Part shown: piece by piece, positions 1-44,492 of the stretch | Layout of the letters: each line of letters starts with the position of its first letter | Numbering within the stretch: the first letter of the stretch is position 1 | DNA from: an uncultured Clostridia bacterium | Lineage (GTDB): Bacteria > Bacillota > Clostridia > Oscillospirales > Oscillospiraceae | NCBI GenBank assembly: GCA_947306975.1 | Contig: CAMZHU010000001.1 | Location: 1 to 44,492 of the forward strand | DNA length: 44,492 nucleotides | Direction: 5' to 3' | Translations under genes and position numbers: made by a program | The notes under the pieces: model-generated | Told to the model about the DNA's origin: nothing | Databases searched by the model: none | The model's input: only the letters and a program-made list of their open reading frames with translations

Positions 1-1436
1 GTCAGAAGCAGCGCAGGAAGTTTGTAGCCGCCCGATGCCTTCAGAACGAGAGAGATGAGCTTTGTTCCGATGCCGGTCGTTGTTATGACACATGCTATGA
101 TGCCTGCTACGGCGCATGCTATGCCGACTGTAAGAATGTTCTTTCCCGCATTCTCAAGCGCGTCGAAGAACTTACTTACATTGAGTCTCGTCTCCTTGCG
201 GAAGAAGCTCACGATAATTGCGAGTGCCGTCGCTATTATCGCCGCCATGGCCATTGTCTTCTTTACGATGAGGATGACGAGGAGTACAAGCGGCAGTAGC
301 AGGTAGCCCCTGGATACCACAAGCTTGAAAAACTTCGGCAGCTGGTCGCGGGAGATACCTTTGAGTCCCAGTTTCTTCGCCTCAAGATGAACGACGGTAA
401 AAATCCCGGTAAAGTATAGCGCCGCCGGAAGTATCGCCCGGAGAGCAATGGCGCCGTATTCGAAGCCTGTGTATTCGACCATAAGAAAGGCAGCGGCACC
501 CATTATAGGCGGCATTATCTGGCCGCCGGTAGACGACGCAGCTTCGACCGCTCCTGCAAAGTTGGGATGGTAGCCGTTCTTCTTCATGAGCGGGATCGTG
601 ATACTGCCGGTCGTGACCGTATTGCCGACTGACGAACCGGATACCATGCCGCAGAGCGCGCTCGATATGACGGCGACCTTAGCCGGTCCGCCGGCAGTAG
701 AGCCGGCTATCGAGTTCGCCAAGTCGATGAAGAACTGCGATATGCCCGTCTGTTCCAGAAACGACCCGAATATGACGAACAGCACGATAAAGGCAAGGCA
801 CGCCCTTATCGGTATGCCAATAACGCCGTCCGTCGTATAGAACAGGTTGTAAACGTTTATCGCGAACGGTTTTTGTGTCAGTGCAAATACGATGAACGCA
901 CCTGCGACCACGACGATCGGCAGACCGACGCACCGTCTGCACGCCTCCAGCGTAACAAGGATCCCGCACACACCGAGGATGATCTCGAATGTTGTAAGTC
1001 TTATTCCCTGATTGATTATCTGATCACAGTTGAAGACGAAATAAAAATAGGATACAGCGGCGACTGCAGCCAGGACGAGATCGTACCACGGTATATAGTT
1101 CATCCGCTTGACCTTGAACCTTCCGGCCGGGTACATCAGGTAAGCCAGAAAAACAAGTCCGCCGACGAAGGACGCGCGTTCTATCCTGGTCTCCCACGTG
1201 GCGATGAACACGATATACATGCAGTAGAGCGTAAAGAGCACCAGCAGATATCTGATTATCTGTCTCGGGACCCCGTTGAATTTCCTGACGTTGGACTCGC
1301 GGTCGTATTTCTCCATGACCGCCTGGACCTCCGCGGCTATATCCTCCGCAGATTTTTCCTCGGCCTCGTATTCTATCTCATCAGGAATGCCCCAGTTGCC
1401 TTTGGCCTTTTTCTTGAAGATCGACAGGGTCTTCAC
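1..1436 (-). CDS. TRAP transporter fused permease (TAXI-associated DctQ/DctM-like fusion), partial; the 3' end lies outside the window
   Basis: Absent from the ORF track because it is open at the window edge. My reverse-strand translation from GTG at 1436 (GAGAAGGGG just upstream) reads VKTLSIFKKKAKGNWGIPDEIEYEAEEKSAEDIAAEVQAVMEKYDRESNVRKFNGVPRQIIRYLLVLFTLYCMY. It continues through GGPAKVAVISSALCGMVSGSSVGNTVTTGSITIPLMKKNGYHPNFAGAVEAASSTGGQIMPPIMGAAAFLM with no stop down to position 1. It is polytopic and hydrophobic, and it follows the TAXI binding protein and DUF1850 genes as in known TAXI-TRAP operons. Confidence 0.8.
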   Translation of the reverse strand, partial: MKTLSIFKKKAKGNWGIPDEIEYEAEEKSAEDIAAEVQAVMEKYDRESNVRKFNGVPRQIIRYLLVLFTLYCMYIVFIATWETRIERASFVGGLVFLAYLMYPAGRFKVKRMNYIPWYDLVLAAVAAVSYFYFVFNCDQIINQGIRLTTFEIILGVCGILVTLEACRRCVGLPIVVVAGAFIVFALTQKPFAINVYNLFYTTDGVIGIPIRACLAFIVLFVIFGSFLEQTGISQFFIDLANSIAGSTAGGPAKVAVISSALCGMVSGSSVGNTVTTGSITIPLMKKNGYHPNFAGAVEAASSTGGQIMPPIMGAAAFLMVEYTGFEYGAIALRAILPAALYFTGIFTVVHLEAKKLGLKGISRDQLPKFFKLVVSRGYLLLPLVLLVILIVKKTMAMAAIIATALAIIVSFFRKETRLNVSKFFDALENAGKNILTVGIACAVAGIIACVITTTGIGTKLISLVLKASGGYKLPALLL

Positions 1437-1457
1437 CCCCTTCTCTCAGTTTGGCTG

Positions 1458-1940
1458 TCATCCGCGTATCTCAAAACGGACCTTTGAGTTCCGTCCGCAG
1501 AGATCGCGAAGGCTGATCTCCTCGCCGCCGAGTCCGAGCATGTGGTCAGATACCGTTCCCACGGCGTAAACGACACCGTTCAGATCCCTGTCCATGCCGG
1601 TAACGACCATAGCACCGTCCTCGCGGATCACAAGCTCCTCCCCTTCCGCCAGTTCGTCCGGAACACCGGCGCCGAAACTGTAGTACACAGTGCCCGTGAG
1701 CACCATGCTCCCGCCGCGCACCTCGTATACGTCGGATACGGGCGTTTTGTTCACGGAGTGTACGAACGTCACGGAGAACGTGTCGCCCTCGCTCACAGTG
1801 TATTCGGCGTATTTCCTTCCGCTTTCGCTGTCCGTCAGGACGAGCCTCTCCCCGTGAGGAATCAGCCATAGTATGACTGCAACCGCAGCGACGATAACGA
1901 TCGCTGCGGCCACAGCAAAGTTTTTTTGTTTAATGCTCAA
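1458..1940 (-). CDS. DUF1850-like small membrane-anchored protein of TAXI-TRAP operons
   Basis: 160-aa ORF with a TTG start. It has one N-terminal TM helix (AVAAAIVIVAAVAVILWLI) followed by a small soluble domain. Its position between the TAXI binding protein and the fused permease is the canonical DUF1850 slot. The family call rests on context and recall. Confidence 0.65.
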   Translation of the reverse strand: MSIKQKNFAVAAAIVIVAAVAVILWLIPHGERLVLTDSESGRKYAEYTVSEGDTFSVTFVHSVNKTPVSDVYEVRGGSMVLTGTVYYSFGAGVPDELAEGEELVIREDGAMVVTGMDRDLNGVVYAVGTVSDHMLGLGGEEISLRDLCGRNSKVRFEIRG

Positions 1941-1965
1941 TTCGGAACGTTAGCTCCTATAAGAT

Positions 1966-2928
1966 TCAGCCTACACTCTTGCCCATCTCGGAATAATACT
2001 TAATCGCGCCCTTGTGGAAGGGTATCGCGATACCGGAGATGGCGGTGTCGAGGTCGAGCTCGTTGCCCTTGACATGGCCCTGAGCTATCTCGGCCTTATT
2101 GTCAAAGAGGCCCTTTAGGAAGTTGTACACAGCGTCTTCGTCAAGGTCATTGCTCGCGATGATCGTCGCCATGACGGCAACCGCCTGAACATCATCATTC
2201 ACGCATGAATAGGTACCAGCGGGAATGGTGATCTTCGTATAGAAGCCGTAATCCTTCTGCAGCGCCGCCACATGTTCGTCGTCGACCGCAAGGAGGTTGA
2301 AATTGAAAGCGGTGGCAAGTTCGGTGATGGCGGTTGTCGGGATGCCGGCGACCTGGAAGCAGGCGTCGATCGTGCCGTTCTTGAGGGAGTCAGCAGAGTC
2401 ACCGAAGCTCTCATAGACGACGTTGATATCATCGAAAGTGATACCATAGGCGTTCAGGATCTGCTCCGCGTTGTAGCGTGTTCCGGAGTCGGATGCGCCT
2501 ACTGATACAGTCTTGCCCACGAGGTCGGATATCTGTGTGATATCTGAGGCGGCAACGATCTGGACTATCTCAGGATAGCAGGAGATGACGGCGGAGAAGT
2601 TCGTGACTGGCTTCCCGTCGAACATAGCCGTTCCGTTATAGGCGTAAGACATGACGTCGTTCTGTACGATCGCCAGATTGTTCGCTCCGGTCTCCACAAG
2701 CTGAATGTTTGCCTGAGACGCGCCGGTCGACTCGACGTTGATCGAGAGCTTGTCGGCCAGCTTGTTGTTAAGTACGTTGGCGATGACGCCGGAGAAACCG
2801 TAATAGGTGCCCTGGGTGCCGCCGGTTGCCATCGTAAGTGTGGTCGTGCTGCTGCCGCAGGCTGAGAGCGCAAGGCCGAATACGAGCACGAGCGCCAGAA
2901 CCACTGCTACCGTTTTCTTCATTTTCAT
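1966..2928 (-). CDS. TAXI-family TRAP transporter solute-binding lipoprotein
   Basis: The ORF spans 1966..2943. I prefer the ATG at 2928 (MKMKKT) because GGAG lies 9 nt upstream. Lipobox LALSAC|GSS. TLTMATGGTQGTYYGFSGVIANVLN is the typical TAXI receptor N-terminal signature. Confidence 0.85.
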   Translation of the reverse strand: MKMKKTVAVVLALVLVFGLALSACGSSTTTLTMATGGTQGTYYGFSGVIANVLNNKLADKLSINVESTGASQANIQLVETGANNLAIVQNDVMSYAYNGTAMFDGKPVTNFSAVISCYPEIVQIVAASDITQISDLVGKTVSVGASDSGTRYNAEQILNAYGITFDDINVVYESFGDSADSLKNGTIDACFQVAGIPTTAITELATAFNFNLLAVDDEHVAALQKDYGFYTKITIPAGTYSCVNDDVQAVAVMATIIASNDLDEDAVYNFLKGLFDNKAEIAQGHVKGNELDLDTAISGIAIPFHKGAIKYYSEMGKSVG

Positions 2929-2992
2929 TAAAATACGCTCCAAACATTATAGATTTGCATAAAAAAATCCGGAATGATTCATCATGGCGTTT

Positions 2993-3021
2993 ATTATACA
3001 GTACTATGCCCAGGATTTCAA
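2993..3021 (-). promoter_or_regulatory. Candidate sigma-70 promoter of the TAXI-TRAP operon (TTGAAA-17-TATAAT)
   Basis: The minus strand reads TTGAAAtcctgggcatagtactgTATAAT, about 65 nt upstream of the binding-protein start. Confidence 0.45.
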
Positions 3022-3125
3022 CCTGATTGTGCATCAAATATTTTTTTCGTTTCATTTCTCGCCTATTCGCTGATTCATTTATCCGTTTTTGCGGGCTTAT
3101 TTGCGTATATAAATTCATTATTTGT

Positions 3126-3155
3126 CAAAATAACGCCGCGGAAGACCGCGGCGTT
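3126..3155 (-). terminator. Rho-independent terminator after the ABC exporter operon
   Basis: The minus strand reads AACGCCGCGG-tctt-CCGCGGCGTT followed by ATTTTG, immediately after the stop at 3179. Confidence 0.55.
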
Positions 3156-3178
3156 TAATGATATCTATAAGTTTTAGG

Positions 3179-4828
3179 TTACTTTCTGCCGTTTCTGATA
3201 AACCCCGGTATGAAAGCAAACATCAAGCAGGAAATGGCGAGGCAGAACACGATGGCGACTGCCATGAACGGAACGGTCTGATTCATTACCATACCGTAGG
3301 CAAGGATGCCGGCAATGGGTATAAGGCCGAAATATATGAAGAGTATCTGTATAAAACTTTTTACCATTTTGGAGAGATTCGTCGCAAGCGAAAGGTCTAT
3401 GAACGTTCCGACCGTCGAGGAATAGAGATCTATCGACAGTATCATGATGAGCGCTACCAAAGCGAACAGCGGATCTGCCCTGAGAATCACTGCCGCGATC
3501 AGGTATCCCGGCAGCATGTCAAGGAAGCAGTTCACCGTTCCGCCGAGGAGCGAATACGCGGCCTTGCTGCCGCTTTTTTCAGGGATTAGGCTGAAGTTTG
3601 CCTGTTGGGTATCCTGAGCGATCGGGTTCCCCAGAGAACGGAAGAACACCGCTGCGCCGAATGCCAGAGCGATTATTACGAATCTCTCGTAATGAACTGC
3701 ATACTTGAGAAAGAGCGCACCGCCCGCGCCGATGACGAGATACATCATAAGCGTCTTCGTCAAAAAACCGAATTTCGCAAAACGGAAACGGTTGTACATG
3801 GATTTCCAGAAGTATACGCTGGCGCCCCAGCCTCTCCTGAGCCCGTCGCGCTTCAGGTCGTCTGCACGGTCCTTTTTGCGTCTTGCTGCAGTATTCCCCT
3901 CCTGCATGGCAGCCTGTCTTTCAGCAGTCTCTGCTGATTTTGCCATGGCGTCTTCATAGAAGTCGACTCTGAGTTCCCATATGATATACGTAAGCAGGAT
4001 ACAGGCTGCAATGTTTAAAACAAGGTAGACGAGCATCGCCCCTACTCTGCCGTCGACGGCAGAGATTACAAAGCCCTTTGTCCACCCCCAGAAAGGTATC
4101 CAGCGCGTCCACGGGGCGTTCAGCGTGCCGGAGGCAGCTTCGATAATCGACAGCCCTCCTGCGCGCCAGCGAACACCAACGGAAACGAGGACAACGGCTA
4201 TGACCGCGTATACAAAGGGCCGTACATATCTTCTGAATCCGGGGTAAGTCGACACCAGGCTGTACACCAGCACGGAGAACAGGCGCCCTACCAGAAGTAT
4301 TATGACCCACGCGAGAAGCAGGGCTATCGCTGCAAGCGCGCTGAATCCCGCGTTGATGATAAGGTTCGGTATCTGAAATACGAGATAGATACTGGCGGCT
4401 ATCATCGCCCCCATCTGGGCGACGAGCCGGAAAAGAAGCACGGACTGTGGCTTGAGCGGCGCCGAAAACAGCAGGTTTACGTCGGCCATCATGAAAATGT
4501 TGCTGCCGCTCTTCTCTCCGCTCAGCACGCTGTAGACAAGCATTGCCAGCATCACTACGCCAACAGCAAGTTCCGTGATCGCAAGCACCCGAACGGGATC
4601 ACGCTCTGCTGCCGCTTCTTCTGTCTCCTGTATTTCCTGCTCATTATCCTGAGTTTCTGATATCTCAGACGCGGTCTCCTCCGCCTTATCCGACAGGAGC
4701 GATGCGCCGAAGCCGATGAGTCCTCCCATTACGAAGCAGATCAGGATGAACACCACCACCCACGTCTTGAACAGTTTCCTGATCTGGTTCACGAATGTAT
4801 GCCCTATATAGTAGAGGAACATTCTCAT
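3179..4828 (-). CDS. Putative ABC exporter permease (large polytopic membrane protein paired with the upstream ATPase)
   Basis: 549 aa with many predicted TM helices. An acidic loop (SEISETQDNEQEIQETEEAAAERD) follows TM1. The start overlaps the ATPase stop (ATGA at 4825-4828). It resembles the 'putative ABC exporter' family from memory. Confidence 0.6.
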   Translation of the reverse strand: MRMFLYYIGHTFVNQIRKLFKTWVVVFILICFVMGGLIGFGASLLSDKAEETASEISETQDNEQEIQETEEAAAERDPVRVLAITELAVGVVMLAMLVYSVLSGEKSGSNIFMMADVNLLFSAPLKPQSVLLFRLVAQMGAMIAASIYLVFQIPNLIINAGFSALAAIALLLAWVIILLVGRLFSVLVYSLVSTYPGFRRYVRPFVYAVIAVVLVSVGVRWRAGGLSIIEAASGTLNAPWTRWIPFWGWTKGFVISAVDGRVGAMLVYLVLNIAACILLTYIIWELRVDFYEDAMAKSAETAERQAAMQEGNTAARRKKDRADDLKRDGLRRGWGASVYFWKSMYNRFRFAKFGFLTKTLMMYLVIGAGGALFLKYAVHYERFVIIALAFGAAVFFRSLGNPIAQDTQQANFSLIPEKSGSKAAYSLLGGTVNCFLDMLPGYLIAAVILRADPLFALVALIMILSIDLYSSTVGTFIDLSLATNLSKMVKSFIQILFIYFGLIPIAGILAYGMVMNQTVPFMAVAIVFCLAISCLMFAFIPGFIRNGRK

Positions 4829-5538
4829 TTCTCTTCCGCCTCCGGAGACTCAGTAATGCTGAAAAACAGTTCCTCGAGCGTCTGCCCGGAGTTTTCGAGT
4901 TCTTCTCTGGTTACATCAGCGCGCAGGACCCCTGACTGCATGATAAGCGTCCTGTCCCACAGCATGTCGATGCTGTCTATCATATGTGTGCTGACGAAGA
5001 CCGTATCCCCGGCCTCCCTCAGCTCCATGAAGACATTCTTGAGTTCTTTGATCGCGTGCGGATCCAGGCCTATCATCGGCTCGTCGAGGAGGATGACGCG
5101 GGGCTTCGGCAGAAGGCCAAGGCATATGTTAAGCTTTTGCTGCATGCCTTTTGAGAGTTCGTCTCCGAATTTCTTTTTCTTGTCCGTGAGCTCGAAACGG
5201 TCTAGGAGCTGTTCTGCATATCCTTTATAGTCGGTAAGTCTGTAAGCACGCGCGACGAACTCCATGTGCTCCGAAACGGTGAGGTTCGGATAAAGCGACG
5301 GCATCTCCGGTACGTACCCAAGTATGCGCTTTGCCTCTATCGTCTTGTTGAGCTTCCCGTCCACGGCGATCGTGCCGCCGTAGCGCAGAAAACCTATTAT
5401 GGACTTGATCAGCGTACTTTTGCCGGCGCCGTTCGGCCCCAGCAGCACCGTTATACCGCCGTCAGGCAAAGTAAAAGTCACGTCATTGCATGCGACGGTC
5501 TTCCCGTACATTTTAGTTACATGCGAAACCTCAAGCAT
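4825..5538 (-). CDS. ABC transporter ATP-binding protein
   Basis: Walker A GPNGAGKST, signature LSKGMQQK, Walker B ILLDEP, H-loop STH. Confidence 0.9.
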   Translation of the reverse strand: MLEVSHVTKMYGKTVACNDVTFTLPDGGITVLLGPNGAGKSTLIKSIIGFLRYGGTIAVDGKLNKTIEAKRILGYVPEMPSLYPNLTVSEHMEFVARAYRLTDYKGYAEQLLDRFELTDKKKKFGDELSKGMQQKLNICLGLLPKPRVILLDEPMIGLDPHAIKELKNVFMELREAGDTVFVSTHMIDSIDMLWDRTLIMQSGVLRADVTREELENSGQTLEELFFSITESPEAEEK

Positions 5539-5602
5539 AACCTCACGTCCTTATAGAGATAACGGAGCGGTATCCGCTCCGTTGATACGCTACGTCCCGC
5601 CT

Positions 5603-5632
5603 ATTATAGAACAGGCGGGACGCATGTGTCAA
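5603..5632 (-). promoter_or_regulatory. Candidate promoter of the ABC exporter operon (TTGACA-18-TATAAT)
   Basis: The minus strand reads TTGACAcatgcgtcccgcctgttcTATAAT. A 10-bp leader hairpin (AACGGAGCGG-ata-CCGCTCCGTT) follows, before the RBS. Confidence 0.45.
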
Positions 5633-5652
5633 TTCATGTGTTACCTGATGTG

Positions 5653-6747
5653 TCAGACGATGAACTTCAGCGTAAGATCGCCGCTCGCGGTGTCCACGGA
5701 GATGCTGCAGCTCCCGTCGCCGTACACAAAACTGCTGCCTTTCATCATCACGGGCACTCCGCAGTCCAGGTCGCCGGAGCCCGAGTCATAATCAAGGGTA
5801 AAACCGCCGCCGGAAGGCGGAAGCGCAAGTGTAACGTTGCCGGAAGCGCCGTCGATGTCGATGTATTCCGGGAACTCCGTTAATTCAGCATAGATCTCGC
5901 CGGAAGCCGTTTCGAATTCGACCTTCTTGAATGCACCGCAGACGGATATGTCTCCGGAAGAAGTGTCTATGCTTAAGTCTCCTGCGGTGAGATCCGTTGC
6001 TCTCACGCCGCCCGAGGCTGTGTCGATATCCGCTTTCCCTGCGTACCCGGATATCTCCGCATCCCCCGAGGCGGAGTCTATATTCAGCGTACCTTCGACC
6101 TTTACGTCGGTCATAAATGCGTTGCCGGAAGCTGTGTCGACATCGAGCTCTTTAGCCGTTACGTTCAAGAGGTAGACGTCTCCGGATGCTGCGTCTGCGT
6201 CCATTTTGTCCGCCCTGATCTCCGATATGTCAATAATTCCTGACGTCGAGTCGACATCAAGGATACTCATGTTATCTGCCAGCTGCTGCGGCACGAGTAC
6301 CTCTATGGTCTTTATCGGATCCTTGCTGCCCAGCGAGATGTTGTTCCTCTTCAGGTACTGTATGCTAAGTACCCCTTTCTCGATGCCCCATCCGAGAGCA
6401 GTATCCTCGGTGATCTTCTTATCCGCTGTTTCGGTGAAAGTAATATCCTTTCCGCTGTAGGGCTTTACGATCACTTTACCGGCCAGCCAGTCGATGTCTA
6501 TACCGCTCACGCTCTCTGTTACGGTGTATTTGCCGTCAGGAGAGTATGCGTTCTTCCAGTTCTTCGATCCTCCGGGGACGCTTACTCCGATGTTTTCCAG
6601 CTTGTCCATATAATTAGTGTTTACCGCGTCTTTCCATATCTTGCTGAAGCCGCCTGGGGTAAGCGCGACAGCGACTGCGATTATAGCTATCCCTACAAGT
6701 ATGCACAGCACTGCTACCAGCAGCGTCGATCTGGATCCTTTATTCAC
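5653..6747 (-). CDS. DUF4097-family beta-helix repeat protein, membrane anchored
   Basis: N-terminal TM helix, then about 20-aa repeats each carrying D-x-ASG-D/N (DADAASGD, DVDTASGN, IDSASGD, IDTASGG, IDTSSGD, ETASGE, IDGASGN, DSGSGD, VDTASGD). The GTG start overlaps the stop of the DUF1700 gene. Confidence 0.7.
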   Translation of the reverse strand: MNKGSRSTLLVAVLCILVGIAIIAVAVALTPGGFSKIWKDAVNTNYMDKLENIGVSVPGGSKNWKNAYSPDGKYTVTESVSGIDIDWLAGKVIVKPYSGKDITFTETADKKITEDTALGWGIEKGVLSIQYLKRNNISLGSKDPIKTIEVLVPQQLADNMSILDVDSTSGIIDISEIRADKMDADAASGDVYLLNVTAKELDVDTASGNAFMTDVKVEGTLNIDSASGDAEISGYAGKADIDTASGGVRATDLTAGDLSIDTSSGDISVCGAFKKVEFETASGEIYAELTEFPEYIDIDGASGNVTLALPPSGGGFTLDYDSGSGDLDCGVPVMMKGSSFVYGDGSCSISVDTASGDLTLKFIV

Positions 6748-7343
6748 TGTACTTCCTCCCTCCTGATGAACAGGCTCTTTACCCAGCGTCCGATGCTCTT
6801 CGTAAGAAGAATTAGACCCTTAACGATGTATTTGGCCGCGATGAATGCGAGCACGCCCAGACCGATGACGGCTATTCCGCCTCCGATCAGCGCCAGCATA
6901 CCGCCCACGCTCTGCGAGAATGACAGGAACGCACCGATGATAAGGGCGATACCGGCTACTATGAGCGATATCACAACCGCGAACACGGATATGGCGATGA
7001 CGACCATAGTCACATAGATCGAGAAAGCGACGGCAAACAGCGCGATGAGTATCGACAGCCATATCGGCGAACCGATGATCGCGATCACTATAGCCAGCGG
7101 AGTCCATCCCCTGCGGGGTTTTACCTTCGTTTTTATAAGCGTGGAAAGCGGCTGCTCGCTGAGTATCTGCTCCGCGACTCCGCCTACGTCCCCGATGTGC
7201 GCGACGGCTTCATATTCTGTCATTCCGTCTTCCATCAGGTCCGAGATCATTTCATCATAGTAAGAGAGCGACTTTTCTATCTCGCTCTCGGGAAGCTGGG
7301 AAAGCCTCATTCTGAGCGCATAAAGAAACTGTTCTTTCGTCAT
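6744..7343 (-). CDS. DUF1700 (HAAS-type) membrane protein, PadR partner
   Basis: The N-terminus MTKEQFLYALRMRLSQLPESEIEKSLSYYDEMI is the typical DUF1700 start. The C-terminal half is multi-TM. The ATG at 7343 overlaps the PadR stop (ATGA). The ORF track extends it to a GTG at 7352. Confidence 0.7.
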   Translation of the reverse strand: MTKEQFLYALRMRLSQLPESEIEKSLSYYDEMISDLMEDGMTEYEAVAHIGDVGGVAEQILSEQPLSTLIKTKVKPRRGWTPLAIVIAIIGSPIWLSILIALFAVAFSIYVTMVVIAISVFAVVISLIVAGIALIIGAFLSFSQSVGGMLALIGGGIAVIGLGVLAFIAAKYIVKGLILLTKSIGRWVKSLFIRREEVQ

Positions 7344-7657
7344 GCTCTCCACCCCTCCTCGATAAAGTTGTAGATTGCCATTACCTCTGACCAGTTGTTC
7401 AGGAACTCCGGTATCCTGTCCCTGCCTTCAGGTGTTATCCTGTAGAATTTTCTCAGCCGTCCGTTATATTCGACCGAGTACACGGTGACACAGCCGGAGG
7501 CTTCCAGCCGTTTCAGGATGGGATACAGCGTTGATTCAGAAATATCTACGCAACCTGCCATATCCTTTATTATCTGGTATCCGTACGAATCCTCCCTGTT
7601 AAGGACGGACAGGACACACACCTCGAGAAGACCTCGCTTGAGCTGCGGTTCCAGCAT
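7340..7657 (-). CDS. PadR-family transcriptional regulator
   Basis: 105 aa. LLEVCVLSVLNREDSYGYQIIKDM...STLYPILKRLEASG...RKFYRITPEG is the PadR winged-helix pattern. Confidence 0.85.
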   Translation of the reverse strand: MLEPQLKRGLLEVCVLSVLNREDSYGYQIIKDMAGCVDISESTLYPILKRLEASGCVTVYSVEYNGRLRKFYRITPEGRDRIPEFLNNWSEVMAIYNFIEEGWRA

Positions 7658-7692
7658 CTGCCGACACCTCCTTATACCTGTCTTCGCGTCAT

Positions 7693-7721
7693 ACTATACT
7701 ACACGATGTATTGTGTGTCAA
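7693..7721 (-). promoter_or_regulatory. Candidate padR operon promoter (TTGACA-17-TATAGT) with embedded ACAC-N8-GTGT dyad
   Basis: The minus strand reads TTGACAcacaatacatcgtgtagTATAGT. The spacer contains the dyad ACACAATACATCGTGT (7701-7716), a plausible autoregulatory PadR operator. Confidence 0.5.
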
Positions 7722-7831
7722 GAGGTATTTTGCGTTACATTGTATTTTTTTGAGTTTTTGTTTTCCCTCAGTCAAAAACATGGTATTATAATGTTCAAGT
7801 ATTTTGTATTTCATTCGCGGGGGGATAAATA

Positions 7832-9103
7832 ATGAGTTCCAAACGGCCGGGTTTCCGGCTTTCCACGATCATCGCGTGTCTCGTCACGATGTTCTGCATC
7901 GGCATCGTGTATCTGTGGAGCGTTTTCCAGCAGCCGGTCATTGATCATTTCGGCTGGGACGTTTCCGCCGTTACGATGGTCTCTTCCTCCATCGTGTTTT
8001 TCTACGTTCTCGGAAGTCTGTTCGGCGGCATCCTGAGCGACCGGCTCAATCCCCGTATCGTTACGATCATGGGAGCCGTGCTGCTCTCTCTCGGGCTGTT
8101 CCTCACTTCGATACTCGGCTCGGCGCATTCCTGGCTGATCTATCTGACATACGGCGCGTGCTCGGGCATAGGCGTCGGATTTGCCTATTCCGCTCCCCTG
8201 AACTGCATACAGAAATGGTACCCCCACCGCCGCGGCTTCGCCACGGGCATCTCAGTATGCGCATTCGGTCTTGCTACAGTCGTTCTCGGTCCGCTGATCG
8301 AGTACTTCATCAACAGATTCGGTGTGCCCGGAGCTTTCCGGACGCTGGCTTTTACCTTCCCCGTCATCGTCATAATCGCAGGTCTGTTCATCGTCAACCC
8401 GTCCAAGGAATACCTCGACAGTCTCAATCTTCCAGTCGCCCAGGCGAACCAGCGCCAGTACACGACGAAAGAGGCTCTCAAGACCCTCGAGTTCTGGAGC
8501 CTTGCTCTCTCTGAACTGTTCCTGCCCGCAGCATACATGATGATAATCCCACGTATCAAGACGCTCGGACTCCTTCGCGACCTCACTCCTGCGATGACCA
8601 CCATAACGGTATCACTTACCGGCATCGCCAGCGCCGTCAGCCGTCTTGTTGCAGCTTCCGCATCAGATAAACTCGGCAGAGCCTGGACGATATGGTCTCT
8701 CGCCGCCGTCATGCTGGTAGCGTCGGTCCTCATGGTCTTTGCCCGTGGCTGGCTCTACATCGTTGCTGTACTTCTCATCGTCTGCGGTTATTCCGGACCT
8801 GCAGGTATCTATCCCGCCATGTGTACTGATGCTTTCGGGACCAAGTATTCAGGTGCGAACTACGGGTGCTGCTTCATGTTCCTGGGCGTGTCGGCGCCTC
8901 TGTTTACTTTCCTTTCCACCCGCATCAGCGCCAGCGGCGCGGAGACCGGCAACTATACGGCGTCCTTTATCGTGGCCGCAGCAGGCTGCATAGTCCCGCT
9001 CATAATGCTGCCTCTGTACAACGTTGCGCGAAGGAGGCACGCTCCACGCGACGAGGCCATGATGGCTGCCGCGGCATCTGAAGAAACATCCTCAGAAGGA
9101 TGA
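7832..9103 (+). CDS. MFS transporter, oxalate/formate antiporter (OFA)-like
   Basis: 423 aa with about 12 TM helices. The N-terminus (RLSTIIACLVTMFCIGIVYLWSVFQQPVIDHFGW) is typical of OFA / L-lactate-type MFS carriers. Confidence 0.75.
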   Translation: MSSKRPGFRLSTIIACLVTMFCIGIVYLWSVFQQPVIDHFGWDVSAVTMVSSSIVFFYVLGSLFGGILSDRLNPRIVTIMGAVLLSLGLFLTSILGSAHSWLIYLTYGACSGIGVGFAYSAPLNCIQKWYPHRRGFATGISVCAFGLATVVLGPLIEYFINRFGVPGAFRTLAFTFPVIVIIAGLFIVNPSKEYLDSLNLPVAQANQRQYTTKEALKTLEFWSLALSELFLPAAYMMIIPRIKTLGLLRDLTPAMTTITVSLTGIASAVSRLVAASASDKLGRAWTIWSLAAVMLVASVLMVFARGWLYIVAVLLIVCGYSGPAGIYPAMCTDAFGTKYSGANYGCCFMFLGVSAPLFTFLSTRISASGAETGNYTASFIVAAAGCIVPLIMLPLYNVARRRHAPRDEAMMAAAASEETSSEG

Positions 9104-9178
9104 CCATACAGTATCGTCGCAGCCGCTTTTGCTTTAGCCAAAAGACTTTTGCTGTTTATAATGCTGTTCAATTTTTTC

Positions 9179-9209
9179 TTGACTTTGGTACTGTACCAGA
9201 CTTTATAAT
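9179..9209 (+). promoter_or_regulatory. Candidate promoter of the fused mutase gene (TTGACT, 19-nt spacer, TATAAT) with palindrome GGTACTGTACC
   Basis: TTGACTttggtactgtaccagacttTATAAT. The spacer is longer than optimal. A perfect 5+1+5 palindrome lies at 9187-9197. Confidence 0.35.
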
Positions 9210-9266
9210 TATATTAATAATGAGCAGCCGCGTATAACAAACTCTTTTAACGGAGGTCCGCAGCAC

Positions 9267-11195
9267 ATGATTAAAGTCAGGAATGAAAAGATCGACGAAG
9301 CGGTATTCATGAAGATGCGCGAAAAAGAGCTATCCGCGTGGCCGACCGGCCGTGAGGTGGATCTTGATGAAGCGATCGAATATCAGAAATCCCTCCCCCC
9401 GACGAAAAACTACGGATATGTCCTTCAGCAGTACAAAAAGGACGGCAAGTGCGGACTGAGCCCCCGCTCCGGCGTCCCTGTAGTCGAGGAAGAGATAAAG
9501 CTCCTCCACGGGCTGTATGACGCCGGCGTGCGTCTCTTCCCTTTCACGACCGACTCATACACGCGAAACCGGCAGTTTGAGAGGGCGCAGAAGGGGCTCG
9601 AGGAGAGCATACGCACTGGTCAGAAAAAGCTCAACGGCTATCCGATAATCAACCACGGCGTAAAGGTGACCCGTAAAGTCGTTGAATCAGTAGACGGAGC
9701 GTTCGACCCCCGCTGCTCCAAAGGCGCGAACAACTTCGTTGCGGAGATCGCGTTTGCCTCCGGCATGACCGCTATGCCTCACAGTTTCTTCGGCTGGCTC
9801 GCCGGCTATGACAAGCTTGCGACCCCTGAGGAATGCGTCACCGACATCCAGTATATGGGACGTCTCGTCGGCTATTATCAGGAACACGGCGTGACTCTGT
9901 CCACTGACCTGCACGGATGGATCCCCAACGGCGTCATACCCATGTATGTGAATATAGCCACGCAGATCATAGAGGGCATCGTCGCCTCTACCCAGGGCGT
10001 CCGGTCCCTGATGCCTCTCGTCAACTTCCAGGGCAACCTTGCACAGGACCTCGGCGAGTTCAAAGCGATAGAGCGCATGTACGACAAGTATCTCAAACAG
10101 GCCGGATTCCCGGATACGGTGGTTGCCGGCATGATCGGCCAGCAGTCTCCGCTCTTCGCATTCCCTCAGGACGTAGGCCGCGCGTTCGGATATATAAACT
10201 ATGTCGCGATGGCTGCTTCTCTTGCGAAACTGCCAGCATGCTCCGTCAAGACTATCGACGAAGCGACCGGCGTTCCCAGTCTGGAGTCACATATGCAGAC
10301 TTACCGCAGCGCGAACTGGATCTTCGACGTCATGAGCGAACAGAAGTTCGAGTTCGACTCGAAACAGGTCGATATCGAGCAGGAAATGGCTGAAAAAGCA
10401 GTCTCTGCGATCATCGACAAAGTCTATGAAATGGGCGACGGCGACATATGCGTCGGTGTCGTCAAGGCCGTCGAGGCCGGCGTTCTTGACAGCCCGTTCT
10501 CAATAAACGTCAACGTCCGCGACCTGTGCCTCGGTGCGCGCGATCTGTACGGCGCCTGCCGTTATATCGATTTCGGCAATCTGCCGATCCCCGATGAAGT
10601 CAGGAAATTCCACATGGAAAAGATCCACGAGCGCGAAAAGGCAGAGGGCACAAAGATCGACTACAAATCCTCTCTTGCCGACTTCTGGTCTCTCAGCCGC
10701 GGCATGCTCTGCGGAAAGACCGAGAAGAGCGAATACGAGGGAGCGATCGACAGCTTCCACCCTGCGATTGCAGAGAAGAAGCCCACTATAATCACCGGAA
10801 CCTCAGGCATAGACAGCCATGTCATCGGGACAAAGATCATATCCCGTGAACTCCGTGACAACGGGTTCAATGTAGTCGCTCTTGGCGCTCAGACTCCTCC
10901 GGAGGAGTTCATCAAGGCGGCCCAAGAGACAAACGCCAGCGCCATACTTATCACATCTCTCTACGGAATGGCGGAGATGGATCTACAGGGCTTCCGTGAC
11001 AAGTGCATCGAGGCAGGAGTGGGAGATATCCTGCTCTACATCGGCGGTATCCTGGGCGTCGGCATCCACGACTTTGAGGACGACGTAAAGACCTTTAAGA
11101 AGATCGGATTCGACCGTGTCTATCCGCCCGAGGCAGACGTCAAGAAATCAGTGCTCGACCTCTGCGGCGATCTTCGCGAGAGGGGCATCATCTGA
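9267..11195 (+). CDS. Fused glutamate-mutase-like adenosylcobalamin enzyme (GlmE/MutE-like TIM-barrel domain + GlmS/MutS-like B12-binding domain)
   Basis: Residues 1-~485 align by eye to clostridial GlmE (ELSAWPTGREVDLDEAIEY vs VLQQWPTGKEVDLQEAVDY; QYMGRLVGYYQEHGV vs QYCDRLVGFYEEQGV). Residues ~505-642 align closely to GlmS (GIDSHVIGTKI = DxHxxG; GFNVVALGAQTPPEEFIKAAQETNASAILITSLYG...LLYIGG...GFDRVYPP). Confidence 0.8.
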   Translation: MIKVRNEKIDEAVFMKMREKELSAWPTGREVDLDEAIEYQKSLPPTKNYGYVLQQYKKDGKCGLSPRSGVPVVEEEIKLLHGLYDAGVRLFPFTTDSYTRNRQFERAQKGLEESIRTGQKKLNGYPIINHGVKVTRKVVESVDGAFDPRCSKGANNFVAEIAFASGMTAMPHSFFGWLAGYDKLATPEECVTDIQYMGRLVGYYQEHGVTLSTDLHGWIPNGVIPMYVNIATQIIEGIVASTQGVRSLMPLVNFQGNLAQDLGEFKAIERMYDKYLKQAGFPDTVVAGMIGQQSPLFAFPQDVGRAFGYINYVAMAASLAKLPACSVKTIDEATGVPSLESHMQTYRSANWIFDVMSEQKFEFDSKQVDIEQEMAEKAVSAIIDKVYEMGDGDICVGVVKAVEAGVLDSPFSINVNVRDLCLGARDLYGACRYIDFGNLPIPDEVRKFHMEKIHEREKAEGTKIDYKSSLADFWSLSRGMLCGKTEKSEYEGAIDSFHPAIAEKKPTIITGTSGIDSHVIGTKIISRELRDNGFNVVALGAQTPPEEFIKAAQETNASAILITSLYGMAEMDLQGFRDKCIEAGVGDILLYIGGILGVGIHDFEDDVKTFKKIGFDRVYPPEADVKKSVLDLCGDLRERGII

Positions 11196-11220
11196 CCTCG
11201 TAGCATATACCTAAACGCAG

Positions 11221-11248
11221 GCCGCCGGCATACTGCCGGCGGCTTTTC
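11221..11248 (+). terminator. Rho-independent terminator after the mutase gene
   Basis: GCCGCCGGC-atact-GCCGGCGGC followed by TTTT. Confidence 0.65.
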
Positions 11249-11262
11249 GCGTCCCGTGTTTG

Positions 11263-11291
11263 TTGACTTTCCAGTCACACGGTTATATTAT
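11263..11291 (+). promoter_or_regulatory. Candidate prmA promoter (TTGACT-17-TATTAT)
   Basis: TTGACTttccagtcacacggttaTATTAT, 30 nt upstream of the prmA start. Confidence 0.4.
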
Positions 11292-11320
11292 TGTGAAAAC
11301 AAAGCAAACGGTGATTACAG

Positions 11321-12253
11321 ATGGACTGGCTTGAGATAACACTTGATACGCGGCACGAGGACATTGACGCTCTATGCGAGCGTCTAGAATCGCTCGGCGT
11401 AAGCGGCATCGTGATAAACGACGAAACTGCCGTTACCGATTTCCTTGAGAAAGGCAAAAAGTACTGGGATTACGTAGACGATGAAGTAATGGACCGGGTA
11501 CGCGGCGTCTGCTCGCTTCAGTTCTATCTTGAGGACTCTGAAGACGGCCGTTCCGAACTGGAACGTATACGCGCTGCCCTCGACGTTCCGGAACTGAAGA
11601 CGCGTCAGGTGCGCGACGAGGACTGGGAAAACAACTGGCGCGAGTATTACAAACCCATCGAGACCGGGGAAAAGCTGGTCATCATACCGGAATGGGAGGA
11701 TGCTCCCGACTGCGGCAGCCGGGTCCCGCTGCGTCTCGACCCGGGTCTTATCTTCGGTACAGGTTCACACGCGACCACCCGGATGTGCCTTGAAGAACTC
11801 GAGAACTATCCTGCCGAAACGGTGATGGATCTCGGATGCGGCAGCGGTATACTGGCCATTGCCTCTCTCCTGCTCGGCGCCGGAAAGGCCTACTGCTGTG
11901 ATATAGATGAAAAAGCGCCGGACGTCGTACGTTCGAACGGTGAACTCAATGCACTCTATTCCGACCGTCTCATCGTATATGCCGGAGACATCCTGAGCGA
12001 CAGGCCTCTTCGCTCGGTACTCTCGCAACGCTCATACGATCTGATCCTTGCCAACATAGTGGCAGACGTTATCATCCGGCTCGCTCCGTTCGCGGCTGAG
12101 AGGCTGGCGCCTGACGGTATATTCATCTGTTCGGGCATCATCGAGGGCCGGCAGGACGAGGTGCTCTCCGCCCTCAGGAATAGCGGTCTTGAGATCGTAT
12201 CCTCTCGTTCACTCAGCGACTGGTACTGCTACACCGCCCGTCTCAAACGGTAA
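11321..12253 (+). CDS. prmA: Ribosomal protein L11 methyltransferase
   Basis: 310 aa. The N-terminal PrmA domain starts MDWLEITLDT. WENNWREYYKPI is present, and the SAM motif is DLGCGSGILAI. Confidence 0.9.
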   Translation: MDWLEITLDTRHEDIDALCERLESLGVSGIVINDETAVTDFLEKGKKYWDYVDDEVMDRVRGVCSLQFYLEDSEDGRSELERIRAALDVPELKTRQVRDEDWENNWREYYKPIETGEKLVIIPEWEDAPDCGSRVPLRLDPGLIFGTGSHATTRMCLEELENYPAETVMDLGCGSGILAIASLLLGAGKAYCCDIDEKAPDVVRSNGELNALYSDRLIVYAGDILSDRPLRSVLSQRSYDLILANIVADVIIRLAPFAAERLAPDGIFICSGIIEGRQDEVLSALRNSGLEIVSSRSLSDWYCYTARLKR

Positions 12254-12284
12254 ACCCCTATTTTACTGAAAGGAAGTGTCATAA

Positions 12285-13400
12285 ATGTGGAAAAAGAAGG
12301 CGCTTGCGCTCATACTGGCTCTTTGTCTCGCGGTATCGCTATGTCCTGTCACTGCTCTCGCTGAAATCAATCTCTTTTTCACCGCAGTCAATGACAATCT
12401 CCTTTTATTTAACGCGGGCTCGGTACCAATTTTTTCCAACGGTACGTTGTATATTCCATATACCGTGCTTACAATGAATGGATTTGGAGTTTACTATACA
12501 ACTATTAACTCTAGAAATATCCACTGTCTTTATTCAATTGAGAACACTCTCTTTTTTGATCTTGACAGCGGCGATTCTTTCAATGCTGAAGATGAGCATT
12601 TTGCCGCATCCGCAATTATCTACGGCGGTATGCTGTACGTTCCTGCATATTTCACATGCGGTCAGTTCGGACTGGGCTGCAGCGTGATCACCTCCGCTCC
12701 AGCACCCATCTTACGCGTGACGTCCGGCAGCGAGTCATACTCCAATTCCGCTCTCGCGTCTGTTTATTCTTCCCATATACAGGCCGTCATCGACTCGATG
12801 ACCACTCCGGATACACCGGGCCAGCCCGACCCTGCCCCGGACATGCCCAAACCCGATGACTACAGCGACGTGACTCTGTTCCTCGGTTTCCGCGGCTTAC
12901 TGGACGGCAATTGCGTAGAAATCCTGGATACACTCGACGATTTCGGCGTACGGGCATGCTTCTTCATTTCTGAAGACGATATTCTGGGTTCTCAGGACGA
13001 TATACGGCGCATCTGTGGAAGCGGTCACAGCGTGGGCATCTATCTGTCAGACGGCAGCCGGGAAGAATACGCCGCTGTTGCCGACCTGCTGTTTGAAGCT
13101 GCGATGACAGCTACGATCATCGTCACGTCCGGACCCGATACGGAAGAAACCTCAAAGGAAACCGCCCGTAAGCAGGGCCTCCTCTTCCGTGCAGCCGACG
13201 ATATCTGCGAAGAAGGCTTTTCCGCCGCTTCAGCTGTTTCGAAACTCTCCAGGGTCTCCGGCAACAGGCAGCTGATACTGTTCGAATGCTATGAAGGCGC
13301 GGCCGATGAGCTTCGCGTTTTCCTTCGTTACGCTCTCGACTCCAAATACATTGTCGATCAAATCAACGAGGTCACCGTCTATACCCCCGATATCGCGTGA
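12285..13400 (+). CDS. Secreted protein: stalk (copper amine oxidase N-terminal-like) domain + polysaccharide-deacetylase-like domain with degenerate catalytic motif
   Basis: Signal peptide ending VTALA|E. The N-terminal ~110 aa resemble stalk domains (AVNDNLLLF...PIFSNGTLYIPYTVL). The C-terminal part resembles a NodB fold (DFGVRACFFIS...GHSVGIYL), but LGFRG stands where TFDDG is expected. Confidence 0.45.
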   Translation: MWKKKALALILALCLAVSLCPVTALAEINLFFTAVNDNLLLFNAGSVPIFSNGTLYIPYTVLTMNGFGVYYTTINSRNIHCLYSIENTLFFDLDSGDSFNAEDEHFAASAIIYGGMLYVPAYFTCGQFGLGCSVITSAPAPILRVTSGSESYSNSALASVYSSHIQAVIDSMTTPDTPGQPDPAPDMPKPDDYSDVTLFLGFRGLLDGNCVEILDTLDDFGVRACFFISEDDILGSQDDIRRICGSGHSVGIYLSDGSREEYAAVADLLFEAAMTATIIVTSGPDTEETSKETARKQGLLFRAADDICEEGFSAASAVSKLSRVSGNRQLILFECYEGAADELRVFLRYALDSKYIVDQINEVTVYTPDIA

Positions 13401-13459
13401 ACGCCCTGCCGTACAGTTGACAAAACATCCTTTCCGGTGCTACCATAACAATCACTTTC

Positions 13460-13547
13460 GCCGGTGTGGCGGAACTGGCAGACGCCCGAGACTTAAAATC
13501 TCGTGAGGGTTTCCCTCGTACCGGTTCGATCCCGGTCACCGGCACCA
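13460..13547 (+). tRNA. tRNA-Leu (anticodon UAA), CCA encoded
   Basis: Acceptor stem GCCGGTG/CACCGGC, discriminator A, then CCA. The anticodon arm is CGAGA-CTTAAAA-TCTCG. A long variable arm (GTGAGGGTTTCCCTCGTAC) and T-arm GGTTCGATCCC are present. Confidence 0.9.
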
Positions 13548-13554
13548 AACATGT

Positions 13555-13600
13555 ACAGTCCGGACCCGTTTATTAAGAACGGGTCCGGACTGTTTCATTT
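13555..13600 (+). terminator. Terminator after tRNA-Leu
   Basis: 16-bp perfect stem ACAGTCCGGACCCGTT-tattaag-AACGGGTCCGGACTGT followed by TTCATTT. Confidence 0.6.
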
Positions 13601-13654
13601 ACAGAAAGCGCCGCATTACACGTACGCTGTCAGAACCATACTGACCAAAAAGTG

Positions 13655-13699
13655 CAAAAAAGCCCTGAAGCTGCATAGACTCAGCTTCAGGGCTTTTTT
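13655..13699 (-). terminator. Bidirectional-type terminator ending the long minus-strand gene string
   Basis: AAAAAAGCCCTGAAGCTG-catagact-CAGCTTCAGGGCTTTTTT, 10 nt after the ligase stop at 13709. A/T runs flank both sides. Confidence 0.7.
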
Positions 13700-13708
13700 G
13701 ACCTGTCA

Positions 13709-15286
13709 TCACTTCATCCCGAGCCGCTCTTTCGCAATAGCGCGCAGACGGCGTCTGTCGACCTTTCCGGTCGCATTCAGTGGCAGCCGGTCAAAGAACA
13801 GTACATATCGCGGGACCTTATAGGCGCTCAAGCGCCCGCGTACTATAGATTGGACATCTTCCGCATCCATTTCAGTGCCCTCGTTCAGGACGACACATGC
13901 GCACGCTTCCTCCATATAGTGCGTGTCAGGTACATCGATGATCTTGACACGGGCAATACGGCTGTCGGAGAGAAGCAGGTTTTCTATCTCCTCGGGAGAT
14001 ATGTTTTCACCTCCGCGTATGATGAGGTCCTTTATCCTGCCGCGGTAATAGAGATTCCCCTGCGGATCCGCCTTCGCCAGATCACCGGTACGTATCCATC
14101 CGTCAGCGCTCTTTACCCGAGCCGTCTCAGCCGGCATTTTGTAGTATCCGATCATACCGTTGAACCCTCGGAAGTATATCTCCCCCACGATCCCGGGCGG
14201 CACCGGGTTTCCGCCGCGTGATCTCACTGAGACCTCGACCATCGGAAATGCCCTGCCCAGGCTCTCGCTGCGCAGTTCAAGACTGTCGTTAACTGAACCG
14301 CAGGTTATGCCTCCTGTAGCCTCGGTCTGGCCGAGCGAAGGCAAGAGCGTATAACCGAGTTCATCACAGATCCGGCGGAAGAACTCGGGCGGATATGAAG
14401 ATCCGCCGATAAGTCCGGTGCGCAGAGAAGAAATGTCCGCGTTCATCTCCTTCTGCCTTCGGAGCAGTGCTGAGAAAAGTGTAGGAACGGCGTTCAAAAC
14501 GGTACATTTCTCACGCTCGATCATCTCCAGGATGATGTCAGTCCGCCTCCCTGCCGGGAAGCAGAGACATGCGCCTGCCGCCAGCGCCGCAAGAGCGGTA
14601 CCGGTAATCGAAAAGCAATGGAAAAGCGGCAGTACCGAACAAAACCGGTCGTTCTCGTCAGCATCCAGGCCGGCGGCCTGCGCAAATATGGTGTTGACTC
14701 TCGCAAAATGCGTTGTGATCACAGGACGTGCGCTGCCGGTAGAGCCTGATGAAAACAGTATCGTATCAGGATCGTCTTCCGTTACGGAACTCTCTGCCTC
14801 TTCGAGCTCCGCGGGCGCTGCCATAGGCAGATCGAACAGATACCGATACTTGTATCCCGGTTCCTGCTGAAGAGTAAATATCCTGTCAGCGTCGGGCTGT
14901 TCCAGTGAAACGCACAGTTCCGGAAAAACATTCTCCCTGAACTCGTGGTCGATCACCATGTAACCGACATCGGCAGATCTCACGCAGCCGCGAAGCTCCT
15001 CCACGCCGAACGCAGTGCAGATAGGTACGACGACCGCACCGATCCGCCAGAGCGCATAGAAGCATATAAGTGTCTCAGGCGCGTCGTTCGCAAGAACGCC
15101 TACGTGTACGCCCTTGCGTATACCTGCTGCAAGAAAACGCCTCGCGTACTGACCGCTTGTCTCAAGAAGCTCGCTGTAGGTAAGTCTCAGCGTATCGGAA
15201 ACAACAGCTTCCCGTTCCGGAAAACGCTGCGTCTGCATATGAAGCACCTGTCCTATTGATTTGTGAAAGAGTTTAGGCGCCGTCAT
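13709..15286 (-). CDS. AMP-forming acyl-CoA synthetase (class I adenylate-forming enzyme)
   Basis: Motifs LFSSGSTGSARPV, LGQTEATG, GWIRTGDLA, GRIKDLIIRGGENISPEEIE and NATGKVDRRRL. I prefer the ATG at 15286 (MTAPKLFHKS, GGAAAGG upstream). The ORF track extends it to 15340. Confidence 0.85.
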   Translation of the reverse strand: MTAPKLFHKSIGQVLHMQTQRFPEREAVVSDTLRLTYSELLETSGQYARRFLAAGIRKGVHVGVLANDAPETLICFYALWRIGAVVVPICTAFGVEELRGCVRSADVGYMVIDHEFRENVFPELCVSLEQPDADRIFTLQQEPGYKYRYLFDLPMAAPAELEEAESSVTEDDPDTILFSSGSTGSARPVITTHFARVNTIFAQAAGLDADENDRFCSVLPLFHCFSITGTALAALAAGACLCFPAGRRTDIILEMIEREKCTVLNAVPTLFSALLRRQKEMNADISSLRTGLIGGSSYPPEFFRRICDELGYTLLPSLGQTEATGGITCGSVNDSLELRSESLGRAFPMVEVSVRSRGGNPVPPGIVGEIYFRGFNGMIGYYKMPAETARVKSADGWIRTGDLAKADPQGNLYYRGRIKDLIIRGGENISPEEIENLLLSDSRIARVKIIDVPDTHYMEEACACVVLNEGTEMDAEDVQSIVRGRLSAYKVPRYVLFFDRLPLNATGKVDRRRLRAIAKERLGMK

Positions 15287-15468
15287 GACTGTCTGCCTTT
15301 CCAGTCCGCGGTAATGCTGCGGACAAATAAACGGACCCATCCGAGAGAGTTACTTCTAAAGTCACTCCCGTCAGCAGGATCCTCCACGAAAAGAACACAT
15401 CCGATACCGCGGTTTTTTATGTCCGCGGCGGGCGGAGACGTTCCCCCGCCCGCTCAGCGGACCGTTCT

Positions 15469-17094
15469 TTATTTATCGATATACGCTCCGAGGCCGCCCC
15501 ACTTTTCGTGGAAGATGCCCTCGTCCATCGTCTTGAGTTCGGGAGAGATCACAGGCTCAAATCCGATCCTGTCAAGAACATCCTTCTGGAGGTCTATGCC
15601 GGGCGCTATCTCAACAAGGGTCATCTTATGATCTATGAGACGGAAAACTGCGCGCTCAGTGACATAGAGGACTTCCTGATCCTCCGGAGTGTACTGGCCG
15701 GCAAACGTGATCTGACCGACTTTCTCCACAAACTTCTGTATCGTGCCTTCCTCGACTATCTCAAGCTTGCCGTCGCCGACTTTCAGTTTTGCCTTGCCCA
15801 TGAGCGTGCCGGCAAAAATGACTTTCGGGGTAGCGCGGGTGATATCGATGAATCCGCCGGGGCCGGTAAGCCTCTTGCCCATACGGCTGACGTTGTTGTT
15901 GCCGTCGCCGTCGGCTTCGCCGATGCCCAGGCATGTCAGGCTGAGGCCGCCGCCGCTTATAAGATCGAACATCTCGTTCTGTGTGATAATGGCCTCGGGA
16001 TTGTATGCGCTGCCGAAGCTCGGAAGCGCGGATGGTACGCCGCCCACCATTCCGCTCTCGGTGCTCATGACGACGTCATTGATGAAGCCTTCCTCCGCGA
16101 CGACCTTTGCCACGTCAGCCGGCATGCCGACGCCGAGGTTCACGAGGTCGCCTTTCTTGAGCTCCATCGCGACGCGGCGGCAGATGACCTTTCTCTCGTC
16201 AAACGGCAGCGGCTCGATGCTGTCGAGCGGGATGCGGATATGTCCAGAGTAAGAGGGCTCCCAGTATGTTCCCTCTGCCTGCCAGCACGATTTGGGATCC
16301 TTCGCCACTACGACGTAGTCGACGAGCACTCCGGGTATCTTTATATCCTTGGGATTGAGGGTCTCTTTCTTCGCGACGTATTCGACCTGTACTATAACGA
16401 TGCCTCCGCTGTTCTTGACCGCGGTCGCGACGGAGAAGCCCTCGTTAATAACGCTCTCATGAGCAAAAGAGATATTGCCGTTCTCATCGGCTATGGTACC
16501 TCTCAGGAGAGCAACGTCAGCCTTGAAAGAAGGATAGAACAGATACTCTTCGCCGTTGAACTCGACGAGTTTTACCAGTTCGTCCTTGGCGCATGCATTC
16601 ATACGGCCGCCTTCTACGCGCGGATCGACGAAAGTTCCGAGGCCCGTCTTCGTTATAAGTCCGGGACGGCCCGCGGCGATCTCACGCCAGAGATTGATGA
16701 TCACGCCCTGCGGGAGACAGTATGACTCGACCTGTTCCTTGCGTGCCAGGTCGCACATGGCGAATGCGCTGCCTATATGTGCGCTTGTCCATTTCGTCAC
16801 GAGGCCGGGTCCGGCTTCGCCGAAGCGGGATACGCCGCGGACGCCGTGATCGTTGTCGGGCTCTGGAAGTCTTGAACGCTCCCATCCGTCAAACTGGTTG
16901 CCATAGCCCCAGTCGCCCATGGCGCTGCCCTGCTTGAGGTTGAGATTGCACGGATGTCCGGTCTCGCGGAAGTTGTCTCTTATCGCGCAGGCAAGCTCTT
17001 CAGCCCAGCCTGAAAGGCCCATTCCGGCAAGACCAACTGTCGCTCCGTCCGGAATGAGGGCAGCCGCTTCTCTTGCTGTAATGAATTTTGCCAT
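15469..17094 (-). CDS. Acyl-CoA:carboxylate CoA-transferase, propionate CoA-transferase (Pct) family
   Basis: 541 aa, colinear by eye with C. propionicum Pct (GLITKTGLGTFVDPR, NSGGIVIVQVE, VLVDYVVV, TESGMVGGVP containing the catalytic Glu, GGFIDIT). Confidence 0.85.
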   Translation of the reverse strand: MAKFITAREAAALIPDGATVGLAGMGLSGWAEELACAIRDNFRETGHPCNLNLKQGSAMGDWGYGNQFDGWERSRLPEPDNDHGVRGVSRFGEAGPGLVTKWTSAHIGSAFAMCDLARKEQVESYCLPQGVIINLWREIAAGRPGLITKTGLGTFVDPRVEGGRMNACAKDELVKLVEFNGEEYLFYPSFKADVALLRGTIADENGNISFAHESVINEGFSVATAVKNSGGIVIVQVEYVAKKETLNPKDIKIPGVLVDYVVVAKDPKSCWQAEGTYWEPSYSGHIRIPLDSIEPLPFDERKVICRRVAMELKKGDLVNLGVGMPADVAKVVAEEGFINDVVMSTESGMVGGVPSALPSFGSAYNPEAIITQNEMFDLISGGGLSLTCLGIGEADGDGNNNVSRMGKRLTGPGGFIDITRATPKVIFAGTLMGKAKLKVGDGKLEIVEEGTIQKFVEKVGQITFAGQYTPEDQEVLYVTERAVFRLIDHKMTLVEIAPGIDLQKDVLDRIGFEPVISPELKTMDEGIFHEKWGGLGAYIDK

Positions 17095-17196
17095 ATGATT
17101 TCCTCCTTTGCCGCGTGGGGCGCGGTAATTCTACAACGGAGAAGACACCGTATAACAGGCGCCTTCTCCGTTCATGTTCACTCTATTAACCTGCGA

Positions 17197-17841
17197 TCAG
17201 GCCTTGCCGGTGAGTATCTCGGCAGCCTTATTGGCGCACGCAGCGGCGTCCTCGGTGTAATAGTCTGCACCGACTTCGTCGCAGAAGGCCTGTGTAACAG
17301 GCGCGCCGCCGATCATTATCGTAACTTTGTCGCGGATACCGGCATCCTTGATAGCCTCGATGACTTCGCCGATAGCCGGCATGGTGGTCGTAAGAAGAGC
17401 CGAGCAGAGCACGAGATCGCACTTCTCATTGATAGCGGTCTCAACGAACTTCTCCTTCGGAACGTCGACGCCGATGTCGATGACTTCGATATTCTTGCTC
17501 TCGACCATGAGACGGACCAGGTTCTTGCCGATATCGTGCAGGTCGCCTGCAACGGTTCCAAGAACGGCCTTGCCGATAGGCTCGTTGCCTTCAGCGTTAA
17601 GCATCGGCTTGATGAGAGCTGTACCTGTGTTCATGGCGCGCGCCGCTACGAGCACCTCAGGCACGAAAGCTTCATTACGGGTAAAACGGTCGCCCACGAT
17701 GCCCATTCCGTGGAGCAGTCCGTCATTCAGGATCTCCTGTGCGCTGCAGCCTTCCTCGATGGCCTTCGGCACGAGTTCCTTTATCAGCTTAGCTTTGCCT
17801 TTCTCTACTGCTGCGGAGATTTCTTCGATTGTAGTAGACAT
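17197..17841 (-). CDS. Methyltransferase-cognate corrinoid protein (MtaC/MtbC/OdmA type: B12-binding cap + Rossmann domain)
   Basis: 214 aa with GDLHDIGKN (DxHxxG), SALLTTT and IMIGGAPV. The N-terminal helical cap domain contains FVPEVLVAARAM. Confidence 0.9.
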   Translation of the reverse strand: MSTTIEEISAAVEKGKAKLIKELVPKAIEEGCSAQEILNDGLLHGMGIVGDRFTRNEAFVPEVLVAARAMNTGTALIKPMLNAEGNEPIGKAVLGTVAGDLHDIGKNLVRLMVESKNIEVIDIGVDVPKEKFVETAINEKCDLVLCSALLTTTMPAIGEVIEAIKDAGIRDKVTIMIGGAPVTQAFCDEVGADYYTEDAAACANKAAEILTGKA

Positions 17842-17901
17842 ATTTCTTCGTCTCCTTATCCACTTTGCGGCTTCTCAGCCTGTACTTTTTCTGACTCTAA
17901 T

Positions 17902-17930
17902 ATAATAACCTCAAAGGGTTTTCGTGTAAA
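17902..17930 (-). promoter_or_regulatory. Candidate internal promoter in front of the corrinoid gene (TTTACA-17-TATTAT)
   Basis: The minus strand reads TTTACAcgaaaaccctttgaggtTATTAT, within a 137-nt AT-rich spacer. Confidence 0.4.
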
Positions 17931-17978
17931 GTATTTTCTTTATATAATTGGTATTTATTTATTATTCTTTCCGTAAAT

Positions 17979-20015
17979 TTACAGGAGTTTCCCCCTGGCG
18001 CAGGCTGTCACGTCAGCGCCTATACGCGCAAGCCCGAAATCGGTGTCAAAGTCCTTTTTCTTGACCTCTACGGTCACGGTCACTTCACCCTTTGCGCCGC
18101 AGCGTTCAGCTTTCTTTGCTGCCCGCTCCTTAGCGATAACGGTAGCACGCCTGATCGCCATATCCAGATCGTCGAAAGCTTCTCTGTTTTCTCCGGATAT
18201 GAAGAAAATACCGTCATTCTCATCCGCTTTGGGCGTGATATAGTCGGCCTTAATATGCACGGTCTCGTACACGCATACGTTTCCGAGCACAGCGCCCAGT
18301 GCATTGGATACTCCTGAGTATTCAGAAACCCGCCATTCGGTATGAAGGGCTCTGGCCACATCGGGCAGGAATATATGTATAGGCGCGCCTGCGCCGAGAA
18401 GAACAGCGTCCGTTGAGAAGGTGTTCCTGAAAAAGCGCGTTTTCTCTTCGGATATCTCCTCTGCAAACGCCTGTTTGGCAAGTGTTTCTAGTTCCTTTGG
18501 CGCATAAGGCGACCGCTCCGTACCGTATGCGTCGCTCCAAAGCATCCTTACTATCTTACAGTACAGTTTTTCCTTAATCTGCCTGTATACCTCGTCGATA
18601 ATCCACTCCTGCTCCCTGCCGGTGGATCTGCTTATGAAACCAAGCGCAAGGCTCGCTGCGCGCTCGGCTGATCCGGATATCAGCTTTCCGTAGGCTCCGC
18701 ACGTCATATCACGAGCGTCGCCCCTGAGTATAAAAGCGTCTGTCGGCGTAAAACCGCAGCGCAGCACAGCTCCCAACTGTTCAAGACGTTCCGTACGCAC
18801 ACTGTATCTGTTAGTACCGATAGCACGCGCAAGCTGCAGCACGCTTTTCGGCCCTTCCCTCAGCGCTTCGCAGATCCTTCGGTCATCCTCTGAAAAACGT
18901 CTGTCTCCGTCGTCTATCTCTTTAAGCAGCAAGAAATGCTCGTAGAGAGCGACGGAACAGCCGTCATACCATTCCTCGGTGCTCTCAAGCTCCGGGAGCA
19001 CCTCCGGAAAACGGCTGGCAAGTATCGATACCGGCATGACGCGCCTGCTGTCGAGCGAAATTGAACGCCGGCTGTACCAAACGCGGCTGTCTCCGCCCAG
19101 GGCAAGAGTCTCGATGCTCACCCCGCGTACGAAGGTCTGCCATCCGGCCAGGCGTATCCCGTTCGCGTCGATCTTAGGACTGCCGTTTTTGATGATCGCC
19201 ATATCGCTCGTCGTGCCGCCCATGTCGATCACGACCGCCTGGCGTTCGCCGAAAAGTTCACCCGCTCCTTTAACGCTCGCAGTAGGCCCGCATACGAGGG
19301 TCTCTACAGGATAGCTGAGCGTGTATTCCTCGCTCACGAGTGAGCCGTCGCTCCGCATTATAAGTATCGGAAGGTTTATACCATCCTCTTCGAGGACGGC
19401 ATGGATGGCATCGAAAAACTCGGCTATGACCTTCGACATGCGCGCGTTCAGCAGCGCGCCTGCGCCGCGTTTTATAACGTTTACTTCCCTGAATATCTCA
19501 TATGAACACGTCACCGGGATGTCGGAAAAAGCAGCTATGCGCTCTGCGGCCTGCCGCTCGTAGAGCCCGTCGTTGGTCCTCGCACCGATCTGAGCCACTG
19601 CGATACCGTCGTAGTGCTTTGTGATGCTCGGCAGCATCCCGTCGAGCGCGGCCCAATCCGGTTCGATCCCCTTATCGGGATCTCCGTCGATAAAGCGCAT
19701 GAATTCCATGCCCTCAAAACCGTATGAGGACAGCGTCCACTCAACGGCAGCCTTGCTGGCGCCTATAAAGAGGAGGCAGATGTTCTCGCCTTTCTTTTCC
19801 ACGCAGGCGTTCGTGGCCAAAGTCGTCGATAACGAGATATATGAAGCCCCGTCTATAAGATCTCTCGGGAGCTGACGCAGGACCTCCCGTATTCCGATCT
19901 CAAGATCCTCATGGGTGGTCATCGCCTTCGCGTATGTCAGTATCCTGTGGTCTTCAAGGTCGTAGACGACAGCATCAGTCGAAGTGCTGCCTGTGTCTAT
20001 GCCGATTGCCGTCAT
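17979..20015 (-). CDS. Hydantoinase/oxoprolinase A (HyuA)-like ASKHA ATPase, solitary (no HyuB partner)
   Basis: 678 aa. ASKHA phosphate motifs IGIDTGSTSTDAV and VVIDMGGTTSDMA are present, and the length and architecture match HyuA-type subunits. There is no Cys cluster. The start lies 14 nt after the folC stop. Confidence 0.7.
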   Translation of the reverse strand: MTAIGIDTGSTSTDAVVYDLEDHRILTYAKAMTTHEDLEIGIREVLRQLPRDLIDGASYISLSTTLATNACVEKKGENICLLFIGASKAAVEWTLSSYGFEGMEFMRFIDGDPDKGIEPDWAALDGMLPSITKHYDGIAVAQIGARTNDGLYERQAAERIAAFSDIPVTCSYEIFREVNVIKRGAGALLNARMSKVIAEFFDAIHAVLEEDGINLPILIMRSDGSLVSEEYTLSYPVETLVCGPTASVKGAGELFGERQAVVIDMGGTTSDMAIIKNGSPKIDANGIRLAGWQTFVRGVSIETLALGGDSRVWYSRRSISLDSRRVMPVSILASRFPEVLPELESTEEWYDGCSVALYEHFLLLKEIDDGDRRFSEDDRRICEALREGPKSVLQLARAIGTNRYSVRTERLEQLGAVLRCGFTPTDAFILRGDARDMTCGAYGKLISGSAERAASLALGFISRSTGREQEWIIDEVYRQIKEKLYCKIVRMLWSDAYGTERSPYAPKELETLAKQAFAEEISEEKTRFFRNTFSTDAVLLGAGAPIHIFLPDVARALHTEWRVSEYSGVSNALGAVLGNVCVYETVHIKADYITPKADENDGIFFISGENREAFDDLDMAIRRATVIAKERAAKKAERCGAKGEVTVTVEVKKKDFDTDFGLARIGADVTACARGKLL

Positions 20016-20029
20016 TTGGTGCGCTCTCC

Positions 20030-21865
20030 TTATACTTGGTCATCAAACCTGTATACAGTCTCTTCTGTTACAACAGTTCCCGGCTTCACATCAGTGATCT
20101 CGCATGATGTCCTGTCGAGGTGCTGGGCCTCGAACGCCACACATACCGTCACTGCAGACGGGCATCTGACAAGGTAACGGTCATAGTATCCGCATCCGTG
20201 GCCGAGCCGGCCTCCGAAACCGTCGAATCCGACGCAAGGGACTATAACGGCGTCTATCTCTTCCGGAGGGATCAAATCGGAGCGTTCCTTCATCGGAGAC
20301 TTTATCCCGTACGCGCCCGTCACCCAGGCGTTCTCGTCACGAGGGATCATCGCTTCCATTTCTCCCCCGTCGCCGGTAACCGGATAGGCTATCCTTGCCC
20401 CGTTCCGGGCCGCATACCTGTCGAATCCGCCAACGTCCGCCTCTCCGCGGACCGCACAGTACGAGAGGATGGTCCTTGCCCCCTTGAGTTCCGGCATTTC
20501 CTCAAGCCTTTCACATATGCGTGCGCTGTACTCGCTGCGCTGTTCTTCTGTAAGCGCCAGACGGGCCGCGCTGCAGTTTTTTCTCTGCAGCTTTTTCAGC
20601 TTTCCCGGAAAAACGCTGCGCACGTGACCGGCCATATAAAGTGAGCCGAATGAGACGACCGGCACGCCGGTCTCCCCTGCCAGTTCGAGCGCTCTCTCTA
20701 CGCCGTCTTCTATGCTCTCGCAAGCTTCTGCCTCTGCTCCCCGTGATACTAGATACTTCGCAAGGTCGCCGCTTATGAGCCTGCGGGGACTGTCAGGGGT
20801 AACGCATACGAATCTGTCTGCGTAAGGCAGCATCAGGGACATTATGGTCTCATAATCCTTGTCCGCCAGAACGCCTGTGAGAAATATGACTTTTTTATCC
20901 GGCAGGAGCATGTCGAGGCTCTTCGTCAATGCCTCCGCGCACTGCGGGTTGTGTCCGCCGTCCAGGATAAACAGCGGATCACGGCTCAGCACTTCCATAC
21001 GCGCCGGCCACTGGACAGTGCGAAGTCCTTCATCAACAGCCATCTCGGGTATATCCCAGCCACGGTCACGCAGCGCCTCAGTTCCGGTCAGCACCAGTGC
21101 AGCGTTATGAAGCTGGTGCGGTCCCAAAAGAGAAAGCGAATACTCTCTGCCGTCCCATCTGAAACGCTGTCCGTCAAGGGTGTACCCAAGCGGCTCGAGC
21201 CGCGAGAAATCTACGCAGTACAGCGGGACTTCCATATCGGCGCAAACGCTTTTTACGACTTCGGTCACTTCGGGAGCCCCGTCGTAGCATACGCATGAAC
21301 AGCCGTTCTTGATGATCCCGGCTTTTGTGGAGGCGATCTCTTCTAGCGTGTTGCCGAGGTATTCGGTGTGCTCCAGACCAATATTCGTTATTACGGCAAG
21401 TTCAGGCGCGTCTATCGCGTTGGTCGAATCAAGTGCTCCGCCCATGCCAACCTCAAGGACGACGGCGTCGCAGTGTTCTTCACAGAAATACTGCATGGCT
21501 ATGGCCGTAACAAGTTCAAACTGACTGGGGTGATCCTCCATATGTTCGGCGATATTCATGACGCGCTCCGTAAGCTCCGCCAGCCTTCCGCCCGGTATAT
21601 CCCTGCCGTCTATCCTGATCCTCTCATTGAAGACCTGGATATACGGGGATGTATAGAGTCCGGTCCTGTAACCGGCCGCTCGAAGGATGGCGTCGAACAT
21701 GGCGCAGGAACTGCCTTTCCCGTTGCTCCCGGCAACGTGGATAAACTTCAACCTCTTCTGGGGATCCCCCAGCTGCGCAAGCAGTTCCTTTGTCCGTCCC
21801 AGCCCTAGACGGGTCGTGCTCCAGCCGTAATTCTCTATATAGGAAATCGCTTCCTGCTCAGTCAT
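20030..21865 (-). CDS. folC: Folylpolyglutamate synthase/dihydrofolate synthase fused to 5-formyltetrahydrofolate cyclo-ligase
   Basis: The N-terminal ~425 aa are FolC/Mur-ligase like (HVAGSNGKGS, ITNIGLEHTEYLG, DGGHNP). The C-terminal ~180 aa are MTHFS like (ILSYCAVRGEAD..., VPCVGFDGFGGRLGHGCGYYDRYL). The start overlaps the folT stop (ATGA). Confidence 0.85.
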   Translation of the reverse strand: MTEQEAISYIENYGWSTTRLGLGRTKELLAQLGDPQKRLKFIHVAGSNGKGSSCAMFDAILRAAGYRTGLYTSPYIQVFNERIRIDGRDIPGGRLAELTERVMNIAEHMEDHPSQFELVTAIAMQYFCEEHCDAVVLEVGMGGALDSTNAIDAPELAVITNIGLEHTEYLGNTLEEIASTKAGIIKNGCSCVCYDGAPEVTEVVKSVCADMEVPLYCVDFSRLEPLGYTLDGQRFRWDGREYSLSLLGPHQLHNAALVLTGTEALRDRGWDIPEMAVDEGLRTVQWPARMEVLSRDPLFILDGGHNPQCAEALTKSLDMLLPDKKVIFLTGVLADKDYETIMSLMLPYADRFVCVTPDSPRRLISGDLAKYLVSRGAEAEACESIEDGVERALELAGETGVPVVSFGSLYMAGHVRSVFPGKLKKLQRKNCSAARLALTEEQRSEYSARICERLEEMPELKGARTILSYCAVRGEADVGGFDRYAARNGARIAYPVTGDGGEMEAMIPRDENAWVTGAYGIKSPMKERSDLIPPEEIDAVIVPCVGFDGFGGRLGHGCGYYDRYLVRCPSAVTVCVAFEAQHLDRTSCEITDVKPGTVVTEETVYRFDDQV

Positions 21866-22377
21866 GTATGCGCTCTCTTTCCGATCTCGTGGATCACTTT
21901 AACGATTATGGGTATGAATATGAGCTGTACAGCCGTAAGTATGCCGGTCTGCGGCAGTCGCCCGACAAGCGTCGGCACATACGGCATCCCGTACAGCACT
22001 TTGAGCCAGTATGTGTTGAGTATCAGGCTCAGCACCCACTGCTGGATCACGACAGCGATCACTATGCGGACCATCGTCTGTTTATCGTGCAGCAACGAGC
22101 CGTAAAGCAGGCCCGTCAAAGCCGCTGTCACGGTGAAGCCTGGAAAATACGGTCCCACCGGGAAAATGAACGCGCCCAGTATATCGGCGAGTATCCCGAT
22201 GATCATTGCCGGGACAGGACCGAACATTACGCCCGCTATTACTATGGGGATGAAGTCAAGGCTGAGCTTGATCGTCTGAGTCGGTCTGAACGTTACAAAA
22301 TGCGCTATTACTACTTCGAGCGCTATAAGAACGCCCATTACTGCCAGCATCTTCGTACTGATTTTCTGCCTGTTCAT
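21862..22377 (-). CDS. folT: Folate ECF-transporter substrate-capture (S) component
   Basis: 171 aa from the ATG at 22377 (MNRQKISTKMLAVMGVLIALE...), with about 6 TM helices. AGGAG lies 8 nt upstream and a THF riboswitch precedes the gene. The ORF-track extension to 22554 runs through the riboswitch and is not coding. Confidence 0.8.
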   Translation of the reverse strand: MNRQKISTKMLAVMGVLIALEVVIAHFVTFRPTQTIKLSLDFIPIVIAGVMFGPVPAMIIGILADILGAFIFPVGPYFPGFTVTAALTGLLYGSLLHDKQTMVRIVIAVVIQQWVLSLILNTYWLKVLYGMPYVPTLVGRLPQTGILTAVQLIFIPIIVKVIHEIGKRAHT

Positions 22378-22380
22378 AGA

Positions 22381-22592
22381 AAAAACTCCTTTCGCGGCAG
22401 TAGCCACAAAAGGAGTTTTATCCGACGCTTTACCTCGTTCCCTCCCCGATCGGGCGGGAAACGGGTTTTCGCGAGGTATGTCCACCTTTAGTGGCAGCGG
22501 ATGCGGCTCCGGCACCGCAACGCGATGCGTTTTCGTCCAACGGCAACTTCCCATCCGCTGACACTTGACGCGCCGGAACCTACTCTACCTCT
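22381..22592 (-). promoter_or_regulatory. THF-I riboswitch (aptamer ~22493-22589) plus expression platform with an RBS-sequestering terminator hairpin (22381-22420)
   Basis: The minus strand reads GGUAGAGUAGGUUCCGGCGCGUCAAGUGUCAGCGGAUGGGAAGUUGCCGUUGGACGAAAACGCAUCGCGUUGCGGUGCCGGAGCCGCAUCCGCUGCC. It shares the conserved blocks AGAGUAG, GCGUnAAGUGU, AUGGGAnGU, ACGAA and GCAUCCGCU with the E. siraeum THF aptamer as I recall it. P1 (GGUAG/CUGCC) and P2 (GUUCCGGC/GCCGGAGC) can pair. Downstream, AAAACUCCUUU-N16-AAAGGAGUUUUUU ends 3 nt before the AUG. Confidence 0.85.
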
Positions 22593-22616
22593 TAATTGTC
22601 TTTCTTCGTGCGGTCT

Positions 22617-23471
22617 TTACTTCGCCGCGCGTTTTGCGGCCTCGATAACATGCGAGACCAGCACGCTCGTAGTTACGTTGCCTACACCGCCGGGGACCGG
22701 GGTGATACTGGCAACTATGGGCTCTGCTTCTTCAAATTTAACGTCGCCGCAGAGCTTCTGTTTCTCCTCGTTCCATCCTATGCCGACATCGATCACTATC
22801 TGACCTTCGCGGAGATGCTCCGCCCCGATGCTCTCCATCTGGCCGGATGCTGCCACGACGATATCTGCGCCGCGTGTCTCAGCGGGGACATCCTTCGTTC
22901 GGGTATGGCAGATGGTTATCGTAGCGTTCTCATGCATGAGCATCATGGCTACGGGTCTGCCGATAACGAGCGATCTGCCGACTATCGTGACTCTCTTGCC
23001 CTTGGGGTCGATGCCGTAATAGTGCAGGATCTCCATCGCAGCCTGCGCAGTGCAGGGAGGGAATCCGCTGACCGTATTCGTGAACACGCCGGCGAGCGAG
23101 CCGTCCGTGCACCCGTCTACATCCTTCTCCGGGGCAAGGAGTTTGCGCGCCTTCTCGCCGTCAAGCTGTTTCGGGAGCGGCCGGAACATGAGTATGCCGT
23201 GCACGGAATCGTCCTTGTTCAGATCATCGAGCGTCTTGAAAAAAGTATCGCTGTCGACGTCGGCGGGAAGCACGACGTTCTTGACCTCCACGCCGACCTG
23301 GCCGCAGCGTTTCATAGCGCCGCGCTCATAACTCAGGTCGTCGTCGCGCTCTCCGACGCGGAGAATAGCCAGCGTCGGGATGACGCCGTTTTCTTTCAGC
23401 GCCGCGGCGTCGGCGGCCATCTTCTCATTAAGCGCGGCCGCTACCGGTGCGCCTTTCAGTAACTCTGCCAT
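22617..23471 (-). CDS. folD: Bifunctional 5,10-methylene-THF dehydrogenase / 5,10-methenyl-THF cyclohydrolase
   Basis: MAELLKGAPVAAAL..., GKRVTIVGRSLVIGRPVAMML, PVPGGVG. The ATG at 23471 overlaps the fchA stop (TGATG). The ORF track starts at a TTG at 23477. Confidence 0.9.
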   Translation of the reverse strand: MAELLKGAPVAAALNEKMAADAAALKENGVIPTLAILRVGERDDDLSYERGAMKRCGQVGVEVKNVVLPADVDSDTFFKTLDDLNKDDSVHGILMFRPLPKQLDGEKARKLLAPEKDVDGCTDGSLAGVFTNTVSGFPPCTAQAAMEILHYYGIDPKGKRVTIVGRSLVIGRPVAMMLMHENATITICHTRTKDVPAETRGADIVVAASGQMESIGAEHLREGQIVIDVGIGWNEEKQKLCGDVKFEEAEPIVASITPVPGGVGNVTTSVLVSHVIEAAKRAAK

Positions 23472-24088
23472 CAGCAAAACTCCCTGTATATCTCTTCGTA
23501 CGTCTCTTTCGCGATCGGCAGATACTTGCCCATCTGCCTGTCGACGTGAGCGTCGATCTTCGCCGCGTAATCGCGGTCCTTCATGGATTTCGTGTTTACC
23601 TTTACGTTGATTGCCGCGCCGCAGATCGCGCCGTAGCAGATTATTGCGCCGGTCGCTGCGTCGGAGAGGATGATCTTGCTTCCCTTTTTGCCGAACTCAC
23701 GGAGGACCTCGACGGCCTCACAGCAGAGGTCGAGCATTTCTACCGGGACAGCGGCTCCGTCCCTGAGGCACTTCTCCATTACTTCGTCGCGGGTGGGGTC
23801 ATCTTTCGGTATGCCGTATGCGCGGCTCAGAGGTTCGAACGCCGCAGCGTCCTTTTCTATGCATTCGAGGAGCTTAACGCGAAGATCCTGCGCTCTCGCC
23901 ATGAGAGCTTTTATTTCCTCTTCAACGTCGGCGTATTTTTTCTTGCCGACGGTAAACTCGCCGACCATATCTCCGAGCGCGACGCCGATCGCACCGACAA
24001 GAGCGCTTGCTCCGCCGCCGCCCGGTACGGACGACTTGGAGGCCAGCTGCTCGGTAAAACTGGTTACGCTGGATTCAAGAAGGTTCAT
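23471..24088 (-). CDS. fchA: Cyclodeaminase/cyclohydrolase-family protein (methenyl-THF cyclohydrolase type)
   Basis: 205 aa, all helical. The N-terminus FTEQLASKSSVPGGGGASALVGAIGVALGDMV is the hallmark of the formiminotransferase-cyclodeaminase C-domain / FchA family. Confidence 0.8.
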   Translation of the reverse strand: MNLLESSVTSFTEQLASKSSVPGGGGASALVGAIGVALGDMVGEFTVGKKKYADVEEEIKALMARAQDLRVKLLECIEKDAAAFEPLSRAYGIPKDDPTRDEVMEKCLRDGAAVPVEMLDLCCEAVEVLREFGKKGSKIILSDAATGAIICYGAICGAAINVKVNTKSMKDRDYAAKIDAHVDRQMGKYLPIAKETYEEIYREFC

Positions 24089-24172
24089 CTTAGCACCTCT
24101 CTATAGTACTTGCATAAAACGACACACGCCTCCGGACCGGATAGGTCCGGAGGACATGTTCATGTTAATAAG

Positions 24173-25171
24173 TCAGGCTCTGGCCTTTTTGATCTCTTCG
24201 GTGAGGACCGGAAGCACCTCGAAGAGGTTGCCGACGATACCGTAGTCCGCTACGTCAAAAATGGGAGCGTCGGGATCCTTGTTGATGGCGATTATGACAT
24301 CGCTGGAAGTCATACCGGCAAGATGCTGGATAGCGCCGGAGATGCCGCATGCGATGTAGAGCTTGGGACCGACGATCTTGCCGGTCTGGCCGACCTGATG
24401 CGCATGGGATATCCAGCCCGCATCGACAGCGGCGCGGGAAGCGCCGACGGTCGCACCGAGGACCTCCGCCAGCTCACGGATGGGTTCAAACCCTTCCGGT
24501 CCGCCGACGCCGCGGCCGCCGGATACGATTATATCCGCGCCTTCGAGGTCAACGTTCTCGCCGCCCATGTCCTTGATGACTTCGAGCACCTGCGTACGGA
24601 TAACGTCCGCAGCTGCGATCTCTTCCTTGATGATCTCGGCTTTCGCCTCGCCGGGTTCGCCCTTTTTGAAGGCGCCGGGACGGATGCTGCCTATCTGGGG
24701 CCTCTGCTCCGGGCAGGAGAGGACTTCCATGATGCTGCCGCCGTAGGCGGGGCGGGTCCACTCGATACTGCCGTCATCGCAGACGCCGAGAGCAGTGCAG
24801 TCGGACGCAAGGCCGGTCTTCAGACGGCATGCGACTACAGGAGCAAGTTCGCGTCCGTCGGGGGTGGCTCCGAGGAGGATAGTCGCCGGGCCGTATTTCT
24901 CGGCAAGCGACGCCAGGGCCTTGGCAAAAGCTTCAACGGTGAATTCCTTGTATTCCGGGCCGTCAACAACGATGACTTTATCAGCGCCGTACTCAGAGGC
25001 CGCCTTTACAGCCGCGTCGGCTCCGCAGCCGATCACGACGGCGACGAGAGCGCCGCCCTGCTTTCCGGCAAGCTCCTTGCCGGGTGTCAGCATCTCTATG
25101 CCGACGTTCTTCGCGGTGCCGTCCTCGTTAGTTTCTATAAATACCCACAGGTCTTTGGTCTTGGCTTCCAT
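24173..25171 (-). CDS. etfA: Electron transfer flavoprotein alpha subunit
   Basis: 332 aa with a C-terminal FAD domain ([43 protein letters not shown]). There is no N-terminal ferredoxin domain. Confidence 0.9.
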
Positions 25172-25190
25172 TTCTGTGTACCCCCTTCCC

Positions 25191-25994
25191 TCAGATAACG
25201 CGAGCGTCGCTCAGGAGAGCGAACAGCTTCTTCGCTGAATTCTCGTCGCTGTCTTCCTGTATCTTGATGCCGCTCTTGGATCTCTGCGGGACATAGGTCT
25301 TGATGACCTTTGTGGGAGATCCGGCAGCGCCAACTGCGGAAGCGTCGAGGCCGGCAAGATCGGCGCCGGTCAGTGTCGGGATCTGGGCGCGGTTTGCAGC
25401 CATCTTGCGCTTGATGGTGGGATAACGAGGATCCCATGAAGGCTTCGTGAATGTCACGAGGCAGGGGGTCTTCACGGCAACGACCTTAACGCCGCCGTCG
25501 ATCTCCTTGTTGACCTTGAGCGTCTCGCCCTCGTCAAAGGCCTCGAGGCCGTAGGTGACGAGAGGATAACCGAGATACTCGGCGAGCTGGGGGCCGACCT
25601 GGGCGGAATCGCCGTCGGTCGCCTGCTTGCCGCAGAATATGGCGTCGAACTTGCCCTCGGTCTCTTCGATCTTTTTAACTGCGCAGCAGAGGATATAAGC
25701 GGTAGCGAGAGTGTCGGAACCGTCAAAGGCGTCGTCGGAGATGAAATACGCTTTGTCCGCGGCGATGGCAAGACCTTCCTTAAGCGCCTTCTCCACGCCT
25801 GCGGCGCCGATGGTCACGAGAACAATCTTGGTATCGGGATCCTTGTCCTTGATGCGGGCAGCCGCCTCGAGTGCATAGCTGTCGAACGGGTTGATGATCT
25901 TCGGTACCTCGTCGGTGTTGAGGGTGTTTTTTGCGGGATCGGCTTTGAGCTCGGCCGGATCCGGAACCTGCTTGATGCAGACTAATATGTTCAT
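25191..25994 (-). CDS. etfB: Electron transfer flavoprotein beta subunit (bifurcating-type signature)
   Basis: MNILVCIKQVPD..., NPFDSYALEAA, CGKQATDGDSAQVGPQLAE. The last motif resembles, from recall, the A. fermentans EtfB motif GRQAIDGDTAQVGPEIAE. Confidence 0.9.
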   Translation of the reverse strand: MNILVCIKQVPDPAELKADPAKNTLNTDEVPKIINPFDSYALEAAARIKDKDPDTKIVLVTIGAAGVEKALKEGLAIAADKAYFISDDAFDGSDTLATAYILCCAVKKIEETEGKFDAIFCGKQATDGDSAQVGPQLAEYLGYPLVTYGLEAFDEGETLKVNKEIDGGVKVVAVKTPCLVTFTKPSWDPRYPTIKRKMAANRAQIPTLTGADLAGLDASAVGAAGSPTKVIKTYVPQRSKSGIKIQEDSDENSAKKLFALLSDARVI

Positions 25995-26117
25995 ATCGAT
26001 CCATCCTTCCTGTTTGTTATTGTCCGGTACGCCAGCCCCTCTGTACTGGACCGGGCCGGTCTATATGCCCGCGCCCGGCAGCAGCAACTGCGCCGGGTGC
26101 GGATAAGAGTCATTAGA

Positions 26118-26909
26118 TCATTTCCAGATCTCGCCGATGAGCGGATACTGGGTCTTGTAGCCGATGAGCGAGAGATAGAAACCGCACTGCGGATAATTCT
26201 TAACAAGCTCCTTCAGCGTTTCGATACCGTCGTAATTCGTGTCTGTCGGGATCTCGTAGCCGACTACGTCGGAGAGGAGATATGCCTTTTTGGACATCCA
26301 AGCCTCTGCGATCGTGGGGACCTCGGGATACTTGGCGAGCAACTGGTCAAAGACCTCGTTTTTGCCGAGTATCGGCTGGGTGATGATGAAGGTCGCGCCG
26401 GCGGCAAGCTTGCGCTCCATCTTTGCGAATTCAGCCTCGGGCGGCTCGTAGGGGTTGAATGCGACGCCGAGAACGAAATCGGGATAATTTGCTTTGATAT
26501 ACTTGCAGAGCTCGACGCTGGTGACAGTCACGCAATCGATGCCGATGTCCTTGGGCTCAAGCCTGGACATATCGGGAGCGCCGTCGCCGCTGACGACGAG
26601 GATGTACTTGATGCCGAGGTTCTGAGCGGTCGTGAGTATCTCGTCCAGATTGGCCTTGGAGTGGAAGGTGTTGAGGTGGAGCATGACCTGGTCGGGGTTT
26701 ACAGGCAGCTCGAGCTCGGAGATCATCTCAGTGCCCTGGAATGCCTTGCGGCCCATGGCGTTGTCGGTGAGGCAGATGCAGTATCCGTCTTCCATGACGC
26801 GGGTATACTTCTCAGCGAACTTCTCAAGATCGCCTTCGATGTCTTCGGTGTTCTGCTTCGGGGGGATTATCTCGATGTGATAGCGCTTGTCAAGAATATG
26901 ATTCTTCAT
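26118..26909 (-). CDS. Divergent short methylenetetrahydrofolate reductase (MetF/MTHFR)-like protein
   Basis: 263 aa. Colinear blocks against E. coli MetF: IEIIPP (FEFFPP, Glu kept), ICLTDNA (VSVTYGA), LHLNT (PHLTC), IKYILVVSGD (IRHIVALRGD, Asp kept), VAFNPYEPPEAE (VAAYPEVHPEA), AAGATFIITQP (DAGANRAITQF, Gln kept). No metV-like gene is nearby. Confidence 0.65.
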   Translation of the reverse strand: MKNHILDKRYHIEIIPPKQNTEDIEGDLEKFAEKYTRVMEDGYCICLTDNAMGRKAFQGTEMISELELPVNPDQVMLHLNTFHSKANLDEILTTAQNLGIKYILVVSGDGAPDMSRLEPKDIGIDCVTVTSVELCKYIKANYPDFVLGVAFNPYEPPEAEFAKMERKLAAGATFIITQPILGKNEVFDQLLAKYPEVPTIAEAWMSKKAYLLSDVVGYEIPTDTNYDGIETLKELVKNYPQCGFYLSLIGYKTQYPLIGEIWK

Positions 26910-26954
26910 ACTGTATGTACACTCCTTAATATAGTGGGATGTTGTATATAAGGC

Positions 26955-28631
26955 TTAGAACAGGCCGCTGATAACGCCGTTCTCGTCAACGTCGATCTTC
27001 TCCGCAGCGGGTACCTTCGGCAGACCGGGCATCGTCATGATATCGCCTGTAAGAGCGACTATGAAACCTGCGCCAGCGCTGACCTTCAGGTTGCGGACAG
27101 CGATCCTGAAACCGGAAGGAGCTCCGAGCTTGGTCGGATCGTCGGAGAAGCTGTACTGGGTCTTGGCCATGCAGATGGGCATCTTGTCGTAGCCGAGCTC
27201 TTCGATCTCCTTGAGCTGCTTTACGGCATTGCCGACGAGATCTGCGCCGTCGGCGTGATAGACCTTGGTAGCGATTGCGTTGAGCTTGTCCATAACGGAC
27301 ATCTCTACGTCGTAGGACTGTTTGAAGGAGTTGGGCTGCTCGCAGAGGCGGACGACCTCCTCGGCAAGAGCCTTGCCGCCCTCGCCGCCCTTTGCCCAGA
27401 CTTCGGACAGAGCGACGTTGACGCCGAGTTCCTTGCACTTGTCTTCGACGAGTTTGAGCTCGGCAGCGGTGTCGGTCGGGAAAGCGTTAATGGCTACTAC
27501 GCAAGGTAGGCCGAAAACGTTTTTGATGTTGCTGACGTGCTGGAGCAGATTCGGAAGGCCCTTCTCAAGAGCAGCGAGGTTCTCACCGTTGAGCTCAGCC
27601 TTCGGTACGCCGCCGTGATACTTGAGAGCGCGTACTGTAGCGACGATGACGACCGCGGAGGGCGTGAGCCCTGCCATACGGCACTTTATGTCGAAGAACT
27701 TCTCAGCTCCGAGGTCAGCGGCGAAGCCGGCTTCGGTAACGGCGTAGTCGCCGATCTTAAGAGCCATCTTGGTAGCGGTAATGGAGTTGCAGCCGTGAGC
27801 TATGTTCGCGAACGGGCCGCCGTGGATGAGAGCGGGAGTGCCCTCGAGGGTCTGAACGAGGTTGGGCTTGAGAGCGTCCTTAAGGAGCGCTGCCATTGCG
27901 CCTTCGGCCTTGAGGTCGTGAGCCGTGACGGGCTTGCCTGCATAGGTATAGCCGACGATTATGCGGCCGAGGCGGGCCTTGAGGTCTGTTATATCAGAGG
28001 CAAGGCAGAGGACCGCCATGACCTCGCTGGCAACGGTGATCTCGAAACCGTCTTCACGTGGCACGCCCTGCATGCGTCCGCCGAGTCCGTCGACTATGTT
28101 GCGGAGCTGACGGTCGTTCATATCGACAGCGCGCTTCCAAGTAATGCGCTTGACATCGATGCCGAGAGCATTGCCCTGCTGGATGTGGTTGTCCAGCATT
28201 GCCGCAAGCAGGTTGTTGGCTGCGCCGATGGCATGGAAGTCACCGGTGAAATGGAGGTTTATATCCTCCATGGGAACGACCTGGGCGTAGCCGCCGCCGG
28301 CCGCACCGCCCTTGACTCCGAAAACGGGGCCGAGAGAAGGCTCGCGAAGCGCTACTATCGCGTTCTTGCCGATCTTGCGGAGACCGTCAGTCAGACCGAC
28401 GGATGTGGTCGTCTTGCCCTCTCCTGCAGGAGTGGGGGTTATTGCGGTGACAAGGATCAGCTTGCCGTCGGGACGATCGGACATATCCTTGAGGAAAGCA
28501 TAGTCGATCTTCGCCTTGTAGTTGCCGTACTGCTCGAGATACTTCTCGTCGATGCCGGCGGTCTTTGCGATCTCTGTTATTTTCTTTTTATTACAAGCCT
28601 GAGCTATTTCGATATCTGTCTTGATTTCCAT
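26955..28631 (-). CDS. fhs: Formate--tetrahydrofolate ligase
   Basis: 558 aa with [17 protein letters not shown], and FTHFS-like along its whole length. Confidence 0.95.
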
Positions 28632-28655
28632 TTATATATCCTCCAGAATTCCTGC

Positions 28656-29459
28656 TTACTTCTTCTGTACGCCGAACTTGTCGTCGTTGTAGGCCTCCAT
28701 GTACTCCATGCAGTACTCGTCCTCTTCCATGAGGACTTCGGTGGCGTACATAGCGCCGAGCATATCGCGGTTGGTCGGATCCATGATGGCGCTGTCCATG
28801 CCGAGGTAACGGGCGATGGTCAGGAAAGCCATGTTCATGGTCTTGCGGGACGGGATACCGAAGGAGATGTTGGAAAGTCCGCTTGTGATGTGGATGTCAG
28901 GATACGCGTTGCGGATGTACTTCGTTACAGCCGCGAATCCGGTGAATGCCTCGGGCTTGGTGCCCACGCTGAATACCAGCGGGTCGATGTGGAGGCGGGA
29001 CGGAGCTATGTTGTACTCCTTCGCCTTCACCATAAGTCTCTCAAAGATGGAGATACGCTCTTCAACGCCGTCGGGGATCTTGTTGCTGTCGCAGAGAAGC
29101 GCGACGCATTCCCACTTGGTGTCGGCTATGACAGGGAAAACCGTCTCGATCTTGTTGCCCTCGAGAGAAACGGAGTTGATGAGGCCGGGCTTTTTGCAGA
29201 ACGGCATGGCATCGACGATGCTCTGAGCGTTGGGGCTGTCGATGCAGATCTTCGCATCGCTTACTTCCTGTACCAGGTCGATGAGCCACTTCAGCGTCTC
29301 CACGTCCTTGTCGACGACTGACGAGCAGACGTCGATAAAGTCCGCGCCGCCCTCGGTCTGACGGATTGCGAGATCGCGGATCCAGTCCTCGTTCTTCTCT
29401 GCTATTGCCTTTGCTACGGAGGGGATAGCGCCGTTGATTTTTTCGCCGATGATGATCAT
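28656..29459 (-). CDS. Methyl-corrinoid:tetrahydrofolate methyltransferase (pterin-binding DHPS-like barrel, MT-II type)
   Basis: 267 aa. MIIIGEKING, GGADFIDVC, GLINSVSLEG and TSGLSNISFG are the pterin-binding-domain blocks seen in AcsE/MtrH/MetH-type and demethylase MT-II proteins. Confidence 0.8.
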   Translation of the reverse strand: MIIIGEKINGAIPSVAKAIAEKNEDWIRDLAIRQTEGGADFIDVCSSVVDKDVETLKWLIDLVQEVSDAKICIDSPNAQSIVDAMPFCKKPGLINSVSLEGNKIETVFPVIADTKWECVALLCDSNKIPDGVEERISIFERLMVKAKEYNIAPSRLHIDPLVFSVGTKPEAFTGFAAVTKYIRNAYPDIHITSGLSNISFGIPSRKTMNMAFLTIARYLGMDSAIMDPTNRDMLGAMYATEVLMEEDEYCMEYMEAYNDDKFGVQKK

Positions 29460-29592
29460 TTTGGTTTTCTCCTTTCAGTCTTATACGCGGTTCCCTGCTG
29501 CCCCCGGAAAACCGGTCAGGTCCACGGTTATATCTTTATGAACACATTCTAATTATTAAGCGCATGAGTTTCTTGTAAAACTATAATAAAAG

Positions 29593-29620
29593 TTGTAATT
29601 TTATACGATTGTGCTATAAT
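29593..29620 (+). promoter_or_regulatory. Candidate promoter of the PocR-AraC regulator gene (TTGTAA-16-TATAAT), within a 208-nt divergent control region
   Basis: TTGTAAttttatacgattgtgcTATAAT. The opposite strand carries TTTACA-17-ATAATT-like elements for the MT-II operon. Confidence 0.4.
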
Positions 29621-29667
29621 CAAAAACATGAAACAAAGCGCTGCCGCGCTAGTCACGGAGGACCGTC

Positions 29668-30915
29668 ATGGAATCTCATCTTTTCCTGTACTTTCCCAAG
29701 AGAGACCTGGAACTCATTCTGGACGCGCTGCACTCCTGCGTGGGCCTGTACATACAGCTGATCGACGATACCGGTAACCAGCTGCTTGCCTACGGCGAGC
29801 CTGCCTCCTACTGCACACTGGCAGGATCCTGCCTCCCTGACGGCAGTTCCTGCAGAAGCGAACATGTAGAAGCCGCAAAACGCGCCATCGAACTCGGTGA
29901 ACCTTACGTTTTCTGCTGCTCGTCCGGTCTCTACCATATCTCCTACCCCATCGTCAACAGAGAGCGCATGTTCGGTTCCGTCCTGATTGGGCCGTTCCTC
30001 ATGGACGGCACCGACGAGGATCTGATCAAGTACCTTGCCAGTACTACCGAGATACCCACGGACACGGTCCTGGAACTTTACAAGAGCTCTCAATCCATCA
30101 AGGAATTATCTCCCGAAGAAGTAGTCAAGGTGAGCCGGCTCCTCTACTATCTCGTGAACAGTCTCATATCCGGAAGCCGCGAACTCCTGAAGGCAAACAG
30201 GGACAGGCAGCTCCACCAGTCGAAGGTCGGCGAATCCATACGCCGCTACAAACAGCAGGATCCCTCGATTTGGAAAACATATCCTTTCGAGAAAGAGCGC
30301 ATACTTCTTTCCGAAACACGGGCCGGAAATGTCGAAGGAGCCCGCACTGCGTTCGACGAGTATCTCGCTCACCTCGTCCAGTATGAAAAATACGATACTG
30401 AGAATTTGAAATTCAGGCTCATCGAGCTATGCTCTCTCCTGTCCCGGGCTTCGATAGAGCGCGGAGCCGACGAGACCGTCATACTGGAACTCAACAAACA
30501 CCTCATTCAGAACATCCTAAGTTCCTATAACATCAACGAGATAACTTACCGTCTGCACGAGAATCTCGACGTATTCACGGAAAGTCTTTTCTTTACATCT
30601 GACAAAAACAACAAACTCGTAAAACGCGCGACCGAATACGTACATGACCATTCCGCGGAAAAGATCTCTCTTTCGAACGTAGCGAAAACCCTCGGGGTAA
30701 CCTCTCCGTATCTCTCCATGCTCTTCAAACACGTTACCGGTCTCACCTTCCGCGACTACCTGAACAAGGTCCGCGTCGAGGAGGCAAAGCGTCTTCTTAT
30801 AAGCACGGACTATCAGATCATGGAGATAGCAGTCGCATGCGGGTTCAACGACCAGAGCTATTTCACCAAAGTATTCAAAAAATATACCGGCCTTTCGCCG
30901 AGGAGCTTTCGCTGA
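29668..30915 (+). CDS. AraC-family transcriptional regulator with N-terminal PocR sensory domain
   Basis: The N-terminus is PocR-like (LDALHSCVGLYIQLIDDTGNQL...EPYVFCCSSGLYHISYPI...GSVLIGPFLM). The C-terminus carries a double HTH (SLSNVAKTLGVTSPYLSMLFK; IMEIAVACGFNDQSYFTKVFKKYTGLSPRSFR). Confidence 0.85.
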   Translation: MESHLFLYFPKRDLELILDALHSCVGLYIQLIDDTGNQLLAYGEPASYCTLAGSCLPDGSSCRSEHVEAAKRAIELGEPYVFCCSSGLYHISYPIVNRERMFGSVLIGPFLMDGTDEDLIKYLASTTEIPTDTVLELYKSSQSIKELSPEEVVKVSRLLYYLVNSLISGSRELLKANRDRQLHQSKVGESIRRYKQQDPSIWKTYPFEKERILLSETRAGNVEGARTAFDEYLAHLVQYEKYDTENLKFRLIELCSLLSRASIERGADETVILELNKHLIQNILSSYNINEITYRLHENLDVFTESLFFTSDKNNKLVKRATEYVHDHSAEKISLSNVAKTLGVTSPYLSMLFKHVTGLTFRDYLNKVRVEEAKRLLISTDYQIMEIAVACGFNDQSYFTKVFKKYTGLSPRSFR

Positions 30916-31010
30916 TCCGGACATTCAGCGCACACTTCGGGCCGCCGCTGTGTTTTGCCGATGATCCCGCCTCAGGCGGAACCTGCGCAGGAACAGCACA
31001 TGAACACATG

Positions 31011-31046
31011 CAAAAGAGCGCCCGGAGGGTTGTTCCCCGGGCGCTC
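31011..31046 (-). terminator. Terminator after the EamA gene
   Basis: The minus strand reads GAGCGCCCGG-ggaacaaccct-CCGGGCGCTC followed by TTTTG. Confidence 0.6.
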
Positions 31047-31066
31047 AGCGCGTAAAAGATGTTTAG

Positions 31067-32008
31067 TTACCCGTCTTTCTGCGGAGGGCCGTCCAGATCC
31101 GCGGTTTCAATGTGTCCGCCGACGCTCAGAAGGCAGATCGCCCCGACGACCAGCAGCACTCCGATTATTTTAGCTGCCGTTATCTCTTCCCTGTACACTG
31201 CCATTCCCAGGACCGACCCGACCACCGGTTCCAGCGTCGCCATCATCGAAGCTCTTCCGGGCTCCACCCCGCTCAGCCCCGCCGTGTAAAGGATGTAAGG
31301 AAGAATACAGCACAGGACCGCTATACACACCGCGCCGGTGGCCCCTCCGGGCGTGGAAAGCGCAGCGCACACTTCCCGGAAACGGATCAACGGCAGTATT
31401 CCTACCGCTCCCACGATGAACGAATACGCTGTAACGGTCTCAGACGTATACCTTCTGAGTGCAAGTTTGCCGAATATAGAATATAGTGCATATCCGAAAC
31501 CGCTGCCCAGTCCGAAGAGCAGGGCGGACAACCCGATCCTGCTGCCGCTGGAAAGCGCTCCGGTTACAAGAACGCACCCGGCAAACGTTATTATCAGCGC
31601 TATGACTTTTAACTTCGTTATCCTCTCGCGGAAGACCGCCGCAGACATGAGCATCACGAATATTGGCGCAGTATAGAGCAGGACAACGGCTACCGATATA
31701 CCGCTCCGCTCTATGGCGTTGAAATAGCACCAGTTAAAAAAGACCAGGCTGCATATGCCTGTCCCGATAAACAGCGGGAAGTCCCTAAGCCTTATCTTGA
31801 GAGCTTTCCTGTTCGTTGCCAGCAGCCATACTGTATATATGACGGCCGACAGTACGACACGCACCGCGACAGACTGCATAGCGTCGAGTCCGGCGGCGGT
31901 CAGGAGCTTGAAGAATATGCCTATACAGCCCCAAAGCGCGGCGGCGGCCAGTATGTAGATATACGAACGTGCTCTGGTGTTCAAAGTGTGCGGTCCCTTT
32001 CTCTGCAA
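31067..32008 (-). CDS. EamA/DMT-family transporter
   Basis: About 10 TM helices arranged as two EamA repeats. TTG start at 32008; an alternative TTG at 31984 has AAAGGGA upstream. Confidence 0.8.
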   Translation of the reverse strand: MQRKGPHTLNTRARSYIYILAAAALWGCIGIFFKLLTAAGLDAMQSVAVRVVLSAVIYTVWLLATNRKALKIRLRDFPLFIGTGICSLVFFNWCYFNAIERSGISVAVVLLYTAPIFVMLMSAAVFRERITKLKVIALIITFAGCVLVTGALSSGSRIGLSALLFGLGSGFGYALYSIFGKLALRRYTSETVTAYSFIVGAVGILPLIRFREVCAALSTPGGATGAVCIAVLCCILPYILYTAGLSGVEPGRASMMATLEPVVGSVLGMAVYREEITAAKIIGVLLVVGAICLLSVGGHIETADLDGPPQKDG

Positions 32009-32054
32009 GAAAATACAGCCGGTTCTGCCGGTTTCTGGATAATTATACCACTAT

Positions 32055-32082
32055 TTGCAAAACCGTACAATACGTGTATAAT
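32055..32082 (+). promoter_or_regulatory. Candidate tetR promoter (TTGCAA-16-TGtTATAAT, extended -10)
   Basis: TTGCAAaaccgtacaatacgtgTATAAT. Confidence 0.45.
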
Positions 32083-32105
32083 CATGACGATCGGAGGTGA
32101 CCGCG

Positions 32106-32699
32106 ATGGCAGGAACGACCGACAGGAACGCCACAAAGAAAAAGATTGTCACAGCCGCGTGGAAACTATTCTACGAACGCGGATACGATTACACAACTGT
32201 AGACGATATCATAGCCGTTTCCGGCACGTCCAAAGGCTCTTTCTACCACTATTTCGAGGGCAAGGACGCGCTGCTGGGCAGTCTTTCCCTTCTTTTTGAT
32301 GAGAAGTATGAGGAACTCATGAAGACGCTGGATCCGGAGACCGACAGTTTTGAGAAACTGCTGTGGCTGAACTACGAGCTGTTCGCGATGATTGAGGATT
32401 CGGTACCCATCGAACTGCTGGCTCAGCTCTACTCTACCCAGCTGGTCACGAAAGGAGAAAAGCACTTGCTTGACAGACGCAGGACATACTACCGGCTCCT
32501 CCGTATGATAGTCATCGAAGGGCAGGAACGCGGCCAGCTGCGCTCCGATCTGACGGTAAACGATATAACGAAGCTCTACGCCCTCTGTGAACGGGCTCTT
32601 CTATACGACTGGTGCCTGTGCGGGGGCGAGTATTCACTTAAAGCCTACGCCAAAAGGGTCATGCCCATGTTCCTGCGCGGCATACTCCCGGAAAAGTAG
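32106..32699 (+). CDS. TetR/AcrR-family transcriptional regulator
   Basis: HTH region KKKIVTAAWKLFYERGYDYTTVDDIIAVSGTSKGSFYHYF. The ATG at 32106 has GGAGGTG 6 nt upstream; the ORF track starts at a GTG at 32097. The stop codon is TAG. Confidence 0.85.
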   Translation: MAGTTDRNATKKKIVTAAWKLFYERGYDYTTVDDIIAVSGTSKGSFYHYFEGKDALLGSLSLLFDEKYEELMKTLDPETDSFEKLLWLNYELFAMIEDSVPIELLAQLYSTQLVTKGEKHLLDRRRTYYRLLRMIVIEGQERGQLRSDLTVNDITKLYALCERALLYDWCLCGGEYSLKAYAKRVMPMFLRGILPEK

Positions 32700-32780
32700 G
32701 CAAAAAGTTTTGTATGTCGTTTTGACATCAGTCTATTAAATATTTCCTTTATTATCAGGCTTTATTTAGTTGTTTTCAAT

Positions 32781-32810
32781 ACGGAGTATAGACTTTAGTC
32801 TATACTCCGT
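32781..32810. repeat. Perfect 13-bp inverted repeat (ACGGAGTATAGAC-ttta-GTCTATACTCCGT) between tetR and putP
   Basis: Read directly from the sequence. It could be the tetR terminator (weak T-tract TCTCTATT) or an operator upstream of the putP promoter. Confidence 0.5.
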
Positions 32811-32816
32811 TCTCTA

Positions 32817-32845
32817 TTGCATTTCATAGTTTACAGTAGTATATT
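32817..32845 (+). promoter_or_regulatory. Candidate putP promoter (TTGCAT-17-TATATT)
   Basis: TTGCATttcatagtttacagtagTATATT, 34 nt upstream of the ATG. Confidence 0.4.
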
Positions 32846-32878
32846 TATTCGTATAAATCGTTTTACGGAGGGATCCGC

Positions 32879-34348
32879 ATGAACAACACAGAACTTATAG
32901 TCTTTATCGTGTATTTCATATTTATGATAGCGATAGGTCTGTACTTCTTCCTGAAGAACCGCTCCGGCGGTGAAAAGGCGTACTTCCTCGGTAACCGCCA
33001 GGTGAACGGTCTCATCGCCGCTCTAAGCGCCGGCGCGTCCGACATGAGCTCATGGGTGCTCATGGGCCTTCCCGCCTCCATCTTCGTCGCCGGTCTCGGC
33101 AAAGTCTGGATCGCCGTCGGTCTGGCGATCGGAACGGTGCTCAGCTGGATATTCGTAGCCCCCAGACTCAGGAGCTTCTCGATAGTCGCCAACGACTCGA
33201 TCACGCTTCCCCAGTATCTGACGAACCGTTTCCTGAGCAAAAGCAAGATCCTGCAGGTCATCTGCGCCATTCTCTTTATAGTTGTCTACGCTATATACGC
33301 CGCGTCCAGCATCAAAGCCTGCGGCACGCTCTTCAACACTGTCATCGGCATCGAGGCAAAAACCGCCATGTATATAGCCGCGGCGATCATTATCGTATAC
33401 ACCTTCCTCGGCGGTTTCTCGGCAGTCTGCTGGACAGACTTCTTCCAGGGCTTGCTGATGCTCATAGCGCTGATGCTGGCGCCGATAGTCGGTATGGTCG
33501 TCATCAGGAACGGCGGCGGCGTCGCCGCGACAGACGTCGTCGAGAACTTCTGGAACCCCCTGCCCAGCGGCAGGTTTGACTGGACCAGCATCTCGAGCAT
33601 CATAACCGGTCTCGGATGGGGCCTCGGCTACTTCGGCATGCCCCACATTATAATCCGTTACATGGCCATCAAGTCACCGGCCGCTCTCAAGCGCTCACGC
33701 GTCATAGGTTCGATATGGACCTGCCTCATCCTTGTGTTTTCAGTCGCTGTAGCTCTTGTCGGCAAAAACCTCGTCGGAGATCTTGACGACTCGAGTGTGG
33801 TCTTCATCACGATGGTCCGCAAACTCTTCCCCGCCGTAGTATCCGGTATTCTTCTCTCCGCGATCCTCGCAGCGTCGATGTCTACTGCAGACTCTCAGCT
33901 TTTGGCATCCGCCTCGGCGTTCGCAAGCGACGTCTACAGACCGATCATACACAAGAACGCATCGAACAAAGAAATGATGTGGGTCGGAAGAATCATCGTT
34001 ATCCTCGTGTCTATCGCCGCACTTCTTATCGCGGCAAACCCGAACTCCGGCACCATCATGTCACTGGTCGAGAACGCCTGGGGCCTCTTCGGCGCTGCTT
34101 TTGGGCCGGTGATCCTTCTCAGTCTCTACTGGAAACGTTTCTCCTTCGTAGGCGCTGTGGCGAGCATCCTGGTCGGCGCTATAGTGGACGCTCTATGGCT
34201 CATATTCCTTTCCGGCAGCACCGGTGTTTACGAGATCGTTCCCGGCTTCATCTGCGGTCTTCTCGCCGGATACATCTTCTCCAAATGCTCCAAGGCAACG
34301 CCCGAAGCAATGGAGCTTTATGATACGGGCGTAGCTTATGACAAATAA
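32879..34348 (+). CDS. putP: Sodium/proline symporter (SSS family)
   Basis: 489 aa with about 13 TM helices. SSS-family blocks include YFLGNRQVNG, GASDMSSWVLMGLP and GMPHIIIRYMA. Confidence 0.8.
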   Translation: MNNTELIVFIVYFIFMIAIGLYFFLKNRSGGEKAYFLGNRQVNGLIAALSAGASDMSSWVLMGLPASIFVAGLGKVWIAVGLAIGTVLSWIFVAPRLRSFSIVANDSITLPQYLTNRFLSKSKILQVICAILFIVVYAIYAASSIKACGTLFNTVIGIEAKTAMYIAAAIIIVYTFLGGFSAVCWTDFFQGLLMLIALMLAPIVGMVVIRNGGGVAATDVVENFWNPLPSGRFDWTSISSIITGLGWGLGYFGMPHIIIRYMAIKSPAALKRSRVIGSIWTCLILVFSVAVALVGKNLVGDLDDSSVVFITMVRKLFPAVVSGILLSAILAASMSTADSQLLASASAFASDVYRPIIHKNASNKEMMWVGRIIVILVSIAALLIAANPNSGTIMSLVENAWGLFGAAFGPVILLSLYWKRFSFVGAVASILVGAIVDALWLIFLSGSTGVYEIVPGFICGLLAGYIFSKCSKATPEAMELYDTGVAYDK

Positions 34349-34376
34349 CAGGTTTTTTCCTCCTGCCAACAAAATA

Positions 34377-34414
34377 AAGACTGATGCGGCGCTGAAAAGC
34401 GCCGCATCAGTCTT
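34377..34414. terminator. Bidirectional terminator between convergent putP and MATE genes
   Basis: 16-bp perfect stem AAGACTGATGCGGCGC-tgaaaa-GCGCCGCATCAGTCTT, flanked by A-rich and T-rich sequence. Confidence 0.7.
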
Positions 34415-34440
34415 ATTGTTAAGAGTTTTTCTTTTCAGGC

Positions 34441-35934
34441 TCATTCTGCCGATTCCTGGATCATCCGGGAAAAGACTTTCTTCCATTTGCCGCGCGTGAA
34501 TCTCAGCCAGATAAGGATAGCGCGGGCCGCCTGATCGCCCAGCATGCCCCACCAAGCTCCGACGACGCCCCAGTGAAGAACATTGATCGCCGTATAAACA
34601 AGTATGAGACGCAGGATTATGCAGGTGGTAAACGTTATAGCGGTCACTGCTTTCGTATCTCCGGCTCCGCGCAGCGCTCCTGCGACCGTGAACTGCAGCG
34701 CGAGGAACGGCTGGATGACGGACACGACGACGAATAGTTCCGTACACCGTTCGATCACCACCGGATCGTCGGTGTACCAGCGGGACATCGCGCCGCCCCA
34801 CATGAAGAAGACCACTCCGAGCACGACGGAAACACAGAGAGACAGCGTCGCACACGATCGTGAATACGCCTGCGACATCTCAGGCCGGCGCCTGCCGATG
34901 CTCTGTCCCATAAGCGTCGTAGCTGAATGGGCAAATCCAACGCCGTTCGTCATCGACATCGTCTGGAGATTCAGGCACACCTGGTGCGCGGCATATTCCA
35001 GCGTCCCCAGCTGCGCTATCCAGCGGTTGAACATCAGAGAGGCGAATCTTATGCAGAGCTGTTCGACCATCGCGGGTATACCGATGACCAGTATATCCTT
35101 TATCATGTCGAATCTGACCCTGAAGTCTCTTCTGTACTCAAGGAATACATAGTTCCGTTTTCTGAAGATTACAAATACAGCCATTACCGTTGCGGCAGCC
35201 TGGCCGATCATCGTAGCTATCGAGGCTCCGAGCACTTCGAGACGCGGGAACCCCAGATGTCCCTCGATGAGAAAGTAGTTAGCGATTATATTCACTATAT
35301 TCGCTACTACATTGTAGATCATCGTCGTCCGGGTGTTTCCGACGCCGCGGAGCGACGCGGAGATAGTCATGGTCACGCCGTAAAGCAGCATGCCAGCGCA
35401 CTGGATCCGTAAATACTGCGTACCTGCGTAGAGTGTCTGCGCATCCGGAGCGCCCATGGCCCGGATCATCTGTTCGGAGAGGATGTACCCGGCTACGCCC
35501 AGGATGATCGTGAAGAAGAAATTGAAGAACATCGCCTGCTGCAGATACGAGTTTGCTAGCTTTCTGTCTTCCGCTCCCCTTGCGCGTGCGATATACGCGG
35601 TGGAACCCACGTTGAGCGACTGAAGTATCGATATGAATATCATCCTCGGTTGGGAGGCAAGTCCTACGGCCGTTATCGCCCAGGGGCCGAGGTTGCCGAC
35701 CATCATAAGGTCTACCATAGACGCAAGCGAGAGGAGCGTAAGCTCGATCATGGCCGGCCATGCGATGACGAAGATATCCCTGTATATCATACGTCTGGTC
35801 ACGCCTTCCGGAAGGCGCCGGCTGTCAGTCTCGAGCTGGTGCTCTATCTCGCTGTCGGTACAGAACGGCAGACTGTCGAGCGTAGTCGTGATCTTCTTTA
35901 CCTTTTCTTCTCTGAAACTAACTGCCTCAGCCAT
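34441..35934 (-). CDS. MATE-family efflux transporter
   Basis: 12 TM helices in two MatE repeats. The ATG at 35934 has GGAGGAGG 8 nt upstream; the ORF track starts at a GTG at 35943. Confidence 0.85.
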   Translation of the reverse strand: MAEAVSFREEKVKKITTTLDSLPFCTDSEIEHQLETDSRRLPEGVTRRMIYRDIFVIAWPAMIELTLLSLASMVDLMMVGNLGPWAITAVGLASQPRMIFISILQSLNVGSTAYIARARGAEDRKLANSYLQQAMFFNFFFTIILGVAGYILSEQMIRAMGAPDAQTLYAGTQYLRIQCAGMLLYGVTMTISASLRGVGNTRTTMIYNVVANIVNIIANYFLIEGHLGFPRLEVLGASIATMIGQAAATVMAVFVIFRKRNYVFLEYRRDFRVRFDMIKDILVIGIPAMVEQLCIRFASLMFNRWIAQLGTLEYAAHQVCLNLQTMSMTNGVGFAHSATTLMGQSIGRRRPEMSQAYSRSCATLSLCVSVVLGVVFFMWGGAMSRWYTDDPVVIERCTELFVVVSVIQPFLALQFTVAGALRGAGDTKAVTAITFTTCIILRLILVYTAINVLHWGVVGAWWGMLGDQAARAILIWLRFTRGKWKKVFSRMIQESAE

Positions 35935-36057
35935 GGCTTGCACCTCCTCCCCGCACGTGTCAATTTACATTGAGAATTATAACACCGTGAAATATAAAAT
36001 CAAATATTCAATCCGATGAAAAAGCCTGCGATCTTCGGGTCTGTACTCACACGCCGG

Positions 36058-36096
36058 AAAAAGCAGCGGCGCCGCGTCAGTCTGACACGGCGCTGC
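36058..36096 (-). terminator. Terminator after ppdK
   Basis: GC-rich imperfect hairpin (GCAGCGCCGTGTCAGA/...CGCGGCGCCGCTGC) followed by TTTTT on the minus strand. Confidence 0.5.
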
Positions 36097-36124
36097 ATTT
36101 AATTTATGGGCACAATATTACCGC

Positions 36125-38971
36125 TTATTTTCTCTCCTCGTCGAAGGTCTTCTTAGCTTCTTCCCATCCGGCTATGAGGCTCTTGAACCCGGCAGAGATG
36201 ATGTCTTTGACCTCGCCCGAGGCGTCGACAGCGGCGCTCTGGAGCTTGTCGGTAGCGACTTTCAGTTTGTCGGTAGCGTCCTTCAGCGCGTCTTTCGCTG
36301 CCGCGATCCTGGTCTCTACCTCTTTCTCGATCTTTTTCGAGGACTCCTCCTCTTTAATAGCTGCCTGTGCCGCGGCAAGTCTCGCTATCGGAACGCGGAA
36401 CGGAGAGCAGGAAACGTACGTAAGGCCAATATTGTGGCAGAATTCAACGGAGGACGGATCGCCGCCGTGTTCTCCGCAGATACCGAGTTTGATGTTTGGC
36501 CTGGACTTCCGGCCGAGGTGGCACGCCATCTTGACGAGCTTGCCGACACCGTTCTGGTCGAGGCGGGAGAACGGATCGGACTCGTAGATCTTCTTCGCAT
36601 AGTATGCGTCGAGGAACTTGCCCGCATCGTCTCGGCTGAGACCGAAGGTCATCTGAGTAAGGTCGTTCGTACCGAAGGAGAAGAATTCCGCGCTCTCAGC
36701 TATCTCGTCCGCAAGGAGCGCCGCGCGAGGCAGCTCTATCATCGTTCCGACGGTGTACTTGAGTTCCTTTCCGCTGGCCGCGATGATCTCATCAGCCGTC
36801 TTTGCGACTACGTCACGGACATAATCGAACTCTTTCTTGTCCCCTACGAGCGGGATCATGATCTCAGGCTCGACGTTCCAGTCGGGGTGTCTGTCGTTCA
36901 CATTGAGAGCGGCCTTTATGACTGCTCTTGTCTGCATCTCGGCTATCTCGGGATAGGTCACGGCAAGGCGGCAGCCCCTGTGACCCATCATCGGGTTGAA
37001 CTCATGGAGGCCGGCTATGATCGCCTTAATGTCATCCACGGTCTTGCCCTGCGCTTCCGCAAGAGCTGCGATGTCGTCCTCTTCAGTAGGTACGAACTCA
37101 TGGAGCGGAGGATCGAGGAACCTGATGGTCACGGGCATGCCCTCCATAGCCTCGTAAATACCCTCGAAATCGCCCTGCTGCATAGGCTCGAGCTTTGCCA
37201 GAGCGATCTGACGCTGCTCGACTGTATCGGAGCAGATCATCTCACGGATCGCGGGTATCCTGTCCGCGTTGAAGAACATATGCTCGGTGCGGCAGAGACC
37301 TATGCCCTCCGCGCCGAATTTCTTAGCCTGAGCGGCCTCTCTCGGAGTGTCTGCATTTGTGCGGACCTTCATCGTGCGGAACTGGTCTGCCCAGCCCATG
37401 ATGCGGCCGAACTCGCCGCCGATAGTCGCGTCGGTCGTCGGGATGGCTTCGCCGTAGATATTGCCGGTGGAACCGTCAAGGCTTATCCATTCGCCCTCTG
37501 TATATACTCTTCCGTTCAGTTCGAACTTCTTGTTTTCCTCGTCCATGGCTATCGCACCGCATCCCGATACGCAGCAGGTACCGATGCCGCGTGCGACGAC
37601 GGCAGCATGAGAAGTCATACCTCCGCGGACGGTTAGGATGCCCTGCGCAGCGACCATGCCCTCGATGTCCTCAGGGGACGTCTCGAGACGTACGAGTATC
37701 ACTTTCTCGCCGCGGGACGCCCATTCTTTTGCCTCATCGGCGGTGAAAACTATCCTGCCGCAGGCAGCGCCGGGTGACGCTGCGAGAGCGGTGGCGACGG
37801 GCTCGGCTTTTTTGAGAGCCTCTGCGTCGAACATCGGATGGAGTAGCGCGTCGAGCTGCTTCGGGTCTATCATTGCCACTGCTTCCTTTTCGGAGAGCAT
37901 GCCCTCGTCGACGAGGTCGCAGGCTATCTTGAGAGCCGCAACCGCCGTGCGCTTTCCGTTTCTCGTCTGGAGCATATAGAGCTTCTTGTCCTCGATGGTG
38001 AACTCCATATCCTGCATGTCGCGGTAATGCTCCTCGAGCTTTGCGCAGATGTCCACGAACTGTGCGTATGCTTCAGGCATCACCTGAGCGAGCTGGTCGA
38101 TGGTCTGGGGCGTACGAACGCCGGCAACGACGTCTTCGCCCTGGGCGTTCATAAGGAATTCACCGAAGAGCTTCTTCTCGCCGGTCGCAGGGTTGCGTGT
38201 GAACGCGACGCCCGTACCGGATGTGTCGCCGAGGTTTCCGAAAACCATCGTCTGGACGTTGACGGCTGTTCCCCATGAGCCGGGGATGTCGTTCATCCTG
38301 CGGTATACGATAGCGCGCGGGTTGTCCCAGCTGCGGAACACGGCCTTGATCGCGCCCATGAGCTGTTCTTTGGGATCAGACGGGAAATCTGTGCCGATCT
38401 TGGCTTTGTACTCAGCCTTGAACTGCTCGGCAAGCTCCATCAGATCACCGGCGGTCAGTTCCGTATCCTGAGTTACTCCGCGGGCCTTCTTCATCTTATC
38501 TATGAGCTGCTCAAAGTACTTCTTGCCGACCTCCATAACGACGTCGGAATACATCTGGATGAAACGTCTGTAGCAGTCGTACGCCCAGCGGGGATTGCCG
38601 CTGCGCTTAGCCATGACCTCAACGACCTCCTCGTTGAGGCCGAGGTTAAGAATAGTATCCATCATGCCGGGCATGGAAGCTCTCGCGCCGGAACGGACGG
38701 ATACGAGGAGCGGGTTCTCCGTGTCGCCGAACTTCTTTCCGGCTATCTCCTCGAGTTTGTCAATATAAGTCATGATCTCGCTCTGGATCTCAGGGCTGAT
38801 CTGCTCGCCATCCTCATAATACTTAGTGCAGGCCTCGGTCGTAATGGTAAAGCCCTGCGGAACGGGCATTCCGAGATTGGTCATCTCAGCAAGGTTTGCG
38901 CCTTTACCGCCGAGAAGCTCACGCATCTTTCCGTTGCCTTCGGAAAACAGATATACGTATTTTTTAGCCAT
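36125..38971 (-). CDS. ppdK: Pyruvate, phosphate dikinase with a ~76-aa C-terminal helical extension
   Basis: The start MAKKYVYLFSEGNGKMRELLGGKGANLAEM follows AGGAGGT. Phosphohistidine motif GGMTSHAAVVARG, and GICGEHGGDP. The canonical end ...VSCSPFRVPIARLAAAQAAI is followed by 76 additional residues. Confidence 0.95.
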   Translation of the reverse strand: MAKKYVYLFSEGNGKMRELLGGKGANLAEMTNLGMPVPQGFTITTEACTKYYEDGEQISPEIQSEIMTYIDKLEEIAGKKFGDTENPLLVSVRSGARASMPGMMDTILNLGLNEEVVEVMAKRSGNPRWAYDCYRRFIQMYSDVVMEVGKKYFEQLIDKMKKARGVTQDTELTAGDLMELAEQFKAEYKAKIGTDFPSDPKEQLMGAIKAVFRSWDNPRAIVYRRMNDIPGSWGTAVNVQTMVFGNLGDTSGTGVAFTRNPATGEKKLFGEFLMNAQGEDVVAGVRTPQTIDQLAQVMPEAYAQFVDICAKLEEHYRDMQDMEFTIEDKKLYMLQTRNGKRTAVAALKIACDLVDEGMLSEKEAVAMIDPKQLDALLHPMFDAEALKKAEPVATALAASPGAACGRIVFTADEAKEWASRGEKVILVRLETSPEDIEGMVAAQGILTVRGGMTSHAAVVARGIGTCCVSGCGAIAMDEENKKFELNGRVYTEGEWISLDGSTGNIYGEAIPTTDATIGGEFGRIMGWADQFRTMKVRTNADTPREAAQAKKFGAEGIGLCRTEHMFFNADRIPAIREMICSDTVEQRQIALAKLEPMQQGDFEGIYEAMEGMPVTIRFLDPPLHEFVPTEEDDIAALAEAQGKTVDDIKAIIAGLHEFNPMMGHRGCRLAVTYPEIAEMQTRAVIKAALNVNDRHPDWNVEPEIMIPLVGDKKEFDYVRDVVAKTADEIIAASGKELKYTVGTMIELPRAALLADEIAESAEFFSFGTNDLTQMTFGLSRDDAGKFLDAYYAKKIYESDPFSRLDQNGVGKLVKMACHLGRKSRPNIKLGICGEHGGDPSSVEFCHNIGLTYVSCSPFRVPIARLAAAQAAIKEEESSKKIEKEVETRIAAAKDALKDATDKLKVATDKLQSAAVDASGEVKDIISAGFKSLIAGWEEAKKTFDEERK

Positions 38972-39027
38972 TGTTTTACCTCCTGAATTGCTTATATGTA
39001 AACTTATCATTTCCCACAATCTTGGAA

Positions 39028-39056
39028 ATTATATCATCACACGGCATGCTGTTCAA
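39028..39056 (-). promoter_or_regulatory. Candidate ppdK promoter (TTGAAC-17-TATAAT)
   Basis: The minus strand reads TTGAACagcatgccgtgtgatgaTATAAT, about 57 nt upstream of the ATG. Confidence 0.45.
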
Positions 39057-39130
39057 GCCAATTTTTCTGAATTTAAGCGGCTGTTTATGCCAATAATGCA
39101 CAGCAAGGCGCGTTTATCATGCAAACAGCA

Positions 39131-39156
39131 GGACGTCCGGCAAAAACCGGACGTCC
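39131..39156 (-). terminator. Stem-loop after mnmE (possible terminator)
   Basis: GGACGTCCGG-tttttg-CCGGACGTCC followed by TGCTGTTTG on the minus strand. Confidence 0.4.
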
Positions 39157-39184
39157 CTTTGAATCAGTATCAGTTTTTCTTAAA

Positions 39185-40549
39185 CTATTTGCCGACGCAG
39201 AAGCGCTCGAATATCCTCGAAACTATATCCTCCCGCATACCGCGTCCGGTTATCTCACCGAGCGCTCCGAGGGCGTACTCGACCTCGGTCAGCACAGCGT
39301 CCGGAGTCACTCCGCCCAGCATGGCTTCTCTTGCACGCACGACACCGTCGAGGGCGCGTGCTACAGCCTCAGCCTGACGCTCATTAGTCAGTATCTCGCC
39401 CGACGCAGGCGCACCTCCGGCAAATATCTCAGATATCCTTGCTTCAAGTGTATCTATACCGTCGCCGCTGAGCGACGACACCCTGCATACATCTTCGAAA
39501 GCGCTCTCGACCATACCCATATCCGCTTCCGGGAGATCACGTTTGTTTATGACTGCGATCGGGTGTCCGGACGTCCCTGCCACGGCTACGATCTCCCTGT
39601 CAGCGTCATCCAGAGACCGCGAGCCGTCGAAGACCGCCAGAACGAGTTCCGCTTCCGCTGCAGCAGCACGCGCGCGTTCAACGCCCATCTTTTCCACTTC
39701 ATCGGACGTCCCATGTATACCCGCAGTATCCGTAAGGCAAAGCAGCACTCCTCCGGCGGATATCCTTTCGGTTATCGTGTCTCGTGTCGTTCCGGCAATG
39801 TCGGTCACTATGGCCCTGTCATATCCCACGAGAGCATTGAGCAGCGACGACTTCCCCACGTTCGGCTTGCCGATTATCGCACATCTGACGCCGTTTTTCA
39901 GCACCCTGCCCCGTTCGAATGTGGACAGCAGACGTCCGAGTTCGATTTCAGCACGGGAAAGAGTTTCTGAGTAATCCTCAAGTCTGAACTCATCTATGTC
40001 CTCGTCCGGATAATCGAGAACGGCATGGAAATGTGACATTATGTCAACCAGGTCGGAATATATCCCTTCCGCCTTGTATCTAATTGCGCCTCCGAGCTGC
40101 CCGGCGGCGTTTTTCGCCGCTTCCGAAGTTTCGGCCTCTATGAGGTCTATGACGGCTTCGGCCTGCGTCAGATCCAGCCTTCCGTTAAGGAATGCCCGTT
40201 TAGTGAATTCGCCCGGAAGCGCCTGCCTCGCACCAGCTGAAAATGCTGCTCGGAGCACTTCAGCAAGTACCCTCTGACCTCCGTGACACTGGAATTCTGC
40301 CGTATCCTCACCCGTGTAGCTGCCGGGTGCTCGGCTCACGGTGCAGAGAGCAATATCTATAAGAGCGCCGTCAGCGGCGTGCAGTCCGCCGTAGACCAGC
40401 TTCCTGTCAGGCATCTCCGACATCTTGCCCCCGCAGCTGGGTGTGAAAAGCGCATCCGCCACGGAAAGCGCATCTTCACCGCTGACGCGGATTATGCCTA
40501 TGGCAGATATCCCCGTTCCTGTCGCTATCGCAGCTATGGTATCCGACAT
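39185..40549 (-). CDS. mnmE: tRNA modification GTPase MnmE
   Basis: MSDTIAAIATG start, G-domain motifs GKPNVGKSSL, DTAG and NKRD, and the universally conserved C-terminal CVGK followed by a TAG stop. The ATG at 40549 has GGAGGA 6 nt upstream; the ORF track starts at 40570. Confidence 0.9.
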   Translation of the reverse strand: MSDTIAAIATGTGISAIGIIRVSGEDALSVADALFTPSCGGKMSEMPDRKLVYGGLHAADGALIDIALCTVSRAPGSYTGEDTAEFQCHGGQRVLAEVLRAAFSAGARQALPGEFTKRAFLNGRLDLTQAEAVIDLIEAETSEAAKNAAGQLGGAIRYKAEGIYSDLVDIMSHFHAVLDYPDEDIDEFRLEDYSETLSRAEIELGRLLSTFERGRVLKNGVRCAIIGKPNVGKSSLLNALVGYDRAIVTDIAGTTRDTITERISAGGVLLCLTDTAGIHGTSDEVEKMGVERARAAAAEAELVLAVFDGSRSLDDADREIVAVAGTSGHPIAVINKRDLPEADMGMVESAFEDVCRVSSLSGDGIDTLEARISEIFAGGAPASGEILTNERQAEAVARALDGVVRAREAMLGGVTPDAVLTEVEYALGALGEITGRGMREDIVSRIFERFCVGK

Positions 40550-40572
40550 CCCATGTCCTCCGTAACTCAAGA

Positions 40573-40600
40573 ATAAGCTCCGGCGGCCGCCGGAGCTTAT
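40573..40600 (-). terminator. Palindromic stem-loop between the 114-aa ORF and mnmE
   Basis: ATAAGCTCCGGCGGCCGCCGGAGCTTAT is a perfect 28-nt palindrome, followed by TCTTG on the minus strand (the plus strand continues TTCAT). Confidence 0.45.
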
Positions 40601-40609
40601 TTCATCCTT

Positions 40610-40954
40610 TCATGCCTCTGTGAACTCAAACAGCCGGGCGTCAAAGTCGCGCAGGAGCACCTGCTCAACGCGGCCGAGCATTTGCTTCTCGACGGTTATG
40701 TGAAGTTTTCCGGACCCCGGATCATACCCGTATGAAGCAATGCCCTCGAGCTTCGGAAAAACGTTTTCCTCCAGTTCTGCCGCAAGCTCGTTCATCGTGT
40801 CCTCGCTCTGAAGATAATAGTCCGTGTCGTGCACGCTCTCGTATTTAGGAGGTATGCCCATGTCCGCTGTGAAGCAGACGATGAGCGCGAGCACCGCAGC
40901 GCCGAGGATTACGACGATGCCTATCGGTTTCAGTTTCTTGAGATCAACCTGCAT
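40610..40954 (-). CDS. Hypothetical membrane-anchored protein
   Basis: 114 aa with one N-terminal TM helix (IGIVVILGAAVLALIVCF) and an acidic soluble tail. No family recognised. It sits tightly behind the transketolase genes. Confidence 0.45.
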   Translation of the reverse strand: MQVDLKKLKPIGIVVILGAAVLALIVCFTADMGIPPKYESVHDTDYYLQSEDTMNELAAELEENVFPKLEGIASYGYDPGSGKLHITVEKQMLGRVEQVLLRDFDARLFEFTEA

Positions 40955-40957
40955 CTA

Positions 40958-41920
40958 TTACTTTCTGGCTATGGCGCGCTTTGCCGCGTCAATGATATCC
41001 ATCGCCGTCAGATTGTACTGCTCGCGCAGATAATCTACAGAACCGACCTGGCCGAATCTGTCGTCGACTCCGACCATCTCGATCGGCACAGGACGTGATT
41101 TCGACGCGGCCTCTGCGATTGCTGAACCAAGTCCGCCGTAAATATTGTGGTTCTCGGCAGTTACGAAGCACCCGGTATCCGCTGCGCACTTGGCAACGAG
41201 TTCCGCGTCTATCGGTTTCCATGTGAACATGTCCACTACTCTGACCGAAACGCCGCCGTTCTTCAGGACCGTAGCCGCCTTCATCGCTTCCGCGACCATT
41301 ATGCCGCTTGCAAAGATCGTGACGTCTCTGCCGTCCTGGAGCACGTTCCCCTTTCCGATCTCGAAGGTCGAGCCCTCCTCATATACCGCAGCGGCTTCCT
41401 TGCGCACGAGACGGATGTAGTACACACCGTATTCATTCGCGAGCTTTCTGACGATGAAATCGGTCATCACGGGGTCGGTCGGCTCTATGAGCGTTATCTG
41501 CGGTATAGAACGCAGGACTCCCATATCCTCGAAAGGCATATGCGTGCCGCCGTTCTTTGCGGCCGTGATGCCGGGATCGGATCCGATTATACGCACGTTC
41601 AGCTTTGCATAAGCTGCGGATATCATGATCTGATCGCAGACCCTGCGGGAAGAGAAGCAGCCGAAGCTGTGAGCATACGGGACCTTGCCGACCAGGGAGA
41701 GTCCCGCTGCGATTCCTATCATATTCGCTTCTGCGATGCCGCACTGGACAGCGCGTTCGGGATAGAGTTTGAAAAACGGTTTGAGGCCTGAGGAACCGAT
41801 AAGGTCTGCGTCGAGTGCGACTATCCTGTCGTCGTCTGCGGCCATATCCGTGAGGGCTTTGCACATGGCGTCCCGCATGAGGACGGGACTGGTCTCAAAA
41901 GAATCTCTTACTGTAAACAT
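40958..41920 (-). CDS. Transketolase, C-terminal (pyrimidine-binding) subunit
   Basis: 320 aa. GIAEANMIGIAAGL, GGTHMPFEDMG and the C-terminal transketolase domain are present. Confidence 0.9.
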   Translation of the reverse strand: MFTVRDSFETSPVLMRDAMCKALTDMAADDDRIVALDADLIGSSGLKPFFKLYPERAVQCGIAEANMIGIAAGLSLVGKVPYAHSFGCFSSRRVCDQIMISAAYAKLNVRIIGSDPGITAAKNGGTHMPFEDMGVLRSIPQITLIEPTDPVMTDFIVRKLANEYGVYYIRLVRKEAAAVYEEGSTFEIGKGNVLQDGRDVTIFASGIMVAEAMKAATVLKNGGVSVRVVDMFTWKPIDAELVAKCAADTGCFVTAENHNIYGGLGSAIAEAASKSRPVPIEMVGVDDRFGQVGSVDYLREQYNLTAMDIIDAAKRAIARK

Positions 41921-41934
41921 TCTTCCGTCCCTCC

Positions 41935-42786
41935 TTACACTTCAGCCTGCGCCGCCATAAGGCGGTTCTTTGCGTTTGCGATCGCTTCCTGTATCTGCTC
42001 AGGCGTATAGCTCATATGATGGTTCGGTACGACGCCCTCGGCGAAAGTGCAGCCGTAACCCTTCTCCGTGTGGAGAATGATCATGGAGGGCTCGCCGACA
42101 TGTTCCTTTGCCGCCTGTACGGCACGGCGGATCGCTCCGCAGTCGTGTCCGTCGACATCCTGCACGAACCAGCCGAACGCGCGGAATTTCTCGCCCAGAT
42201 CCTTCATATCGAGGACGTCGGCGGTATAGCCGTCCAGCTGCTGTCTGTTGTTGTCGACAAAAGCGATGAGGTTGTCTAGCTTGTGGAAAGAGGCGAACAT
42301 CGCGCCCTCCCACACCTGGCCTTCATTGCATTCGCCGTCGCCGAGGATAAGATACGTGGTGCTGTCGGAACCGTTCATGCGGTTTCCAAGCGCGGCGCCG
42401 ATCGCGACGGATATCCCCTGGCCGAGGGAGCCGGTGGACATGTCGATGCCCGGGGTCTTGTTCCTGTCGCAGTGGCTCGGCAGCCGGCCGCCGTTCTGGT
42501 TGAGTTCGGAGAGCATCTCCTTCGGGAAAAAGCCCTTGAGCGCAAGCGTCGCATAAAGAGCCGGGCCGGCATGTCCCTTCGACAGGATCAGCCTGTCGCG
42601 CTCTGGCCAGTCGGGTTCCTCGGGCTTTACACGCATCTCGCTTCCGTATAGGACCGCGAGCGTCTCGACAATCGACATTGAGCCGCCGACATGTCCGGAA
42701 CCGGTGCCTGCAAACTCCTGCAGTGTTACGAGACGGATCCCTTCCGCTACTGTACGCAACTCGTTATCGCTTACATAGGTGTCCAT
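41935..42786 (-). CDS. Transketolase, N-terminal (TPP-binding) subunit
   Basis: GHVGGSMS, SKGHAGPALYA, GSLGQG and GDGECNEGQVWE. The ATG at 42786 has GAGGAG 10 nt upstream; the ORF track starts at a TTG at 42792. Confidence 0.9.
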   Translation of the reverse strand: MDTYVSDNELRTVAEGIRLVTLQEFAGTGSGHVGGSMSIVETLAVLYGSEMRVKPEEPDWPERDRLILSKGHAGPALYATLALKGFFPKEMLSELNQNGGRLPSHCDRNKTPGIDMSTGSLGQGISVAIGAALGNRMNGSDSTTYLILGDGECNEGQVWEGAMFASFHKLDNLIAFVDNNRQQLDGYTADVLDMKDLGEKFRAFGWFVQDVDGHDCGAIRRAVQAAKEHVGEPSMIILHTEKGYGCTFAEGVVPNHHMSYTPEQIQEAIANAKNRLMAAQAEV

Positions 42787-42847
42787 AAACAAAACACTCC
42801 TCTTTTTCTATAGCGGGGCTGTTGATTCCGGCGCGCTGGCCGTTTTT

Positions 42848-44251
42848 TCAGAGCAGTATCCTTTCGGCGATGTAGGCCTCGAGGTCGCCGACCTTGATCC
42901 TTTCCTGCTCCATGGTGTCTCTGTTCCTTATGGTCACGCATCCGTCTTCTGCCGTATCGAAGTCGACCGTCACGCAGAACGGCGTGCCGATCTCATCCTG
43001 TCTGCGGTAACGTTTTCCGATCGAACCCGACTCGTCGTAATCGACCATGAACTTCTTCTGCAGGCTGTGGAAAATCTCGGTCGCGGGCTCGGCGAGTTTC
43101 TTGGAGAGCGGGAGCACGGCGCACTTGAAGGGCGCGAGTGCCGGATGGAGATGCATGACGACGCGGGTGTCGTTCTTCTCGGGATCCACGATCTCCTCGT
43201 CATAAGCGTCCACAAGGACGGCGAGGACGGAGCGCTCTACGCCGAGCGACGGCTCGATGACGTACGGGATGTACTTCGTGTTCGTCTCCTGGTCGAAATA
43301 CTCGAGATTCTCGCCCGAGGTGTTCTGGTGCTGCGTAAGATCGTAATCCGTACGGTCAGCGATGCCCCAGAGCTCGCCCCAGCCGAACGGGAACATAAAC
43401 TCGAAATCTGTGGTCGCCTTGGAGTAGAACGAAAGCTCTTCGGGATCGTGATCGCGGAGGCGGAGGTTCTCGTCGCGCAGGCCGATGCCCAGCAGCCAGT
43501 TGTGGCAGAACGTCCTCCAGTAGTCGAACCACTCGAGGTCCGTACCGGGCTTGCAGAAGAACTCAAGCTCCATCTGCTCGAACTCGCGTACGCGGAAAAT
43601 GAAGTTGCCCGGCGTTATCTCGTTGCGGAAGCTCTTGCCGATCTGACCTATGCCGAACGGGAGTTTGCGGCGCGTCGTACGCTGCACGTTGTTGAAGTTT
43701 ACGAATATGCCCTGTGCCGTCTCCGGGCGGAGATATACCGTGTTCTTGGCGTCCTCAGTTACGCCCTGGAACGTTTTGAACATGAGGTTGAACTGGCGTA
43801 TATCCGTGAAATTATGCTTACCGCACGTCGGGCAAGCGATATCGTGGTCATCGACGAAAGCCTACATCTCAGCCTGTGAGAAGGCGTCGATGGGCTTCGT
43901 CAGTTCAAAGCCGTTCTCCTTGGCCCTGTCTTCGATAAGCTTGTCGGCGCGGAATCTTTCCTTGCACTCGCGGCAGTCCATGAGCGGATCGGAAAAGCCA
44001 CTCAGATGTCCCGAGGCCACCCATGTCTGGGGGTTCATGAGTATGGCGGCATCGAGTCCGACGTTATAGGGGCTCTCCTGAACGAATTTCTGCCACCACG
44101 CGCGTTTTATATTGTTCTTGAGTTCGACTCCGAGCGGGCCGTAGTCCCAGGTGTTCGCAAGACCGCCGTAGATCTCGCTTCCGGCAAAAATGAATCCTCT
44201 GCCTTTGCAGAGCGCTACGATCTTGTCCATGGTCTTTTCCGTATTCTTCAT
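42848..44251 (-). CDS. glyQS: Glycine--tRNA ligase (dimeric GlyQS type), interrupted by one in-frame TAG at 43862-43864
   Basis: Two ORF-track pieces (43862..44284 and 42848..43783) are in the same frame. Reading through the TAG gives ...[46 protein letters not shown].... This is colinear by eye with S. aureus GlyQS over the whole length ([90 protein letters not shown]). The start ATG at 44251 has GGGAGGAAG upstream. Confidence 0.85.
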
Positions 44252-44313
44252 TGCTTCCTCCCGTATCGTACAAGTATTTTTCAATAAAAAAATATATTAT
44301 ATTTTAACTAAAT

Positions 44314-44341
44314 ATTATATACTCCGCCTCGGTAATGTCAA
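44314..44341 (-). promoter_or_regulatory. Candidate glyQS promoter (TTGACA-16-TATAAT)
   Basis: The minus strand reads TTGACAttaccgaggcggagtaTATAAT. The leader is only ~60 nt, which leaves no room for a T-box. Confidence 0.5.
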
Positions 44342-44492
44342 CTGTTGCAGAAGTCAAACGGGCTCCCTTTTTGCCGTTATCTGCCATTTTTCGGGACGCC
44401 GCCCGATGTTTGCATTGCATTCCGCTGATTAAACTGTTATTATATCTTCCTGTCGGATTAATTTATAATGTATACGGTGACACATATGACCG

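Follow-up and report, generated by a model that had tools for sequence, protein, structure and literature searches.

The gene at positions 9267-11195 of the window (the whole analysed stretch, 44,492 nucleotides from an uncultured bacterium of the Oscillospiraceae) probably encodes a functional, single-chain, adenosylcobalamin (AdoCbl)-dependent carbon-skeleton mutase of the glutamate mutase (GlmES) type, and the substrate of the clade to which it belongs is probably a free dicarboxylate that lacks the 2-amino group. Based on comparisons of sequences and on a predicted structure, we put the probability of this reading at roughly 0.65. As far as we know, very few specificities of AdoCbl-dependent carbon-skeleton mutases have been described, and only two of these enzymes, glutamate mutase and 2-methyleneglutarate mutase, act on free acids instead of CoA esters. 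The features of the locus are:

7832-9103, + strand: MFS carboxylate carrier (SfMCT/OFA-like), upstream of the mutase gene (NCBIfam and PDB matches)
9179-9209, + strand: promoter-like TTGACT (9179-9184) and TATAAT (9204-9209), conserved in orthologous contigs
9252-9256, + strand: ribosome-binding site GGAGG, conserved in orthologous contigs
9267-11195, + strand: gene for the fused GlmE-GlmS-like AdoCbl mutase, 642 amino acids (ATG start; Pfam, NCBIfam, and phmmer matches; dN/dS)
9267-10718, + strand: GlmE-like TIM-barrel catalytic domain, residues 1-484 (PF06368, 455 bits; Foldseek match to 6H9E_B)
9768-9815, + strand: pocket segment TAMPHSFFGWLAGYDK, residues 168-183, equivalent to TSNEGGGISYNVPYAK of GlmE (E171P, Y177W, Y181 kept, N172H)
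10719-10781, + strand: interdomain linker, residues 485-505 (alignments; secondary structure of the model)
10782-11192, + strand: GlmS-like Rossmann B12-binding domain, residues 506-642 (NF002612; superposition on 1I9C_A)
10812-10829, + strand: DSHVIG, residues 516-521, the DxHxxG motif of base-off/His-on cobalamin binding (D516, H518, and G521 are invariant)
11221-11249, + strand: intrinsic-terminator-like hairpin GCCGCCGGC-atact-GCCGGCGGC followed by TTTTCG, GC-rich, 3' of the stop codon

A preliminary description, made from this DNA alone, had recognized a 642-residue GlmE-GlmS fusion with the motif DSHVIG, and Pfam, NCBIfam, phmmer, and an AlphaFold2 model all agree. Met_asp_mut_E (PF06368) spans residues 43-484 and the B12-binding domain begins at residue 507 (Pfam). 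In NCBIfam, the mutase passes the cutoffs for two GlmS equivalogs (171.5 versus 110 for NF002612 and 144 versus 135.8 for TIGR01501) and narrowly misses the cutoff for the GlmE equivalog (370.5 versus 390.1 for TIGR01503). Using phmmer against PDB, residues 3-486 align to residues 2-483 of GlmE from Clostridium cochlearium (6H9E_B; E = 3e-92). The AlphaFold2 model is confident over its full length (pLDDT 88.3, pTM 0.89). Foldseek superposes it on GlmE (6H9E_B; 34% identity) with a target-normalised TM score of 0.96 and an rmsd of 1.6 Å across 486 columns; for GlmS (1I9C_A; 48% identity), the TM score is 0.92 and the rmsd 1.3 Å. The linker varies in both length and sequence across the alignments of family members.

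The two-domain fold is shared with GlmES from C. cochlearium (PDB 1CCW/1I9C/6H9E; EC 5.4.99.1), and so are the DxHxxG mode of His-on binding, the residues R66, R100, R149, T94, Y181, K326, and E330 (GlmE numbering), and, in relatives of the window mutase, a GlmL-type partner. The features of class I (His-on) AdoCbl mutases that we compared are present: the DxHxxG motif, a Rossmann B12 domain on a TIM barrel, and K326/E330, which we take to be adenosyl-site residues. GlmES is an epsilon2-sigma2 heterotetramer, whereas the window mutase is one polypeptide.

What sets the window mutase apart is its substrate pocket. In GlmE, R66, R149, and E171 grip the glycyl fragment, with E171 hydrogen-bonded to the amine, while R100 and Y177 hold the acrylate and Y181 touches the methylene radical (PMC10947579). 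The alignment has no gaps through the pocket, so TSNEGGGISYNVPYAK of GlmE corresponds to TAMPHSFFGWLAGYDK of the window mutase. When we re-derived the GlmE numbering, we reproduced the positions that the preliminary description had given (R66/R100/R149/E171/Y177/Y181). Its reading of the pocket also holds in the gap-free phmmer alignment, which the superposed model supports: the three arginines (R66 is R67 in the window mutase) and Y181 are retained, E171 is replaced by proline, and Y177 is replaced by tryptophan. Besides W177, the window mutase has H172-S173-F174, D147, and C150 where GlmE has G172-G173-G174, Q147, and H150.

Among the 120 closest homologs, all have P171 and W177, and 117 have Y181. 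The arginine claw (R66/R100/R149) is unchanged in 120/120, and T94, K326, and E330 are likewise invariant. Compared to GlmES, this P171/W177 family shows E171P, Y177W, Q147D, H150S/C, N170M, G172N/H, G173S, G174F, I175F, and A182D. The aspartate at position 147, which lies on the same strand as R149, is invariant in the family, and the asparagine at position 172 becomes histidine only in the clade of the window mutase. The loss of the amine contact, with the arginine claw intact, is a strictly conserved signature of the family.

An ordinary fused glutamate mutase in which an acid at a new position (D147 or D182) binds the amine would account for the database names, which are uniformly "methylaspartate mutase" for the closest homologs and their clusters. 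It would also account for the identity to GlmE and GlmS, the near-identical fold, and the GlmL equivalogs that adjoin relatives, and Q147D and A182D do put extra acids near the pocket. But E171, G172, G173, Y177, Q147, and H150 are all altered in the window mutase, while all six are conserved in the canonical-pocket representatives that we compared, which include natural fusions in both domain orders. The score for the GlmE equivalog is under the cutoff, and we found neither methylaspartase nor mesaconase in the 44 kb of the window or around the mutase in the 80 related loci that we compared. We consider this explanation very unlikely.

The natural fusions with canonical pockets join E and S in one chain, either in the order E-S (our sequences P0229 and P0255) or S-E (P0183, P0185, and many more). 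They keep the glutamate signature, R-Q/T-R-Q-R-H...E171-G-G...Y177...Y181, and are just 27-32% identical to the window mutase. The P171/W177 signature also appears in 54 sequences from our scan of genomes, including unfused forms from Actinomycetota. These sequences are monophyletic in a neighbor-joining tree (bootstrap for the clade, 59/100), and the window mutase branches basal to the remaining fused members. The preliminary description had asked whether fused members without E171 form a clade of their own. There is one clade, but fusion is not its mark: the clade includes unfused members, and a canonical glutamate pocket also occurs in fused proteins.

The clade spans many anaerobe phyla. 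The scan places it in no fewer than 54 species-level genomes, from Oscillospiraceae/Sporobacter, Family XIII, Peptococcaceae, Desulfobacteraceae, Acidobacteriota, and Actinomycetota. This is a large, uncharacterised family under the label "methylaspartate mutase", in which the radical machinery and the dicarboxylate claw are intact and the specificity pocket is rebuilt. One carrier, Sporobacter termitidis DSM 10068, is in culture, so the question of function is directly testable.

Other GlmE-like proteins depart from the canonical pocket in other ways. A fusion from Tepidanaerobacter (P0271) and CoA-transferase-linked forms from Dehalococcoidales and Acidobacteriota are also annotated as methylaspartate mutase, and they too have the arginine claw or a variant of it, with E171 missing or the pocket altered. 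Both their pocket signatures (for instance, N171/K149 or A-A-G-K-S...E177) and their contexts (an ICL-family lyase with TctABC, or CoA-transferases with enoyl-CoA hydratase) differ from those of the P171/W177 clade. A profile of the other non-canonical E-S fusions retrieved only Tepidanaerobacter-type relatives. The GlmE-like superfamily holds many further pocket types without an assigned function, so glutamate fermentation inferred from such annotations is unreliable.

To describe the gene neighborhoods, we took from 296 species-genome relatives the best 80, which share 45% identity or more with the window mutase, and we counted genes within 9 kb on each side of the mutase. GlmL adjoins the mutase in 42 of these 80 loci (the equivalog scores 545.8, versus a cutoff of 475). 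Short-chain dehydrogenases (SDR) occur in 43 loci, a glycyl-radical enzyme (GRE) in 29, its activase in 28, CoA-transferase III in 26, MmgE/PrpD in 24, OYE-type enoate reductase in 19, AFOR in 17, and Fe-ADH in 14; no further family recurs. Zn-ADH genes and a fumarate-reductase-type flavoprotein are also among the neighbors. In S. termitidis, the operon runs PucR - Fe-ADH - GRE - activase - mutase - GlmL. Genes for methylaspartase, mesaconase, or citramalate lyase do not recur in the 80 loci, a further difference from GlmES.

We considered whether the partner GRE might be a diol or hydroxyproline-type dehydratase, and rejected this because the loop with the cysteine lacks the glutamate of the CXE motif. 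Our literature searches found nothing on a pathway that joins a GRE to a GlmE-like mutase, nothing on GlmE-like enzymes with other substrates, and no mentions in omics studies of Sporobacter or Papillibacter. The association with GRE and with aldehyde and alcohol enzymes is explained by none of the specific substrate proposals.

Taken together, the loss of the amine contact in 120/120 homologs, the intact arginine claw, the monophyly of the clade, and the lack of methylaspartate-pathway genes in the 80 loci make a dicarboxylate without a 2-amino group the best reading, as the preliminary description had proposed. Its further claim, that this would be a new specificity for a carbon-skeleton mutase, went too far: 2-methyleneglutarate mutase is a known AdoCbl enzyme for a diacid that lacks the amino group. 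This enzyme, Mgm from Eubacterium barkeri (EC 5.4.99.4), is a single-chain mutase with a C-terminal B12 domain, and it acts on a free dicarboxylate; it is the sole precedent that we know of. Mgm is homomeric (PMC6257451). The window mutase is like Mgm, as described, in its single-chain architecture.

Members of the clade could be isofunctional with Mgm, in which case the label "methylaspartate mutase" hides an enzyme with a known reaction; this is a sub-case of the reading that we prefer. The 2-methyleneglutarate reaction would suit a pocket that is hydrophobic and a context that includes ene-reductases. The dicarboxylate claw is kept, and the M-P-x-S-F-F-G-W wall would suit an exo-methylene group. 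Relatives adjoin OYE-type enoate reductases, the fumarate-reductase-type flavoprotein, and dehydratase-type MmgE/PrpD, all of which are from families that act on unsaturated or branched diacids. But the partners of Mgm in the nicotinate pathway (Mii, DmdAB, and Dml) are missing beside clade members. Specifically, the recurrent neighbors in the 80 loci include neither 3-methylitaconate isomerase (PrpF family) nor dimethylmaleate hydratase, and neither dimethylmalate lyase nor a nicotinate-hydroxylase set; these genes were not found in the window either. The partners are instead GRE, aldehyde and alcohol oxidoreductases, enoate reductase, and PrpD-family genes. Also, E. barkeri is not in the best 80 of the 296 species-genome relatives, and none of the 120 closest proteins carries the name of 2-methyleneglutarate mutase. 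The N-terminal part of Mgm reportedly has little similarity to GlmE, while the window mutase is 34% identical to it. Isofunctionality with Mgm is possible, with the odds against it. A rearrangement of the 2-methyleneglutarate/(R)-3-methylitaconate type, or of a close unsaturated or branched analogue, is nevertheless our leading single candidate, and a tentative one. If this is the reaction, then what seemed a "microbial curiosity" is widespread and is used beyond nicotinate fermentation.

The preliminary description had itself suggested 2-hydroxy- or 2-oxo-diacids, which would make the enzyme a 2-hydroxyglutarate/3-methylmalate or 2-oxoglutarate/3-methyloxaloacetate mutase whose migrating fragment bears OH or =O in place of NH3+. 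Beside P171, the conserved polar residues D147, S173, and N172 (histidine in the window mutase) could hydrogen-bond to an oxygen substituent, genes for SDR, Fe-ADH, and Zn-ADH are numerous near relatives, and glutamate mutase itself rearranges L-2-hydroxyglutarate slowly. Overall, however, the pocket is more hydrophobic (M170, P171, F174, F175, W177), and neither a 2-hydroxyacid dehydrogenase nor a malate-type lyase recurs in the 80 loci. The context expected for such chemistry is seen in a different fused clade (Tepidanaerobacter, our locus L008). We think that this group of substrates is unlikely; the 2-hydroxyglutarate/3-methylmalate pair, the next single candidate after the 2-methyleneglutarate type, is more doubtful still.

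At somewhat below even odds, the P171/W177 clade rearranges some dicarboxylate other than glutamate and 2-methyleneglutarate, mostly within an undescribed anaerobic pathway of GRE and aldehyde/alcohol oxidoreductases. If so, the GlmE-type B12 mutases of free acids would have a third substrate class, and the partner GRE, without the CXE motif, would belong to a new class. A new substrate would add a reaction to B12 enzymology, and it would add a pathway to the anaerobic carbon metabolism of rumen, termite-gut, and digester communities.

For a non-amino dicarboxylate, we predict the following mechanism, by homology with GlmES. Cobalamin would be bound base-off/His-on via H518, and substrate binding would set off homolysis of the Co-C bond. 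The 5'-deoxyadenosyl radical would then take a hydrogen atom from a substrate held by the arginine claw, with R67 and R149 on one carboxylate and R100 on the second. A 1,2-shift of a carboxyl-bearing two-carbon fragment would interconvert a linear and a methyl-branched diacid, after which the hydrogen would be returned. The glycyl-amine pocket of GlmE, N170-E171-G-G-G-I-S-Y177, is swapped for M-P-[N/H]-S-F-F-G-W, which is bulkier and largely hydrophobic and should suit a substituent such as =CH2, or possibly OH or =O. Most relatives would act from an operon with a GlmL-type chaperone, often with the unclassified GRE and with alcohol/aldehyde and C=C oxidoreductases, while the lineage of the window mutase may have retained the mutase alone, as a monocistronic gene.

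Indeed, no methylaspartase, mesaconase, citramalate lyase, GlmL, or GRE is encoded anywhere in the 44-kb window, which extends the earlier observation that the first two and GlmL are not nearby. The term "orphan" is apt for the small clade of the window mutase, but not for its relatives, which usually have GlmL and often GRE operon genes. Without GlmL and the usual partners, the physiological role of the window mutase may differ from that of its clustered relatives. We also considered whether a 678-residue hydantoinase-like protein (17979-20015) might be a distant GlmL, and rejected it because it belongs to the hydantoinase_A family and its weak match to MutL is confined to residues 6-54.

The mutase gene had been described as having its own promoter-like element and terminator, and both are borne out. 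In two orthologous contigs, the promoter-like TTGACT/TATAAT block and the ribosome-binding site are preserved amid intergenic DNA that has otherwise diverged. (A palindrome inside the block, TGGTACtGTACCA at 9186-9198, is perfect in the window only.) The hairpin itself, at 11221-11243, is GC-rich and is followed by TTTT; because the run of T is only 4 long, a consensus terminator scan overlooked it. With a conserved promoter-like block and its own terminator-like hairpin, the gene appears to be monocistronic.

A solitary gene might also be a decaying or non-catalytic paralog, such as a B12-binding regulator, left after the loss of an operon. The lack of GlmL, GRE, or any usual partner within 44 kb, the basal position relative to other fused members, and N172H would fit. 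However, dN/dS is 0.038 at dS of 1.2 in the comparison with a 93%-identical ortholog; synonymous sites are saturated, and there are no substitutions in the pocket. The gene is under strong purifying selection, and the catalytic, cofactor, and pocket residues are all intact. Given also that promoter, ribosome-binding site, and terminator are conserved, and that the model is confident throughout, decay is highly improbable.

The MFS carrier immediately upstream had been taken as a hint of a diacid substrate, but it is a weak one. Its best match is SfMCT, an L-lactate/monocarboxylate transporter (279 bits in NCBIfam; 130 bits for PDB 6G9X), and OxlT/OFA comes second. The adjacency of carrier and mutase is restricted to relatives that are at least 92% identical, the mutase has its separate conserved promoter, and in one ortholog there is a terminator between the two genes. 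The carrier is probably a separate transcript. Rfam shows no riboswitch upstream of the mutase; its matches in the window are a THF riboswitch and one tRNA, both away from the mutase.

The fused mutase gene is intact and has its own transcription signals:

9179-9184 (TTGACT) and 9204-9209 (TATAAT): promoter-like elements, upstream of the mutase gene
9267-11195, forward strand: fused mutase ORF, 642 amino acids, ATG start, GGAGG 9 nt upstream
Protein residues 516-521: DSHVIG, the DxHxxG His-on motif
11221-11243: GC-rich hairpin followed by TTTT, past the mutase stop codon

In Pfam, residues 43-484 match Met_asp_mut_E (455 bits) and the B12-binding domain starts at residue 507. The C-terminal part scores above both of the GlmS equivalog cutoffs in NCBIfam, and the N-terminal part falls slightly short of the GlmE equivalog (TIGR01503; 370.5 bits, cutoff 390.1), which explains why public records label relatives as "methylaspartate mutase subunit S". 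Using phmmer against PDB, residues 3-486 align to residues 2-483 of Clostridium cochlearium GlmE (E = 3e-92). The pocket is gap-free, with TSNEGGGISYNVPYAK in the window protein and TAMPHSFFGWLAGYDK in GlmE. In the re-derived GlmE numbering, R66, R100, R149, and Y181 are kept, E171 is proline, and Y177 is tryptophan. An AlphaFold2 model (pLDDT 88.3, pTM 0.89) superimposes closely on GlmE (6H9E_B; target-normalised TM 0.96, rmsd 1.6 Å, 486 columns) and on GlmS (1I9C_A; TM 0.92, rmsd 1.3 Å, 48% identity), so predicted structure and sequence both support these equivalences. The preliminary description had reported a fused GlmE-GlmS-type mutase with E171 replaced, from a by-eye alignment of the pocket; Pfam, phmmer, and the superposition all bear this out.

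Of the GlmE pocket residues, R66 and R149 bind the migrating glycyl fragment through its carboxylate, and E171 forms a hydrogen bond to the amine of that fragment; R100 and Y177 bind the acrylate fragment, and Y181 is in contact with the methylene radical (PMC10947579). The changed part of the window protein is exactly the wall around the migrating fragment's substituent: N-E-G-G-G-I-S-Y becomes M-P-[N/H]-S-F-F-G-W, a bulkier, mostly hydrophobic stretch. The cobalamin ligand motif, the whole arginine claw, Y181, and K326 and E330 (adenosyl-site residues) are kept, which suggests the same radical cycle as in GlmE. Co-C homolysis would open the cycle, hydrogen would be abstracted from a substrate bearing two carboxylates, a carboxyl-bearing fragment would undergo a 1,2-shift, and hydrogen return would close the cycle. 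The protein resembles GlmES in its likely mode of working but departs from it where specificity is defined: at E171, at Y177, in the equivalog score relative to its cutoff, and in pathway context.

The best 120 database homologues are all ~640-aa fusions (62-100% identity). R66, T94, R100, R149, K326, and E330 are invariant among them, as are P171, W177, S173, F175, and D182. Y181 is present in 117/120, and Asp147, located on the R149 strand and probably facing into the barrel, in 119/120. This family is one cluster among 1.84 billion 50%-identity cluster representatives; its next relatives reach no more than 44% identity. Only some representative clusters carry the canonical glutamate signature (R66, R100, Q147, R149, H150, E171, G172, G173, Y177, Y181), and most others have unrelated pockets. 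The full canonical pocket occurs in natural single-chain proteins of both domain orders (P0229, P0255, P0183, P0185, and others; ~583-602 aa for E-S and ~620-680 aa for S-E), so fusion by itself is uninformative about specificity.

A scan of species-representative genomes gave 296 relatives, and we analysed the best 80. P171/W177 is found in 54 of these, from Sporobacter/Papillibacter/Oscillospiraceae, Family XIII, Peptococcaceae, Syntrophomonas, Desulfobacteraceae, Spirochaetes, Acidobacteriota, and Actinomycetota. The preliminary description had raised the question of whether fused proteins lacking E171 form their own clade. By neighbour-joining, our only phylogenetic method, P171/W177 sequences do form a single clade (modest bootstrap, 59/100), but it includes the Actinomycetota forms, whose E is unfused. 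The window protein and a 93%-identical twin are the basal sister to the remaining fused members and deviate from the consensus pocket solely at N172H and I178L. Among named relatives, the nearest to this pair comes from a water-buffalo rumen Oscillospiraceae MAG (L054), with 92% identity and the same PrmA synteny.

Relatives at 47-53% identity (L055-L079 and L083; Dehalococcoidales, Acidobacteriota, and Desulfobacteraceae MAGs) keep R66, T94, R100, R149, and Y181. Their pockets fall into at least four other types, one with E171 still present, and their flanking genes encode type III and type I CoA-transferases, enoyl-CoA hydratase, and GlmL. Such variety suggests that GlmE-like mutases radiated onto several further substrates. 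Tepidanaerobacter syntrophicus encodes a different E-S fusion (L008:8001-10862; 33% identity; R66/T94/R100/K149/H150/N171/W177/Y181) directly upstream of an ICL/PEP-mutase-family lyase, with TctABC, Ldh_2, 2-hydroxyacid dehydrogenase, and RraA-like genes nearby; this locus looks like another uncharacterised mutase pathway.

The gene had been described as an orphan. This holds for the 44-kb window, where we found no methylaspartase, mesaconase, citramalate lyase, GlmL, or glycyl-radical enzyme (GRE), and where the mutase lacks every usual partner, but not for the family. At four loci that we inspected (three on MAG chromosomes or contigs, one in Sporobacter termitidis DSM 10068), a divergent PucR-type regulator is followed by one or two Fe-ADHs, an 840-aa GRE, its activase, the fused mutase, and GlmL (equivalog 545.8, cutoff 475). 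The GRE lies just upstream of the mutase in many relatives, including:

L003 (S. termitidis), 6060-8582: 840-aa GRE
L001 (related genome), 6413-8926: 840-aa GRE
L006 (related genome), 5602-8121: 840-aa GRE

We clustered all ORFs within 9 kb of the mutase at 80 loci, without preselecting families (all context views span at most 10 kb per side). The recurrent neighbours were SDR (43 loci), GlmL (42), GRE (29), activase (28), type III CoA-transferase (26), and the MmgE/PrpD family (24), followed by OYE-type enoate reductase (19), aldehyde:ferredoxin oxidoreductase (17), Fe-ADH (14), enoyl-CoA hydratase (12), and family I CoA-transferase (10). The other, small clusters were regulators, transporters, more AFORs, Zn-ADH, and a fumarate-reductase-type flavoprotein. 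Neither methylaspartate-pathway nor nicotinate/dimethylmalate-pathway genes recurred in these intervals.

The partner GRE has a normal Gly loop (RVGGY), and its Cys loop (SGC-L-G) lacks the CXE glutamate, which all GRE eliminases and isomerases keep (PMC13450708). Since it also passed no NCBIfam equivalog, it appears to be an unclassified GRE type. It is paired with a B12 mutase at every locus where we noted it. Our literature search found no publication on the Pro171/Trp177 clade or on a GRE and B12-mutase operon.

The bulkier hydrophobic wall argues against an ammonium group and for =CH2, with OH or =O less probable; we infer a diacid without a 2-amino group. The enoate reductases, PrpD-type enzyme, and CoA-transferases of the neighbourhoods fit unsaturated or branched diacids. 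Given the wall and these neighbours, our best single guess is 2-methyleneglutarate/3-methylitaconate-type chemistry (probability about 0.3). The next candidate, 2-hydroxyglutarate/3-methylmalate, seems rather unlikely; glutamate mutase slowly turns over 2-hydroxyglutarate. A substantial share of the probability falls to some diacid not yet anticipated, linked with the GRE and aldehyde enzymes.

To our knowledge, the 2-methyleneglutarate mutase (Mgm) of Eubacterium barkeri is the sole known enzyme for such a substrate. We compared it with the family by names, genome scan, and neighbours. E. barkeri is not among the best 80 of the 296 genome relatives, no homologue found bears the Mgm name, and no Mii, Dmd, or Dml neighbours were found around family members, which argues indirectly against simple orthology. 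The Mgm reaction itself is still compatible with the family, at the same tentative level. The proposal of a mutase for a non-amino diacid gains partial support from the kept claw, the replaced E171 and Y177, and the wall, while its novelty is lessened because a known reaction fits.

The adjacent MFS carrier had also been taken to point to a diacid, but this clue is weak. Its best match is the L-lactate transporter SfMCT (NCBIfam 279 bits; PDB 6G9X 130 bits), above OxlT (94 bits); we have documented the two genes side by side only in relatives with at least 92% identity; and each gene appears to have its own transcript. Two orthologous contigs (93% protein identity, dS ~1.2) share the promoter block and RBS with the window, whereas their other intergenic DNA has diverged; in one of them, a clean terminator separates the MFS gene from the mutase promoter. 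With the 3' hairpin, these signals indicate a monocistronic gene, as first suspected. A perfect palindrome (TGGTACtGTACCA, 9186-9198) between the -35 and -10 is degenerate in both orthologous contigs (TGGTATAGTTCCA), so an operator role is uncertain.

Could the window copy be a relic? Its dN/dS against the ortholog is 0.038 (dS near-saturated), all 46 amino-acid differences lie outside the pocket, and the copy has an intact promoter, RBS, and terminator, all of which indicate a maintained enzyme.

The window's other genes are housekeeping (PrmA, tRNA, MnmE, PPDK, transketolase), transporters, CoA-ligase and CoA-transferase genes, and a folate/C1 block:

20030-29459, reverse strand: folate/C1 block, including an FPGS-like ligase fused to 5-formyl-THF cyclo-ligase
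22493-22589, reverse strand: THF riboswitch (88 bits), preceding an ECF S component gene

The block also encodes FolD, an FTCD_C cyclodeaminase-type protein, EtfAB, an MTHFR-like protein, formate-THF ligase, and a pterin-binding methyltransferase, a gene set compatible with an O-demethylating or acetogen-like Oscillospiraceae lifestyle. A 678-aa protein (17979-20015, reverse strand) matches the MutL (GlmL) family weakly over its first ~50 residues; it belongs to the hydantoinase_A/oxoprolinase family rather than being a GlmL orthologue. The unfused Actinomycetota mutases (L080-L088) also have hydantoinase A/B and acetone-carboxylase-like genes beside them. An acyl-CoA synthetase and a FadX-like family I CoA-transferase (13709-17094, reverse strand) lie 2.5-6 kb downstream of the mutase, on the opposite strand; with homologues of the two genes near the mutase in a few relatives (L054 and L055; L058), a functional link is a weak possibility.

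Follow-up and report, generated by a model that had tools for sequence, protein, structure and literature searches.

A corrinoid and tetrahydrofolate gene cluster of an uncultured Oscillospiraceae bacterium and its probable modular make-up

Described systems and layout of the locus

Four-component corrinoid O-demethylase/methyltransferase systems of anaerobes, such as those of Acetobacterium dehalogenans and Desulfitobacterium hafniense, comprise: (i) a methyltransferase, MT-I; (ii) a corrinoid protein (CoP); (iii) a second methyltransferase, MT-II; and (iv) an activator, RACE. The locus described here lies in a window of 44,492 nucleotides (the whole stretch of DNA analysed), its host being an uncultured gut or rumen Oscillospiraceae bacterium. 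Like those systems, it has a CoP with the DxHxxG motif, a PocR-type regulator and a pterin-binding MT-II, the latter being 62% identical to the MT-II of a Desulfitobacterium locus with URO-D, CoP and MT-II genes (L048), and relatives of its HyuA-like gene occur inside such operons (L079). Unlike them, the window has neither MT-I nor RACE, and its MT-II gene stands in a single operon with the entire THF C1 route and a MetF-like gene linked to Etf. This layout is that of a hub and not that of a substrate-specific operon.

An earlier, sequence-only reading had listed 14 genes, a THF riboswitch, an internal promoter-like site and a terminal terminator, all of which lie where it had placed them. 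Each gene was confirmed by means of Pfam and NCBIfam, and all are on the minus strand except the divergent regulator:

29668..30915, plus strand: regulator with PocR sensor (Pfam PocR, 90.9 bits) and AraC-type HTH (HTH_18/HTH_AraC), divergent from the operon
28656..29459, minus strand: MT-II, pterin-binding methyl-THF:corrinoid methyltransferase (Pterin_bind, 67 bits)
26955..28631, minus strand: formate-THF ligase, Fhs (Pfam FTHFS, 916 bits, full length)
26118..26909, minus strand: short MetF-like methylene-THF reductase homolog, 263 aa (PF02219, 61.8 bits, N-terminal two thirds)
25191..25994, minus strand: EtfB of the bifurcating-type clade (Pfam ETF)
24173..25171, minus strand: EtfA of the bifurcating-type clade (ETF and ETF_alpha)
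23471..24088, minus strand: methenyl-THF cyclohydrolase, FchA (Pfam FTCD_C, 196 bits)
22617..23477, minus strand: methylene-THF dehydrogenase/cyclohydrolase, FolD (THF_DHG_CYH and its C-terminal domain)
22493..22589, minus strand: THF riboswitch (Rfam RF01831, full model, 88.3 bits, gathering score 36)
21862..22377, minus strand: S component of a folate ECF transporter, FolT (NCBIfam TIGR04518, 137 bits)
20030..21865, minus strand: FolC fused to 5-formyl-THF cyclo-ligase, MTHFS (TIGR01499, 368 bits; TIGR02727, 126 bits)
17979..20015, minus strand: stand-alone HyuA-type ASKHA ATPase (Hydant_A_N and Hydantoinase_A)
17902..17930, minus strand: sigma-70-like promoter, located in the AT-rich spacer that precedes the CoP gene (TTTACA-17-TATTAT)
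17197..17841, minus strand: CoP with cap and B12-binding Rossmann domain (B12-binding_2 and B12-binding)
17135..17173 (approximate), minus strand: 15-bp stem-loop lacking a U-tract, after the CoP stop codon (from folding)
15469..17094, minus strand: family-I CoA-transferase (CoAT) of the YdiF/Pct/CarA type (CoA_trans)
15421..15462, minus strand: GC-rich stem-loop lacking a U-tract in the CoAT-ligase gap (-34.5 kcal/mol, z -3.97)
13709..15340, minus strand: AMP-forming acyl-CoA ligase (AMP-binding and AMP-binding_C)
13655..13700, minus strand: intrinsic terminator ending the string (19-bp stem and U-run; -38.1 kcal/mol, z -6.5)

Two genes were corrected: the ligase probably starts at 15286, and folT, whose 230-aa open reading frame overlaps the riboswitch, is really a gene of about 171 aa (171 aa in public gene calls). 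The identity of MT-II is backed by NCBIfam PRK07535 (326 bits against a cut-off of 259 bits), and the promoter-like site is a consensus match only (10 of 12 positions). From gene content, the route between methyl-corrinoid and formate is complete on paper, as had been proposed. Control by PocR-AraC is likewise real. Strong stem-loops, however, separate CoP from CoAT and CoAT from the ligase, so that the three final genes are set off from one another and are not strung together seamlessly. The 97 nt that separate CoP from CoAT have a folding energy of -36 kcal/mol (z -3.35). In the related lineage L128, a stem occupies the same place after the CoP gene, its central sequence being different and its pairing kept, and the equivalent position in L131 is a canonical terminator.

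The conserved core and the MetF-like–EtfBA module

The PocR-AraC gene, divergent from the genes for MT-II, the MetF-like protein and EtfBA, forms a core conserved in four lineages (the window, L128, L131 and L134/135), with ortholog identities of 58-86%. Orthologs of the regulator (62-63% identity) are divergent from MT-II in L131, L133 and L134/135, and the orthologous clusters L131 and L133 open with a gene whose product shares 79-86% identity with the window MT-II. L131 orthologs are 80% (CoP), 79% (MT-II) and 74% (MetF-like) identical to those of the window. In L130, the MetF-like and EtfBA genes are present alone. For the MetF-like family, the context sample covers five independent lineages only, one of which (L132/133) has no etf genes.

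The MetF-like protein belongs to a family of about 265 aa, widespread across Oscillospiraceae and relatives; its AF2 model (pLDDT 87.8) finds only MTHFRs among its best Foldseek matches (TM 0.68-0.73). The five top PDB matches of EtfB are all bifurcating Etfs (4kpu, 6fah, 7koe, 5ol2 and 7qh2; 157-190 bits), compared with 95-100 bits for non-bifurcating ones. Similarly, EtfA scores 316 bits against CarE and 227-297 bits against 7koe, 4kpu, 5ol2 and 7qh2, its matches to non-bifurcating Etfs being weaker (165-185 bits). Its identity is 64% with the L131 Etf but only 41-44% with Etfs found beside CoAT and acyl-CoA dehydrogenase (ACAD) genes elsewhere; judged by sequence identity, the window Etf is an ortholog of the MetF-linked Etf and not of the Car-linked ones.

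The potentials of the methyl-/methylene-THF and lactate/pyruvate couples are close to each other. As in Bcd-EtfAB, CarCDE and LctBCD, a bifurcating-clade EtfBA adjoins, with conserved synteny, the gene of a flavoprotein-fold dehydrogenase. Unlike in those systems, the Etf partner is a MetF-like protein and, according to alignment offsets, EtfA has no N-terminal ferredoxin domain such as that of CarE and LctC. For acetogens, a combination of MetF-type protein and Etf had been put forward, but it was not found in them (PMC8515935), and the 12 catalogued bifurcating enzymes do not include it (PMC6085437). What is new in this locus is the MetF-like–EtfBA module, together with the HyuA-type accessory family.

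The corrinoid protein and its neighbours

The CoP, whose motif reads GDLHDIG, is MtgC/MtbC-like, yet remains below the NCBIfam equivalog cut-offs; its score is higher against these corrinoid proteins of methylamine and betaine systems (198 bits) than against MetH (132 bits). Apart from its L131 ortholog, it is 75% identical to the CoP of L129 and 54-62% to CoPs in URO-D operons. The absence of MT-I and Fe-S activator from the 44-kb window, reported by the sequence-only reading, was confirmed by a Pfam scan, which found no MttB, URO-D, MtaB, RACo or Cys-rich protein among the larger open reading frames. That reading had seen in this absence a possible new variant of demethylation. However, among 26 loci with methyltransferase parts, MT-II occurs in three and RACE in nine; being mostly apart from MT-I and CoP, they show that a cluster without MT-I and RACE is the normal modular layout of related loci and no sign of new chemistry. 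The missing MT-I and activator are probably encoded elsewhere in the genome.

It had also been suggested that the CoP is wired to the CoA-transferase and the ligase. The CoAT is an ordinary YdiF/Pct/CarA-type enzyme (386 bits to E. coli YdiF, 2ahu, over its full length; the alignment includes the region of the ExG active-site glutamate), and homologs with at least 80% identity are widespread. At many loci in other lineages it adjoins ACAD, to which EtfBA and a ligase may be added (L092/93, L101 and L107-118), or an HGD-type 2-hydroxyacyl-CoA dehydratase, in L104 with PucR, and in about 28 non-conspecific loci a CoP is never near the CoAT gene. CoP-CoAT adjacency is limited to the host species and one close relative (L128, whose HyuA-like protein is 86% identical), and the orthologous L131 cluster ends with the CoP gene. 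The ligase reaches no NCBIfam equivalog and is only 30-38% identical to the ligases that accompany CoAT elsewhere. In consequence, the suggested wiring is not supported, and CoAT and ligase look like a late add-on and not like new demethylation chemistry.

The HyuA-like ATPase (AF2 pLDDT 87.9) matches HyuA-type subunits over its full length (TM 0.54-0.62), among them those of acetone carboxylase, acetophenone carboxylase and caprolactamase. As in these proteins and in the HyuA of N-methylhydantoinase and 5-oxoprolinase, both ATP-binding motifs (DxGxT and DxGGTTxD) are kept, and they are invariant in 58 homologs. Unlike these subunits, it has no HyuB-type partner in the window, and its family associates with corrinoid proteins, URO-D methyltransferases, RACo, DUF2284 and cbi genes. 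In a sample of 80 genomes, each of another species, the number with a corrinoid-methyltransferase part at most 300 bp from the HyuA-like gene is 13, rising to 24 at 3 kb and to 26 at 10 kb. Its operon often includes URO-D-type MT-I genes as well as RACE, as in L079 (URO-D, URO-D, CoP, RACo, Pterin_bind, HyuA-like); in L129 the order is RACo, DUF2284, CoP, AraC, HyuA-like, and in L005/6 the gene closes a cbi operon. A HyuA-like gene was noted, with no explanation given, in a glycine-betaine-induced methyltransferase cluster (PMC9768040).

The suggestion that this ATPase is itself the MT-I or the activator is not supported: it has a HyuA-type fold, its match to RACo is a generic ASKHA one (TM 0.18), it has no Cys cluster, and its family shares loci with RACo (10 loci) and URO-D methyltransferases. 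As it shares operons with MT-I and RACE, it accompanies both and replaces neither. It is a putative accessory of corrinoid methyltransferase systems, which may maintain or load the CoP at the expense of ATP.

Working model and rival readings

We incline to regard the locus as a composite of modules and not as a single dedicated demethylase operon, and the best reading, with somewhat better than even support in our judgement, is a shared methyl-corrinoid/THF hub with partner methyltransferases and activator elsewhere. Four modules would be combined: (i) the conserved core of PocR-AraC, MT-II, MetF-like protein and bifurcating-type EtfBA, which Fhs, FchA and FolD would have joined in the host lineage, so that the operon would link methyl-corrinoid, methyl-THF, methylene-THF, formyl-THF and formate; (ii) folate supply, FolT and FolC::MTHFS, presumably under the THF riboswitch; (iii) the CoP and the stand-alone HyuA-type ATPase, the latter probably acting alongside RACE; and (iv) CoAT and ligase, an acyl-CoA activation pair that would have landed downstream of the CoP gene in the host lineage. 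The CoP would be methylated by substrate-specific methyltransferases (most likely URO-D-type MT-I) with the help of a RACE activator, both encoded elsewhere, and MT-II would pass the methyl group to THF. Methyl-THF would then be oxidised by MetF-like/EtfBA, plausibly confurcating with reduced ferredoxin to give NADH, as LctBCD does for lactate, and FolD, FchA and Fhs would finally yield formate and ATP. Regulators 38-50% identical to the window PocR-AraC adjoin URO-D/HyuA-like clusters, which favours a substrate-inducible catabolic role.

A flux in the opposite direction is rather unlikely in our view. MT-II, CoP and MetF-like/EtfBA would then form a split, cobalamin-dependent methionine synthase provided with a methyl-THF supply of its own: formate would pass through Fhs, FchA, FolD and MetF-like/Etf to methyl-THF, and via MT-II to the CoP, homocysteine being methylated by an Hcy-binding methyltransferase encoded elsewhere. 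No MT-I would be needed, because the flux runs toward the corrinoid. As in MetH (including its split forms) and the YitJ fusion of Firmicutes, pterin-binding and B12-binding modules and an MTHFR homolog occur together in the window, and L131, the closest ortholog cluster, adds, instead of a URO-D gene, a stand-alone Hcy-binding domain, which points to the anabolic direction. This 280-aa S-methyl_trans protein, with a GGCCGT zinc motif, adjoins the L131 cluster together with DUF2284; in NCBIfam it best matches the half of the YitJ Hcy-MT/MTHFR fusion that carries the Hcy-methyltransferase, and the L131 genes jointly supply all three MetH modules and MetF, like a split MetH. Moreover, the MetF-like–EtfBA pair found alone belongs to a non-acetogenic relative of C. 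thermosuccinogenes, L134/135 is flanked by housekeeping genes (between queA and tgt), and folate uptake, FolC and the THF riboswitch suit general C1 homeostasis. Yet the S-methyl_trans gene is present in only one of 135 loci, and tblastn found neither an Hcy-methyltransferase domain nor DUF2284 in the window, which also lacks a SAM-dependent reactivation domain and an S-box. No SAM or T-box element occurs in the window or L131, control is by a PocR-AraC of the family seen beside URO-D clusters, the CoP is not MetH-like, and a whole C1 pathway placed behind MT-II would look more like an entry point than like a minor biosynthetic branch.

We consider improbable a demethylase that handles the methyl donor or the resulting product as a CoA thioester, with the ligase priming and CoAT cycling, or in which an unrecognised protein such as the HyuA-like one serves as MT-I or activator. 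The 44 kb without MT-I or RACE gene, the CoP-CoAT adjacency retained in L128 and the three co-directional genes agree with it; as no U-tract terminator separates the latter, co-transcription and a functional link are possible. CoAT and ligase would permit the prime-then-cycle logic of the CarA/CarB loop of A. woodii and of the Pct acrylate pathway, and close CoAT homologs head CoAT-ligase-ACAD-EtfBA operons or lie near lactoyl-CoA-dehydratase-type genes. Since one such operon, headed by a Blautia CarA/Pct-type CoAT, resembles carABCDE of the caffeate pathway (PMC466959), a substrate-level link to methoxylated phenylpropanoids is conceivable; the closest solved relative of the ligase is a feruloyl-CoA/fatty-acyl-CoA synthetase, though at only 206 bits. 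Unlike Car and Pct systems, however, the window has no CarC/ACAD or dehydratase to use a thioester, its Etf belongs to the MetF-like module, and its ligase is not orthologous to theirs. The neighbourhoods of CoAT elsewhere, the strong hairpins flanking it and an ancestral CoP position at the operon end also oppose this reading. Equally doubtful is that the HyuA-like protein, instead of being a CoP accessory, prepares substrates (for instance, as an ATP-dependent opener of N-methylated lactams or hydantoins feeding methyltransferases) or is a GlmL-like reactivase of a nearby fused glutamate-mutase-like protein. Its family relatives are ATP-dependent lactamases and carboxylases, its N-terminus weakly matches GlmL/MutL, and the same species has a fused GlmE-GlmS gene at a distance of 7 kb; but a HyuB-type catalytic partner is not conserved in the 80 loci, and none of them has a mutase homolog. 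Since the HyuA-like family occurs with chemically diverse URO-D paralogs, with RACo and DUF2284, and as the last gene of a cbi operon, a role for a cofactor or carrier is a better fit than one tied to a single substrate.

Gene content and missing parts

The locus is a new arrangement of known types of parts, and its under-described components are (i) the module formed by a short MTHFR-like (MetF-like) protein and the electron-transfer flavoprotein subunits EtfBA; and (ii) a corrinoid-tied family of HyuA-type ATPases. Every gene listed in the sequence-only reading was confirmed by Pfam and NCBIfam, and the THF riboswitch by Rfam; the promoter-like site upstream of the corrinoid protein gene and the terminator at the end of the string were both found as well. 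The features are the following (Pfam/NCBIfam scan unless other evidence is given):

29668-30915 (+), PocR+AraC regulator, divergent
28656-29459 (-), MT-II, methyl-THF:corrinoid methyltransferase (PF00809; NCBIfam PRK07535 326 bits, above cut-off)
26955-28631 (-), Fhs
26118-26909 (-), MetF-like protein, 263 aa (PF02219 61.8 bits, cut-off 24)
25191-25994 (-), EtfB
24173-25171 (-), EtfA
23471-24088 (-), FchA
22617-23477 (-), FolD
22493-22589, THF riboswitch directly upstream of folT (Rfam RF01831 88.3 bits, gathering score 36)
minus strand, FolT, ~171 aa (a longer ORF would run into the riboswitch)
20030-21865 (-), FolC::MTHFS fusion
17979-20015 (-), HyuA-like ATPase
17197-17841 (-), corrinoid protein (PF02607 and PF02310; GDLHDIG, that is DxHxxG, in the translation)
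15469-17094 (-), family-I CoA-transferase
13709-15340 (-), AMP-forming ligase, whose start is probably at 15286

Between 20015 and 22589, folT and folC share 4 nt, and 14 nt separate the folC::MTHFS stop from the start of the HyuA-like gene; in consequence, the latter is probably co-transcribed with the folate genes controlled by the THF riboswitch. Strong stem-loops without a U-tract occupy the spacers between the corrinoid protein and CoA-transferase genes (-36 kcal/mol, z -3.4) and between the CoA-transferase and ligase genes (-34.5 kcal/mol, z -4.0). The terminator of the ligase is convergent with that of a tRNA-Leu(TAA) (13460-13547, +; own terminator at 13555-13593, +), and the two hairpins form a back-to-back pair.

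The textbook scheme of corrinoid methyltransferase systems comprises four parts. The corrinoid protein and MT-II are present in the window. By contrast, among its larger ORFs Pfam detected neither a substrate-specific methyltransferase (MT-I) of the MttB, URO-D/MtaA-like, MtaB or MtvB types nor a reductive activator (PF14574, PF17651, Fer2), which bears out the earlier claim that both are missing from this stretch. When the homocysteine (Hcy)-binding methyltransferase (S-methyl_trans) of L131, a comparison locus with an orthologous cluster, was searched against the window by tblastn, nothing better than E=1 was obtained for this Zn domain (PF02574), and tblastn detected no DUF2284 gene in the window either. 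A hidden MT-I, activator, Hcy-methyltransferase or DUF2284 gene in the window was thus rejected, as both Pfam (larger ORFs) and tblastn came back empty.

The MetF-like–EtfBA core and the direction of flux

What serves as the electron partner of MTHFR has long been an open point in anaerobic C1 bioenergetics. The MetF-like protein has widespread homologs, and its model superimposes on the yeast, E. coli, Haemophilus and Thermus MTHFRs with TM 0.68-0.73 (Foldseek), its structural neighbours including FAD-free mycobacterial MTHFRs and the 5-methyl-THF-binding protein 3ijd; the PF02219 profile match spans residues 9-187 only. Five independent contexts of this gene were recovered:

Contexts of the MetF-like gene (locus; identity to the window protein; gene order)
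Window / L128, the latter from a close relative; – / 95%; full cluster
L131; 74%; AraC, DUF2284, S-methyl_trans; PocR-AraC divergent from Pterin_bind, MetF-like, EtfB, EtfA, corrinoid protein
L134/135; 70%; PocR-AraC divergent from Pterin_bind, MetF-like, EtfB, EtfA; between queA and tgt
L130 (C. thermosuccinogenes relative); 65%; MetF-like, EtfB, EtfA alone
L132/133; 81%; PocR-AraC divergent from MT-II, fhs, MetF-like, fchA, folD; without etf

Except in L132/133, where etf is missing, the MetF-like gene lies directly upstream of etfBA in all of them. The proteins of L131 are orthologous to those of the window (58-80% identity), and the Etf subunits of the window share 58-64% identity with the MetF-linked Etf of L131, as opposed to 37-44% with Etfs linked to acyl-CoA dehydrogenases (ACADs). 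In the PDB, both EtfB and EtfA score highest against the five bifurcating Etfs with solved structures, and the non-bifurcating ones follow at clearly lower match scores. The MetF-like–EtfBA module is a candidate Etf-coupled MTHFR, and a gene fixed beside etfBA of a probable bifurcating type, usually also beside MT-II, in several lineages offers a concrete three-protein target for expression and assay. An enzyme of this kind has been proposed for acetogens, without genomic support there (PMC8515935), and does not figure in the catalogue of bifurcating enzymes (PMC6085437); the literature searched describes no enzyme made of MetF and Etf.

In L130 (10001-12825), the MetF-like–EtfB–EtfA triad is isolated, with neither MT-II nor corrinoid protein, and Clostridium thermosuccinogenes is a non-acetogen; since this triad stands alone, the pairing is independent of corrinoid methyl transfer. 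In L133 (6732-8503), the fhs position holds two ORFs (357 and 228 aa), of which only the second one matches FTHFS, probably because of a frameshift or an assembly error.

The layout of the locus fits a hub-and-spoke arrangement. While MT-II was rarely found beside MT-I genes (3 of the 26 loci having methyltransferase parts), in the window it stands together with the whole THF route; the MT-I genes, with or without a corrinoid protein and activator, would then be scattered as spokes. Under a catabolic flux, the methylated corrinoid protein would hand its methyl group to THF, MetF-like/EtfBA would oxidise methyl-THF, perhaps confurcating in the manner of LctBCD, and FolD, FchA and Fhs would lead to formate and ATP. 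This direction is favoured because the regulator of the locus belongs to the PocR-AraC family seen beside URO-D clusters and because MT-II opens the operon. Its main rival is an anabolic flux, in which the same genes would represent a split MetH plus MetF, complete if a Hcy-binding domain were added. Indeed, such a methyltransferase domain adjoins the core in L131, in a protein that carries a GGCCGT motif and has the Hcy-methyltransferase half of YitJ as its best match, and the window does encode the pterin- and B12-binding modules of a MetH, which also match the metH model at lower scores (88 and 132 bits). But the corrinoid protein is closer to MtgC/MtbC corrinoid proteins than to MetH, Rfam found no SAM riboswitch in the window, and the Hcy-binding Zn domain that lies beside the L131 cluster has no counterpart there. 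For the ecology of the gut and rumen, this points to Oscillospiraceae that may route methyl groups into formate, or formate into methionine, by way of a hub that is both compact and regulated.

HyuA-type ATPases beside corrinoid genes

The AlphaFold model of the HyuA-like protein (pLDDT 87.9) resembles full-length HyuA-type subunits, such as those of acetone/acetophenone carboxylases, N-methylhydantoinase and caprolactamase, with TM 0.54-0.62 (Foldseek). Neither of its two ATP-binding motifs varies among 58 homologs, and the protein contains no Cys cluster. Two other identities were discarded: a divergent RACo, since the match to RACo does not go beyond a generic ASKHA overlap (TM 0.18 versus ~0.6 for HyuA-type proteins; Foldseek), and MecG of the mec cassette, which is a DUF protein paired with the RACo-like MecH and not HyuA-like.

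The family comprises thousands of homologs and is genomically tied to corrinoid methyltransferases, reductive activators, DUF2284 and cobamide biosynthesis. In a neighbourhood survey (family-profile scan, one genome per species, with clustering of the neighbouring ORFs) that yielded 80 loci, a corrinoid-methyltransferase component was present within 300 bp of the HyuA-like gene in 13; with the distance widened to 3 kb and 10 kb, the number rose to 24 and 26, respectively. The neighbours were URO-D (21 loci), corrinoid protein (11), RACo (9), PocR-AraC (7) and MT-II (3). For instance, the comparison locus L079 has the Pfam-confirmed order URO-D, URO-D, corrinoid protein, RACo, Pterin_bind, HyuA-like; a 62%-identical homolog has a divergent URO-D gene alongside; and in L129, which encodes a 64%-identical homolog, the order is RACo, DUF2284, corrinoid protein, AraC, HyuA-like, followed by a cobalamin riboswitch. 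This riboswitch (5562-5762, 100 bits) is directly 3' of the HyuA-like gene, ahead of an unannotated ORF.

The window protein shares the fold and ATP motifs of HyuA with HyuAB hydantoinases, oxoprolinases and carboxylases but, in contrast to them, it lacks a HyuB-type catalytic partner in the window, and no conserved HyuB-like neighbour cluster emerged in 87 loci. Given this lack of a conserved partner and the corrinoid genes around it, the family is, as far as genome context indicates, an accessory that stands alone and serves corrinoid methyltransferase systems. It was earlier suggested that the HyuA-like protein could itself act as the MT-I or the activator; nevertheless, the family occurs alongside both and hence would replace neither, which, together with its HyuA-type fold and the lack of a Cys cluster, speaks against that role. 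In the literature searched, HyuA-like proteins in corrinoid clusters receive nothing beyond a passing mention: a hydantoinase gene, unexplained there, in the glycine-betaine-induced methyltransferase cluster of strain DCMF (PMC9768040).

Once defined, the role of the HyuA-type protein would extend the four-part scheme by one component. The combined reading, in which the MT-II–MetF-like–EtfBA core would be the postulated Etf-coupled bifurcating/confurcating methylene-THF reductase and, jointly, the stand-alone HyuA-type ATPases an unrecognised ATP-dependent class for corrinoid-protein maintenance, is tentative and on the whole rather doubtful. If true, the Etf-coupled enzyme would oxidise methyl-THF with NAD+ via co-oxidation of reduced ferredoxin, or perform the reverse, and the energy barrier of methyl-group oxidation would be solved in non-acetogenic Oscillospiraceae.

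In L005/L006 (10001-12016), a 53%-identical homolog is placed last in a cobalamin-biosynthesis operon (cbiC-D-…-cbiA) that has no methyltransferase in its vicinity, which hints at a role at the level of the cofactor and not of the substrate. Finally, a Cys-rich DUF2284 protein (L131 6315-6860; L129 1433-1972; L039 2547-3056; L011 ~15961-16461) recurs alongside RACo, corrinoid protein and HyuA-like protein, and in L131 also alongside the Hcy-methyltransferase domain; it may be a further accessory of corrinoid-protein activation.

The CoA-transferase, the ligase and the flanking genes

The CoA-transferase can be aligned over its full length with E. coli YdiF (386 bits); the alignment covers the active-site ExG region, where TESG of the window protein pairs with VETG of YdiF, and we take the Glu of this motif to be catalytic, as in YdiF. 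Compared with YdiF, it carries an insertion of ~21 residues (residues ~59-79 of the protein encoded at 15469-17094). Homologs at least 80% identical are spread over Lachnospiraceae, Blautia and other Clostridia, an unusual conservation across families in which the other proteins of the locus are just 40-65% identical.

In 34 metagenome loci and two Blautia loci, the neighbours of the CoA-transferase gene include an ACAD, often with EtfBA and a ligase, an arrangement reminiscent of carABCDE or of the acrylate pathway; in L104, the gene lies beside a PucR regulator and subunits of a 2-hydroxyacyl-CoA dehydratase. Like the CarABCDE loop, the window has a family-I CoA-transferase, but it lacks a CarC/ACAD with its own EtfBA (no ACAD by Pfam). 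The idea that EtfBA is left over from a Car-like operon that included the CoA-transferase was rejected, as the identity patterns tie EtfBA to the MetF-like protein. The ligase of the window is just 30-38% identical to those associated with CoA-transferases elsewhere; the basis for naming its substrate was too weak, with no NCBIfam equivalog and feruloyl-CoA synthetase as best PDB match (206 bits).

The sequence-only reading had the corrinoid protein wired to the CoA-transferase and ligase, and proposed a new variant of demethylation with CoA-thioester handling. The corrinoid protein and CoA-transferase genes do adjoin in conspecific contigs; outside these, the synteny was seen in L128 alone, whose HyuA-like protein, corrinoid protein and CoA-transferase fragment are 86%, 96% and 97% identical to those of the window. 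In L131, the corrinoid protein gene is the final gene and a canonical terminator comes next; in the window and L128, a hairpin is kept at that position and the U-tract is gone. The contexts of the CoA-transferase, the divergence of the ligase and the L131 terminator together indicate that the pair is probably a lineage-specific addition and do not support its being a conserved partner of the corrinoid protein. The GC and GC3 values of both genes are unremarkable and give no sign of recent transfer, an uninformative result. Accordingly, the proposed wiring is not supported, and CoA-linked demethylation, which we consider very improbable, should not be carried forward on present evidence.

Further along, a 642-aa fusion (9267-11195, +) of GlmE-like (TIGR01503 370 bits, just under cut-off) and GlmS-like B12-binding (PRK02261 171 bits) parts may represent either a glutamate mutase in fused form or a different AdoCbl mutase. 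It adjoins the cluster in all conspecific contigs and is preceded by a gene for an L-lactate/oxalate-formate-type MFS transporter (7832-9103, +), with no GlmL or methylaspartase gene nearby. Just beyond the PocR regulator lie an EamA carboxylate/amine transporter (31067-32008, -) and a PutP-like Na+/solute symporter (32879-34348, +; 514.6 bits versus a cut-off of 515.5), which may conceivably be partners for uptake or export.

Follow-up and report, generated by a model that had tools for sequence, protein, structure and literature searches.

A HyuA-type ATPase without a HyuB partner as a probable accessory protein of corrinoid-dependent methyltransferase systems

Introduction

The protein described here, P0001, represents a large uncharacterised branch of HyuA ATPases that works without HyuB and that, in our judgement, rather likely acts as an accessory to corrinoid-dependent methyltransferase systems. 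It is encoded on a stretch of 44,492 nucleotides from an uncultured Clostridia bacterium, which is called the window below. From gut bacteria to methane-making archaea, the family is probably an unstudied helper of B12 methyl-transfer enzymes, and the biochemical mechanism that we propose for it is drawn from association only.

The textbook parts of a corrinoid methyltransferase system are MT1, the corrinoid protein, MT2 and the RACE/RamA activator. Such systems drive methanogenesis from methylamines and methanol, some methionine synthesis, and the acetogenic demethylation of betaines, carnitine and methoxylated aromatics. As judged from sequence, the P0001 family would be a conserved ATP-using fifth protein, so far unexamined, which lies within mtt/mtb operons and, in bacteria, within MttB operons. 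A role in maintaining or loading the cobamide, if real, could explain differences between in vivo and in vitro activity. Such a role would also be relevant to the heterologous expression of corrinoid systems and to the understanding of gut TMA removal, and the many 'orphan HyuA' genes, which comprise 783 clusters at 50% identity, would thereby gain a function.

Results

The ATPase gene and its surroundings

A preliminary description of this DNA had placed an open reading frame for a 678-aa protein at 17979 to 20015, behind a THF riboswitch and ahead of a corrinoid gene. Our check of the open reading frames agrees and assigns it to the minus strand; both motifs quoted earlier, AIGIDTGSTSTDAV and VVIDMGGTTSD, are found in the translation. 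The features that matter for the argument are the following.

13655..13700, minus strand: strong terminator-like hairpin with a 19-bp stem
13709-15340, same-strand string: acyl-CoA ligase gene
15469-17094, same-strand string: CoA-transferase gene
17197..17841, minus strand: corrinoid protein, 214 aa, MtgC/MtbC-like (B12-binding_2 and B12-binding)
17842..17978, minus strand: AT-rich spacer of 137 nt between the ATPase gene and the corrinoid gene
17979..20015, minus strand: P0001, HyuA-type ASKHA ATPase, 678 aa (Pfam, fold, motifs)
20030..21865, minus strand: FolC::MTHFS fusion, 611 aa
21862..22554, minus strand: FolT, folate ECF transporter S component (longest open reading frame)
22493..22589, minus strand: THF riboswitch aptamer upstream of folT-folC-ATPase (RF01831, 88.3 bits)
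28656..29459, minus strand: pterin-binding methyltransferase (MT2, methylcorrinoid:THF type)

The gene for P0001 starts with ATG 14 nt past the folC::MTHFS stop codon, as described before, and its AAGGAG Shine-Dalgarno sequence overlaps this stop codon. The distance of 137 nt from its end to the corrinoid gene is likewise as reported. This spacer contains a promoter-like site at 17930-17902 and a Shine-Dalgarno sequence, and no terminator-like site was seen in it. The same-strand string is closed by the hairpin at 13655..13700, past the CoA-transferase and acyl-CoA ligase genes. The MT2 gene heads a same-strand string in which fhs-MTHFR-etfBA-fchA-folD follow. The true start of FolT is probably further downstream, because the longest reading frame overlaps the riboswitch. 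The corrinoid protein next to P0001 is the sole such protein found in the genome of the window, which is 64% complete. One further genome of the genus has the gene order around P0001 as well and is the only one with close synteny. The closest metagenomic homologues share 50-88% identity with P0001.

This setting would suit a folate- or pterin-linked ATPase that is co-transcribed with folT and folC::MTHFS: the riboswitch is verified, only 14 nt separate the gene from folC::MTHFS, and the order is kept within the genus. We nevertheless regard this reading, raised in the preliminary description, as improbable. Outside the genus, a folC homologue occurs at one of 86 loci, 7 kb away. The family is present in 79 of 81 genomes of the Methanomassiliicoccales, the order to which a Methanomethylophilaceae MAG belongs, mostly in 2-5 copies. 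There it lies in methylamine methyltransferase operons, and those that we examined contain URO-D enzymes of the MtaA/MtbA type and not pterin-binding methyltransferases. A link to a hydantoinase-like family associated with H4MPT, also mentioned earlier, found no support either, as the NCBIfam/TIGRFAM model of that family is absent from the P0001 hits at E <= 0.01. The structure 3cet, which is related to that family, matches P0001 with Z 15 over 267 residues only.

Fold, motifs and the missing HyuB partner

HMM and structure classification, suggested earlier as a check, identifies P0001 as HyuA-type and not as a GlmL or RACE ASKHA protein. Pfam detects Hydant_A_N with 68.5 bits (cut-off 25.2) and Hydantoinase_A with 97.5 bits (cut-off 22.9), the latter model being aligned at positions 1-136 of 291 only. 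A search of the PDB with the P0001 profile gives HyuA-type matches at E 2e-26. When the AF2 model (pLDDT 86.3) is compared by VIA-align, the HyuA matches span 513-529 residues: acetophenone carboxylase alpha (5l9w_b) with Z 28.8 over 513 residues, caprolactamase alpha (6yra_A) with Z 27.7 and acetone carboxylase beta (5svc_B) with Z 24.1. Generic ASKHA proteins reach Z <=15, and Foldseek also sees the HyuA-type fold. In the predicted model, the fold is thus HyuA-type along the whole chain and neither GlmL-like nor RACo-like. An ESM Atlas lookup of P0001 returned generic names only.

The phosphate-1 motif is located at residues 5-14, phosphate-2 at 264-271, LGGDS at 306-310, the TPTD motif at 423-426 and GAP...NALGA at 541-575. 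A probable winged-helix-like insert occupies about residues 368-422. Thirteen ATP-site residues (D7, G9, T11, T13, D14, D264, G266, G267, T268, D271, G307, G308 and D309) are kept in P0001 and are 97-100% conserved among 162 bacterial and archaeal sequences. In the same 162 sequences, we find no conserved cysteine, CxxC or redox-cofactor motif. C71 and C242 were considered as a redox or metal site and rejected: they are nearly invariant in bacteria, yet I/V and S in archaeal members.

The preliminary description had called the ATPase solitary. No Hydantoinase_B gene was found in any of 31 carrier genomes, each at least 90% complete, nor in the genome of the window (64% complete). The ATPase is thus solitary in all genomes covered.

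A GlmL/MutL-like reactivase, serving the fused GlmE::B12 mutase at 9267-11195, was another of the earlier proposals, and we consider it extremely unlikely. A MutL Pfam match exists, weak at 33.5 bits over residues 6-54, and the divergent fused mutase is 7 kb away. The GlmL model (NF040745 / PF13941), however, scores 31.5 bits against a cut-off of 475 and covers residues 4-55 only, in a protein with an HyuA-type fold. The mutase is encoded on the other strand and is separated from the ATPase gene by unrelated genes. No GlmE homologue is found at the other 87 loci of our neighbourhood set, and 26 of 31 carrier genomes are without GlmE, which occurs in 5 of 31 carriers versus 19 of 268 non-carriers. 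Apparent GlmE hits near homologues were discarded, as they came from the query's B12 domain alone, which had matched corrinoid proteins.

Gene neighbourhood across the family

The neighbourhood set consists of 88 bacterial and archaeal loci, with genes predicted from codon usage, a method that recovers the genes of the window. A corrinoid protein, MttB, a URO-D-type methyltransferase, MT2 or RACo is encoded at most 5 kb away at 25 of these loci, and two or more corrinoid-methyltransferase parts are within this distance at 14 of the 88. The density of such parts drops from 1.40 to 0.24 per 10 kb moving away from the HyuA-like gene. On the family tree, built with FastTree, this context is spread across the whole tree and needs 18 changes. 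Bacterial operons include CoP-MttB-HYU-x-RACo-UroD, UroD-UroD-CoP-RACo-MT2-HYU and CoP-MttB-MttB-x-CoP-MttB-HYU-UroD-RACo, and in a further one HYU overlaps RACo. Genes for DUF2284 and DUF1638 also cluster with the family. Archaeal paralogues adjoin CoP, UroD or RamA at 11 of 20 loci, for example in mttB-mttC-mtbC-mtbB-HYU-UroD...ramA and CoP-HYU-UroD-RamA, and in gut methanogens that consume trimethylamine the HyuA-like ATPase is close to universal and multi-copy. The neighbour clusters c3, c5 and c7 were dismissed as gene families, being antisense ORFs of corrinoid and RACo genes.

Some findings count against an accessory role. At about 72% of the loci examined, no corrinoid-methyltransferase gene lies closer than 5 kb, and the immediate neighbours are very heterogeneous, with 127 Pfam families in 82 upstream genes. 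A stand-alone metabolic enzyme, either an ATP-dependent kinase or an amide- or enol-phosphorylating enzyme for a substrate common in methylotrophic anaerobes, would fit the lack of a fixed neighbour at most loci. HyuA subunits phosphorylate lactams, hydantoins or acetone, and P0001 has their fold and all motifs of the catalytic type. Genes for a flavin reductase, CobW and a heavy-metal ATPase each lie beside homologues a few times. The HyuA fold is that of catalytic subunits that phosphorylate small molecules and not that of a known chaperone, which also counts against the accessory reading.

We still consider a stand-alone enzyme unlikely. The associated substrate methyltransferases vary (MttB, MtbB and URO-D types), and so, apparently, does the methyl acceptor, with a pterin-binding MT2 in bacterial operons versus URO-D enzymes of the MtaA/MtbA type in archaeal ones. 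Therefore no common small-molecule substrate is evident except the cobamide. In a variant of the same proposal, the cobamide itself would be the substrate, for example through activation of one of its amide groups. Moreover, there is no HyuB to complete a hydantoinase-type reaction, and both the DUF1638 fusions and the overlaps with RACo genes are indicative of cofactor-maintenance machinery.

Co-occurrence across genomes

In a sample of 300 genomes of the class, 31 carriers of the family were compared with 268 non-carriers. The RACE/RamA activator (RACo_C_ter) is present in 30 of 31 carriers versus 83 of 268 non-carriers, MttB in 10 of 31 versus 7 of 268 and DUF1638 in 17 of 31 versus 19 of 268; Fisher p-values overstate this signal, because related genomes are not independent. 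Co-occurrence with corrinoid proteins, folC and GlmE-like genes had been put forward as a check on the role of the ATPase. The corrinoid side is supported, both by the neighbourhood and by RACE in 30 of 31 carriers. The folC side fails, being confined to this genus and the one locus 7 kb off, and so does GlmE with 5 of 31.

The same data bear on the earlier suggestion that P0001 is a cysteine-poor replacement of RamA/RACE, an ATP-dependent reductive activator of the corrinoid protein. An ASKHA ATPase beside a corrinoid protein, in a window that itself encodes no Fe-S activator, would suit this role, as would the flavin-reductase genes beside a few homologues. We find it very unlikely. A RACo-type activator is encoded elsewhere in the genome of the window (end of contig 38 / start of contig 26), and the RACo gene of the carriers is often adjacent or overlapping. 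The protein has no conserved cysteine or redox-cofactor motif, and the RACo structure matches it as a generic ASKHA protein (3zyy, Foldseek E 1.6e-5, TMq 0.18). From the co-occurrence of RACE and the RACo gene in its own genome it follows that P0001 works alongside the activator and not instead of it.

DUF1638 fusions and published links

An exhaustive search of representatives yielded seven DUF1638::HYU fusion proteins of 915-959 aa in several lineages. A separate search for fusions longer than 1188 aa gave none. DUF1638 was not found in the genome of the window nor in three carrier genomes of its taxonomic family, and it is therefore not an obligatory partner. In Phaeobacter inhibens, a split B12 methionine synthase needs DUF1638 and a RamA-like protein, which were assigned to B12 reactivation (Price et al. 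2018, PMC5764234). Our search of the accessible literature library for the function of the P0001 family found no paper, the only relevant match being the proteome paper on strain DCMF. In this strain, a 668-aa 'N-methylhydantoinase A/oxoprolinase' of unknown role is encoded inside a glycine-betaine methyltransferase cluster and is induced together with it (log2 fold change -7.2; PMC9768040). We liken this protein to the P0001 family by length, annotation and context only, not by sequence.

Discussion

A putative maintenance function

The preliminary description had offered an accessory factor for the corrinoid protein as one option, and this option gains support from neighbourhood, co-occurrence, DUF1638 fusion and one proteome. 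P0001 would bind and hydrolyse ATP at the ASKHA cleft, and the energy would be used to act on the corrinoid protein or on the cobamide that it carries. Most likely, the task would be maintenance, namely cofactor loading, exchange or a conformational step, which would complement the ATP-driven Co(II)-to-Co(I) reduction by RACE. By analogy, this role may resemble that of the ASKHA reactivases of adenosylcobalamin enzymes. In the window, the corrinoid protein served by P0001 may be the neighbouring one, as part of a methyl-to-THF oxidation cluster, with the expression of P0001 presumably coupled to folT-folC behind the THF riboswitch.

More tentatively, and with somewhat less than even confidence, we suggest that corrinoid methyltransferases have a second, as yet unrecognised ATP-dependent maintenance system, distinct from RACE/RamA, which is driven by the HyuA-like ATPase, together with DUF1638 where present. 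It could, for example, serve for cobamide loading or exchange on the corrinoid protein or for chemical activation of the cofactor. To our knowledge, the published corrinoid methyltransferase systems were reconstituted in vitro without an HyuA-like protein, and it is therefore not essential for catalysis.

Comparison with known systems

The closest structural relatives are the HyuA-type subunits of acetophenone carboxylase (alpha, 5L9W), caprolactamase (alpha, 6YRA), acetone carboxylase (beta, 5SVC/5M45) and N-methylhydantoinase (9H03). P0001 shares with them the whole-chain fold (Z 24-29, 513-529 residues), the Hydant_A_N and Hydantoinase_A domains, and the ASKHA ATP motifs with STTLATN, GP..S, TPTD, G.GAP and NALGA. 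It differs in that no carrier genome searched has a HyuB-type partner, that the Hydantoinase_A model, of 291 positions, is matched over no more than its first 136, and that a winged-helix-like insert (about 368-422) is probable. The genomic company of the family also differs, as it consists of corrinoid methyltransferases and not of lactam or ketone catabolism.

Like RACE/RamA (RACo, 3ZYY/4C1N), the family consists of ASKHA ATPases whose genes are associated with those of corrinoid proteins. P0001 belongs, however, to another ASKHA branch and lacks RACo_middle, RACo_C_ter, the Fe-S domain and conserved cysteines. Genomes tend to have both proteins and not one in place of the other, and the RACE-type gene is often adjacent. 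DUF1638 (PF07796), fused or adjacent to the family, is part of the same set of accessory genes around corrinoid methyltransferases; its fold, of about 160 aa, is unrelated.

To the adenosylcobalamin-enzyme reactivases (DdrA 2D0O, GlmL/MutL, EutA), P0001 has generic ASKHA similarity only (DdrA Z 13.6). The GlmL model is unmatched, and the family has no link to mutases or dehydratases. These reactivases are nevertheless ATP-driven ASKHA proteins that service B12 enzymes, and they may be seen as the functional analogy for the role proposed here.

Organization of the P0001 gene string

P0001, a solitary HyuA-type ASKHA ATPase, is part of a single long same-strand string with a pterin-binding methyltransferase (MT2) at one end and a terminator-like hairpin at the other:

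28656-29459, same strand as P0001: MT2, first listed gene
listed after MT2, same strand: Fhs, MTHFR-like protein, EtfB, EtfA, FchA, FolD
22493-22589, minus strand: THF riboswitch (88.3 bits)
after the riboswitch, same strand: FolT, FolC::MTHFS, P0001, corrinoid protein
17979-20015, minus strand: P0001, 678 aa
after the corrinoid protein, same strand: CoA-transferase and acyl-CoA ligase
13700-13655: strong terminator-like hairpin, closing the string

The motifs quoted in the preliminary description, AIGIDTGSTSTDAV and VVIDMGGTTSD, are both present in P0001, and the reading frame (on the minus strand), both intergenic gaps and the riboswitch were recovered as described there. AAGGAG precedes the ATG, which stands 14 nt past the stop of the 611-aa FolC::MTHFS fusion; the corrinoid protein, 214 aa with B12-binding_2 and B12-binding domains, begins 137 nt beyond the end of P0001. 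Gene order around P0001 is the same in a second genome of the genus, where the P0001 copy is 86% identical.

Within 21862-22589 (minus strand), the longest folT reading frame overlaps the riboswitch aptamer by ~60 nt, and the Pfam match of FolT starts at residue 64-68. Translation of folT probably begins at an internal start codon. The MTHFR-like protein (263 aa) covers only part of its Pfam model (positions 12-187 of 287), and EtfB and EtfA follow its gene directly within the C1 cluster (24173-26909, minus strand), which may represent an Etf-coupled methylene-THF reductase arrangement. Past the corrinoid protein, as far as the terminator, lie the FadX/Pct-like CoA-transferase, also next in the sister genome, and the acyl-CoA ligase (13709-17094, minus strand); both may hint at the methylated substrate, e.g. 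a CoA-activated acid. In the tree, the copies of the window and the sister genus form a long branch beside a Lachnospiraceae sequence, separate from copies in other genomes of the window's taxonomic family (window copy, loci L092 and L004 versus L093 and L095). This position suggests that the P0001 gene, perhaps the cluster too, was gained horizontally.

Gene neighbourhoods of the family

The family is large, with more than 4331 full-length matches among the candidates scored and 783 clusters at 50% identity (E <= 1e-30). The neighbourhood analysis covered 80 loci taken from species-representative genomes plus 7 from relatives, with genes called by a codon-usage model, which reproduces the genes of the window, and with HMMs made from recurrent neighbour clusters. 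Immediate neighbours are very heterogeneous, and the majority of family members adjoin no methyltransferase gene. The sole recurrent theme is corrinoid methyltransferase machinery: MTTB, URO-D, the reductive activator RACo, B12-binding, DUF1638 and DUF2284. A corrinoid protein, RACo, MttB, URO-D-like methyltransferase or MT2 lies within 5 kb in 25/88 loci, and at least two such parts in 14/88. Such genes thin out with distance, from a density of 1.40 per 10 kb within 1 kb of the family member to 0.24 per 10 kb at 7.5-10 kb. The context turns up all over the family tree (18 changes, of which at least 15 are forced), in Lachnospiraceae, Oscillospiraceae, Eubacteriaceae, Clostridiaceae, Peptococcaceae, Eggerthellaceae, a Bacteroidaceae bin and an archaeon.

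Representative operons (HYU, family member; CoP, corrinoid protein; UroD, URO-D-type methyltransferase)
CoP-MttB-HYU-x-RACo-UroD
UroD-UroD-CoP-RACo-MT2-HYU
MT2-RACo-DUF2284-HYU
HYU overlapping the RACo start
Complete 4-Mb genome: CoP-MttB-MttB-x-CoP-MttB-HYU-UroD-RACo
Archaea: mttB(Pyl-split)-mttC-mtbC-mtbB-HYU-UroD...ramA
Archaea: CoP-HYU-UroD-RamA

At one locus (L012:11931-12722, plus strand), a 264-aa protein between the HyuA-like gene and RACo weakly matches Met_synt_B12, the MetH activation domain (E 4e-4); its gene is a further accessory candidate.

The strongest signal comes from the archaeal order to which the Methanomethylophilaceae MAG of locus L083 belongs: 79/81 of its genomes carry full-length members, mostly in 2-5 copies and some in tandem. 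Five genomes supplied 20 paralogue loci, of which 11 adjoin corrinoid proteins, URO-D methyltransferases or RamA. The literature search returned nothing linking the HyuA-like family to Methanomassiliicoccales.

The archaeal paralogues (L104-L123, five Methanomassiliicoccales genomes) occupy at least four conserved contexts, methyltransferase operons among them. One group lies with DGC-domain, HAD-like and PfkB kinase genes, and another adjoins a GPR1/FUN34/YaaH-type channel and a Na/H exchanger. Given these multiple contexts, the paralogues may have diverged in role.

Co-occurrence and fusion

Co-occurrence, a check proposed in the preliminary description, was analysed in a 300-genome sample of the same class, restricted to genomes with a completeness of 90% or more. 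A full-length family member is present in 31 of them (carriers), spanning 16 taxonomic families. Fisher tests were applied; their p-values make the association look stronger than it is, as related genomes are not independent.

Gene occurrence in carriers and non-carriers
RACo_C_ter: 30/31; 83/268
MttB: 10/31; 7/268
DUF1638: 17/31; about 19/268
GlmE: 5/31; 19/268
HyuB (Hydantoinase_B): 0/31; 10/268

The window's own genome (64% complete) contains a RACo/RamA-type activator split over two contig ends (contig 38 end, 10351-11228; contig 26 start, 1-306), followed by a DUF2284 metal-binding protein (228-854). The single corrinoid protein found in it is the neighbour of P0001. Close homologues of its one URO-D-family methyltransferase, on contig 6, directly adjoin family members at two other loci. 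DUF1638 was not found in the window's lineage. A RACo-DUF2284 pair also lies directly upstream of family members at L025 and L065.

Elsewhere, DUF1638 is fused to the family member in seven representative proteins of 915-959 aa and in one sampled genome, and lies directly 3' of it in a Peptococcaceae and an archaeal locus. Transposon fitness data showed that the split B12 methionine synthase of Phaeobacter inhibens requires DUF1638 and RamA-like proteins, both assigned to B12 reactivation and with near-identical phyletic patterns (Price et al. 2018, PMC5764234); in Ruegeria pomeroyi, N-osmolytes induce both (PMC12478193). The only relevant mention found of the HyuA-like family itself is a 668-aa 'N-methylhydantoinase A/oxoprolinase' of 'Ca. 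Formimonas warabiya' DCMF, encoded between MtgB and MtgA, co-induced on glycine betaine and left without an assigned role there; on its length, annotation and gene context it is a candidate member (PMC9768040).

Proposed role of P0001

Neighbourhood, co-occurrence and fusion all link the family to corrinoid methyltransferase systems. It is closest to activation and maintenance genes (RACE, DUF1638, DUF2284) and not to one substrate methyltransferase type. On these grounds we read P0001 as an accessory factor that, alongside RACE, would use ATP to act on the corrinoid protein or its cobamide; this agrees with the first of the readings offered earlier. Its exact step could be a conformational one, or else the loading, exchange or chemical activation of the cofactor. 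A replacement for RamA, also considered earlier, is contradicted by RACo_C_ter in all but one carrier and by the activator in the window's genome. The proposal of a GlmL analogue for the fused mutase at 9267 conflicts with a GlmL model score far under cut-off and with the few carriers that have GlmE. A folate/pterin ATPase, the remaining earlier reading, is contradicted too: the link to folT and folC::MTHFS behind the riboswitch is limited to the genus and most likely reflects the way in which this lineage arranged its genes for methyl-to-THF oxidation.

The fused mutase (9267-11195, plus strand; 642 aa) joins a divergent GlmE-like domain, scoring 455 bits with Met_asp_mut_E vs ~770 bits for canonical GlmE elsewhere, to a B12-binding domain at its C-terminus. 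The gene before it encodes an MFS transporter (7832-9103), and no GlmL/MutL gene lies near the mutase.

Comparison with HyuA-type and other ASKHA proteins

HMM and structure classification, likewise proposed earlier, places P0001 with the HyuA-type proteins. Pfam detects Hydant_A_N, only positions 1-136 of 291 of Hydantoinase_A and a short MutL-like N-terminus; scores for the NCBIfam equivalogs caprolactamase alpha, GlmL and ApcA are far under each cut-off. A 60-homologue profile matches solved HyuA-type subunits over the N-terminal 320 residues (E 2e-26 to 6YRA). The AlphaFold model (pLDDT 86.3, pTM 0.82) matches them over the whole chain: Apc alpha with Z 28.8 (513 residues), caprolactamase alpha with 27.7 and acetone carboxylase beta with ~24. 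RACo gives only a weak Foldseek match. When residues 326-422 are modelled alone (pLDDT 90.6), the last 50-55 residues match winged-helix domains (Z ~5), HyuA structures are absent among the top rows, and one homologue has a DprA_WH Pfam match at the equivalent place; the model hints faintly at a winged-helix insert specific to the family. In an alignment of 162 members from bacteria and archaea, no cysteine is conserved across domains.

The absence of a HyuB partner, noted in the preliminary description, extends from the window to its genome, as far as this is complete, and to every carrier. We conclude that P0001 is a genuine HyuA-type ATPase, one that lost HyuB or never had it. With HyuA-type subunits it shares the fold along the whole chain as well as the signature motifs of HyuA and the ASKHA motifs for ATP, both sets being 97-100% conserved in the same alignment, whereas archerases, pantothenate kinases and DdrA (Z 13.6) resemble it only at the generic ASKHA level (Z <=15).

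Follow-up and report, generated by a model that had tools for sequence, protein, structure and literature searches.

A divergent MetF-like protein encoded next to bifurcating-type etfBA: a candidate Etf-dependent methylene-tetrahydrofolate reductase

Introduction

The window analysed here, a stretch of 44,492 nt from an uncultured Clostridia bacterium of the Oscillospiraceae, contains a gene encoding a short MetF-like protein (MetFL) followed by etfB and etfA, which raises the question whether EtfAB is the electron partner of a methylene-THF reductase (MTHFR). Published MTHFR classes comprise the E. coli type, the MetFV 2S, 3S and 6S types, the 'X' NuoEFG type and the type-4 S6MTHFR (PMC8515935, PMC11868366), and a pairing of MetF with Etf is not among the 12 catalogued FBEB enzyme types (PMC6085437, PMC5861303). 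In agreement with an earlier note on this DNA, which knew of no such complex, no published description of an Etf-type MTHFR was found in the literature. The three genes and the 123-nt gap that the note had described are confirmed as follows.

26118..26909, minus strand: MetFL, 263 aa, divergent MTHFR barrel (Pfam MTHFR, AF2 model, Foldseek)
25995..26117, minus strand: 123-nt MetFL-etfB spacer with the ribosome-binding site AGGAAGG before etfB (direct sequence reading)
25191..25994, minus strand: EtfB, bifurcating type, 267 aa (best PDB matches are bifurcating Etfs)
24173..25171, minus strand: EtfA, 332 aa (Pfam ETF and ETF_alpha FAD domain; lacking a ferredoxin domain at its N-terminus)

The spacer folds no better than its shuffles (z -1.3), and a terminator-like site on the minus strand was not found in it.

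Identity and fold of MetFL

MetFL matches the Pfam MTHFR family (PF02219) with an E-value of 8.7e-17, while its scores against the NCBIfam MetF models are far below the cut-offs and sequence profiles cover residues 1-188 only. The AlphaFold (AF2) model (pLDDT 84, pTM 0.85) contains all eight beta-strands of a full (beta/alpha)8 barrel and fits whole MTHFR barrels of the PDB with TM values of 0.65-0.74 in Foldseek. Since the modelled protein is a complete TIM barrel, MetFL is predicted not to be C-terminally truncated, and the former claim that it lacks the C-terminal region has to be withdrawn. According to the alignment, its shortness is explained by the absence of an N-terminal extension and of approximately 18 residues after the 'GYEIP' motif. 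The best Foldseek matches are the MTHFRs 8UY1, 6FNU and 5UME (E 1e-12 to 1e-10), with an identity of only 12-22% to the structural matches.

Glu13, Asp109 and Gln178 of MetFL align with Glu28, Asp120 and Gln183 of what we take to be the E. coli MetF sequence. These residues, which the earlier note had regarded as retained, do not vary among 17 diverse and 31 close members of the MetFL family. The G-D loop with its Asp is kept as well. For the fourth catalytic residue, the folate-stacking Phe223 of E. coli, an equivalent could not be identified: in its column, which lies in a poorly aligned region, MetFL has a Lys; the nearly invariant Trp204/Met205 are situated close by and could serve as a substitute. 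MetFL His78 aligns with the His beside flavin N5 (PMC3156243). T48-D49-N50 corresponds to VTDNP/VSDLP in anaerobe MetFs and to TYG in the E. coli protein, and the anaerobe-type beta2-loop signature (T/S-D-N/x-P) is thus present. Asn50 stands where E. coli has Gly61; at the equivalent site of S6MTHFR, NADH is blocked by a side chain (PMC11868366). A Cys motif for an Fe-S cluster was not found in the MetFL sequence. The family is narrow, its full-length members falling into about 15 clusters at 50% identity, and forms a separate clade, with E-values no worse than 1e-30 among its members and no better than approximately 5e-8 to canonical MetFs, the nearest of which are of the anaerobe type.

EtfB and EtfA resemble bifurcating Etfs

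As stated in the earlier note, EtfB carries a bifurcating-type signature, the motif CGKQATDGDSAQVGPQLAE at residues 121-139 (window 25578-25634). With GKQATDGDSAQVGP, the beta-FAD-type motif DGD(T/S)AQVGP replaces the AMP-site motif of canonical ETFs, and all 84 MetFL-linked EtfBs contain G[KR]QA[IV]DGDTAQVGP or a one-residue variant of it. This type of motif was reportedly described by Garcia Costas et al. in 2017 as a mark of bifurcating group 2 ETFs. EtfB matches the bifurcating Etfs 4KPU, 6FAH, 7KOE, 5OL2 and 7QH2 with E-values of 4e-55 to 5e-45, compared to approximately 1e-27 for canonical ETFs; for EtfA, the corresponding values are 3e-93 to 4e-66 and 2e-53. The best PDB matches of EtfA are CarE (3e-93), to which the alignment begins at CarE residue 69, 7KOE, 4KPU and 5OL2, and the protein aligns end to end with the EtfA chains of A. 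fermentans and C. difficile. Both subunits are thus much closer to the solved bifurcating Etfs than to canonical ones.

Microsynteny and co-variation of MetFL with etfBA

The survey of neighbouring genes that the earlier note had proposed covered 74 loci of species-representative genomes from several phyla for which 2.2 kb or more of downstream DNA was available. In 73 of these, etfB-etfA is located directly downstream of the MetFL gene on the same strand. The loci originate from Clostridia, Spirochaetota, the PVC group and other MAGs, and their contexts are otherwise unrelated. Start and stop overlap by 4 nt at 20 of 84 gene junctions, and most of the remaining gaps measure 10-40 nt. Reciprocally, among metagenome loci, a MetFL gene was found upstream of all 37 EtfBs with at least 65% identity to main-clade EtfB and of none of the 26 EtfBs with less than 61% identity. 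Bcd was not found near main-clade EtfB in the 37 reciprocal loci, and the main-clade Etf was seen only with MetFL. The distance matrix of MetFL co-varies with those of EtfB (r = 0.81) and EtfA (r = 0.82; Mantel p = 0.001), compared to 0.88 for EtfB and EtfA. A dedicated functional partnership of MetFL and EtfAB is supported by these observations.

Adjacent etfBA is absent in three relatives, namely the closest species-level relative (L010, L090-092), where the gene order is MT-Fhs-MetFL-FchA-FolD, L015 and L068. In the window lineage, MetFL has kept an identity of approximately 62% with the main clade, but the values fall to 38% for EtfB and to 43% for EtfA, which group with Bcd-linked Etfs; the window EtfB is 65-70% identical to EtfBs of thl-hbd-crt-etfBA-bcd clusters in Oscillospiraceae. 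Therefore, the arrangement was rebuilt with a different bifurcating Etf, and in this Oscillospiraceae lineage the dedicated Etf was exchanged for one of the butyryl-CoA-dehydrogenase type. The coupling of MetF-like protein and EtfAB suggested in the earlier note thus holds as a partnership of the family, except that the Etf of the window itself belongs to the Bcd lineage and is not the family's dedicated one.

Genomic context and direction of the reaction

The remaining elements of the region are, from the divergent regulator to the end of the minus-strand gene string:

29668..30915, plus strand: PocR-sensor/AraC-type regulator, divergent from the operon (Pfam PocR and HTH_18/HTH_AraC)
29552..29579, minus strand: promoter-like site TTTACA-16-AATAAT upstream of the methyltransferase gene (consensus scan, 10/12 matches; the region holds no more such sites than shuffled sequence does)
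28656..29459, minus strand: methyl-THF:corrinoid methyltransferase, pterin-binding, MT2-type (Pfam Pterin_bind; NCBIfam NF005719, 326 bits, above cut-off)
26955..28631, minus strand: formate-tetrahydrofolate ligase, Fhs (Pfam FTHFS, E 5e-276; NCBIfam equivalog above cut-off)
24089..24172, minus strand: stable hairpin behind etfA, with a U-rich tract next to it on the 3' side (folding energy of the RNA -34.9 kcal/mol, z -4.8, 0/200 shuffles as good)
23471..24088, minus strand: methenyl-THF cyclohydrolase, FchA (Pfam FTCD_C, 4.5e-58; NCBIfam FchA model match)
22617..23471, minus strand: methylene-THF dehydrogenase/cyclohydrolase, FolD (Pfam THF_DHG_CYH and THF_DHG_CYH_C)
22493..22589, minus strand: THF riboswitch upstream of folT (Rfam RF01831, 88.3 bits, gathering score 36)
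21862..22377, minus strand: folate ECF transporter S component, FolT (NCBIfam TIGR04518 above cut-off; true start Met60 of the listed ORF)
20030..21865, minus strand: FolC fused to 5-formyl-THF cyclo-ligase (Pfam Mur_ligase_M/C and 5-FTHF_cyc-lig; TIGR01499, TIGR02727)
17979..20015, minus strand: hydantoinase/MutL(GlmL)-like ASKHA ATPase (Pfam Hydantoinase_A, Hydant_A_N, MutL)
17197..17841, minus strand: corrinoid protein, 214 aa (Pfam B12-binding_2 and B12-binding)
15469-17094, minus strand: CoA-transferase (Pfam)
13709-15340, minus strand: AMP-ligase (acyl-CoA ligase; Pfam)
13655..13700, minus strand: strong intrinsic-terminator-like hairpin after the AMP-ligase gene, ending the gene string (19-pair stem and T-run)

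The divergent regulator also occurs in the relatives L007, L092, L093 and L179. The hairpin after etfA is possibly an attenuator, a terminator or an mRNA-stabilising element. FolD likely starts with the ATG at 23471, and its orthologue in L179 has 284 aa. The riboswitch overlaps the extended FolT ORF, and the L179 orthologue of FolT has 171 aa. The gene of the corrinoid protein is hidden beneath a longer, spurious plus-strand ORF; a corrinoid protein occurs at the equivalent position in L179/L180, and the best PDB matches of the window protein are 1Y80 of Moorella (1e-51), followed by methylamine corrinoid proteins and 4JGI. The hydantoinase/MutL-like ATPase, with homologues near MetFL-etfBA in the spirochaete loci L054, L057 and L073, is a candidate activase or chaperone of the corrinoid protein.

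The earlier description of an operon otherwise made only of C1-THF enzymes is thus correct in part, as the strand additionally carries MT2, the corrinoid protein, the ATPase, FolT, the FolC/5-formyl-THF cyclo-ligase fusion, the CoA-transferase and the AMP-ligase. By its gene content, the context reads as a corrinoid methyl-transfer and C1-THF operon, in which the only step missing between FolD and the MT2/corrinoid pair is the one that MetFL fills. As noted before, MetV, Hdr, MvhD, RnfC, acyl-CoA dehydrogenase and FAD-linked lactate dehydrogenase are not encoded in the window, and a substrate-specific MT1 methyltransferase was not found in it either.

Among solved structures, MT2 is closest to the methyltransferase II of the O-demethylase from Desulfitobacterium hafniense DCB-2 (4O0Q/4O1E), which it matches over the full length with an E-value of 1.4e-92, compared to approximately 1e-36 for MeTr/AcsE and 1e-19 for MetH. 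Although it concerns a neighbouring gene only, this match points to a transfer, in itself reversible, from methyl-corrinoid to THF that may feed MetFL. Oxidation of methyl-THF is thus the most likely direction in the window, as far as gene content indicates: methyl groups on the corrinoid protein would be passed to THF by MT2, methyl-THF would be oxidised by MetFL-EtfAB, and FolD, FchA and Fhs would take the carbon on to formate, yielding one ATP. For other members the direction is ambiguous, since several contexts described below suit a reductive role. Across the family, a pterin methyltransferase is found near MetFL in 47, Fhs in 28 and a formate channel in 13 of the 74 loci; a corrinoid protein, a RACo-type activase and a URO-D-type methyltransferase are enriched as well. 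When the neighbours in 85 loci were clustered, MetV (MTHFR_C, PF12225) was not among the recurrent clusters.

Comparison with known systems

The best functional analogue is LctBCD of Acetobacterium woodii (PDB 7QH2; PMC9232219), an electron-confurcating lactate dehydrogenase-EtfAB in which the co-oxidation of reduced ferredoxin drives an oxidation that is endergonic with NAD+ alone. In both cases a bifurcating-type EtfAB is encoded beside a flavoenzyme, presuming a flavin in MetFL, and the couples are similar (approximately -190 mV for lactate and -200 mV for methylene/methyl-THF). The client of LctBCD, however, is a VAO/PCMH-type FAD-linked oxidase instead of a predicted TIM-barrel MTHFR homologue, and LctC needs an N-terminal [4Fe-4S] ferredoxin domain, which the window EtfA does not have. 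Such a domain is also lacking in Bcd-EtfAB of Acidaminococcus fermentans and Clostridioides difficile (4KPU, 5OL2), the Etfs of which belong to the same lineage as the window EtfB/EtfA and match them in subunit size, but serve an acyl-CoA dehydrogenase. The acceptor couple of MetFL is approximately 190 mV more negative than that of Bcd, so the reaction would be near equilibrium and not strongly exergonic.

The acetogen MetFV enzymes, i.e., 2S of C. ljungdahlii, 3S MetFV-RnfC2 of A. woodii, 6S MetFV-HdrABC-MvhD of M. thermoacetica and the 'X' NuoEFG type (PMC8515935), likewise combine a barrel with a separate electron-input module, and anaerobe-type MetFs share the T-D-N motif with MetFL, compared to T-Y-G in E. 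coli. They differ in that MetFL occurs without MetV, with EtfAB in place of Fe-S, Hdr or RnfC modules, and in that it forms its own narrow clade without the 18-residue helical segment. Type-4 S6MTHFR of Sphingobium lignivorans SYK-6 is also genetically coupled to demethylation; it oxidises CH3-THF with an electron acceptor that was not identified, is kept from binding NAD(H) by a side chain in place of the Gly61-equivalent, and has three signature motifs, in loop beta2-alpha3, helix alpha8 and loop beta8-alpha11 (PMC11868366). According to its description it is set apart by its aerobic setting, the THF-dependent, not corrinoid, demethylases LigM/DesA, where MetFL is linked to a corrinoid-dependent MT2, an E. 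coli-like sequence and the lack of any Etf linkage.

Proposed function and alternatives

Considering these data, we regard it as rather probable that MetFL is a flavoprotein MTHFR which exchanges electrons with EtfAB, probably in a complex that bifurcates or confurcates reversibly with NAD(H) and ferredoxin. MetFL would act as a flavin-dependent methylene-THF reductase/methyl-THF dehydrogenase without a pyridine-nucleotide site and without an Fe-S partner of its own, electrons would be swapped between MetFL and the alpha-FAD of the adjoining two-FAD EtfAB, and the three proteins would function like the lactate dehydrogenase-EtfAB complex:

CH3-THF + reduced ferredoxin + 2 NAD+ <-> CH2-THF + oxidised ferredoxin + 2 NADH

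With an E0' of approximately -200 mV for the folate couple, the coupled reaction would, judged from published potentials, be near equilibrium and reversible. With its MTHFR fold MetFL lies outside the four known Etf client families (Bcd, CarC, Ldh, FixCX), and co-localisation and co-evolution of the client gene with etfAB (73/74 forward, 37/37 reciprocal, r ~0.8) are as in Etf-dependent FBEB complexes.

A smaller but appreciable chance is given to an Etf-dependent MTHFR that does not bifurcate. EtfAB would then be an NADH-oxidising module only, with electrons flowing from NADH via beta-FAD, alpha-FAD and the MetFL flavin to CH2-THF and no involvement of ferredoxin, as in the two-FAD Etf of the C. 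propionicum acryloyl-CoA reductase, and the main task would be to supply methyl-THF for methionine synthesis in anaerobes without E. coli-type MetF. The microsynteny fits equally, and sub-threshold NCBIfam matches to acryloyl-CoA reductase Etf subunits were obtained; however, the 360-position model of this EtfA matches the window EtfA as two separate stretches only, whereas the 332 aa of the latter align end to end with EtfA of A. fermentans and C. difficile. The C. propionicum enzyme has an extra insertion that has been proposed to block ferredoxin binding. It demonstrates that a two-FAD Etf which is bifurcating by sequence need not bifurcate (PMC9232219). A biosynthetic, reductive role fits the context in C. 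thermosuccinogenes, a saccharolytic organism in which the triad stands alone among sugar-utilisation genes, in L093, where it is accompanied by each of the three modules of a split methionine synthase (Hcy S-methyltransferase, pterin MT and corrinoid protein), and in L024, where it directly follows a SAM-riboswitch-controlled metNIQ operon. Against this, the Hcy-binding module is seldom seen close to the triad (approximately 4 of 90 loci), in contrast to MT2, Fhs and the formate channel, which are frequent there, neither a SAM riboswitch nor a Met T-box lies directly upstream of the triad in 13 further sources, and the conservation of beta-FAD-type EtfB across phyla would be unexplained if NADH oxidation alone were needed.

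For the window lineage, an electron conduit on the pattern of Ldh-ETF-Bcd in Fusobacterium nucleatum is improbable. The Bcd-type EtfAB would link oxidation of methyl-THF (-200 mV) to reduction of crotonyl-CoA by a Bcd encoded elsewhere, and ferredoxin and NADH would cycle or play no part. The lineage of the window EtfB, the CoA-transferase and acyl-CoA ligase genes downstream on the same strand, and the demonstrated transfer from lactate to crotonyl-CoA via one ETF (PMC12630350) are in line with it. On the other hand, the window lacks an acyl-CoA dehydrogenase, the main-clade Etf accompanies MetFL only in the reciprocal loci (37/37), with no Bcd nearby, and the F. nucleatum ETF is canonical and AMP-binding, unlike that of the window.

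Even more doubtful is a MetFL that is no flavin MTHFR. It might then be a reductase that works without flavin, as mycobacterial Mfr does, a protein that binds folate, or an enzyme acting on a different pterin, and the Etf would serve something else. The strong divergence of MetFL, its low NCBIfam MetF scores and the presence of flavin-free Mfr and the uncharacterised 5-methyl-THF-binding Cthe_2304 (3IJD) among its fold matches would agree with this, but flavin-dependent MTHFRs rank above the Mfr structures in the fold search. Furthermore, MetFL keeps the canonical Asp of the G-D position, whereas Mfr, which transfers hydride directly from NADH, replaces the function of Asp120 by a Glu at another site (PMC11094777), and a co-evolving, dedicated Etf would be left without a client and the operon without an MTHFR step. 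Adjacency by chance or by mere operon membership, compatible with the 123-nt spacer and with the absence of etfBA at this site in L090-092, is effectively refuted by the forward and reciprocal counts, the frequent start/stop overlaps and the co-varying distances.

Taken as an Etf-dependent MTHFR, the pairing of MetFL and EtfAB points to an undescribed enzyme for the hardest-to-explain redox step of anaerobic one-carbon metabolism.

Gene Organization of the Window

MetFL, the MetF-like (MTHFR-like) protein, the Etf subunits, and their neighbors are all encoded on the minus strand of the window. The probable limits of this gene string are a promoter-like site (29579-29552) at its start and a strong terminator-like hairpin (13700-13655) at its end.

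Genes and RNA element of the string and its divergent neighbor (window coordinates)
29668-30915, divergent from the minus-strand string: PocR-sensor/AraC regulator
28656-29459, minus strand: pterin-binding methyl-THF:corrinoid methyltransferase (MT), first gene of the string
26955-28631, minus strand: Fhs
26118-26909, minus strand: MetFL, 263 aa
25191-25994, minus strand: EtfB
24173-25171, minus strand: EtfA
23471-24088, minus strand: FchA
22617-23471, minus strand: FolD
22493-22589, minus strand: THF riboswitch (88 bits), directly upstream of folT
21862-22377, minus strand: FolT
20030-21865, minus strand: FolC fused to 5-formyl-THF cyclo-ligase
17979-20015, minus strand: hydantoinase/MutL-like ATPase
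17197-17841, minus strand: corrinoid protein, 214 aa
15469-17094, minus strand: CoA-transferase
13709-15340, minus strand: AMP-dependent ligase

Gene and protein lengths, the 123-nt spacer between MetFL and etfB, and the EtfB peptide CGKQATDGDSAQVGPQLAE (residues 121-139) agree with the earlier note, as does the lack of the usual partners: MetV, Hdr, MvhD, RnfC, acyl-CoA dehydrogenase, and FAD-linked lactate dehydrogenase were all not found in the window. The operon had been described as composed of C1-THF enzymes only; these are indeed present, but it also includes a methyltransferase of the MT2 type as well as a corrinoid protein. The nearest homologs stem from MAGs that the sources label as uncultured Oscillospiraceae, and gene order is identical in one close relative (L179/L180).

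The corrinoid protein gene (17197-17841, minus strand) is masked in the ORF list by a longer plus-strand ORF of 293 aa (17095-17976), which lacks a family match and is probably spurious. Due to the fact that the listed folT ORF (21862-22554) overruns the THF riboswitch, the true start is placed at Met60 (22377). This riboswitch is the only one in the window, and its location before folT makes folT-folC a riboswitch-gated sub-unit within the long string. FolC (folylpolyglutamate synthase) and 5-formyl-THF cyclo-ligase form a single fusion protein of 611 aa, which is kept in L179/L180. The 678-aa hydantoinase/MutL(GlmL)-like ASKHA ATPase (17979-20015, minus strand) adjoins the corrinoid protein and may represent an alternative corrinoid activase or chaperone. 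Homologs are situated near MetFL-etfBA in spirochaetes (L054 4947-6926, L057 1404-3095, and L073 10661-12466), and other loci carry a RACo-type activase in their place. A second B12-dependent function, without an evident tie to the operon, is given by a 642-aa ORF (9267-11195, plus strand), in which a glutamate-mutase E-chain domain (Met_asp_mut_E, E 3e-136) is fused to a B12-binding domain.

MetFL Is Modeled as a Complete MTHFR Barrel

Alignments of MetFL to profiles and solved structures, using the single sequence as well as a 31-sequence profile, end at approximately residue 188. The absence of the C-terminal region, as claimed in the earlier note, is refuted: such a truncation, suggested by the alignment of residues 1-188 alone, is ruled out by the AlphaFold (AF2) model, a full (beta/alpha)8 barrel with all eight strands (pLDDT 84, pTM 0.85), and by the fold search, in which the top matches are complete MTHFR barrels (TM 0.65-0.74). 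In a MAFFT alignment with anaerobe-type MetFs, MetFL is homologous from end to end; it lacks 18 residues behind the “GYEIP” motif as well as the N-terminal extension. The fold matches also include PDB 3IJD (Cthe_2304), an uncharacterized Clostridium thermocellum protein crystallized with two 5-methyl-THF molecules, which may represent a further orphan MTHFR-like family in anaerobes.

The catalytic residues are kept, as the first reading had it: Glu13, Asp109, and Gln178 align with Glu28, Asp120, and Gln183 of E. coli MetF, and all three are invariant in the MetFL family. The beta4-alpha4 loop (LxPxDxG, residues 117-123), which is specific to the family, is a possible contact site for EtfAB. 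An Fe-S cluster cysteine motif is absent from the MetFL sequence. The nearest canonical relatives are the anaerobe-type MetFs as in MetFV enzymes, which share with MetFL a T-D-N motif in contrast to T-Y-G of E. coli, so that Asn50 occupies the E. coli Gly61 position. A side chain at the Gly61-equivalent position stops NAD(H) binding in Sphingobium S6MTHFR (PMC11868366), and MetFV-type enzymes likewise make no direct use of NAD(P)H (PMC8515935). MetFL retains the G-D loop and His78, which aligns with the histidine beside flavin N5 (PMC3156243), whereas the flavin-free Mfr has its Glu at another site (PMC11094777).

Microsynteny of MetFL and etfBA

The MetFL family is narrow and well conserved (approximately 265 aa), with 921 clusters at 90% identity and only about 15 full-length clusters at 50% identity, and it is separated from canonical MetFs by a wide gap (E <=1e-30 within, >= ~5e-8 outside the family). 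Close relatives (54-81% identity) occur in at least 80 species-representative genomes, with one genome per GTDB species. The synteny analysis rests on the best 80 of 421 genome matches, all with at least 54% identity; the 421 may include canonical anaerobe-type MetFs containing the same search peptide. By record title, the 80 loci belong to Oscillospiraceae, Saccharofermentanales, Ruminiclostridium, Treponema/Breznakiellaceae and other spirochaetes, Lentisphaerales/PVC, Erysipelotrichaceae, and Limnochordia.

With the nine loci from an exact protein look-up added, 74 loci offered 2.2 kb or more of sequence on the downstream side of MetFL. Except for a single locus, all of these (73/74) carry etfB and etfA directly downstream on the same strand. 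MetFL and etfB overlap by 4 nt in 20 out of 84 junctions, and the other gaps are mostly 10-40 nt. In the reciprocal search, in which metagenome contigs were screened with an EtfB of the main clade (the clade of the family's dedicated Etf), MetFL is located directly upstream in all 37 loci that have sufficient upstream DNA and whose EtfB shares 65% identity or more with the query, and in none of 26 metagenome loci with an EtfB below 61% identity. The survey of etfBA adjacency proposed in the earlier note thus came out in favor of the linkage in both directions (73/74 forward, 37/37 reciprocal). The surroundings of the triad (MetFL, etfB, and etfA) differ entirely from lineage to lineage; e.g., a bare triad is situated between glycoside-hydrolase and sporulation genes in Clostridium thermosuccinogenes, and in a Caldicoprobacterales MAG the genes for MT, a formate channel, and Fhs come after the triad. 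Distance matrices of MetFL correlate with those of the Etf subunits (r = 0.81 and 0.82; 0.88 between the Etf subunits; Mantel p = 0.001).

The MetFL-etfBA linkage is almost obligatory and the module is widely distributed in nature. MetFL and EtfAB are very likely dedicated redox partners, and comparative genomics strongly supports the candidate Etf-dependent MTHFR.

Probable Replacement of the Etf in the Window Lineage

The characterized structures closest to EtfB and EtfA of the window are bifurcating Etfs, namely those of A. fermentans (4KPU), CarDE (6FAH), Thermotoga (7KOE), C. difficile (5OL2), and LctBC (7QH2). A DGD(T/S)AQVGP-type motif, characteristic of group 2 Etfs, is present in every MetFL-linked EtfB. 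Similar to Bcd-type (butyryl-CoA dehydrogenase-linked) Etfs, EtfA lacks an N-terminal ferredoxin domain.

The window is an atypical version of the module. Its MetFL is approximately 62% identical to main-clade MetFLs (68% within the clade), but its EtfB shares only 38% and its EtfA only 43% identity with their main-clade counterparts (69% and 64% within the clade). In a neighbor-joining tree, the window EtfB groups with those of L007 and L093 among Oscillospiraceae EtfBs from thl-hbd-crt-etfBA-bcd butyrate clusters, which are 65-70% identical to it. L007 also contains a group I intron match (18625-18931, minus strand; 82 bits) among small unannotated ORFs beside an integrase gene in a prophage-like region. 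In the closest species-level MetFL relatives (81% identity; L010 and L090-L092), etf genes are absent from the locus, the order is MT-Fhs-MetFL-FchA-FolD, and MetFL is separated from fchA by 3 nt only. Immediately 3' of etfA, a very stable hairpin with a U-rich stretch was found (24089-24172, minus strand; -34.9 kcal/mol, z -4.8). GC-rich hairpins occur on both sides of etfBA (24089-24172 and 25995-26117, both minus strand), with high significance for the hairpin past etfA.

In the simplest history, the dedicated Etf would have been lost in the Oscillospiraceae sub-lineage of the window, MetFL would then have worked with a Bcd-type Etf encoded elsewhere, and a copy of the latter would later have been set beside MetFL. 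The flanking hairpins, together with the 3-nt MetFL-fchA gap of the Etf-less L090-L092, suggest that etfBA arrived as a cassette. The restoration of the same arrangement with another bifurcating Etf points to a functional need. Another unusual Etf context may be given by L095-L097 (5592-8820), where a Bcd-type etfBA, 66% identical to that of the window, lies directly behind genes for a dihydrolipoamide-dehydrogenase-like protein and a 2-oxoacid dehydrogenase E1/E2 set.

Relation to Known Systems and Energetics

Published MTHFR types comprise the eukaryotic and E. coli types, the 2S, 3S, and 6S MetFV types, a proposed NuoEFG “X” type, the flavin-free Mfr, and the CH3-THF-oxidizing type 4 with unknown acceptor (PMC8515935, PMC11868366, PMC11094777). 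Catalogs of flavin-based bifurcation list four Etf clients, i.e., Bcd, CarC, Ldh, and FixCX (PMC5861303, PMC6085437). Coupling of EtfAB to MTHFR was once proposed for Clostridium ljungdahlii and deemed unlikely there, since each etf set had another neighbor and none was linked to metF (PMC8515935). A description of a metF-etfBA module was not found in a full-text literature search; mention in subscription journals is possible. MetFL-EtfAB brings known modules together in a new combination.

As a presumed flavoprotein without a pyridine-nucleotide site or an Fe-S partner, MetFL would need a protein redox partner, for which the alpha-FAD domain of the Etf is the obvious candidate. In a confurcating reaction, CH3-THF, reduced ferredoxin, and 2 NAD+ would yield CH2-THF, oxidized ferredoxin, and 2 NADH; co-oxidation of reduced ferredoxin would make the uphill step from methyl-THF to methylene-THF feasible, and in the reverse direction methylene-THF reduction would conserve energy as reduced ferredoxin. 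With NAD+/NADH at -320 mV, oxidation of CH3-THF by NAD+ alone is estimated at approximately +23 kJ/mol and the confurcating reaction at approximately -2 to -12 kJ/mol, which is near equilibrium and thus reversible. These estimates use published potentials of approximately -200 mV for CH2-THF/CH3-THF (PMC5861303) and approximately -450 to -500 mV for ferredoxin (PMC10734219, PMC9232219). The energetic situation equals that of Ldh-EtfAB, which acts on the lactate/pyruvate couple (-190 mV) and runs mainly in the confurcating direction (PMC9232219). Ferredoxin-linked bifurcation or confurcation by MetFL-EtfAB is plausible, with the balance tilting slightly in its favor.

Direction of the Reaction

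For the window, we lean toward the oxidative direction. Among the matches of the methyltransferase, the O-demethylase MT2 of D. hafniense (1.4e-92) is far ahead of AcsE/MeTr (~1e-36) and MetH (~1e-19), the corrinoid protein resembles those of methyltransferase systems, the PocR/AraC regulator suggests induction, and FolD, FchA, and Fhs complete a path to formate with one ATP. The oxidized methyl carbon would proceed via these three enzymes, with the ATP being formed at Fhs. A substrate-specific MT1 was not found in the window. Recurrent neighbors across the loci are a pterin MT (47/74), Fhs (28 loci), and a formate/nitrite-family channel (13 loci), as well as FolD, FchA, a corrinoid protein, a RACo-type activase, a URO-D-type methyltransferase, and CobW. 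Due to the crude six-frame gene calls used for neighbor clustering, in which spurious antisense ORFs of GC-rich loci (clusters c7-c9, c11, c17, and c25) were ignored, these counts are lower bounds.

A reductive, biosynthetic role of the triad is conceivable as well. In L093, the triad is surrounded by genes for homocysteine S-methyltransferase, pterin MT, and corrinoid protein, which together resemble a split methionine synthase. In L024, it lies behind a metNIQ operon under the control of a SAM riboswitch, and the saccharolytic C. thermosuccinogenes carries the bare triad. In detail, DUF2284, homocysteine S-methyltransferase, PocR/AraC, pterin MT, MetFL, EtfB, EtfA, and the corrinoid protein are clustered in L093 (6315-13416), with all three methionine-synthase modules, each as its own gene, around the triad. 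In L024 (4959-10647), the SAM riboswitch (92 bits) governs metN-metI-metQ, and MetFL-etfB-etfA is situated approximately 250-300 nt past metQ on the same strand. Considering the window and 13 loci, a riboswitch of the methionine/B12 regulon upstream of the triad was found in L024 alone (SAM, before metNIQ).

Implications

Whether methylene-THF reduction (E0' ~ -200 mV) is tied to energy conservation, and how the reverse step, endergonic with NAD+, is driven on methyl compounds, are long-open questions. Annotations of the MetFL gene in gut and digester MAGs read “NADPH MTHFR” or “hypothetical”. Since the cultured C. thermosuccinogenes, for which a complete genome is available, carries MetFL (AUS96928.1), the hypothesis is open to a direct test. 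It is tempting to speculate, at roughly even chances, that MetFL-EtfAB represents a fifth Etf-based bifurcating/confurcating class and a new MTHFR type, with which non-acetogenic fermenters living in the rumen, the termite gut, digesters, and sediments would oxidize corrinoid-delivered methyl groups to formate with co-oxidation of ferredoxin, or in reverse conserve energy as reduced ferredoxin. If true, Etf bifurcation would gain a new class of clients and the MTHFRs a new type, and for many MAGs from guts and digesters the reconstructed metabolism would have to be revised.
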